64,000 nt of DNA from Bugula neritina (lineage: Eukaryota > Animalia > Bryozoa). The DNA lies in assembly GCA_964035545.1 (NCBI GenBank), contig OZ037769.1:1302001-1366000 (forward strand), in the 5' to 3' direction. A program made the translations under genes and the position numbers. The notes under the pieces were generated by a model. The model saw only the letters and a list, made by a program, of their open reading frames with translations. It was not told the origin of the DNA and did no database searches. Each line of letters starts with the position of its first letter. The first letter of the stretch is position 1. This document shows positions 1-64,000 of this stretch, piece by piece.

Positions 1-502
1 AAGCCAATAACTAGGGTGACACTCATAGAGTATGTAATTCATGCATGGCATCATGTTGTGACTGAAGGCGAGTTGGAGAAGCTGTAGGAGTCGATGCTTT
101 GTCGATACCGACATGTGATTAAGAAAAAAAACTGGCCAACAAAATATTGACACTAAAATTTAAAACATTGTGTTGTAATGCTGCTATAAGGTGTAGAACA
201 AATCACATATGATACTTTTTTAAAATTTTAAATAAAATAGCACTATGTAATACAGTACACACAAATTGTGAGAGCATCAATTAATTCCCATATATGCATA
301 GTAGCGCATTGCTTCATCTAAATTTTGGAAAGAAATAAAAAGTGACACTAAAATAATTTATATCACTGAGAAAAAGAGATCTGAAGAATCATTTTGATAG
401 GCACCATGTCTATGGAATTGTTTTTCTTATGTTGTAAAATTAGCTTGGAACATTGCAATACTGAAAAACAATAACGCATTCTTAAACTTTTCCATAGCAC
501 TA
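1..502 (+). mobile_element. Tc1/mariner DNA transposon remnant (3' end of transposase plus putative right TIR) inside an intron of receptor copy A
   Basis: Frame from base 1 reads KPITRVTLIEYVIHAWHHVVTEGELEKL*ESMLCRYRHVIKKKNWPTKY* (ends 150), resembling the Tc1 transposase C-terminus (W...LVESMPRR..VI..KG.PTKY) with an in-frame stop. TIR-like end ...CTTAAACTTTTCCATAGCAC-TA at ~481-502, where homology to the same intron of copies B and C resumes. Confidence 0.7.
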
Positions 503-1028
503 AAATTTATATATTATTGAACGTAGCTTATTGTTGAATTGGCAACACATATGTGCTAGGTACATCGTTATACATCATTCTAATTACCATAATATATTAT
601 AATGAGTTCACATTCAGTTATATATCTATCTTCTAGATGTGAGTAAAATAGTATTTGATTTAGACTACCGTTTCTTCCATGCTATAGCCTTAATTCTTAA
701 TTATATATGATAGAATCATACCTATAAATATCACCTGTTGTTAATAGAAAATTTAAATTATGTGAAGTGCATTCATACACACCTATTAGACACTCCATCA
801 AGTGGTTAGTTCATTAGTAGGACAGTATAATTCACTTACAGATTATTCTTACTATACTGCATCACTTACCAAAATGGTCACCTTATTCTGTAAACATAGG
901 GAGAGGAAAATCTACTATATATATCAAACAATTTATAGCCTACACTACATGAATCAAGAGTGCATGCATAGTAAATAATCAAATATTCGTAAGATGGCAT
1001 TTTTTAGAACTGCTTATATACTTTTCAG

Positions 1029-4000
1029 TGAATATAGCAGAAGGAAGATATACATTCAGCAAGACTCATCTTAACATATACGTGGTTAGTGGGAAAGCAG
1101 TAGATGTAAACCCTAGGTCGTTTTATAGAAGTGAAGACAAACCTGATCAGTGGTGGAGAGTTAAACTGAATGAGACTGTATATGTTAGAGTACTAGCTAT
1201 TCGTAATAAAGATTGTGAGTATAATATTTTTGTTAATAATTTACAAAGCAGCTTATTTGCTACTTAATCAGAACTTGTATTAAAGAGTTGAAATAATTGC
1301 CCAACTATAGTTAGGGTAAATTTTAGGATAAGGTAGAGGCATATTTTAAAAAAAGAAAGATTACCATCGCAAAAGTGATAGAATGACATTTGTCGAACTA
1401 CTTTAAATATTTAGGAATCGGTTTTATTCAATTTAGTTAAGAGATTTAGGTTTCATTCTTTAAACGTAATGTAAATAGCTTTATCTTCTACTATTTTTAC
1501 TCTAAACACCCATAAGACTTTTGGGAAATAACATACAACTTTTTTTACGAACAATTCAATAAAATCCAATAAAATTCTTTTTTGTTTTACTTCAGCTGAG
1601 AGGTTTAAAGACGTATCAATCCTGTCATCAACACACTCCACAATAACAGAAGATCCAACACCTACAAGTTCAGAATGGACTCTGGTCATGTCTGGGATAT
1701 CACGAGAATCAGATAGAAGTTCTACAGAGCTTACATATAACTTTGATCTAACAAACGAGTTACAAACTAGACACATTGCTCTCTACAGCTCTAATAGTAT
1801 TGGACTGAGCATGCTAGAAGTTCAGATATTTGCATATGGTAAGTGGTTTAACGTTATATTTCATTTGTACATATATATATATATATATATATACACTCAC
1901 AGAAGTTTATAGTCGCTATCCCTGTGAGAAACTCCTGATGGAAAGGGTTTTTGGTAAAATTGGCTGAAAGCTTATTTAATTGAAACTATCATTGAAATTA
2001 AGGGTTGACAGAAAGGGATTGCTTTATAGTTTACGGATGTTTAAACAAAACACTTTCCATTGGTTGTTTTTAGACTTGATGCTTACATGGCAAGACTCTT
2101 CAGCGATGTTGGCAGCAACCAGTAGTTCATGTTTGACTCTCACATGGACACGACCAGATGCAGAATTTGGTGAAATATCTAATTATAGAGTTAGTATTTA
2201 TATTACTTGTATTTACTATACTATCCATTCTCTTAAAACAATTCAAAGTTAGTTCAAGTTTATTCAAATACATGAGAATTTATGTTTAGTACAAGTGTAC
2301 TTCACAAAATGACTGGACTATCACAGAGAACACCAAGTTACAGACACAGATATGTGGATATTCCCATTCTTCAGATGTACAGTGTGAGCTGGAAGCATGG
2401 AACAGTCATCAGTACAGTTCAATTACTACTTCTGTAGTTCAAACCCTCTGTCTAGGTATGGCTTGACATATAGAAGTCATTTGGGCAATTTGTTTTTTAT
2501 GTAACAAAGGTCTGATTATTAGTATAATTTGATTATTTTATCTGACATTATTATTACAATGAACGTATAGTAAAACTAGCTATTCAAACTTTTCCAGGTA
2601 TTTTCCTATATTAAAAGTATGTTTTATATAAAGAATGTCAACATAATTAGTTATTTCAGTTCCTATTAGAAAATACCTAAGTTTGTTACAAACATGCTTC
2701 AAATAATTTAATTAGAAGCCAAATTTATTTCAGCTCCTTCAAAGCCAACAGCAGTTAAATTAACAAGCGCCACACCAGTTAGAATGGTGAGAGATGGTAA
2801 AGTTCAACTACTGTATTCTGTACAGTGGACTGTAAGTATTATTGGATAAAGTGTAATGTTAAGATTTTCGTTTGATAGTCACAAAATGACGATTTGGATA
2901 CTGCCCATTCCAAAACACTTCATTTATAAGAAAATGTTTTCAACATGCTCAAATTTTGTATACATACTATAGCAAACTTACATAAATATACTTGTAAAAG
3001 TAAAATAAATTATTATAGTTCAATAATGACTTAACATATAGCTATTTTTGTCAAAACCAGTTAGAATAAATTTAGAAAACATTATAGAACAGTGAAGGAA
3101 TTCTTCCATTTAGCACATATTTTTATTTCCCTCTTTGGTCTTTTTAATGAGGTAATGATTCACAATTGTATATTTCCATTTCTTGTTTTAGGCACCCCAA
3201 AGTTCAAACTGTGAAAGTCTAACAGGATATGATGTAAGATATCCAACAACTGAATCTACACCTACACAAGTCAGTAGTACCAGTACTAGCATACTGACAG
3301 ATGGTGATGTGGAGATAACTTTCTCTGTTAGAGCTAAGAATAATGATGACCTCTACTCAGAATATGAGACACTTGTGTTTACATCTGATAAATTAGGTAA
3401 GATTTACCTGCAAATTGCTGTTTTGGTACCATCAAATTAATTATGCATAACAAATAATTTGCCCATGTTAGTTTGTTGTGAATTGAAAACAAAACTCATT
3501 CAAAACCTTCTTTTTTAAAAGGTCCAATTTGGAACGGTACTTCCCAGCTTCTTATCCACCCATCTAGTAGTGAGTGTGTCTTTCTATCCTGGACTCTACC
3601 AGATTATTCAAATGGTGATATACAAAAGTATGAGGTGAGATATTCTCATTCTATATAGATTTTGTGTTAAACATTTTTTTTGTAATTCTGTATCATTCCG
3701 CTGACTAATAAAAGAGTTTTCAGTTCTTATTGAAATGTTTCTAGATCAAGTGTACAGGTCAAACAGACTGGACAGAGGTTGAGTCATTTAAACTGGACAC
3801 ACTTGCCTGTGGACTTTCTCCAGACACAGAAGTAGAGTGTACAGTGAGAGCATGGAATGAACAGACATTCAGTGATGTCATTACATCGGATAAAATCAAG
3901 ACTTACTGTTCAGGTATCTTTTTATAAAATACATTATTCTGTATATTCATATTTTATTGTCTTGCAAACATATTTCTGTAGGCAAATGATAAAAAGAGTC

Positions 4001-7000
4001 GAAAGACATGTATTAGTTTATGAGATTGTTTCAGGTGAAGATTGTATGATTTGTAATCGCCGACTTTATTACAGCTTCTACGTCTCCAGGAAGTATTCAG
4101 TTCAATGACAAAGGTTTAAAAACAGATAGTAGCAGAAAAAGAAGGGAATATCTCATTACTTGGCAGGTCTGTGTATATAGTTTATCAAATAATAATGTAA
4201 CAGAGAACTATAATGTCGCGTATTATATCCAATGCAAGTGTCCTTTTAAATTAAAGAAGCTATCCTTTTTTTAATCAAAAAGTTTACTTACCATGTTTAA
4301 AGAAATAAAAAGGTTTATTGTTTTTGTATTATAATGCAATATCAGCATACTGATAGTTTACCTTGTTACATAACAGGCTCCATCTACAATAAACTGTGAC
4401 AGTATAGCAGAGTATGAGATAAGATTTCCAACATCCTTTTCTGATATAATAACAATGACCTCTAGAAGTATGACAGTGTATACAGAAGGTGATGTAGAGG
4501 TCAGCTTCTGGGTGAGAGCTGTGAACAATGCTGGAAATATATCTGAACCTCGTATTAGAACTATTACTACTGCTACTTTCAGTAAATCATTTTATTAAAT
4601 GTATGTAAGAAACACATCTCTTTTAATATAGGCATTTGTATTATATATATTATATTAAATTTATGCAAGAACAAATTGGTTTTCATTAATATATGTTAAA
4701 TAATCTAACAATAATATAATATGAATATGCGACTTAGTAATAAATCTTGTTGATTAAGGCATTAACATATTTATTCATATAAATCATAGTTTATAAATCA
4801 ACGTTTATTTATGAATATTTTGATGCCTAAGTCAACGATAGTTAATACCTAGTCACTTAGTATGCTTTAATTGATATATGCTTTAGTGTATTGCAGCCAA
4901 CAGTTGCTTTATTAATTATTCCTCAAAAAGTTGCTAAAATGCTGTTACTTTTTACAAAGAGGTATTATACATTTATTTGCAATAGTTTCAAGCATTTTAC
5001 TTACAATCATAATTATATTAATGATAGACTAAACATTCCTTACAAATCTTTCATCATTCTGAATTTTATGTGCAAAATGAATCATTTTTAAATAATGTAT
5101 TGTCATAAAAATCACAAAATTAATTTCCTTGTGTACACAACTCTTCATCTCAAAATGTTTCTAGGGCCCCAGATAGCACCACGAGATTTCCAGTTGAAAG
5201 TTATCAACTCAAGTTGTATAAGGTTGTCATGGCAACTACCAAAATATCCTAATGGACCAATCACACAGTATGAGGTAAATATTTAAATAACAAATATGTA
5301 CATATGTATGTACATTAGATATTTATTATAATGTTTGGTGATGCTTGATACTTCAAAAATGTAGTTGGTATTATATACTTTAAATTAATTATCTCATTTT
5401 TTGTTCACTCTAAAAGAGTCATAAATAAAACCAAAACTTGTGACTCATTGTAGTACAAGTGTACTGGACACAGTGACTGGCCCATTGTTGATAAGGCAAC
5501 TCTTGACTCTGTGGAATGTGGATATTTAGCCAATCAGCTGGTAGAATGTGAGATATTTGCTAGAAATAGCAAAGGAAAGAGTGATAGTGCCAGAAAGGAT
5601 ATAAGAATTGTCTGCGCAGGTAAACTATCAATTGTCAAATTATTACAACTCTTCCTGTTTGCGGTAAGTATCAGGAACTGTAATAAGTGTAATTCAAGTC
5701 CTTCAAATTGTCTGGATAGAATATTTAGTGTTATTAGAGTAAATCTATATTGACAATAATGTGATGTAACTATTCAATGATGTAATATAACTTCTTCTCA
5801 TAACATATTTCAGCCCCAGAGTTCCCCCTTGACTTGTCTCCATACATCCTAGAAGTATCTTCCATCAACTCTGATGGTCTGGCAGAACTCAATTTGACTC
5901 TATTAACTTCCTCAGTGGTAAGTTTAGTTTAAAGTAGTAAACCAATCTTCAAATTGCTGCCTATGAATAGTAACTTTATTTTTGCAAAATATTGTGTATG
6001 CAAACTTGAGTAAAGTTATCCAAGAAAACCTTCTATGGTATACAGAAGTTAAAACACTTTTATTTAAATGCTTTTCTTTTTATGCAATTTTATCGACTCA
6101 TAATCAGTCGTATTCTATGACAAGTTAAATAAGCCTATATACTTTGTGTTTTAAAAGCAAAACATAACTTTAATTTGCTCTCAATTTTCACAGATCAGAA
6201 TAAACTGTGCCTCACTCACAAGTCTAGAGTATAAACTCAGTGATCAAGACAACTACACGAATGCTGGAGAATTTATTTATGGACTACAACCCTACACTAA
6301 CTACACTCTGCATATCAGAGCTACTAATAATGAGCATTTTACTCAGAATCTAACTTGGATATTGCTGACAAAACAGCTGGGTAATTATTGTTTAAATTTA
6401 CTAAATATCAATAATATATTGTATACACATATTATGTTGTGTTGAACTGGGCTCTTTAAGTATATTTATAAAAGATATTTATTTGTTTTCAATCATGTAT
6501 CTACCAACATGGCTTGATCTGATATACTATCTTTACCATCTTAGCTCCAAGTGATTCTCCAAAAATAATAACAGGAATTGAAGCCAGCTGTGTAAATTTA
6601 ACCATTTCTCCACCTGAGCATCCTAATGGACTTTTAACGCATTACTCAGTAAGTTGTAAACTAAAATGAGGGTTTTAAGAGCTTTAATAATTTTCAACAT
6701 TAAAGTGGCAATAAAACAGTGTTATTAATCATGTTTTCAAAATGCCTTCTCTTCTATAGTATGCATGTGACGAGGTGAACATAGGAATAGATGAGAATCT
6801 CACCAAAGTTGTTGATAGCATATCTGTGAGTTATAACGGGGAGAAGGAAACTAAACTCTCACTCTGTAACCTGACTTCAGCAACCAGAATTAGATGTACA
6901 GTAAGAGCTGTGAACAGTGCTGGAGAAAGTCCAGTCGTAGTGGTAGATGAATACACCAAGCTGAAACGTGAGTAGCCATATTTAACCAGGTAATTGCTTG

Positions 7001-10000
7001 GAAAACACATTAAAGATAAAAAAATTTGAGGATAAATTTGACGGAGAAAACATTGAAGGATGAATTTGAATTTTAATTTTATCTTCTTGGCAGAAGAGTC
7101 TGTGTAAAATATGCAGAAAACAACAGAAGTGACTGTCACACTTTTGTTATTTATTCATCTCAAGTCAAAGCAAGGTCTTGTTCAGACACTATTGACAGTT
7201 TTTTCATATGTTGCCAAAATATGGTTTACTACGTAGTATATGCTGTTTTATAAGTATTTTTGTTTCTTAAGTTAATTAAAAGACCATCATTTACATTGAT
7301 TATTTATTGCAGAATATTTTATTTAGATATATAAAGCAAGTTTAATGACAAAGAAATGATGTCAAAATTTAAAGGTTTACTATAATTCTATTCCAGTAAA
7401 AGATGGATATGATACCATAACAGAAATACCATCATCTTCTCCTGGAGAATCACTTTCGTTAACTATTTCCACACCTTTGTTTGAGAATGGAGAAGTGAGG
7501 TTTGTCTAGTCTATATATAAAACACAAATTTACATGATGTGATAGTAATTGACAGGAAATGTCAGTTAAACACTTATCCAAAGATCGCAATGATTGTAAT
7601 TTTCTTTTGCAGCAAATACCAAATAGTTCTCCAACAACAGTCTCATCAGAACAGAAAGAAGAGAGATTTCTCATTAGAAAGTGACGGATGTAACTCAACT
7701 CAACTATTCAGCTACTCTGTATCTCAAGAGAAAGGGTTAACATGTTACATAACAGCAGAGATAGATGTAGAGACTGATGGTGAAACAACATTCAATATTG
7801 GTGATGGTAAAACATATGGTGGATATAAGAATGTGGATCTGGTTCCTGGAGCAGACTACTTCTTGGTGGTTGTAGCAGTTGTCACAGGGGAGGTACGATT
7901 AGGCATCAAAAAACACAAAGAAATTCAAATGTGTTTAGTAAGGAATAAGATTAGGGCTTGCTTGTTTGACTTTCAACATAGTTTGAAACGTGATTGGTTG
8001 AAAATGGTTTTGATAAACATTAGTCTCCGTAAAACATATGTTTATTATCTACTATAAAACATGTTGATATTATTTTACAGACTCTATTTAATTTTAATTT
8101 CATGAACTTGAATCTCTTTAAATGAAATACCATATTTAAACTTTTTAGTATGGTTCTGCTTTTTTTACAGAATTCAAATCGAAGTTTCATTCAATTCTTC
8201 CCTCACACAAGCGTCACAGGTAACTATTCAACAATTGTTATGTTGTTCTTCTTTTACTACAATTGTAGAAATTGGATGACATTATTAATATTATTATTTG
8301 TTTTTGTTTTAAATAGTCAACTAACCAATAAACTAATCAATAAACTAATTAATCAACTAGTTATTCAACTTTGCTAGTAAATGCTTTATAATCTCCCTTA
8401 TCACAGCTCCAGCTGAAGTAAGATCTACTGTACCACCACCTCCACCTAAGTGTAGAACAGGATGCGTAGTTGGAATAGTCATGAGTCTGATAGTTTGTCT
8501 GACTGTAGGTGCCGCAGTTGCTGGATTTGTAATATTTCGAAGGTAAGGCTAACAGTTATTTTGATAGTAAATTAATGTTAAACTACAGGATTAATGAAAA
8601 GACATCATTCTCCTTTGTATAGCTACATAACATTATACTCTTCAAATTTGCACTTAATTTACATCATATGTACTTCATGCAATATAGATTACAGTTAGAA
8701 ATGTGTAGCCAATATTCTTATACCATATATTTTAGGAGACAGGCCAAAGGTTCGAATGAAGGAGTGTCACCTGCTCTTTCATTAGGTAATAAAAAGTCGT
8801 CTAGCAATTTTGAATAAAACCAATTATTTTTATTCGTTTATATAGCTAGTTTTCTGATGCTAGTCAAATTGAAATTAGAAAATATTCTAACAGAGATTGC
8901 TTGTAGTTATGACATTTCATAGTTTGAAAAAAAAAATATGACCAAAAGTTGAAAGTTTGCATCAAATTTCAAAATAAACCTGCAAAATTCATCCTAAACC
9001 TATGTTTTGGATTACAGAAGCAAAAATGTTTTTGTTTAGTTTCAGTATCAGAGGTCTCACCAGCTTTAGAAGGGCCGTCAACATCTCCTCAACAACCTGC
9101 CCCATCATCACCAGAGAATGAGGCTATCCCAGTGTCTCAACTAGCTCAGTATATTACAGAGAAGCTAATGAATGATATACTGGAACAGTACAAGGTAAAC
9201 CCCATGCTTTATATTCATATTTGCCAGTAGCAAACTGTTTAGTTTATTCATACACTTAAATCTGATGCATTTATTTGTTACAAATTCTTTCTACTAGAAA
9301 CTTAAAATGTGTACTCTAGAATTCAAATAAGCTTTGTGTGTTTGTATGACGGTATAGGTAGGAGAAAAACACATCATATATAGTAGAGAAAATAAAACAG
9401 GAAAATGTTTTATAAATGTAATATGGTTATTTTTATTAAATAATTTTTGAACCAAGTCAAAAAGCTGTTACTCTACTAATAAAAGATTCAATAGACACAC
9501 TCTTTAATGCTTATATTTGGCAAGCTGGTAAAGCTGTGCATTCTTGTAAAAACATATGATCAAGTAACTACCAGTAAGCTCACAGTCAGTAGGTTTGTTT
9601 TGCTCACAATATGATGATTAATTCAGATTCTTGAGAAACTAGAGAAGCCAGTGATGAGAGCTGCTTCTCGGCCTGAAAACAGAGGCAAATGTAAATACAT
9701 TGGGCTGTATCCAGGTAAGTGGTAAGAGAAAAGGTCCTGGGCAGGGGCATTGTAGCCTGTAGGCAACTCGTGTTTCACAGAATGCAAAGCAAATGAGTTA
9801 AAAAATAAGTTTGAAATAGAAAATACAAATGGTATAAAACTAGAAGATATAATAGTAAAAAGCATTCATGATGTGGCAATAAACAAATTTTAAGATTTCA
9901 CCTGCTTTCATCTTTAAAGTTGTATTTGGGTGTCACTCAGAACTACAAATGAGCAGCAGCCAGATAAACTGAGACATGGAAGCCTTGCAAAAGTACTTTT

Positions 10001-13000
10001 CAATCCAAAATGACTTACATAACAATTAGCATAATCATATATTCTGGTTACAATCTAAACTATATACACAATAAAGATACACGTTTGTTGTTTTATTTCA
10101 GAGGACAAGACAAGAGTGGTACTGGAGAGGAATGGTGGAGAGGGTAGTGACTTCATCAATGCCTCTCATATAAAGGTACACATCTACATGTATATGAGCA
10201 CAAACTAATACTACATCTAAGTACTTAAAATTGTGAAACTCATTTAACTTATTTGCTTGATTTTATAGTTCTATGACTTGTGTTTTATGGATACACCGAT
10301 CAAGATCTGTTTATTGCAGCTCAAGGTAAGTTTATATATCTTCTGTAAAATTATACATGAAGGAATAAAATAATCTGCTGTTGAATGCATTATTTACACA
10401 AATTACTATTGACTTTTAAACCATAATAAAAATATATACCTATATTTTATTGCTGGAGTTACATATACTGCGGCATATGATTACATAAACTCTAATTCAC
10501 ACTTGACTGATCTCAACTTAGACTACAAATCTTGACAGCAAGAATTAACCACATAGTCTGCCTTTAAATCCCAAAGATGTTAGGGATGACTCAACTTAGT
10601 GTAAATCTAAGCAAGTCATTGTCTACGTTTACATTTGTAAAGAATTTTAGTGTGAAATCTAAGCAAAATATTATTGTCTATGTTTACAGGACCTCAGGAG
10701 CGCACTGTTGATGACTTTTGGCTCATGATTTGGCAACAGAAGGCAAAAGGAATTGTCATGGTTACAAACCTAATCGAAGGTGGTAAGGTAGGTTTATCAC
10801 TAATAGGAGACTGGTTGTGAAGAGACATAAGGTAACGTACACTTCATACTGCATTACAAGTTCATTACCCAAGCTGAGCTTCATAGCTGACAATCATACT
10901 CACTAGCATAAAACTCAAGGTTTTTAAGTTACCAGTAGCTGTCATATTTAAAAATTTTGGTCAAGCAAAGCTTTTATTTGAGTAGAAAGTACAAACATTA
11001 TATTCAAAACAATGAAATTTAAATTACATAACTAGAAAATAGATCAATTTATATAATACATTACAAGGTTTGAGTGTAAAATATAAATTATAGTATAGCT
11101 AACACAATTCTACAATCATTTAGATGAAGTGTGTGCAGTACTGGCCAGACAAAGTCGGGGAGAGCTCAACGTTTGGAGACATCAAAGTGACGTTTATTGC
11201 ACATGAGTTGGTGGCTGACTACATCATCAGAACTATTTCAGCTGAGATGGTGAGTCTGAAAGCAAACTATTCACTCATAATTTAACCATTGATTCAATAA
11301 TACATTGATGAAATAACTAAAGTTGTATAAGTCTAAATAAAATCAACTACACTCGTATAAATTATGATCGCCTAACAAAACAAACCACCGCTCCATGAAG
11401 GCCGACTATTCATGCAATCCACTTGCTTTAGCAATTTTTGATAATTCATATAGTGTTGAACACGTTTTCATAACTCTATAAATAATTTCTATTAGCTACT
11501 AATTTCATTTTTGTTTACAGAATGGACGGAGGATACAGCTAAAACAGTTCCATTTTGAATCATGGCCAGACCAAAGAGTTCCTGAGGTGATGAGTCCTCT
11601 TTTATCCTTTGTGAAAAGAGTAAGATCTGAAACAAGAAGATCTGCTGGACCTTTAGTTGTTCATTGCAGGTAACAAACATTACCTACCAAACGTGAGGCA
11701 AACGCATGGTAGACATGACAAACATTTTTTATTATAGTAGCCGAAGTTTTACAATTTCATAAGTTTATATTTCATGAGGCTAACTTATTGTAACATGTAC
11801 AGTGCCGGAGTTGGTCAGACAGGGACTTTCATAGCTATCAACATTTTGGCGAAAGAAGCAAAAGATAAAAAAGAAGTGAATCCGTTTGAGTGTGTGAAGG
11901 AGATGAGAAAGAGGAGACCTTGCATGGTACAGAAACAGGTGAAATTCTGAATGTTCACTGGATACTTTAAACACATGGCATGCAATAGCTAAATGCTAAA
12001 ATTGATTCTGCTTTTTATAGTATAAATTGTGTTTTTGTCCACAGGTTTGTATTGTATAGACTTGTATATAAACCATAATACTACTACAAGCTCTACGTAG
12101 CTATATAGATCAGTCTTTTGTTGCCATTTACTCAGTATAGTGAATTCAGCTTGTTTCATGCTAACTAAACCATCAGCGCTTGTCACTAGAGGCTCAATTT
12201 TTCATCTGATTGTAAAGCTCACATGTTGCATTGAAATTACCCAGTAGTTTCTGTAGTGTAATATGGTTAGTATGTCTGGTTTTAGGCCGGAAGTCTCGGG
12301 TTCGAATCCCAGTCAGATATAAAGTCTTACATCAATTACTGTGTAACTTACAGTGTGTGTTTTCTGTAATCCCGGTGGGGGCAAAAGGTTCACATCACAC
12401 ACTGTTTCATGTTTTCTGTAGTCATGTCATCACGCAGTTCTCTATTACAGGAACAATATCAGTTTGTTTATGAGGCCTTAGAAGAGTTTCTGGTAACAGA
12501 TGACTATGTTTGTGAACCAGCTTTGCTCATGTCTAAGATTCAGACACATTTGGATGAGACTACAGACACGGCTACTTATGCTAATACTATGAGTAATAAC
12601 CAGGATCTGATCAGTCAAGAGTTTGAGGTGAGTAAATTTGTATAACATGATTAATTTCCAAAGATTTTTTTTTTGAAAACTGTTTTAGGAAATCTATCCA
12701 ACACTAAATTTTTTTCCTTTTATATGTATATTTGTTTACTTGTAGAGACTTGAGGTTAAAAGAAGTCAAGCTCTGATGGGCTTCTCTGTAGCGATGAGTG
12801 AAGAAAACAAGGACAAAAATCGAGATCCAAACGTCTTAGCAAGTAAATTCTATTTTAACGACTTCTTTCAAAAGTGTTGCTAATTTTATTTTAATGCTTA
12901 AGTAGTGTATAGCCTGTTCGAAAATATTACATAGTGAAACTTTACTTTATTCCCTATTACATCTATTTAAATTTTCAAAGATTTTAATTGCAAGGCAGTT

Positions 13001-15268
13001 CTTTCCACTTTCAGGTGACAGAAGCTGCATGTGGGCTGATGGTGGATATATAAATGCTGTTTCAATCAATGTAAGTATTTAGCAGAGTATACAGATTGTG
13101 TCTGCAGCTTATAGGTTCTCTGCTGGTATTTGTTGACATATTTGTTGTATAGTAAGAATTTTTGAATTATATGAAAGCATTTAGGCAGTTATATTCTAGT
13201 ACATGTAAATTTTAAACCTGTATTGCTTATAAGTTTTGTTTGCATTACATTAGTACAATAGAGAAGGCTAAAAATATCTCTATAAAAGCTTACTATTTAA
13301 TAGGAATTTATGCAATTTTTGTCAAAATATAGCTTGCTCACTTTAATAACAATTTAGGATTACCGGAAGAAGGGGCATATCATAGTGACCCAGCTTCCTC
13401 TTCCTAACACCGTAAAGGACTTTTGGGCTATGGTTACTGATAATGGTGTAAAGCTCATTGTACAACTGCTAAATCAGGTTTGAATTTGACTACAGCAGCG
13501 TTTTGTTATAGCCTTTAAGTAAAATATTGTCTGTGGAAAGCTTTTTTATGGCAGCCTTTGCAAAAGCTTTTTACTGGTACCTTTTGTTTGATGAGTACAG
13601 CTCAAGAACTGAAAGAGGAAAGTTTGCTCCTGGTAAAGATGCAGGCAACTTAGACTTTATATTGTCCAAATAATTGTTAAAGTTTTGTTAGAGATAAAAA
13701 TGTTGGCATTATCCAAAAGGTTGACTTGTGTCCTGCATTTGTGTATACAGCATCCATGCCATCAAAACACATAGTCATCCGTGCAGCTCAGCACCCGTGT
13801 GGCATTGTAACTGACGAACTTGCAAGAAATAATAGTTTTAATAGGCAATACTCTCTCTAATTCTATGATATACTTATTTAGTTAAGTTTGTATATTGATA
13901 AATTTTATTTTTGATTCATAACTGTAAAACATGTTACAGGATGAAGTCTTCTACCCAGCTCACAATAGTCATACCATGAAATGTGGAGAGTTCCTCATCA
14001 CCAGAATGAGCAGTGAGGTTGGGGATGGAGTCACTTTAGTAAAGATATCTATTGAGAACAAAGGAACTGTAAGTGTCAATTATATATAGACATTTCATAA
14101 AGTTAGAGTTCTTAAATCGGTTGTTGTATTATAAAACAAAACTGATATACGTATAATTTTGAAATCTGTGAAAACAATAACAAACATCTTTTGAAACTGT
14201 AGCAATTCTCTGAGCAAAATAATTGATGTTTTATTCAGATTTTTTGCTTTTTATAAAACTGATTATAGAATTAGACTAACTATAGCATAGTTCAATGTGA
14301 ATTGAAATAAAATGGTAGTTTATCAACAACACATAATAACTTGTATGATGTGCAGGTGTACAATGCTGACATAATCTTGGTAACTGATTGGCCTGAGACT
14401 GAAGAGTTTCCTAAAACAACTTCAATGTTGGCATATCTGGGAGAGCTGGAGAAATACCAGAGACAACACGGAGATCAAAGAATATGTCTTGTTGACCTGT
14501 AAGTAAATACTCCAGTTATTGATTTATATTCAGTTTTTCTCATAGAAAGATGAGCTACTAAGGTCTCTCATAGAAAGATGAGCTATGGTCGTTAAAGTTA
14601 ATCAACTCTAAAATTGAATTAGATGAGTGGAAAGACACCTTCCCTTTACCCTAATCCTTTATATTAAATATATGTTTCATAAACTACTGTCCTTCATTGC
14701 AATATATAATTGTATCAAATTTGCTGAGTTGATGTACATAAAGCTGTTGTAATATCTTGAATTTGCCAATAAATTAATCTTTTTCTAGAAATGGGAACAA
14801 CCGCTGCGGACTATTTGTCTCGGCATACAATGCTGTGGAGAAGCTGAAGACTGAACAGAAAGTTGATCTGTACAACACAGTGCTGATGTTGAGACACGCT
14901 CGTCCTGAGTTTGTCAGTGATCTGGTAAGTTCTATATCAACACCACGGTACTGTTATGTTGCTAGTATATGGTATAGCTATGAGAACACTGCTATGCTAT
15001 TGTAATATTGATTACGTCATGTACCTGTGAGAGCACCGCGAATAGAATAGTTATTTTTAAGGGATACAGTAAACTTTGCATGTGTTTTAGTTTAAAGGCG
15101 GTCATAGGATGCGAAGTTGAGTTATATACATTTTAGTAACTGAAATTAGAGATAGATAGACCTAATAATCCTGTGATGCATATTGTGTTTTAGAGGAGTT
15201 ATGTCTACCTGTACCAACTTATTCAGCAGTACATAGATACTTTCTCTGAGTATGGAAACTTTCAGTGA
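1029..15268 (+). CDS. Receptor-type protein tyrosine phosphatase, copy A (5' exons upstream of window; lectin-like domain, 7 FN3, TM, PTP D1+D2); probably catalytically dead, truncated or pseudogenising
   Basis: About 37 GT-AG exons, e.g. 1029-1214 and 1596-1838 (lectin-like, AVDVN..WWRV); FN3 exon pairs 2074-6968; 7612-7892 (RKKR); TM 8407-8542 ([27 protein letters not shown]); D1 motifs DFINAS (10102-10175), [38 protein letters not shown] (11521-11938), QEQY; D2 exons 12746-15268 ending SEYGNFQ*. The acceptor at 10287-10288 reads AT and the P-loop Arg codon is CAG. Confidence 0.9.
4729..4856. mobile_element. Short imperfect inverted-repeat (MITE-like) element in an intron; counterpart in copy B at ~22771-22898, largely deleted in copy C
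   Basis: In copy B the ends GTGACTTGGTATTAA...TTAATACCTAGTCAC are near reverse complements; copy C keeps only the right end at ~33988. Confidence 0.45.
12246..12317 (+). mobile_element. tRNA-derived SINE head or tRNA pseudogene in an intron
   Basis: A-box-like TGTAGTGTAATATGG and perfect B-box GGTTCGAATCCC at tRNA-like spacing; no clean acceptor stem. Confidence 0.55.
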
Positions 15269-16599
15269 AAGGATAAACCTTAATATATATTATACTATAT
15301 ATATATATCTATTTTGCTAACCACAATACTCAACTTATCTGCTTATATTTAGCCTACCCTGTATGTTAGGCACCCTCTATGTAACAACAGTAACACAATA
15401 ATATTTACCTGCAAATATTGTGGAATGAATAACTATAGCAATTACCCAACCCTAACTTTTCAGTCCTAAAGTTCATTTCTCACCTTACCTTTCTTCACCA
15501 TTTCTTAATCGGGTGGCGAGCTTTTGCCTAACTCCCAGGCTAAACTTTATTTGATGAGTGATAATCAACATAATAACATTTTGCTAAATCAGAGTGATAT
15601 ATATATTTACGTATATTTTTTTGAAAGGTTGAAACTATATAATAAAACATTAAATAAACAGCTAAATACCAAACTGGAGACACGATTAATAAAGAGATGA
15701 CAAACTCATGTGATGCGTGAATAAACATAACAAAAATGATTGGTGATGATTGCGTAATCAATTTGGTCGGAAGACGCATGACATGATTGCTACAAATAAC
15801 GTTTGTGTATCACAAGTCACAACTGGTTTGATAGTTATGTTCTAGTTGTATAAAGATATGAACACAATGCAGTGTATTCAAGTTAAGCAATAGGTTTAAT
15901 GAGCAGTAGTAGCTTTGTGGGTAGATTTCAGTATGACATTATATGTCTTGAGCTCTCCTCTATTAGAAATGGTGTATAATATATTATATCTGGTCACTGC
16001 TCAGTCTAAACTAAACAGAAAAGCTTACATAAGTACCAATACCCATTGAGTTGTCTTACGTTGCAAAGCAAAGCTTAAAACTATCTTAGAAAATATCTTT
16101 AAGCATAGCAAGTTGACGATTGACAAGGAAGTTGTTTTAACTTAAAACTTGACTTGTATATTCCTTTAGCATGATTTCAAATAACTCTAGCCTAATTTCT
16201 ACTCATGTGACTGTGGATTTAACTACTTCTCAGTCTATACAAATATTTTTGTTATATTTTCTTTAAACTAATGAATGCTCAAACTGAATAGAAAGCCTTC
16301 TATTAGCAAAAGCAATAAAAAGCTGACAAAAGACCTATAGAACAGATATATTATTATATAGAAACTCAACAATGAACAGGGAAGTTGATTTAAACAAAAC
16401 TTCTTTACTTACAATATATTCTATTGTGAGTGAAACTCTAATATGTTCTACATAGCACTTCAGTAACACATGTATGTGAAGGTAGAATAGGTTGAGAAAC
16501 AGCCTAGAGTAAAGTTTTGAAGTAGATCATTCATACTATGTTGAGTGAAAGAAGACAATATATTAGTTACAGTATCTATGAAGGTCATCTAAGCAGAAG

Positions 16600-27000
<10,401 letters not shown>

Positions 27001-28227
27001 TTATTAAGTTTATTCTACTCTAACATTAGTATCCAGTAAACTAAAGTACTTCTATATGCTTATGATGTGATATAAAGTCTAAAGTTTGGTTGATCTACTT
27101 TTTACTAACATCTACAATAACATCTCTTACAAACTAAACCAATTTTTACAAGATATATATGAATATATTTCACATTTTGTTTGTTTTTATTGAATATCAT
27201 ATGCTACACCATAGTAGTAATAATTAATGTGTTACACCATAGTAATAGAGTTCTCTCATAGTCTATATATCTAACACGGACCTTCTTATTTATTTATTTT
27301 TAGAATTTTTAAACCTTTCACTCACACTTTGCTTTTTTAAAGTAATCTTCTAATAAACCTTAATTATGATACTATGTTTTTTAATGAACCTAAATTATGA
27401 TACTAGGTTTTTTATGGACACTATTTAGCAAATGGCTGAATTATTAGTACATGTCAGTATGTATGAAGAATGGGCAGTTCCAAAGTAGTAACAGGTTTGA
27501 AATCAATCAATTACATGCATTATATAAAAAGAGTTTTTAATAGCTGTGGTATAATTTCTACTCATGTACTTGTGAATATAACTCAGTCTATTCATATATT
27601 TCTGCTCTATTACATGCATACTAATGAATGCTCAAATTAAATATAAAAGCTGTCATGATTACTATTATACCCAATGAGTTGTGTTACATTATGATGTAAA
27701 GCCTAAAAACTAACTTAGAAAAGATCTCTAAGACTAGCAAATCTACTATTGACAAGGAAGTTGTTTTAACTTGAAACTTGACTTGTATATTATTTTAGCT
27801 TGATTCCAAATACCTTTAGCCCAATTTCTACTCATGTGACTGTGGATCTAACTACTTCTCAGTCTATACAAATGTTTTTGTTCTATTTTCTCTTAACTAA
27901 TGACTTCTCAAACTGAATAGAAAGCCTTCTATTAGCAAAAGCAAAAAAAAAGCTGACAAAAGACCCATAGAAAAAATCTATTATTATAGAAACTCAACAA
28001 TGAACAGGGAAGTTGTTTTAAACTAAACTTCTTTACACACAATATATTCTATTGTGAGTGAAACTCTAATATGTTCTACATAGCACTTCAGTAACACACG
28101 TATGTGAAGGTTGAATAGGTTAAGAAACAGCCTAGAGTAAAGTTTTGAAGTAAATTATTCATACTGTGTTGAGTGAAAGAAGACAGTATATTAGTTAGAG
28201 TATCTATGAAGGTCAACTAAGCAGAAG

Positions 28228-31192
28228 ATGATGTTGACTAGAATATTGTTGTGTCTACTAGTTATACCACTTCTAGCAGTCAACTCTTACTCTCCAGGTA
28301 TGTATTACATATTGTTCTGTGCATCTATCAAATATATGAGTTTATTATATTCTAGATATAGAAGCACATAAGGATACCGTTATTTCAGGCAGAGTCTCTT
28401 AGAGGAACAGTATAATATAAAAATTGCAGTTGTTTTTCATACTCACTGGTTCAAATTTCTTTTGATCTCATTCATTTATGAATAGTAAAATGGAGAACGA
28501 TTATTGTGTGCTACTACATCTGAGCAGGAGCTGTTAAGTTGGTGCAGTAACTAATTTATATATGATACAGAATACATAATACAGTCTGACAATTAACAAA
28601 ATTTTCCACTTACAACTCAAACAGCGAACCTAGCCAAAGAGAGGGCCACGCAAGCAAGCACTGTCTTTGGTAATTCGTATCCTGCAAACTGGGCTGTCGA
28701 TGGGGACACTGGCACATTTTTCTACAGTGCTGAGGAACCTGATGATTGGTGGAGAGTGTGGCTTTTTAAAGTAACACTTGTTAGAAGAATAGTCATTGAC
28801 ACTGGTGCTAGTAAGTGTTGATCTCCAAGGGCAAATAAAATATTGTTACAGGTAATACAAGTAATACCAGTAAGCCATCATTGTCATCTCATATTGCTTT
28901 AATTGTTTTATTGGGGTTTCAGCTAATATTATATACATATATATGAAAATGAAATAAGTTATGTATTTAAATTGAGGTAATGTCTATAAGCTTTTACTGC
29001 TAGTGTGAAAACTATATTAATTTGGCTGTGTAATGGTCAGGCACTGGGATAATGATTAACTATATAAGTGAATTATCATTAGTAAATTACCAAGTGGTTT
29101 ACAGTGCTTTATAAATTATAAACTCTAGTTAAACATGCATCTTTGTACTTGAATCATTGAACGTACAATGGCTTGATATTTCACACTATTTTGAAGACAA
29201 CAGATCACACGTACTGTGCACTGTAAAGTGGTAAAAAAGCACAATAATTCAAGGCCAGCAATCTTTGTAAGATTGCACACAATAATTCCGTTCAACTTTT
29301 CTATTTTTAGCTCGAGGATTTACCAATGTCTCTATTCTATCAACTTCTAGGAATAATCCCACTGATGTACCTCACCCAGAGAGTTCAGACTGGAGAGTTC
29401 TACAGTCTGGAGTAACACGCACAGAAAGTGATCCTACCATATTCAAATTTGACTTTGCCCTAGATGAGAATGTAGAAGCTAGACAGATTGCTCTCTACAG
29501 TGCTACTCGTGGATTACAGGTCGCTGAAATGGAAGTCTATGATGCAGGTGAATGAACAATTTGCTGAATATCAATTTAAGGCCCAGAAATTTACTACAAT
29601 TTTTTTCCTATTGATATGAAAGTGGTTCTTAATTGAAAAACTAAAACACTGCCTGATTATTTGTATAGCCTTGAATTTTATCAGGTTTCAGTGTGTTAAC
29701 ATAGGTAATGTAGAAATTAAATAATATAATTTTCAACTAAAATTTATATATTATTGAACGTAGCTTAATGTTGAATTGACAACACATGCATATACAGTAC
29801 ATATATTATACATCATTCTGATTATTACACTATAATATAATAAAGTCACATCTAATTTATCTACATTAACCTAGACTAAGTGAAATAGTTTTTGATCTAG
29901 ACTACCGTTTCTTCCATGCATGCTGTAGCCTAAATTCTTAATTATGTATGATAGAACCAGACCTAAATATCACCTGTTGTTAAGAGAAAATCTAAATCAT
30001 GTGAATTGTATTCATACACACCTATCAGATACTCCATCAACTGGTTAGTTTATTAGTAGGCCAGTATAATTCACTTACAGATTACTCCTACCACTGTATT
30101 ACTTACCAAAATGGTAACCTTATTCTGTATTAACATAGGAAGAGGAAAACCCACTATATATATCAAACAATTTATAGCCTACACTACATGAATCAAGAGT
30201 GCATGCATAGTAAATAATCAAATATTCGTAAGATGGCATTTTTTAGAACTGCTTATACATTTTTCAGTGAATATAGCAGAAGGAAGATATACAGTCAGCA
30301 AGACTCATTATAACATATACGAGGTTAGTGGGAAAGCAGTAGATGTAAACCCTAGGTCGTTTTATAGAAGTGAAGACAAACCTGATCAGTGGTGGAGAGT
30401 GGAGTTGGATGATACTGTATATGTTAGAGTACTAGCTATCCGTAATAAAGATTGTGAGTATAATATTTGTGTTAATAATCTACAAAGCAGTTTATTTGCA
30501 ACGTAATCAGGACTTGTATGAGAGTTGAAATAATTGCCCAACTAGTTTAGGGTAAATTTTAGTATGAGGTAGAGGCATTTTGTAAAAAAAGAAAGATTAC
30601 CATTGCAATTAAAGTGATAGAATGACATTTGTCAAACTACTTTAAATATTTAGGAATAGGTTTTATTCAATTTAGTTAAGAAATTTAGGTTTCATTCTTT
30701 AAACATACTGTAAATAGCTTTATCATCTACTATTTTCACTTTAAATAAGAATCTTGGAAAATAGCATACAACTTTGTTACAAACAATTCAATAATTCAAT
30801 AAAAATATCCTTTGTTCAATTCAATTCAATAATTCAATAAAAATCCCATTTGTTTTACTTAAGCTGGAAGGTTTAAAGACGTATCAATCCTGTCATCAAC
30901 ACACTCCTCCGTAACAGATGATCCAACACCTACAAGTTCAGAATGGACTCTGGTCATGTCTGGGATATCACGAGAATCACATACAAGCTCTACAGAACTC
31001 ACATATAACTTTGATATAAGAAATGAGTTACAAACTAGACACATTGCTCTCTACAGCTCTAATAGTATTGGACTGAGCATGCTAGAGGTTCAGATATTTG
31101 TATATGGTAAGTGGTTTTGTATCATGTTCTATTTTAGTTTATCGCAACTCAGCCAGTTTGTATTGTACCGTTTGTATTATATATATACAAAT

Positions 31193-31285
<93 letters not shown>

Positions 31286-34200
31286 AAAAGGTATTCCGAT
31301 ATTATATATTCTATTCTAGACTTGGTGCTTACATGGCAAGCCTCCTCAGCTGTTCTGGCAGCAACCAGTAGTTCATGTGTGACCCTCACATGGACACGAC
31401 CAGATGCAGAATTTGGTGAAATATCTAATTATAGAGTTAGTATTTATTACTTGTATTTACTACATTGTCCATTCTCTTAAAACAATTCAACAATAGTTGA
31501 AGTTTATTAAAATACATTAATATCTATGTTTAGTACAAGTGTACTTCACAAGATGACTGGACTATCACAGAGAACACCGAGTTACAGACCCAGATATGTG
31601 GATATTCTCCTTCTACAGATGTACAGTGTGAGCTGGAAGCATGGAACAGTCATAAATACAGTTCAATTACCACCTCTGTGGTTCAAACTCTCTGTACAGG
31701 TATAGCCTGACATATAGAAGTCATTTAGGCAGTTTGTTTCTCTATGTAACATAGGTCTGATTATTAAAGTGATTTGCTTATATTATCTGACATTATTGTT
31801 GCTATATTAAAAGTATGTTTTATATAAATAATGTCAACATAATTACTTATTTCAGTTCCTATTAGAATATACCTGAGTTTGTTACATACATGCTTCAAAT
31901 AATTTTATTAGAAGCCAAATTTATTTCAGCTCCTTCAAAGCCAACAGCAGTTAAATTAACAAATGACACACCAAATAGAATGGTGACAGATGGTAAAGTT
32001 CAACTACTGTATTCTGTACAGTGGACTGTAAGTATTGTTGGATATAGTGTAAAGTCGGGATTTTCGCTTGATCGTCACAAAATAACGATTTGGTTGCTAC
32101 CCATTCCACAACACCTCATTTACAAAAAAAATGTTTTCAGTTCAAATTTTGTATATTATACATATTACAGCAAACCTACATAAATATACTTGTAAAAGTA
32201 AAAAAAATTATTAAAGTTCAATAATGACTTAACATATAGCTATTTTTTGTCAAAACCAGTTAGAAGAAATTTAGAAAACTTTATAGAACAGTGTAGAAAC
32301 TCTTCCATTTAGCACATATTTTTGATTTTCGTCGTAGGTATTTTTATTGAGCTAATTATTCACAATTGTATATTTTCATTTCTTGTTTTAGGCACCCCAA
32401 AGTTCAAACTGTGAAAGTATAACAGGATATGATGTAAGATATCCAACAACTGAATCTACTTCTACACAAGTCAGTAGTACCAGTACTAGCATACTGACAG
32501 ATGGTGATGTGGAGATAACTTTCTCCGTTAGAGCTAAGAATAATGATGACCTCTATTCAGAATATGAGACACTTGTGTTTACATCTGATAAATTAGGTAA
32601 GATTTACCTGTAAATTGTTTTTTTAGTGTCCTAAAGTTATTCTTGCATGATTAGCGATTATTCTATGTGAGAGATCGTCGTAACTTAATTGAAAACAAAG
32701 ATCTTTCAAACATTTTCACATTTAAAAGGTCCAGTTTGGGATGGTACTCCCCGGCCTTCTATCCACCCTTCTAGTAGTGAGTGTGTCTCACTATCCTGGA
32801 CTCTACCAGATTATTCTAATGGTGACATACAGAAATATGAGGTGAGAGAAAGCTATTTTTTCTGCAGTATCTAACTTGTTTAATAAATTGCCTGATACTG
32901 AAAATCAATTTTCTCAATTGACTTTCAAGTTTATTATATTAATTGCTATACAAACAACTCATGTAGTGTAAAATTAAGTTACTGCTTTGTTTATTGAAAC
33001 TGTGCCAATAAAACTGAATCAGTCAATCTTTGGCCAATGCTAACTTTATCTAATGTTAATCTCTAAACCTGTATCCTCAGATAAAATGTACGGGTCAAAC
33101 AGACTGGACTGAAGTTGAGTCATCTCAACTAGACACACTTGTCTGTGGATATTCTCCAAACACAGAAGTACAGTGTACAGTGAGAGCTTGGAATGAGCAG
33201 ACATTTAGTGATGTCATTACATCGGATAAAGTCAGGACTTACTGTTCAGGTATCTTTTCATAAAATACATTATTCTGTATAATTATATTTTATTGTCTTG
33301 TAATTTTATTTTCTGTATGGAAATGACAAAAAGAGTCAAAAGACATATATTGGTTTATGAGATTGTTTTAGGTGAAGATTGTACGATTTATAATCGCCCA
33401 CTTTATTACAGCTTCCACATCTCCAATAAGTATTCAGTTTAATGACAGAGGTCTAAAGACAGAGAGTGACAGAACAAGAAGGGAATATCTCATTACTTGG
33501 CAGGTCTGTGTATATAGTTTATCAAATAATAATGTAACAGAGAACTATAATGTCGCGTATTATATCCAATGCAAGTGTCTTTTTAAATTAAAGAAGCTAT
33601 CAATTTTTTAATCAGAGAGTTTACTTACATTGTTGAAAGAAATAGCAAAAATTATTGTTTTTGTATTCTAATGCAATATGAGCATATTGATAGTTTACCT
33701 TGTTACATAACAGGCTCCATCTTTAATAAACTGTGACAGTATAGCAGAGTATGAAATAAGATTTCCAACATCCTCTTCTGATATAATAACAATGACCTCT
33801 AGAAGTATGACAGTGTATACAGAAGGTGATGTAGAGGTCAGCTTCTGGGTGAGAGCTGTGAACAATGCTGGAAATATTTCTGAACCTCTTATTAGGACTA
33901 TTACTACTGCTACTTTCAGTAAGTCATTCTATGATTAAATGTATGTAACATACACATCTTTTTCAATATATAGGCGTTTGTATTATATACCTAGTCACTT
34001 AGTATGCTTTAAATGATATTTTCTTTAGTGTATTGCAGCCAACAGTTGCTTTATTAATCATTCCTTAAAAAGTAGTTAAAATGCTGTTACTTTATCATTT
34101 TTACAAACAGGTATTATACATTTATTTGCAATAGTTTTAAGCATTTTAGTTACATTTATAGTTATATTAATAATAGACTAAACATTCCTTACAAATCTTT

Positions 34201-37200
34201 CATCATTCTGAATTTCAAGTGCAAAATGACTCATTTTCAAGTAATGTATTAACATAAAAATAACCAAAATTCATTTCCTTGTGTACACAACTCTTCATCT
34301 CAAAACATATCTAGGGCCCCAAATAGCACCACGAGATTTCCAGTTGAAAGTTATCAACTCGAGTTGTATAAGGTTGTCATGGCAACCACCAGAATATCCC
34401 AATGGACCAATCACACAATATGAGGTAAATATTTAAATAACAAATATATATACATTGTAATTATTACACATTTATTATAACGTTTGGTGATGCTTGATTT
34501 TTCAAACATGTACTCAAAATGTTAAATTAGGATTAAATTAGATCAAATGAAGATATGAGATAAATTTATAGAATATGTTATATTAGTATAATATAAGACT
34601 TTAAATTTATCTCAAATTTTTGTTCACTCTAAAAGAGTCATAAATAAAACCTAACCTTGTGACTCATTGTAGTACAAGTGTACTGGACACAGTGACTGGC
34701 CCATTGTTGAGAGGGCAACTCTTGACTCTGTAGAATGTGGATATTTAGCCCATCAGCTGGTAGAATGTGAGATATTCGCTAAAAACAGCGAAGGAAAGAG
34801 TGATGGTGCGGAAAATAATGCAAAAACTCTTTGTGCAGGTAGTTGTCTATTGTCACTAATACCATAGCTCTGCTTGTTTGCTGTAATACATCAGGAACCT
34901 AAGTATAAATGTAGTATAACTTCTTCTCATAACATATTTCAGCCCCAGAGTTCCACTTTGATTTGTCTCCATACATCCTAGGAAAAGCCTCTAACAACTC
35001 AGATGGTCTGGCAGAAATCAACTTGAATCTACTTAATTCCTCAGTGGTAGGTTTAGTTTAAAGTAATAAGTTGATTTTTAAATTGCTGCCTATGAATAGT
35101 AACTTCATTTTTTGCAAAGTATTTTGTATGCAAACTTGAGTAAAGTTATCCAAGGAAATCTGCTACGATATACAAAAAAAAATTTAAACACTTTTGCTTA
35201 AATGCTTTTTTTATCGACTTATCATCATTCGTGTTCTATGACAAGTTAAATAAGTCTACTTTGTGTTTTAAAAGCAAAACATAACTTTAATTTGCTCTCA
35301 ATTTTCACAGAACAGAATAAACTGTGTCTCACTCACAAGTCTAGAGTATAAACTCAGTGATCAAGACAACTACACAAATGCTGGAGAATTTATTTATGGA
35401 CTACAACCCTACACTAACTACACTCTGTATATCAGAGCTACTAATAATGAGCAATTTACTCAGAATCTAACTTGGACACTGCTGACAAAACAGCTGGGTA
35501 ATTATTGCTTAAATTTACAAAATGCCAATAATATATTGTATACACGTCATATTATGTTGTGTTGAACTAGGCTTTATCAGTTTTTATAACAGATATTTAT
35601 TTGTTTTCAATAATGTATCTTGACTTGATCTGAAATATTATCTTTACCATTTTAGCTCCAAGTGATTCTCCAAGAATAATTACAGATTTTGAAGCCAGCT
35701 GTGTGAATTTAATCATTTCTCCACCTGAGTATCCCAATGGACTTTTAACACATTACTCTGTAAGTTGTAAACTGAATTGAGGCTTTTAAGAGCTTTAATA
35801 ATATCCAACATTAAAGTGGCAATAAAACAGTATTAATCATGTTTTCAAAATGTCTTCTCTTCTATAGTATGCCTGTGACGAGGTGAGCATAGGAATAGAT
35901 GAGAATCTCACCAAAGTAGTTGATAACATATCTGTGAGTTATGAGGAAAAGGAAAGAAAACTCTCACTCTGTAACCTGACCTCAGCAACCAGAATTAGAT
36001 GTACAGTAAGAGCTGTGAACAGTGCTGGAGAGAGTCCAGTCGTAGTGGTAGATGAATACACTAAGCTAAAACGTGAGTAGCCATATTTAACCACATAATT
36101 GCTTGGAAAACACATTAAAGATAGAAAAAAATTCAGGATAAATTTGACGGAGAAAACATTGAAGGATGAATTTGAAATTTAAGTTTAGCTTCTTGGCAGA
36201 AGTGTCCGTGTAAAATATGCAGAAAACAACAGAAGTAACTATCACACTTTTGTTATTTATTCATTTCAAGTAAAAGCAAGGTCTTGTTCAGACACTATTG
36301 ACAGTTTTTTCATATGTTGCCAAAATATGGTTTATTACGTCGTATATGCTGTTTTATAAGCATTTTTGTTTCTTGAGTTAATTAAAAGACCATCATTTAC
36401 ATTGATTATTTATTGCAGAATATTTTATTTAGATGTATAAAGCAAGTTTAATGACAAAGAAATGATGTCAAAATTTAAAAGTTTACTATAATTATACTTT
36501 AGTAAAAGATGGATATGATACCATAACAGAAATACCATCATCTTCTCCTGGAGAATCGCTTTCGTTAACCATTTCCACACCTTTATTTGAGAATGGAGAA
36601 GTGAGGTTTGTCTTGTTTAAACGCTAAAAAAATGAACAGTATATGATAGTATTTGACTGGAAATGTCAGTTAAACACTTATCCAAAGATCTCAATGACTG
36701 TAATATTTCGCAATGATTGTACTTTTCTTTTACAGCAAGTACCAAATAGTTCTCCAACAACAATCTCAACAGAACAGAAAGAAGAGAGATTTCTCATTAG
36801 AAAGTGACGGATGTAACTCAACTCAACTATTCAGCTACTCTGTATCTCAAGAGAAAGGGTTAACATGTTACATAACAGCAGAGATAGATGTAGAGACAGA
36901 TGGTGAAACAACAGTCAATATTGGTGATGGTAAAACATATGGTGGATATGAGAATGTGGATCTGGTTCCTGGAGCAGACTACTTCTTGGTGGTTGTAGCA
37001 GTTGTCACAGTGGAGGTTTGATTAGGCATCAAAAACACAAAAAAATTCAAATGTGTTTACTGTTTAGTAAGAAATAAGATTATGGCTTGCTTGTTTGACT
37101 TTTTGACTTCAACATAGTTTGAAACTTGATTGGCTGAAAATGGTTTTGATAAATAATAGCCTCCGTAAAATATATGTTCATTATCTACTATAAAACAGGA

Positions 37201-40200
37201 TGATATTATTTTACAGATTCTATTTCATTTCAATTTCATGAACATGAATCTTTTTATGAAGTACCATATTTAAACTTTTTAATATGATTCTGCTTTTTTT
37301 ACAGAATTCAAATCGAAGTTTCATTCAATTCTTCTCTCACACAAGCGTTACAGGTAATTATTCAACAATTGTTATGTTGTTCTTTTTTTACTACAGTTGT
37401 AGAAATTGGATAACAGTTATTTTATTATTTTATTTTTGTTTTAAATAGTCAACTAATCAATAAACTAATCAATAAACTAATTAATAAACTAATTAATCAA
37501 CTAGTTATTCAACTTTGCTAGTAAATGTTTTATAATCTCCCTTATCACAGCTCCAGCTGAAGTAAGATCTACTGTACCACCACCTCCACCTAAGTGTGGA
37601 ACAGGATGCGTAGTTGGAATAGTCATGAGTCTGATAGTTTGTCTGGCTGCAGGTGCCGCAGTTGCTGGATTTGTAATATTTCGAAGGTAAGGCTAACAGT
37701 TATTTTGATAGTAAATTAATGTTAAACTACAGGATTAATGAAAAGACATCATTCTCCTTTGTATAGCTACATAACCTTATACTCTACCAATTATTTGCAC
37801 TTACTTTACATCATATTATGTACTTCATGCAATAGATTAAAGTTAGAAATGTGTAGCCAATATTCTTATACCATATATTTTAGGAGACAGGCCAAAGGTT
37901 CGGATGAAGGAGTGTCACCTGCTCTTTCATTAGGTAATAAAAAGTTGTCTAGAAATTTTGAATAAAACCAATTATTTTTATTCGTTTATATAGCTAGTTT
38001 TCTGATGCTAGTCAAATTGAAATTAGAAAATATTCTAACAGAGATTGCTTGTAGTTATGACATTTCATAGTTTGAAAAAAAAATATGACCAAAAGTTGAA
38101 AGTTTGCATCAAATTTCAAAATAAACCTGCAAAATTCATCCTAAACCTATATTTTGGATTACAGAAGCAAAAATGTTCTTGTTTAGTTTCAGTATCAGAG
38201 GTCTCACCAGCTTTAGAAGGGCTGTCAACATCTTCTCAACAACCTGTCCCATCATCACCAGAGAATGAGGCTATCCCAGTATCTCAACTAGCTCAGTATA
38301 TTACAGAGAAGCTAATGAATGATATACTGGAACAGTACAAGGTAAACCCCATGCTTTATATTCATATTTGCCAGTAACAAGCTGTTTAGTTTATTCATGC
38401 ACCAAAATATCATGCATTTATTTGTTACAAATTCTTTCTACTAGAAACTCAAAATGTGTACTCTAGAATTCAAATAAGCTTTTTGTGTTTGTATGACAAT
38501 ATAGGTAGGAGAAAAACACATTATATATGGTACAGAAACTCAAATAGGAAAATGTTTTTTAAATGTAATTGGGTTATTTTCATAAAGTGAGCTTTTGTTT
38601 TGAATAAAGTCAAAAAGCTGTTACCCCACTAATAAAAAATTCAATAGACACATGCTTTAATGTCTATATTTGAAAGCTAGTAAAGCCGTGCATTCTTGTA
38701 AAAATATATTAGCAAGTAACTACCAGTAAGCTCAGTAGGTTTGTTTTATCAATTTGATGATTAATTCAGATTATTGAGAAACTAGAGAAGCCAGTGATGA
38801 GAGCTGCTTCTCTACCTGAAAACAGAGGCAAATGTAAATACATTGGGCTGTATCCAGGTAAGTGGTAAGAGTAAAGGTGCTGAGCAGGTGCATTGTAGCC
38901 TGTAGGCAACTCGCGTTTCACAGAATGCAAAGCAAATGAGCAAAAATTAAGTTTAAAAGAGAAAAAACAATTTAGAGGTATTAGAGTCATAAAACTAAAA
39001 CATATAATAATAAAAAAAATTCATGATGTGGCAATAAACAAATTTTAGGATTTCATCTGCTTTTATCTGTAAAGTTGTATTTTGAGTATCACTTAGAACT
39101 GCAAAGAAACAACGGCCAGATAAACTAATACATGGGATCATTTTAACGGCATTTATTAATCCTAAATAATTTAGATGACAATCAGCCAGTAGATTTTGAT
39201 TACAATCTAAATTATACACAATAAAGATATGTGTATTTGTTGTTTTATTTCAGAGGACAAGACAAGAGTGGTGCTGGAGAGGAATGGTGGAGAGGGTAGT
39301 GACTTCATCAATGCCTCTCATATAAAGGTACGCATCTACACGTATACATGAGCACAAAGTAATACCACATCTAAGTACTTAAAATTGTGAAACTTATTTA
39401 TAACTTATTTGCTTGACTATTTAGTTCTATAACTTATGTTTTAGGGATACACCGAGCAAGATTTGTTTATTGCAGCTCAAGGTAAGTTTATATGTCTTCT
39501 GTAAAATTATACACAAAGGAATAAAAAAATCTACTATTGAACGCATTATTTACTTATATTACTATTGACTTTTAAACCATAATAAAAATATATACCTATA
39601 TAGTTTATTGCTGGAGTTACATATACTGCGGCATATGATTGCATAAACTCTAATTAACACTTGACTGATCTCAACTTAAACTGCAAATCTTGACAGCAAG
39701 AATTAACCACATAGCCTGTCTTTAATCCCAAAGATGTTAGGGATGACTCAACAACAAACAGCTCTGTAAAGAATTTTAGAGTAAAATCTAAGCAAATTAT
39801 TGTCTATGTTTACAGGACCTCAGGAGCGCACTGTTGATGACTTTTGGCTCATGATTTGGCAGCAGAAGGCAAAGGGGGTTGTCATGGTTACCAACCTAAT
39901 CGAAGGTGGTAAGGTAGGTTTATCATTAATAGGGGACTGGTTGTGAAGAGAAATAAGGTAACATACTTTTATGCTGCATTACATGTTCATTACCTAAGCT
40001 GAGTTTAATAGCTGACAATCATACTCACTAGCATAAAACTCAAGGTTTTTAAGTTACCAGTAGCTGTCATATTTTGAAATTTTGGTCAAGCAAAGCTTTT
40101 ATTTGAATAGAAAGTACAAACATTATATTCAAAACAATGAAATAGAAATTACATATTACAAAATAGATCAATTTATATAATACATTACAAGGTTTGAGTG

Positions 40201-43200
40201 TAAAATATAAATTATAGTATAGCTAATACAATTCTACAATCATTTAGATAAAGTGTGTGCAGTACTGGCCAGACAAAGTCGGGGAGAGCTCAATGTTTGG
40301 AGACATCAAAGTGACGTTTATTGCACATGAGTTAGTGGCCGACTACACCATCAGAACTATTTCAGCTGAGATGGTGAGTCTGAAAGCAAACTATGCACTC
40401 ATAATTTAACCATTAATTCAATAATACATTGATTCAATAATACATTGATAAAATAACTAAAGTTGTAAGTCTAAATAAAATCAACTACACTCGCATAAAT
40501 TATGACAGCTTAACCAAACATAACACAGCCCCATGAAGGCCGACTATTCATAAAATCCTCTTGCTTTAGCAATTTTTGATAATTCATATAGTGTAAAAGA
40601 AGTTTTAATAACTCTAGAAATAATTTCTATTAGCTAATACTAATCTTATTTTTGTTTACAGAATGGACAAAAGATAAAGCTAAAACAATTCCATTTTGAA
40701 TCATGGCCAGACCAAAGAGTTCCTGAGGTGATGAGTCCTCTTTTAACCTTTGTGAAAAGAGTAAGATCTGAAACAAGAAGATCTGCTGGACCTTTAGTTG
40801 TTCATTGCAGGTAACAAACATTACCTACCAAACGTGAGGCAAACACAAGGTAGACATGACAAACAGTTTTTATTATAGTAGCCAGAAGTTTTACAATTCC
40901 ATAAGTATATATTTCATGAGGCTAAATTATTGTAACATGCACAGTGCCGGAGTCGGTCGGACAGGGACTTTCATAGCTATCAACATTTTGGCGAAAGAAG
41001 CAAAAGATAAAAAAGAAGTGAATCCGTTTGAGTGTGTGAAGGAGATGAGAAAGAGGAGACCTTGCATGGTGCAGAAACAGGTGAAATTCTGAATGTTCAT
41101 CGGATACTTTAAACACATGGCAATAGCTAAATGCTAAAACTGATTCTGCTTTTTCTAGTATAAATTGAGTTTTTGTCCACAGGTTTGTATTGTATAGACT
41201 TGTATATAAACCATAATACTACTACAAGCTCTACGTAGCTATATAGGTCAGTCCCTTGTTGCCATTTACTCAGTATAGTGAATTCAGCTTGTTTCATGCT
41301 AACTAAACCATCAGCCCTTGTCACTAGAGGCTCAATTTTTCACCTGATTGTAAAGCTCACATGTTGCATTGAAATTACCCAGTAGTCTCTGTGGTGTAAT
41401 ATATAGTTAGTATGTCTGCCTGTAAGTCGGAAGTCTCGGGTTCGAATCCCAGTCAGATATAAAGTCTTACATCAATTACTGTGTAACTTACAGTGTGTGT
41501 TTTCTGTAATCCCTGTGGGGGCAAAAGGTTCAAATCATACAGTGTTTCATGTTTTCTGTAGTCATGTCATCACACAGTTTTCTATTACAGGAACAATACC
41601 AGTTTGTTTATGAGGCCTTAGAGGAGTTTCTGGTAACAGATGACTATGTTTGTGAACCAGCTTTGCTCATGTCTAAGATTCAGACACATTTGGAAGAGAC
41701 TACAGACACGGCTACTTATGCTAATACTATGAGTAATAACCAAGATCTGATTAGTCAAGAGTTTGAGGTGAGTAAATTTTTATAACATGAAAAATTTCCA
41801 AAGATTTTTTGTGAAAATTGTTTTAGGAAATCCATCAAACGTTTAATTTCTTTCCTTTTATATATATTTGTTTACTTTTAGAGACTTGAGGTCAAAAGAA
41901 GTCAAGCTGTGATGGGCTTCTCTGTTGCGATGAGTGAAGAAAACAAGGACAAGAATCGAGATCCAAACGTCCTAGCCAGTAAATTCTATTTTAACGTCTT
42001 CTTTCAACAGTGTTGCTAATTTCATTTTGATGTTTAAGTAGTGTATAGCTTGTTCGAAAAATATTACATAGTGAAATTTTGGTGTATTCTCCATTAGATT
42101 TATTTAAATTTTCAAAGATTTTAGTTGCAATGCAATCTCAATGACAGAGTATGTTGCACCATATTATCTACGTTCAGGTGACAGAAGCTGCATGTGGGCT
42201 GATGGTGAATATATAAATGCTGTTTCAATCAATGTAAGTATTTAGCAAAGTATATAGACTGAGTCTGCAGCTTATAGGTTCTCTGCTGTATTTGTTGACA
42301 TATTTGTTGTAGTAGGAATTTTTGAATTATATGAAAGTATTTAAGTAGTTATATTTTAGTATATGTAAATTTTAAACCTGAATAGCTTATAAATTTTGCC
42401 TGCATTACATTAGTACAATTATAGAGAAGGCTAAAAATATTTCTACAAAAGCTTCCCTTTTTCTGGTTGTTAGCTTTAAGCCTATTTAATAGGAATTTAT
42501 GCAGTTTTTGTCAAAATATAGCTTGCTCACTTTAATAATAATTTAGGATTACCGGAAGAAAGGACATATCATAGTGACCCAGCTTCCTCTTCCTAACACC
42601 GTGAAGGACTTTTGGGCTATGGTTATTGATAATGGTGTAAAGCTCATTGTACAACTGCTAAATCAGGTTTGCATTTGACTACAGCAGCGTTTTGTTATAG
42701 CTTTAAGTAAAACATTGTCTGTTGAAAGCTATTTTATGGCAGCTTTTGCAATAGCTTTTTACTGGTACCTTTTGTTTGATGAGTACAGCTCAAGAACTGA
42801 AAGAGGAGAGTTTGCTCCTGTAAAAGATGCCGGCAACTTGGAATCTATATTGCCCAAATAATTGTTAAAATTTTGTCAGAGATATAAACTGTTGGCATTA
42901 TCCCAAAGGTTGAGTTGTGTCCTGCATCTGTGCATCCAGCATCCCTGCTATCAAAACACATAGTCATCCGTGCCGCTCAGCACCCGTGTGGCATTGTAAC
43001 TGACAAACTTGTAAGAAATAATAGTTTCAATAGGCAATACTCTATCAACTTCTATGATATACTTGTTTAGTTATGTTTGTATATTGATAAATTTTATTTT
43101 CAATTAACAGCTGTAAAACATGTTGCAGGATGAAAGCTTCTACCCAGCTCACAATAGTCATACCATGAAATGTGGAAAGTTCCTCATCACCAGAATGAGC

Positions 43201-44352
43201 AGTGAGGTTGGGGATGGAATCACTTTAATAAAGATATCTATTGAGAACAGAGGAGCTGTAAGTGTCAATAATATAGACATTTCATAAAGTTAGAGTACCT
43301 ACACATTGACTGTTGTACTAGCTATTAAACAAAACTGATAAGTATAATTTTGAAATCTTTGAAAACAATAACAGGACATTTTTTGAAACTGTAGCAATTC
43401 ACTGAGCAAAATAATTGATAATTTATTCAGATTTTTCGCTTCTTATACAACTGGTTCGAGAATTAGACTAACTATAGCATAGTTCAATGTGAATTGAAAT
43501 AAAATGGTAGTTTATCAACAACACATAATAACTTGTATGATGTGCAGGTGTACAATGCTGACATAATCTTGGTAACTGATTGGCCTGAGACTGAAGAGTT
43601 CCCTAAAACAACTTCAATGTTGGCATATCTGGGAGAGCTGGAGAAATACCAGAGACAACACGGAGATCAAAGAATATGTCTTGTTGACTTGTAAGTAAAT
43701 ACTCCAGTTATTGATTTATTCTCAGTTTTCTTATATAAAAAAGAGCTACGGTCTTTAAAGTTAATCAACTCTGAAATTGAATTAGATGAGTGGAAAGACA
43801 CCTTCCCTTTACCCATAAATTACTGTCCTTCATTGTAGTATCTCATTGTATCTAATTTGCTGATTTGATGTACATAAACAGCTGTTGCGATTTTGAATTG
43901 TTACTATATATAAACCTATTTTTTTAGAAATGGGAACAACCGCTGCGGAATATTTGTCTCGGCATACAATGCTGTGGAGAAGCTGAAGACCGAACAGGAA
44001 GTTGATCTGTACAACACAGTGCTGATGTTGAGACACGCTCGTCCTGAGTTTGTTAGTGATCTGGTAAGTTCTCTATCAACACCATTTTATTGTAATATTG
44101 ATTACGTCATGTACCTGTGAGAGCACCGCAAATGGAATAGTTTTTTTCTAAAGGATAGAGTAAACTTTGCATGTGTTTTAGTTAGGTCATAGGATGCAAA
44201 TTGAGTTATATACATTTTAGTAGCTGAAATTGGAGATAGATAGACCTAATAATCCTGTGATGCATATTGTGTTTTAGAGGAGTTATGTCTACCTGTACCA
44301 ACTTCTTCAGCAGTACATAGATACTTTCTCTGAGTACGGAAACTTTCAGTGA
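28228..44352 (+). CDS. Receptor-type protein tyrosine phosphatase, copy C (complete: signal peptide, 2 lectin/discoidin-like domains, 7 FN3, TM, active D1, pseudo-D2)
   Basis: ATG 28228 [23 protein letters not shown]; exons 28625-28810, 29311-29547 onward mirror copies B and A; TM 37551-37686; D1 with WPD and intact [12 protein letters not shown] (CGG at 40958-40960); D2 ending SEYGNFQ*, stop at 44350-44352. No lesion noticed in the exons checked. Confidence 0.92.
31168..31281. repeat. (AT)n microsatellite, intronic
   Basis: TA run in the intron equivalent to 19696-19875 and 1871-1893. Confidence 0.95.
41384..41457 (+). mobile_element. tRNA-derived SINE head, paralog of 12246-12317
   Basis: Same B-box GGTTCGAATCCC in the same intron of copy C, so the insertion predates the A/C duplication or was copied by conversion. 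Confidence 0.55.
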
Positions 44353-45254
44353 AGGGATAAACATTAATATATATCACACTATGTATTTATTTTACTAACC
44401 ACCATACTCAACTTATCTGCTCTGCTCAACCCATCTACTCATACAGTATTTAGCTTACCCTGTATGTGAGGCACCCTCTATATAACAACACTAACACAAT
44501 ATTTACCTGCAAATATTGCGGAATGAATAACTATAGCAATTACACAACTCTAACTTTTCAGTGCTAAACTTTATTTGATGAGTGACAATCAACATACTAA
44601 CATTTTGCTAAATCAGAGTGATATATATATATTTACATATACTATTTTTGGAAGGTTGAAACTATATAATAAAACATTAAATAAACAGCTAAATACCCAA
44701 CTGGAGACATGATTAATAAAGAGAAGAAAAACCCATGTAATGCGTGAATAAACATAACAAAAATAATTGGTGATGATTGCGTAATCAATTTGAGCAAAAG
44801 ACAACCGTGAATAAAACTATAGATAAGATAACTTCTATTCTGGACATAAGATACCGACATTAGTTATATCAACAGAAAGTGTGATATTCTATACAGCATG
44901 AATGTTGGAATACATTCTATGGTAAAGCTGAATGTTAGAAGGATAATGAAAAGGCTATGTTTCCATAACTTAACCATCTTCCTTCATTGTCATGAAGTAA
45001 TTATTTCAAAAATAACATTTTCTGACGTATAGAAAAATACAGATTTCAGCACATAACAACATAAAATGTATTTTTCTGACAAAAATTTTTTTGACGCATT
45101 TGGTAATCTCAACCTCACTGGTGCAATAAAAATGTTGAGTGACTGAAGTTCTAGAAACGTACAATAGCAGGAAGTAGCAATCTACTGGCAGTGTAGAGGA
45201 CGCATGACGTGACTAGTGATGTAACGGAGACATTCAACTACCTGCGTGTGAGTG

Positions 45255-48200
45255 TCACTCAAACTGACTGACAGCCCCAGCAGGTTCTGTCACAATTAGA
45301 TCTTCATGTCCGGAGAGCTCGCTGAGTCTCATACCACCACTGACCTCTTCGTGCTGCTGAGCGTAGATCAGATTGTTGGCTGTGCCGATATCCATGAGAG
45401 TTTTGTAACATTGGTCTCGGCTCAGAAGGCCTCCGAATATGTGCGGCTGTGAGTGTATATGATAGGAAGAGATATTAACTTGCCCTACTTCACTATAAGA
45501 TATTATATTGTTATACTATAGTAGAAATTAGGAGATAATTAAGAGTTTTAAGTTTTTACCATTTCGAATCCCTGTTCGACAATCTCCAAGGACATCCCAT
45601 TGCCGGGTAGAAAAGAAATGGGTTTCCTTTTCTCAATCCTCGCAATGTTAGCCAATGGGATGGCTCTTCGCTCATCAGCCCGCACCATCTCGTAGCAGAG
45701 GAAGCTGAGAGCAAGAGAAGATAACTACTATCAACATATGTACTGTATATATTACATATATTATATTACATATATTATATTACATATATTATATTACATA
45801 TAATATATTACACACATTATATTACACACATTATATTACATATATTATATTACACGTATTATATTACACGTATTATATTACATATATATTATATTACGTA
45901 TATTATATTACCTAGGGGTGAGGTACAACTTGGCATGTTTCTGGAAGGCGGTGGAAACTTTAACAGAAGACTCCTTATTCACGTGAATGCAATGGCGGCC
46001 TCCTTTGAACGCTAAATCAGAAAATATGCACATAATAAAATCGTCTAAAAACTTAAACAATTCCAGAACATGTAACATAACATTTGTGTGTGAGTATATA
46101 ACAGTGGAATATTCTAGAGAGGTCAAGGCCAAAAATAAACCTACGTCCGGCAGGGAAAGGTCGCTCATCATCGGGGAGGTCAAACCTGTCACAGAAGAGG
46201 CGGTCCTCTTCAGACATGGTGTCGCTAGAGAGGAGCAGACTGGCTGAGGAGGACTGCCGGGAGCCAGCGCCTTCTGTGGGAGACTTTGAAAGCTGTGGAC
46301 TTCTGGGTAATATCATCTACAAGCATACAGAGGCAACTCTCTCAACAAGAGAGAGAGTAAACAACACGTGGCCAGAGAGTAGGTCAAATATATAAAAGTA
46401 ACGGAAAATCAACCAATCATATCCTTTGCCCTACAAATGAAACTCACAACTACCAAAGAAATAAGCCACACACAACAATGCAAGTGGCACATCAAGTACA
46501 TGGTAATACACCATCAAGTGTACTGGTGACTCTAAGGCTATATAAGAACCCTTAGAACTGTACTCTGATAAACTATCGCCAACCGAACCTGGTTGTTGGC
46601 GTTACGCTGCGTGTACTTCTCCAGCTGAGCGTCTGTGAGCAGGTTCTGCCAGAGGCGGTGGGTGCTGTCATACTTCTCCTTGACACGTGGGAATCTGTTG
46701 TACACCGGGTCTATCACAAACAGCTTCAGTCCTAGGAACCAGCCTGTATAAAACACCACACTGTCAACACTTCCTGTCAACACATGCTACTGTCTACACT
46801 TCCTGTATAACATATGCTACTGTCTACACATGCTACTGTCAACACTTCCTGTCAACATATGCTACTGTATAACACACCACACTATCAACACTTCCTGTCA
46901 ACATATGCTACTGTCAACACTTCCTGTCAACATATGCTACTGTCAACACATGCTACTGTCAACACTTCCTGTCAACATATGCTACTGTCAACATATGCTA
47001 CTAGTTATCAACACCAGACAGAAAGCACATGTCAGACATGCTGTGAGTAGGTCTATACTCATTGCTGTTGAGATGGAGTTCAATCAATCAGTTTGATATT
47101 TAAAAACTACAAAATTTATAGTTTATATAAAACCCCTTAATCAACTAATACTCGTAATTTTAGCACATAGTATGCCAATCAGTTTGGCAAAACTCTACTA
47201 ACCGATAACAAACACTATGGTGTCTAGTTTGAGACTTACACTAGAGGTAAGTGTCTACTAACCGACAACAAACGCTATGGTGTCTAGTTTGAGACTTACA
47301 CTAGAGGTAAGTGTCTACTAACCGACAACAAACACTATGGTGTCCAGTTTGAGAAAGAGCGTCAGGACGAAAGCGCCACAGAGCGGTGTGAAAATCTGTT
47401 TAGTATCTCCCGTTCTCTTCCACATGAGTAAACTGTAAGAACAACATAATTAAACTGTAAGTATATGAGGAAACTCTAAGTACAACATGTGCAAACTGTA
47501 AGTATAATGTCCTGTAATGAAAATTAAAAACGACTAATTAATTTGAAAGCAACCCAAAATATCTGACTCACTTTTTTGCTTTCTCTAATCCATCAGCCAG
47601 TTGACCGAACTTGTTCTGAAAATAGATACACAGTTTACTGGTAACCATAGATACACAGTTTACTGGTAACCATAGATACACAGTTTACTGGTAACCATAG
47701 ATACACAGTTTACAGGTAACCATAGATACACAGTTTTCTGGTAACCATAGATACACAGTGTACCTACCTGACCTTTGGTGGCCACTTCCAGAACTATATT
47801 AAACTTATCGCTGACACTAGGAAAGTCCTTGTCTTTCTCGGGTTCTATTTTCTTCTTACACGGGAGGAGGGTGATGGGCGGAATCAGTTTCCTGAAAATA
47901 TTTCAAATAGACTAACGTAACATGAACTATTAATCACAAATAACAGCATACACCATGGAGTGGTAGTCATGGTGAATAAAAATTCCTTCATTTCTTGAGG
48001 CAATAGCTGAAGAACTCAAATGGAACAACTTGAGGTTAGCGTTACTTGAAGTCCAAGTAACTTGATGTCCCAGAGGAGGTGAACTTGAAATCAATAGCCG
48101 TCTCATAGTAATACAAACATTTACATGGAGTCCAATAAAGTAGTAGTGAATTATAAATTACAAACTGCAGCGGCAAAGAAACTCACAATGAACTAGATGA

Positions 48201-51026
48201 GAAATATATTAAATGGAGCAGCTTACATTTCTTCTAGAAGATTCAAAGTTAGCCTGAGCACCAGTACAGCGAGTAAACCGGGCACGAGGAGCCCCACCCA
48301 GCAAAGATACATGTAGATCTGAAATCATCCTCATATATATGAATACACATATAATATTATATATAATATATAACATACATGTTTCATGCACAAATTCAAT
48401 AAGTAATACAGAACCTCTCAGGATGTGTGGTGTGTGAAAATTATCAAAAAGCCAATGGGCTAAACATGAACCAAGGATCATCATGTACTGCCATAAACAT
48501 ATAGACTAGATATGCTGGTATAATAATTCACTCACATATAAACATATGAACTAGATATGCTGGCATTATAATCTAACTCACGCCAAACACCGTAACTGTA
48601 AGAAGAGGCATGTGCCAGTTGAAGAGAAGATGGAAGCTCTTCATCATGTCCAGCACAGGAGACACGCCATTGCCAAACCTCTTGACGTTGTGTTTGAGCA
48701 TCTTCACGGAGAGAGGCTCCAGCACCTGGGAGCAGACAACAAGTGTGTGTGAGTGAGACCAGGGGTGGATAGAGAACTGGCAGGGGTGGATAGACAGTTC
48801 ACAGGGGTGAATAGACAACTGGCAGGGGTGGGTAGACAATTTACAGGGGTGGATAGGCAATTGGCAAGGGTGGCCAAAACTATGAGCAGGCAACTCCAAA
48901 ATATATAACATGAGGACCTATTCCATTCTGGTAAAAGGCAAAACTTATTCCAAATGTTTCTTGAAGCATAATGCTAGAGTTTTATGACATAATATAAATT
49001 TTAGGAGCTGTTGTAAGATTCTTAAACGAGACAAACGCAGAGATGATAGCAAGACACTGACTTCCGGCTCCTCGATGTCTTCAGAAGTGACAGAGAAGTC
49101 TTCGATCAGCTGGTAGTATCTGTTGAGGACGGCGTACATCACCGAGTCAAACCAACCAAGTTTAGTATCTTCTACAACAGAGAGCGAGTGACTACAGTGA
49201 CCGTGTAAAAAAGACAATCGGGGGAATAGCAGACAATACATGATTGCAATGCCTACACTGCAGAGTTAACTTATTGTAGTGGGCAATCATACAACAACCA
49301 GCTTATACGTATATACACTCATTATATAACAGCATACACTCATTACATACCAATACATACTCATTATATAACAGTAAATATCAATTATGTACAGACTATT
49401 ACATAACTTCCACTATACTAGCAACGCATTCTAGTTACCATAGCAACCAATACTAATCAATGTAATTTCTACGAAAGTAAAGTATCCCTGTACCAGAATG
49501 CTCTGTGTCAGTTGGGTCGCTCTCATTAACTGCGAAGCTGGTGTCCGTTGAGTCAGGTACTGCTGGCTCTTTGCTGTAAAAGGTAATGAAACTCTTCACC
49601 TAATCAGATACATCACACGTGAATCATAGCAGCTAAACAATATACTAGGAAAACATGTGCTTAGCTCTGTCAATGCACAGCTTATATTGCAACGACGAAC
49701 CCTGGGCCCCGGGAGGGGCTGAGTCGAGTTAAACTTGTAATCCTAGCGATCAATTCTTCATTCCGTTTCCTCTCCTTCGCCAGTTCCTTCTCCATATTCT
49801 GAACCTGTTTGTCTGTGCGAATTGCTTTCAGTTCAGCAGCTGAAAGTACAGTGACCTAGGTATCAGAACCACATCTAGTCCTATAAGCTAGTAGCAGACG
49901 TAGGCAGCAACTATCGCACTATATATACTGCATGGCATCAACACTAAAATTGATTGTCTTACCAAAAGAAAACACTAATTCAAACTGCATATATATTCAT
50001 ATGCAGTTTGAATTATTGTTTTCTTACATACAAGCTTTTCAGCTACTTTTGAGTTATAAAAACTGACATAAGTGCAAAAAAGGTACTTTTATTGTGGGTC
50101 ACCGATTCCATAAATACAGGAAAATGGTATTTAAATTCTAAGGACGTTAGTGAAATGTAGACAAGCACAGAAGATCACACTGTAAAATGAGAAGCAGACG
50201 TTACAAGCAGACGTGACTGACTCACCCATGTTCTGGTTTTCTATCATAGAGCTGACCAGTTGTTCCTGAAGCTGAACCAGCTGCAGCTCATACACCTCAG
50301 CCTTCTCCGCATTTGTCACCTCCCCCGCTGACTCGACCATCTCAAAGCCGTTGCGCGACTTCTCGCCGGGAGAAGAGTATTTGCTGGATAGAGATTCCTT
50401 GTCACTGCTCATAGAGTCGGATGACGGAGAGCGAATGTGACCAGGTGAAAAGTGGTAGCCCTGCTCATCCGGGAGTATCGGCTAAAACATGTCACCACAA
50501 GCCTGAACAGTGGGAGGAAACTTATGGTAAAGAGTAACAGTCTAGTGTGAACAGAGTAAATCTAATGTTCTATTTTGTAACAACTTGCTTAAATTACAGC
50601 ACGGTAATTTATATCCATAAAAAATTATACTAAATTGAAAAAATCAATTAAATACTAAATAGTTGACTTCAAATTGCATGTCCGTCTGTTATTTATGCAA
50701 ATTGAAGTATATTTAGAAAAGAGATTATAGGCATATGCATTTACAAGACCAGCCTCGAGGCTTCAAATATTATAGAAGATTCTAGAAAGGTAGAAGATCA
50801 TTCATGAAAACAATCAACACCATTTAATAATGAAATAATTCAAATATGAACCAAAACATAGAACCAATAACAGTGTTAGTAAGAGTAATGGTGTTACCAG
50901 TGATGAGTCCTGGTGGTCCAGTTTAATTATGCTGTTAATTTTTTCACTGACTGTCTCGCCGATAGCCGAATGTTTTATTTTATCTTTGAGTGACCTGAAG
51001 CTGACCCCTGGCCCTCCAGAAGCCAT
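45255..51026 (-). CDS. GRAMD4: GRAM domain-containing protein 4 homolog (multi-exon)
   Basis: Spliced fragments match recalled GRAMD4 segments: EPLSVKMLKHNVKRF, SVSDKFNIVLEVATKVQNKFGQLADGLEKAK, LKLFVIDPVYNRFPRVKEKYD..WQNLLTDAQL, FDLPDDERP, KLYLTP-FLCYE, SFLPGNGMSLEI, IFGGLLSRDQCYKTL; putative ATG 51026, stop TGA 45257-45255. Confidence 0.9.
45745..45908. repeat. ~14-16 bp AT-rich minisatellite (TATATTATATTACAC) filling a GRAMD4 intron
   Basis: Direct tandem copies abutting the donor at ~45910. Confidence 0.85.
46755..47002. repeat. Compound minisatellite (CTGTCAACACTTC / CTGTCAACATATGCTA) next to a GRAMD4 acceptor
   Basis: Tandem units visible; they explain the repetitive ORFs at 46687-47096. 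Confidence 0.85.
47194..47353. repeat. 60-bp tandem repeat (~2.7 copies) duplicating a GRAMD4 exon end and its donor
   Basis: CTACTAACCGACAACAAACACTATGGTGTCTAGTTTGAGA recurs with period 60; on the - strand it reads LKLDTIVFVV|GTTAGT. Confidence 0.85.
47622..47758. repeat. 25-bp minisatellite (ATAGATACACAGTTTACTGGTAACC, ~5.5 copies) making up almost a whole GRAMD4 intron
   Basis: Direct tandem copies between an acceptor at ~47617 and a donor at ~47767. Confidence 0.9.
48759..48880. repeat. 21-bp minisatellite (CAGGGGTGGATAGACAACTGG), intronic
   Basis: About 6 degenerate copies; translates as HPCQLSI repeats in ORF 48573-48911. Confidence 0.8.
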
Positions 51027-51339
51027 GCTTCAAGCATGCAAAGTTCAGCCCTAAAGTTATACAAGAGCTTATTCATTTAACTATTCATACCAGGCAGATA
51101 TGTGAAAACTCAGCAAGTCATTTTACAACAGTCTTTTTTTACAGTAAACTGCAATGTTAACAATTAAACTAATAAAAATTTATGTGTTTTATGAACTATA
51201 ATATAAAAGAATGAACAATTAGTGCCTAGCATAGTCAAAATGGCAGCTAAAGTCAACATTAAAAAACATAATTTGAAATAATCGCCCAATCATGATTTCT
51301 GCACCATTAATGATGATGAATGTTATTATAGTTAATGCT

Positions 51340-51958
51340 ATACTTATAGTTATAGTTATACTTATAGTTTTAGTTTATATCAATTTTTTATTCAAAATCA
51401 ATATGAATATCAAATTCAAATTGAATTTATATTTTTATTTCATTGATTTAGATGATCAACTTTAATATTTTTTCAATCATTGTGATTGTTTATCAATAAT
51501 ATTATTAATGTCATGCTCATTATCCTTATGATATTCATATTGGTAACCATTATCACTTTAACTTTAAGTTTTTCATAGTTATAATGAATTATCATTATCA
51601 TTATGATATTAATTATGATTACATTTACTGAATCTCATTATGATTGTGATTGCCATTATGATGGTAAATACTAAATTAAATATAATAATAATTAATAATA
51701 AAATTGATTTATTCACATCAATATGAATATCAATAATATTATTAATGTCATACTCATTATCATAATAATAATGAGTATGACATTAATAATATTATTGATA
51801 AACAATGATTGAATAAATCTTGAAGTTGATAATCTAAATCAATAAAATAAAAATAGAAATTCAATTTGAATTTGATATTCATATTGATTTTGAATAAAAA
51901 TTGATGACTAAAACTAAACTATAACTATAACATTAGCTATAACTATAAGTATAACTAT
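51340..51958. mobile_element. Foldback/MITE-like element with ~190-bp inverted arms upstream of GRAMD4
   Basis: 51340-51525 is a near reverse complement of 51770-51958 (e.g. TTCAAAATCAATATGAATATCAAATTCAAATTGAATTT / AAATTCAATTTGAATTTGATATTCATATTGATTTTGAA). Confidence 0.7.
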
Positions 51959-52034
51959 GGTTTCGGAGTTTCAACCAAAGAGTAGACGAAAAGCTTATAA
52001 TAAATATTATTCAAAGCTTATATTCCATTGTTAA

Positions 52035-55000
52035 ACATCGTAGGCATCCAGGTTATTTCGATAAAATCAATTACTGTTAATTAAAAGTTCATACTTTTTT
52101 AGTTGCATTCACAAAATATTTAAAAAAAATCTCAACTCAATATACCAGAAAAAATGAATTAAAATATATGTGTTAATAGCACTGATATTGACGTGACCGT
52201 GGCACATGAAAAATCTGAAAGAAGAGTTGTCTTCTATTTTTCTATATTAACGTATAGAGCTTGCCGTGAAAATACAGATTTTTAAAAAAAAATATTGTGA
52301 CCCTCTGGTAACTTTTTGAATTTAGAAAATTGGCTCATATATTTCTTTTCATGTGGACAACAGCTCACTTTTTTTTAAATTTATTTTGAAGCTCTTTTCG
52401 TAAAAAATAATCAAAAGTAAAAAATCCAAAATTTTTACAAATTGGTTCGGGGCTTGACGTGAAAGGCGTTTGGACAAAGATGTCAAGGTCACCATTAATA
52501 AATATATTATTTCATCACAATACTGCACGGAAAGTTAATGAAGTGAGCTGAAAATTAGGTTGCTAGCATATTGATATACATTATATTGGTTGTTACAGTA
52601 TTATTTTTTAAATTTGTTTTGTTATCAGTTATGTTTAACTTTTTCATAAAGCTGCTGTTAGACTAAGAGTAAGACATAATATTACCATTACTAATGGTAA
52701 TATTATGTCTTACTAGCCCGCATTAGCAACAATGATAATATTAAATTAAAATTATTATTAAATTCACGGTGAAGTGTCACTATGACTATGATACTCTATA
52801 ACTATGAGTATGAGTATCGTATAAATTAATTATAATGAGTATGAGTATCACTATGACATTAACTCAATCAGTGATTGACTATGTCTATTACTATGAATAT
52901 GACTATGCATAACTCAATGAGAATATCAATATGAATATGGCTTCTAATTCTTGTAACTTTTGACTATGACGATGCTGATACTGATAATCACTGCCAGCCC
53001 AAGTCTCATACTCATAGTGATACTATTACTATTGTCTATTAGTATTAATAATTAGTATTACTCTTAGTACAACTACTAGTATTACTCATAGTTCTGATAA
53101 TGATGCAGATGATAGTTTTAGAAGTTCTACTTCTACTTTTAATTTTATAGTACGCTAGATTGTATATGTTGAACTCTACTCATTTTTTACTACTAATGCT
53201 AATACTAATAGTAATAGTAATAATGATTATAGTTGTTATAATGATAGTAATACTAATAGTAATAACAACTATTTAAATTTGATAATTCATGTTTTACAAC
53301 AGCATTATCACTTATCAATTACATTGGTTCATAATATGCTTATTTTAATTTTGCTTTGTGTGTTTTGTCATGTTGTAAATTTAAGTTTGTATGGTTATTT
53401 AATGAACTAGAGAACTAGCCAAATGTTATGTAACAGTTGCAATAATTTACTATAAACTCAGTGAAATTTAAAACCTAATTGATATTACTATAACATTGAT
53501 TGTACAGAGGTAGCTAAAATATACATTAAATTACCAATAATTTTAACTCGCCAATACACTATGAGTAGAACAATCAAATGCAATGATAGAAAATTAATTA
53601 GTCATAGCAGCCCGTTGCTTGAAGAACATCAAGCTACAGGTCTAAAATTATGTAGTTTTGTGATCCATTACATAACAAAATAATTTTTTTCAAACTGGTT
53701 TAATACTTTTATTATGAACACGCTTATCAAAGTAACATGTTTGTGATGTATATTCTATTAAAAAAGCAATCACATCAGGTTTTCAACTTGTATGTTGTAC
53801 AATGTTTATTATGGTGACAAGTTACTAAATCATATGGTTCAGCTTTGTAAAGTAAAGCTGATAAAATAAATACAAGTATGTGATTGTTTTACTACTATAT
53901 ATTAAATTTAAATGAGTTGAATAATATCCTAGTGCAGTGAATTAGATATTTTTTAGCTTTGGTACACCTGTTTGTTATAGGCTAACATTCCACCAATAGA
54001 AGAATGGTGCAAGTAGAAGAAATTTCAGGCGCAGAAAGCTAAGGAGCAGTCAGAATGCTGCCAGAGTTGTGAAGAGGCACTTGAAAAAGCTGAATTTCAA
54101 TAATGACATGACATTCGTAACATATCACCCTGGTGTATTTGAACTGACATGGCCAGCAGAGTTCTCGAAGTCACATTCAACAGCTATTTACATCATCATG
54201 GTTAGCTTAAATTTAATTCCTATATCAGTCTCTAATATATAGTTTGATATCTGCTGTAAATTCGCTTAAGGAGCATACACATAACCAAAACTGAGTTACA
54301 CTATAGTATTTGTTCTTGAATATATTTACCAAGATAAGTAGATTTGCTAATTCATTTTAACAGTAAAATTATAATGATACAACAATTTTTCTTTTAGATG
54401 ATTCAATCAATAACACAAGACACTACAACATGGTTTTGCAGTTATAGAGTATTAATTTTCTGGCTCTTTCCAAATCTTCATAGAAGGCAAAGAAAACCAC
54501 CGTCAGCTTGCCTTTATAACTGAGTGCAAGCTTCTTCCACCTACAGATGATGATAAACAATTTGCTGATGTGGAACTTTCTAATTTTGTTTACAATGAAG
54601 ATAGATTATAGGACATTATTCTTTATGTAAAGATTGTCAAGTTTTGTTATAATTAAGAACAGTTTTAGTTTCAATAAATCAGTTCAACATTATGGACATC
54701 ATTGCACAAACATTTTAATCTTTACTATCTACAAAGGTATCTGATGAACTACTTGAAAATACAAAACTATGCTCCAGATACACAATGAACTGACCAGCAA
54801 AGTTAAAATGAGTTGGAGATGTAGAACATAATATCTTGTTCAAGGCTTTTCCCTGCTGTTGGAACCTTCTTCTTCAGAACACTGAATTGAACAAACATAT
54901 GTAGATATATAAAACTTTGCAAACAATAATAATGTGAAATTAGTTGCTAAGTATCACATTGCTAATAAATACAGCATTGTGTAATATTTTATTTAATTTT

Positions 55001-57373
55001 TTTTTGAGCCATTTGATCTATAGGCCCGCATAGTATTTACTATATTATAACTAATAAATTGCAGACACATTATGTCAGACCAGTCTCCATTTAAATAGAA
55101 TAGTGTAGGCTATCAAATTTGTAGAAGTAAAAAACCGCATTCTTATTGAGTAAAATACTTACCTTTTTTTTCATGATGCCTCTACTGCTAAAAAGAGAAG
55201 TTTTTATCAATACAGCTCCATCAATCCGTATCCTGATGAAGCTAGTAGTTTAGGAACATTTGTGGCGGGAGTGTAGGCTGAGCTGCAGTATAGGAAGAAC
55301 CCCAACATATGTAATCTATTCAGCACATTATATGTATTGTAGAAATTTATTCAAAAAAGAATTTAGAAAATGCTTCATGAAGCATGAACAAAATAAAAAT
55401 TAATGCTGTAATATTATTACACCCATTAGAATTACTAGCAGCTATAGCATTAAAATTATGTATTTTTATAAAAATGTGTCTAATTTATGCTACAAAGTTA
55501 TTACTGCCAAAGGTTACAGAATTTACCAGTCACATTCATGCAGCTGATGGAGAATAACTAACCTTCACATGCAATAAATACAATTAGTAGCTCTATCTAA
55601 AACTAATGCGCTGCTAAATGTTAGGAGTATAAGTTATAGTTATTCTAAGGAATAATTGCAAAAAAAGTTACGTAGAGGAATTTAACTCTTATTATATTGT
55701 AATTATCTTCCAAGATATATTACAACATCACTACTTGGATACATACAATGTCATATTTATATTGGCATCAACATAATTTTCAATAATTTCCAATCTATTA
55801 ACTTGAGCATTATGATTGTGATTATTTTATAAATAAGGCGATGATTAGGCACTGTTGGTATTTTGGTTCAATTTATTTATAGCTGTAACAGGCAGAGTTG
55901 TAAATATAATGGATATATCAAAATTCCAATGGGTATAGTACTCTAACACAACATTGATACTAATAATTGTAGTCACTTACTCTTAGAGTTAGTGAATGAT
56001 GATACAGTCATAACAATTTGAATATCAATCAGCATTAGAGATAGACTGACTGCTTTATAATATTATAGTTATTATGTCAAATTGAATTTATTCACTATAA
56101 ATAAAAAAATTATGATTATAATTATAAATTAAAATAATTTAAATATTATATAATATATTGATAATTATTGGAATCATAATTATATTTATTGTTATGATCA
56201 TTATGATTATAATTATTTAATGTTATCTTTATGTTTGTATTTAAAATTGTTCCTTAAATCTAAAGTTGTTTAAGTTTTTTTAAATTTATTATAATTATAT
56301 TACTGTATAAGTATTGCTATTAGTATTAGTATAATTAAATTATTATAATTTATATTTTATTATTTACATTTATTTTACTTTTTATTTTAAGACCAACAGT
56401 TCAAATTAATACTTGTGTCGTTTGCTCTATATTATAACTTACAAGTATAACTATTAACATAATAATATTAGATTTGCTGTTAGTATTACTATGAATATAA
56501 ATATTTATGTTAATATAGCTAATGCTATCGGTATAACTTATACTTATAGTTATAACTAATATTACAAGTATTAGTTTCGAAACTGATCCTGCTCCGTAAC
56601 ATTAACATACTGATACTGTCATATGATTATCATTATGACTAATAATGGTATTAATAAATATAACCATTGGATATTATTAATAATAGTTCACCAATACTAA
56701 TAGGCGATAGTCATAGACTTAGAGTGAGAGTCATAGACATAGACTAGTGATACTCATACTGATAAGTGATAGTGATACTGTGATTCACTGATTCAATTAC
56801 AAATTTTAAAACTTGTTTTTACGTAGACAACTACTAACCTATAGTTCATCACAAAACGGTTGAAAATCATCATTTACTGCATATTTAAGAGTGATTTTCT
56901 GGTAGTGTGGTCGACATGATAATTGAAATTAAAATAGGAAAAATAATTATTTTGTGATTTACAGCAAGTTACAAACTAGCGAAATGGAATAGTCCATTTG
57001 AAAACAGTCAAATTAGTTACCTTTCTTGATGTTGCGTAGCTAACGTTAGTTATTAGTAGCCGCCCGAAGAGTAACATGCATGTGATTTGAGCTACGAATA
57101 ACGAGAATCTGTGACAAACCCGCTTCTTAATAACTTTACGCGATATAAACTCACGCTACAATAGGGCTATTTTGCCATCCCCACGTCAGAATAGGACACG
57201 GAGGGCAAGCTCGCGGGCAAGTCTGGGCAAGTCTAAGACACCTAATATGACCACTTTTACTTGCATTTTTGTAGTGTTTTCGTATAAGAAATTGGATAAA
57301 ATGCTGATAAAACAGTTGAAAAGCATGCAAACTTTTGCTCAAATGTCATAAATAACCTGGATGCTTACGGCCT
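52035..57373. mobile_element. Decayed Kolobok-like DNA transposon (TTAA target-site duplication, 24-bp TIRs)
   Basis: TTAA (52031-52034) then ACATCGTAGGCATCCAGGTTATTT ... AAATAACCTGGATGCTTACGGCCT then TTAA (57374-57377); 20/24 TIR match; internal KolX/P2X7-C-terminal-like pseudo-ORF. Confidence 0.7.
53981..54605 (+). pseudogene. Degenerate P2X7-intracellular-domain-like (KolX/nanor-type) gene within the transposon
   Basis: With stops and frameshifts: EEWCK*..EQSECCQSC..VTYHPGVF, then after an intron (~54201-54397) WFCSYRVLIFWLFPNLHRRQRKPPSACLYN*..FPP, resembling the WCxC..ExxCC..ITxHPGF..AYRxxxxW....RxxLPxC....IRxxFP pattern. Confidence 0.6.
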
Positions 57374-58749
57374 TTAACAGTGAAACCAGTTTAATAACTG
57401 TTCATGGCACAAGTCAGTTGTCCAGTTAACAGAACAGTTTCATAGCAATCCGTGATGTACTTTGGGATTTCCATTAGTGGGAGATTGAAAGCACAACTCC
57501 CTATTTTGACAACTTTCACGACAGAGTTTTTCCAAGGTAGTTCAAGAAGTTTTGTTTAAAAACTTTTAGCACACATATATTTAAGTATTTGGTGTTTGAC
57601 TACATTTAATTTTATAAAGCTATTGTTGCAATATAAAAGTATATTGATTAATTTACAGACATTGTTTTAATAACTACCTAACCAAAATGAATAATTCTAA
57701 ATATAGAGTATTATTACCAGTATGTACAAATATATAAATATATTGCATCGACCTGTGATGGAATGGCAAAACATAATTATTAAATGAATTACTAATGATA
57801 TGCACAGTATAACTACTGCAGTTATATCATTATCTATATCACAGCATATCAGCTTCATATGTTTTTATTATCTTAATGAAAAACTAAAATTATTCAAGAT
57901 TCACATTGGGGTGATTTTTGGAACTAAGTATAACCATATTAATTATAATATTACAAAGTTAATTTCCTTCCCACATAACTAAGTTCAAACTTAATTTATT
58001 TTTACCTTAATTGTTTAAAGTATATGATGGAGATAGTGCTGATAAAGCAGTAGAAAGGGAGTCCACATACTTATATTGAAAACTATAATCAGCATATACA
58101 AACACAACAGACGAAAGAATTTATTAATTATGTATTTTTGATAGAACTTCAGAGATATGTAATAGTAGAACAATTTTTGAGAAAAATATACTTATAGCAT
58201 CATGGGTAAATTAAAAAATGGAATGTCAAATTGGAAACAGTATGATCATAAAACATCCAAAAATATAGAAGGAAAGTAGTTATTGTAGATCTGAATTTAC
58301 CTTCAAGGTGTAGCTCCTCACTTTAGTGTGTTGAAATGCAGATATTTAGATAATTACTAACGAGGATATTTATGCTTGTTATATAAAACATATTGGAGAT
58401 TACATAAAGTCATTTCATATGAATTAGGCAAAAAAATATTTGAGAAATGAGAAAAAAGCTTAAATAAGGTGTGCAGATCATATAATATAGAGATTTATAC
58501 TCGGAATGCAGAGAAACTGAAAAGGCAAATAAAAGCCTATTTGTTTGATATGCGCTTCACCAACAGAAAAAATAAAATATTAATAGTCTTAAATATGCGT
58601 GCGAGATGAGATTAACATTAACAGATATATGATATAATATAATTAGGGGTTGTCGCCTCTTGATGAAAGAGGTTAAGACATTGGGAGTTGTCTAACCCAG
58701 AATAAAGGCAGTTAAGTATACGTGTGGGCTATATCCTACGAGGAGTTGT

Positions 58750-61700
58750 CTAACTCATTTGGGTCATATTTCCATCATTTTTTTCATTATCCTTCCACTG
58801 TTTAAACTTGTCCCAAAGCTCAGAGGGTCGGTTCTATAGACAGGAAAAGAAAACAGGCTAATATACTATATCCAGCCATAAAATATTTGCCTCGTTTTAG
58901 TGAAACACATAGCATAGAGCTTGAAAATAGCTGAGCTTTGAAATTTGATTGTCTATGACCATGAAGCTCAACTTTTCCCTTCATTAAAAACTAGACTGGT
59001 AAGAGCGAAGAGCTCTGTACATTAGTTGCAACTACTACACTGCATAGCAATTAATCAATAAATATTTTAGTCCATAAACCATAAATTTAGAAAGTATTTG
59101 AAACAAGTTATGAATAAATGTGCTCCAATCAAACTAATTCTTGATTAAACAAGTTTTTATTAAAGACGGGAGAAACTGTAAACCCATACATACCCTGACC
59201 ATCCACTGTCCCACAGTTCCCTGCGGGTTCCTGTATCCGTAAATACACACTCCGAGTACGACAGCGGCAGTCAACAAGAAGATGGTGCAGAAAGCAGCTG
59301 TGACAGCCTTCCATGCCTGGTTAGCTGTAAAAGAACAAACGCAGATCATGTAAAAGGTCAACACCTCATTGGTCAATCATAAATAGGTCAACTGAATGTT
59401 ATAAACAAAAACTAAATCAACTCTAATCAATAATCATACACTAACATCAGATTAAGAGAATCTCTAACTAACAAACATATTTTAGCTCATACTGCATTGT
59501 GGGAAATATACAATATGAAGTAACATGAGTGACCAATAAACATTAACACCAATGTGAAACACCTACACATTCAGGAGAGTGAATTCAAGACATTCTTACC
59601 TGGTGGTTTAGAAGAGAGTTTAGCGGTGTTTCTATTCTTAGACCCACTGAAGCTGGGGGTGGGTGTGCTGAACATATGATCACAGTCTGTCTGAGTAATC
59701 TGCAAACAGAGCAAAGTGTAATACGACAGCGTACAGCGTAATACGGCAGCACACAGTGTAATACGGCAGCGTACAGTGTAATACGGCAGCACACAGTATA
59801 ATACGGCAGCACACAGTGTAACACGGCAGTCACTAATACTACGGTTACTAATACTACAGTTACTAATACTACAGTTACTAATACTACAGTCACTAATACT
59901 AGAGTCACTAATACTAGAGTCACTAATACTACAGTAACTAATACTACAGTCACTAATACTACAGTTACTAACACTACAGTCAATATTAAAACTATCAAGT
60001 ACCAAAAACGGTTTCTTTCACTAGCTATTTATAATACATGACCTAAAAACACAACTTCAGTAACGAAGCAAATAATACTAACATTGAAGACGCAGCCACT
60101 GGTGACCCATTTCTGGCGCTGCCTGTCGAAGGCATCAGAGCAGCTGTTGATGGCGCTGCACCAGTAACACTGGAAGTTGCGTAGTTTGGAATGTAGGCAG
60201 TCGTCACAGTTGGTGAGCAGGTTGCACGCTACGGTATAAATAGTGTAACTATGCAATCAGTTTACGAGGTAATCATTCGACTACAGGGAAAATTGAAAGT
60301 AAATAAGACACTTTTTCAAAAAAGTTTAAAAAATACAATTAGATATTACAAACTTACTCTTCAGATGAGTAAATATGATGGCAGAGTCAGTGGTAACTTT
60401 GTCTCCGGCAATGTTGTATGTATGGTAAGGGTATATAGTCCTGTACTGTCCAACTATAACAAAGAGTATATATACTGTATGTGTGGTAAGGGTATATAGT
60501 CCTATACTGTCCAACTATAACAAAGAGTATATATGTTGTATGTGTGGTAAGGGTATATAGTCCTATACTGTCCAACTATAACAAAGAGTATATATGTTGT
60601 ATGTGTGGTAAGGGTATATAGTCCTATACTGTCCAACTATAACAAAGAGTATATATACTGTATGTATGGTAAGGGTATATAGTCCTATACTGTCCAACTA
60701 TAACAAAGAGTATATATGTTGTATGTATGGTAAGGGTATATAGTCCTGTACTGTCCAACTATAACAAAGAGTATATATGTTGTATGTGTGGTAAGGGTAT
60801 ATAGTCCTATACTGTCCAACTATAACAAAGAGTATATATACTGTATGTATGGTAAGGGTATATAGTCCTGTACTGTCCAACTATAACAAAGAGTATATAT
60901 ACTGTATGTATGGTAAGGGTATATAGTCCTATACTGTCCAACTATAACAAAGAGTATATATACTGTATGTATGGTAAGGGTATATAGTCCTATACTGTCC
61001 AAAGAGTATATATACTGTAAATATGATAAGTGCTTAGCCTGAGGATAATGTAAGAAAGTTTGGAGGTGATACTCACTGTCCCAATAGTACGCATCAGATA
61101 GCCCTACTTTCACAGGGTGATCCTCAGTGGAGAGATTAGCAATGGGCTGTGGAATGTCTTTGTACACAGTAATTATCTTCCCATCATCCTTGTACAGCTG
61201 CACTTGGAAGGTGAAGGGACCAACTGAAATGTTATAGATTAGATTTGGTTGATAGACCACTTCAATATAACTACATGTCATTTTATCTTTTTATTATATC
61301 ATATTTACAGCCATTATTATATTTCTATTGTATTATATTACTTATTGTATTATATTTATAGCCCTTATAGTTCTATTTTATTATGTTTATTTGGAATTAT
61401 TACTCATTTCTTATTTTAGAAACAAATTTCCAGTTTTATTATAATATTCAACAATATAGAGTGCCTGTGTAATCATGTAATACTATGCATTAGAGTACAG
61501 ATTCGCAAATAATAGGCCTGAGTTGTGGTGAGCCGAGGTTACTAAAAGAAAATTGGGAGTATTTCGATACAACTAGAAGAAGATGACAACTCTAACAATA
61601 CTTTGGTAAACAATACAACACAGTACAGTCCTGAGATAGTATGTGAATGTTCTAGAATAAATGATCACATTTATCAAGTCAGAAATGTAACAGCCTAATT

Positions 61701-62152
61701 TTTCCAAATTTCATAAATTTGTCAAATTCCACTTTGAAAACGAGGACACAACTTCTGCAATATCTATCATACCTTGAGGTCATTATGCCGATACCCTTTC
61801 ATTATCTTAATCAAACTAGAAACAGCATAAAATACCTGAGTATAGCACAACACTGCAGACATAAGTAAACAATCACACTTACGGTCCTTTCCATCTTTCA
61901 TATACACGTTATTCCACTGGACAATCAGGGCATCGTCTACAACACGACAACGCAGTTGATACAAAACAACCATTTACAATGCAAAGAACAAAGGCTATAT
62001 GATAAGTTTCACAGGCTACATCTTACCATCTCTTCTGTAGAGGACCTCGGATATGTTTTTCCCAACAGAAGTGTCAAAGTTGGCCATGAGAGGGGCAACG
62101 TACTGGCTAGCAGTGAGGAAGGAGTGTAGAAAATCGCTCATGTATAGGAATC
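58750..62152 (-). CDS. PLXDC2: Plexin domain-containing protein (PLXDC1/2-like), 3' exons; 5' part not found in this window
   Basis: Exons ~62152-62026 (GFLYM..LTASQYVAPLMANFD), ~61937-61882 (LIVQWNNV), ~61224-61077 (FTFQ..HPVKVGLSDAY), 60453-60358 (RTIYPYH), ~60228-60082 (PSI: C..C..C.WC..CSDAFDRQRQKW..GC), ~59699-59601, ~59324-59199 (TM plus YGYRNP), ~58833-58750 (NRPS..QMS*). PLXDC1 versus PLXDC2 orthology is not resolvable by eye. Confidence 0.88.
59716..59982. repeat. Two adjacent intronic minisatellites (~19-21 bp GTAATACGGCAGCACACAGT and 15 bp ACTAATACTACAGTC)
   Basis: Direct tandem copies; source of the SISDC/VLVTV repeat ORFs. Confidence 0.9.
60416..61018. repeat. 61-bp tandem repeat (~10 copies) containing a PLXDC splice acceptor and exon start
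   Basis: Unit GTATGTATGGTAAGGGTATATAGTCCTGTACTGTCCAACTATAACAAAGAGTATATATACT; - strand reads CTCTTTGTTATAG|TTGGACAGTACAGG. Confidence 0.92.
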
Positions 62153-64000
62153 CTGAACAGAGAGAAATAGCAGGGAATTACACAGAGTATTCCGTAGTAG
62201 CAGCCAAAGTAGGGAGATGACTCCCTGTAGTAATGCCCAGTATTTATAAGTACTGATGAAACATTGAAATGAAATGTTAATATTCATAGCTGAGCTTTGA
62301 ACAATAACTTTAAATGAACAAATACAGTATGAAATACTCGTCATTAATATTATATATAATATACATTACAGCCAAATATAGTAATATACAGTATAGTTAT
62401 ACATAGTAATATAATACAGTTGTCATATGGTAAAATAAAGTCAAGTTATATATAGTAATATACAGTAGCCTACAGCTATACATAGTAATATATACAGTAT
62501 AGTAATATAATACAGTAGTCGTATGGTAATATCAAGTTAAGTTATATATAGTAATATACAGTATAGTAATATAAAACCTCATATAGTATAGCTACTGAAA
62601 CAATTGTAGCCAATAAACAGTATAAATAGGAGCCACACACATGTACACAAAAGCTCACACATGTAAATTATCCAGTATTATGCAACTGACTTTACATAGC
62701 AGTCCCAGATAAACACTAATCTGTTTAGTAATCCATGTTATTAACAACATCTAATACACAGTAACACATCTTCAACACACACAACCTGTCACTTTGAATA
62801 TGAATCACTACAGATATATAGCTGGGTAACTGTACAAGATGTCTGTATATACAGCCAATACCACCACCACCACAACCACCAGATGTCTCTCTACTTCCAC
62901 CAGATGTTTGCCTACCTACACCAGGTGATGTGTTCAGTTATGTATACTTTAAATGTAAAATATATTAGCCTTTATAAAGAGAAAACCAATTATGAACATG
63001 TGCTAAAGAGAGGGCAATTCATTATATTGAAAATATTGTAAGAATAAAGTATGTTTAAGACCATGTTCAAAAAGTTTCTCCCAGTCAAATGTTGATGCTG
63101 AGGTTCCAATCAAATCATCAACAGATTAGAATAAAGAGCATCAACCACACATGAAACTCTTAGAAGCAGAGAACTGTTGAAGGAAATGGAATGGAAAGAG
63201 AAACTACATTAGTATAAACAAGTTCATATGATTCTCTCCTATTATGACGATGCATTTTTTCAACTTATGTAACTTCAAGCAGCCTATTGTGTTGACAAAA
63301 GGAAAACAATACGCCTAAGTGCTTCAGCTACAGCCTATAGAACTTATGTATAGAGAGCATAAATAGTTATATAATGAGTGCTTTTAAACCACGTGCTAAT
63401 GCGTGCGTCAGATGAGTTCTAGTCAATAACGTCAACATGCTTGCTTATGAGTTATATATACTCTCTGATTACACTGCTTACTATGCAATATACTGTCTAC
63501 CATCTTTGGGTCAGCCTTGCATTACGTTCTGTAACAGAGTTGCTTAGCTTTTTAATTTAAACTTGCGTTGGGGACTGCTTTACTTTACTTGTTAGATCAT
63601 AGATATTAGCCACTGACTTAACTAAACACAAACACTAAACACAGTATATAGTTCAGTGGACTTGAGTTGACTTGAGTCACGACTTGAGACATGACTTGTT
63701 ACTTGCCCTTGACCACAAAGAAGACTGAGAACAGAAGGAAAGACTTCACATGATGGAGCTAGCAGGACTAATCACTGTACGACAACCAAATAAGACAGGA
63801 AGAAGAGCCATACGGGGCGAGTCCCTTGTTCATCAGCTGAGGATATGCCGGTTAGAACTCGGAATGTCAAGTTGATAATTTATTCATTCCCAGCACGAAA
63901 CTGTTGACAAGCTGCATAATCAGCTGCAACTCACTAAGTTGATGTGGCCAGCAACATCGGAGCAGGCCAAATGAATACCAAATGAGCTCCAATAGTAGAA

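What the first reader, a model, noticed from the sequence alone, without database searches (positions are those of the whole stretch)
1029..44352. Paired-receptor locus: one lectin/FN3 ectodomain wired to an active phosphatase, an ITAM tail, or a dead phosphatase
Seen: three tandem genes share exon-for-exon, highly similar ectodomains. C ends in an intact D1/D2 tyrosine phosphatase, B ends in Sushi-TM plus a tail with 8 tyrosine motifs including an ITAM, and A ends in a phosphatase with two inactivating changes. Known: vertebrate paired receptors (KIR, LILR, Ly49, SIRP, Siglec) and cnidarian Alr genes couple similar ectodomains to opposing ITAM/ITIM outputs and evolve by duplication and gene conversion, but the inhibitory member recruits SHP phosphatases rather than carrying one. 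Inference: here the inhibitory arm is an intrinsic receptor PTP, and the neighbouring ITAM tail is a plausible substrate, forming a self-contained on/off/decoy recognition module, possibly for immunity or allorecognition. I do not recognise this architecture from described families, but cannot exclude prior description.
Basis: partly seen in the sequence, partly recalled or inferred. Interest (0 to 1): 0.92.

Follow-up and report, generated by a model that had tools for sequence, protein, structure and literature searches.

The report
Bryozoan lectin receptors with swapped outputs
A moss animal (Bugula) carries clusters of look-alike surface receptors that end either in a built-in phosphatase or in an activating tyrosine-motif tail and that trade their recognition tips, a candidate on/off immune-recognition system, although the 'dead phosphatase' copy is simply a broken gene.

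Summary
Mostly real, and larger than reported. The window (Bugula neritina complex) holds the 3' end of a 7-gene tandem cluster of receptors with two F-type-lectin-fold domains and an FN3 stalk. C is an intact D1/D2 receptor phosphatase. B, plus two cleaner upstream copies, ends in Sushi-TM and a tail with a conserved ITAM. Two more copies run into Sushi-like repeats. Corrections: A is a recent pseudogene (frameshift, dead splice acceptor, Arg-to-Gln), not a decoy. B is not exon-for-exon: one exon is dead, three are deleted. New: lectin tips group across output types (A+B3, C+B2) while stalk bases group by output. Genome-wide, of 48 juxtamembrane stalk exons 21 lead to a phosphatase, 16 to a B-like Sushi exon, none to both, and three clusters mix the two. 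RNA contigs show stalk-Sushi and stalk-phosphatase-type splices in family members; the Sushi-tail splice and co-expression are untested. Closest known: snail SudRes1/LG5R lectin-EGF receptors with or without phosphatase, and ITAM/ITIM paired receptors. Opposed signalling is inferred, not shown. The scan noted similar loci elsewhere in this genome.

The parts
1029..15268 (+). Copy A, exons 4-40 (exons 1-3 lie 2.0-3.6 kb upstream of the window). Phosphatase-type gene, probably a recent pseudogene or null allele; a mosaic with a B3-like tip and a C-like base
10287..10288 (+). A: exon-28 splice acceptor reads AT, not AG; skipping the 37-nt exon or using the nearest AGs shifts the frame early in D1
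   Evidence: the C ortholog in another assembly has AG
11803..11938 (+). A: P-loop exon, [10 protein letters not shown] (catalytic Arg>Gln, CGG>CAG at a CpG)
16600..26999 (+). Copy B (B1): signal peptide, 2 F-type-lectin-fold domains, shortened FN3 stalk, furin site RKKR, Sushi, TM, Tyr-motif tail; 1164 aa if exon 14 is skipped
16987..18065 (+). B lectin domain 1 (exons 2-3): the most variable part among paralogs (pN/pS 0.84); fucose-binding His replaced by Tyr
23220..23329 (+). B: dead exon-14 remnant (1-nt loss, in-frame TAG), followed by deletion of exons 15-17 (two FN3 repeats lost in all)
24432..24711 (+). B exon 21: Fn3_PTPRU-type juxtamembrane domain with RKKR furin site, shared with the phosphatase genes
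24954..25762 (-). About 0.8-kb insertion in B1 intron 21, absent from B2/B3; repeat, probably the 3' end of a LINE (no Pfam hit; inference from ORF and microsatellite tail)
25781..25829 (+). B-type exon 22 (49 nt, same length and phases as exon 22 of C)
   Evidence: spliced in an RNA contig
26000..26209 (+). Sushi/CCP exon
   Evidence: PF00084; homologs behind PTP-less stalk exons genome-wide
26552..26999 (+). TM + 121-aa tail in one exon: YEEP, 4x YSKV/M repeats, ITAM YSRL-x8-YDKI, YIN; no consensus ITIM or ITSM
28228..44352 (+). Copy C: intact 40-exon receptor tyrosine phosphatase, 1801 aa
   Evidence: ortholog with intact D1 in B. neritina GCA_010799875.2
28625..31106 (+). C: two F-type-lectin/F5_8C-fold domains (exons 2-5)
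31320..37353 (+). C: seven two-exon FN3-like repeats plus the Fn3_PTPRU juxtamembrane domain (exons 6-22)
   Evidence: FN3 call rests on motifs and weak single-exon Pfam hits
37551..37686 (+). C: transmembrane exon
38770..41767 (+). C: PTP domain D1, catalytic motifs intact (pTyr-loop Tyr, [14 protein letters not shown]-loop)
41882..44352 (+). C: PTP domain D2, no catalytic Cys (usual for RPTPs)

Best explanation
A birth-and-death cluster of cell-surface recognition receptors that come in two old signalling classes. Shown: all copies share a lectin-fold tip and FN3 stalk; class C carries an intact receptor phosphatase, class B a Sushi-TM-ITAM tail; recombination or gene conversion moves tips between classes; the same two classes recur in other clusters; A is a recently broken class-C gene. 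Inferred: a ligand bound by the tip clusters B, a Src-family kinase phosphorylates its tail, and a Syk/Shark-type tandem-SH2 kinase plus Nck/Grb2-type adaptors start a response. A class-C receptor with a near-identical tip binds the same or a related ligand, is drawn to the same contact and removes those phosphates, setting the threshold. The likely use is recognition of microbes, parasites or neighbouring colonies.
For: Intact models for C, B2, B3 (B2's exon 17 uses the downstream acceptor). ITAM is rare by shuffle and kept in B1-B3, three metagenome homologs and an orphan fragment while the upstream repeats vary in number. Tip tree joins A+B3 and C+B2, base tree joins A+C against B1-3, all 100/100, AU p<1e-4 both ways. 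Lectin domain 1 pN/pS 0.84 against 0.34-0.44 for FN3 and 0.20-0.29 for PTP. Genome-wide 21 PTP, 16 Sushi, 0 both, 11 undetected among 48 stalk exons; mixed at C5:1.28-1.34, C5:2.19-2.32 and C3:7.63-8.14 Mb. Two SH2 exons followed by tyrosine-kinase exons at C7:14.37 Mb and SH2s followed by PTP at C3:23.74 Mb. Spliced RNA contigs for both classes. Snail analogues map to parasite resistance.
Against: No data on co-expression, ligand, binding or dephosphorylation. No RNA contig covers the TM-tail exon in four runs, and none matches B1 exactly. Tip exchange is also the neutral result of unequal crossing-over in any tandem array, and with six tips the pairing pattern is not unlikely by chance. pN/pS below 1 does not show positive selection. 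The fucose-binding His is missing, so the ligand is unknown. Receptor PTPs such as CD45 and PTP-alpha often activate Src kinases (own knowledge). One homolog in another assembly has YSRP, which breaks the ITAM.
Confidence: 0.5

Rival explanations
1. Two receptor classes that share ectodomains only because they sit in tandem arrays that recombine; they work independently (different cells or ligands, or adhesion and development) and are not a coupled on/off pair.
For: Mosaicism is everywhere in the cluster, also within classes. Some clusters hold one class only (C1:3.37-3.47 Mb Sushi, C1:3.96-4.22 Mb PTP). PTP-less receptors with this stalk domain exist in cnidarians and vertebrates.
Against: Both classes are kept side by side in three separate clusters although their Sushi exons have diverged to 27-40% identity, which suggests long joint retention.
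Confidence: 0.25
2. The pair is coupled but cooperative: C primes Src-family kinases (CD45-like), or ligand-driven dimerisation switches C off, so shared ligand binding amplifies B signalling.
For: Established RPTP biology (own knowledge); PMC12297450 discusses ligand-controlled occlusion of D1; B has no ITIM and equal-length stalks would not separate B from C by size.
Against: No direct evidence either way; in known paired families the second member usually opposes the ITAM member.
Confidence: 0.15
3. A is a functional decoy or pseudophosphatase receptor, giving an on/off/decoy trio.
For: A's PTP region was under purifying selection for most of its history (dN/dS 0.20-0.29); the exon-3 insertion is in a T run and could be an assembly error.
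Against: Three independent lesions; the acceptor loss gives an early stop that should trigger nonsense-mediated decay; Arg>Gln is a CpG transition; the ortholog in another assembly has neither D1 lesion; broken copies also occur elsewhere in the family.
Confidence: 0.07
4. The array is partly an assembly artefact (haplotypes joined in tandem).
For: A and B3 are 97% identical over 1.5 kb; I could not check read depth.
Against: No gaps in the region of a 17.7-Mb contig; copies differ by about 8% in introns with private indels; an independent assembly also has a B-type gene followed directly by the start of another copy, and a C gene next to the same downstream DNA.
Confidence: 0.03

Closest known systems
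Biomphalaria SudRes1 and LG5R receptor clusters (PMC12297450, PMC13712769)
   Same: Lophotrochozoan tandem clusters of single-pass receptors with a galactose-binding/fucolectin tip, some with tandem PTP domains (subgroup 1C) and some without (1B); haplotype variation, broken copies; associated with schistosome resistance.
   Different: Snail stalk is EGF repeats, here FN3 plus Sushi. The word ITAM does not occur in either paper and no pairing or tip exchange turned up in the passages I read. No phenotype is known for the bryozoan genes.
Vertebrate paired receptors (KIR, Ly49, LILR/PIR, SIRP, Siglec-5/14, CEACAM; own knowledge)
   Same: Clustered genes, near-identical ligand-binding ends kept alike by conversion, different signalling ends, frequent pseudogenes.
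   Different: There the inhibitory member recruits SHP-1/2 through ITIMs and the activating member usually uses an adaptor; here one class carries its own phosphatase and the other its own ITAM. No homology.
Hydractinia Alr family (PMC9546547) and Botryllus FF/FcoR (PMC12582321)
   Same: Colonial invertebrate, clustered receptor family with ITAM-type tails and pseudogenes; Alr has an FN3-like domain.
   Different: Ig or other ectodomains, ITIM-based inhibition, no intrinsic phosphatase; genetic link to allorecognition shown there, not here.
R2A/R2B receptor PTPs (LAR, PTP-mu/kappa/T/U) and lophotrochozoan 'RPTP T-like' models
   Same: FN3 stalk, furin site, Fn3_PTPRU domain, active D1 and dead D2. 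A Lineus longissimus protein has F5/8C-Kringle-FN3-Fn3_PTPRU-PTP-PTP; Watersipora has FN3 relatives.
   Different: No Ig or MAM domains; lineage-specific expansion into tandem arrays with PTP-less siblings.
Other outputs on the same stalk domain: arthropod Wsck kinase, cnidarian SRCR- or CUB-FN3 receptors with Tyr tails, a vertebrate Sushi-FN3 receptor
   Same: Fn3_PTPRU + TM joined to a kinase, a short Tyr tail or little tail: output swapping at this point is an old theme.
   Different: None of the 79 hits has a consensus ITAM or the stalk-Sushi-TM-ITAM order, apart from Bugula pieces.

Membership tests
Classical receptor PTP (copy C) | Signal peptide, ectodomain, one TM helix, tandem PTP domains | tested here: met
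Classical receptor PTP (copy C) | D1 catalytic motifs (pTyr-loop Tyr, WPD, HCX5R, Q-loop) | tested here: met
   KNRY reads KCKY, Tyr kept; same in the ortholog. Activity itself not assayed
Pseudophosphatase receptor (copy A) | Open reading frame through a catalytically dead PTP domain | tested here: not met
   frameshift in exon 3 and lost exon-28 acceptor
ITAM receptor (B class) | Yxx(L/I)-x6-9-Yxx(L/I) in the cytoplasmic tail, conserved | tested here: met
   broken in one homolog (P0003)
ITAM receptor (B class) | Binds Syk/Shark tandem SH2 when phosphorylated | not testable with these tools
   only a tandem-SH2 + kinase exon layout at C7:14.37 Mb, not identified by sequence
Paired receptors | Clustered genes with highly similar ectodomains and different signalling ends | tested here: met
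Paired receptors | Ligand-binding ends homogenised between the two classes | tested here: met
   (pattern shown; selection for it not shown)
Paired receptors | Inhibitory member carries an ITIM | tested here: not met
   no consensus ITIM/ITSM in the B tail; C carries PTP domains instead; C's cytoplasm was not scanned for ITIMs
Paired receptors | Co-expression and opposite signalling | not testable with these tools
   RNA contigs show presence only
F-type lectin | F-type fold and N-terminal sequence motif | tested here: met
   best PDB matches FBP32 (3cqo) and eel lectin (1k12); Pfam F5_F8_type_C below cut-off on single exons
F-type lectin | Fucose-binding His...Arg-x-Asp-x4-Arg/Lys motif | tested here: not met
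   His aligns to Tyr in domain 1 and to Tyr/Arg in domain 2; the RxDCC loop is absent; motif from own knowledge
Biomphalaria GBD-MEGF-RPTP family | Multiple EGF repeats in the stalk | tested here: not met
   stalk is FN3-like; no EGF-type Cys pattern in the models
Allorecognition locus | High allelic polymorphism and linkage to fusion/rejection | not testable with these tools
   one other assembly, about 15% diverged, probably another cryptic species

The most novel reading that the evidence does not exclude
Bryozoans have a genome-wide paired immunoreceptor system in which the inhibitory member is itself a receptor tyrosine phosphatase, matched by tip exchange to an ITAM-bearing twin, across several unrelated tip types, and one of these clusters controls colony self/non-self or symbiont recognition.
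Probability: 0.3. Interest if true: 0.9.

Novelty: new variant of a known kind. Interest (0 to 1): 0.72.

Why it matters
I found no paper naming recognition receptors or allorecognition genes for bryozoans (open-access library only). These clusters give named candidates with a testable wiring. If the phosphatase class opposes the ITAM class, paired-receptor logic has been built a second way, with the brake inside the receptor instead of an ITIM that recruits SHP. It would also suggest a mechanism for the snail resistance loci SudRes1 and LG5R, whose PTP and PTP-less lectin receptors have no signalling model: their tails can be scanned for ITAMs at once.

Tried and rejected
A as decoy: rejected for three lesions. 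Haplotype misassembly: unlikely. Fucose-binding lectin: motif absent. B as inhibitory ITIM/ITSM receptor: no consensus motif. B2 broken at exon 17: false alarm, the true acceptor is 36 nt downstream; my C model used the upstream one, so C is probably 12 aa shorter. Positive selection on lectin 1: not shown, pN/pS 0.84. RNA for the TM-tail exon: none in four runs, which does not show absence. Paper searches for this architecture found nothing.
Full report
Source. The window is C5:1,302,001-1,366,000 of a 216-Mb genome. Protein matches are to Bugula neritina models. DNA flanking the cluster is about 85% identical to assembly GCA_010799875.2, so this is a member of the B. neritina species complex, probably another cryptic type (inference).

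Observation. Self-comparison shows three tandem paralogs. Copy C (28228-44352) reads as 40 GT-AG exons without a stop: signal peptide, two F-type-lectin-fold domains, seven FN3-like repeats, an Fn3_PTPRU domain with an RKKR furin site, TM, D1 with intact catalytic motifs, and a dead D2. Copy B (16600-26999) shares exons 1-13 and 18-21, then has a 49-nt exon, a Sushi exon and one exon for TM plus a 121-aa tail with eight tyrosines: YEEP, four YSKV/M repeats, the ITAM YSRL-x8-YDKI and YIN. The ITAM core arises in 0.8% of shuffles. There is no ITIM or ITSM.

Copy A. The two reported changes are real: acceptor AG>AT at 10287-8 and P-loop Arg>Gln. The first is not a catalytic change: skipping the exon gives a stop 12 codons into the next exon, early in D1, and nearby AGs are out of frame or leave a 7-nt exon. 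Upstream of the window A also has one extra T in exon 3, which could be an assembly slip in a T run. A against C shows dN/dS 0.20 in D1 and 0.29 in D2, and the ortholog in the other assembly has the Arg and the AG. A is best read as a class-C gene that broke recently.

The whole cluster. Upstream DNA adds four genes, seven in 116 kb (C5:1,230,389-1,346,352): U5, U4, B3, B2, A, B1, C. B3 and B2 are intact 24-exon genes with the full stalk and the same ITAM. U4 and U5 follow exon 13 with a different 3' part of Cys-patterned exons, two of them weak Sushi matches; I found no TM exon, so they may be secreted (not fully modelled). U5 has four lectin domains and extra FN3 repeats. An orphan Sushi-TM-tail fragment with two stops lies at C5:8.289 Mb.

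Exchange of tips. In a tree of exons 2-7 with flanks, A joins B3 and C joins B2; in a tree of exons 19-21, A joins C against B1-B3. All these branches have 100/100 support and AU tests reject each grouping in the other region. A and B3 are over 99% identical around exons 4-6, and C and B2 around exon 4. So recognition tips move between output types. This is the pattern of vertebrate paired receptors, but unequal crossing-over makes it without selection too. Lectin domain 1 is the fastest part (pN/pS 0.84; 71-86% amino-acid identity in exon 2). Its best structural relatives are fish F-type lectins, but the fucose-binding His is replaced, so the ligand is open.

Genome-wide pattern. From match coordinates alone, 48 Fn3_PTPRU exons lie in about seven clusters and a few single loci. 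Of these 21 are followed by a PTP D1 exon, 16 by a homolog of B's Sushi exon within 2.5 kb, none by both, 11 by neither (lower bounds). Three clusters mix the classes (this one, C5:2.19-2.32 Mb, C3:7.63-8.14 Mb); on C1 the classes form separate blocks. At C5:0.47-0.53 Mb lectin, PTP and Sushi exons also alternate. The distant Sushi exons are only 27-41% identical to B's, so the two classes are old. I did not read those tails, so ITAMs there are unverified. The genome has a two-SH2-plus-kinase layout (C7:14.37 Mb) and an SH2-plus-PTP layout (C3:23.74 Mb), as expected for Syk/Shark and SHP2 (identity inferred from layout).

Expression. Contigs of four runs were laid on 22350-28340. One contig joins the last letters of exon 21 (9 loose letters plus AG) to the B-type exon 22 and on to Sushi; it differs from all three B genes at three diagnostic sites, so it is an allele or relative. 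Another joins exon 21 to the phosphatase-type exon 22. Both classes are therefore spliced and expressed somewhere in the family. Nothing covered the TM-tail exon. The Sushi-to-tail join rests on matching phases and conservation in three paralogs and two other assemblies.

Mechanism. Most likely (0.5): B-class receptors activate through Src-phosphorylated ITAMs and a Syk/Shark-type kinase; C-class receptors with matching tips come to the same contact and dephosphorylate them. Anatomy, conservation and exchange are shown; ligand, co-expression, substrate and sign are inferred. Rivals: independent receptors in a recombining array (0.25), cooperative CD45-like coupling (0.15), A as true decoy (0.07), misassembly (0.03).

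Known systems. The nearest is in snails: LG5R holds fucolectin-tipped EGF receptors without (1B) and with (1C) two PTP domains, and SudRes1 holds such RPTPs; both are tied to schistosome resistance (PMC13712769; PMC12297450). Neither paper uses the word ITAM. Hydractinia Alr (PMC9546547) and Botryllus FcoR (PMC12582321) use ITAM/ITIM tails without phosphatase domains. A lectin-FN3-RPTP model exists in the nemertean Lineus, and the same stalk domain carries a kinase in Wsck or short Tyr tails in cnidarians. The locus works like a paired-receptor cluster but fails the ITIM criterion, and it is not a member of the snail EGF family.

Verdict. New variant of a known kind; interest 0.72. Each part has precedent. 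I found no description of the combination (stalk-Sushi-TM-ITAM twins of RPTPs, tips exchanged, repeated across a bryozoan genome). The decoy arm is withdrawn. All searches were exon by exon; the joined-protein search and fold were left out.

Noticed in passing
G000:C5:1177219-1191650 (L020-L021): A more distant relative 38 kb upstream of the cluster: at least 11 FN3-like repeats, a Sushi exon 58% identical to B's, then TM and a tail ending YIDV-x8-YETI (ITAM-like, Val in the first half); no Fn3_PTPRU exon seen.
   Followed up: partly
G000:C5:1244584-1254377 and 1261101-1270900 (L006-L008): U5 and U4 3' parts, 96.6% identical over 9.8 kb: Cys-patterned, Sushi-like exons with no Pfam match for most and no TM exon found; a possible secreted fourth form.
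   Followed up: partly
G000:C5:8288613-8289522 (L014:8613-9522): Orphan Sushi-TM-tail fragment 7 Mb away, two stops in Sushi, no ectodomain exons nearby, ITAM spacing kept (YNEL-x8-YNKI).
   Followed up: yes
window:24954-25762: Repeat insertion private to B1 intron 21; very deep in RNA contigs (depth over 1000 in run X1), so an abundant or active element.
   Followed up: partly
L026 (GCA_010799875.2, VXIV02002407.1): B-type gene with fewer tail repeats, YSRP instead of YSRL and a +1 in Sushi, followed by a copy with frameshifted lectin exons; NCBI's model skips Sushi and TM. Pseudogenes or assembly errors.
   Followed up: partly
L028:1660-6100: LINE (endonuclease + RT) inserted in intron 10 of the C ortholog in the other assembly; its exon 21 has a +1 base.
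   Followed up: partly
window:48500-51100 and 59100-61300 (- strand): Flanking genes: one resembling GRAMD4 (from memory of the ORF text) and a PSI-domain, plexin-domain-containing-like gene; same order in the other assembly.
   Followed up: no
G000:C6:8.02-8.43 Mb and C1:3.96-4.23 Mb: Further tandem arrays of about 8-9 PTP genes each; the C6 array had no Fn3_PTPRU match.
   Followed up: no
G000 small contigs (C15-C314): Many intronless kinase matches read through TAA/TAG only: ciliate-code DNA, probably a contaminant or epibiont in the assembly.
   Followed up: no
window:46744-47354, 51326-51954, 60411-61030: Tandem repeats (about 45-, 60- and 61-nt units) and a 630-bp inverted repeat in the flank.
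   Followed up: no
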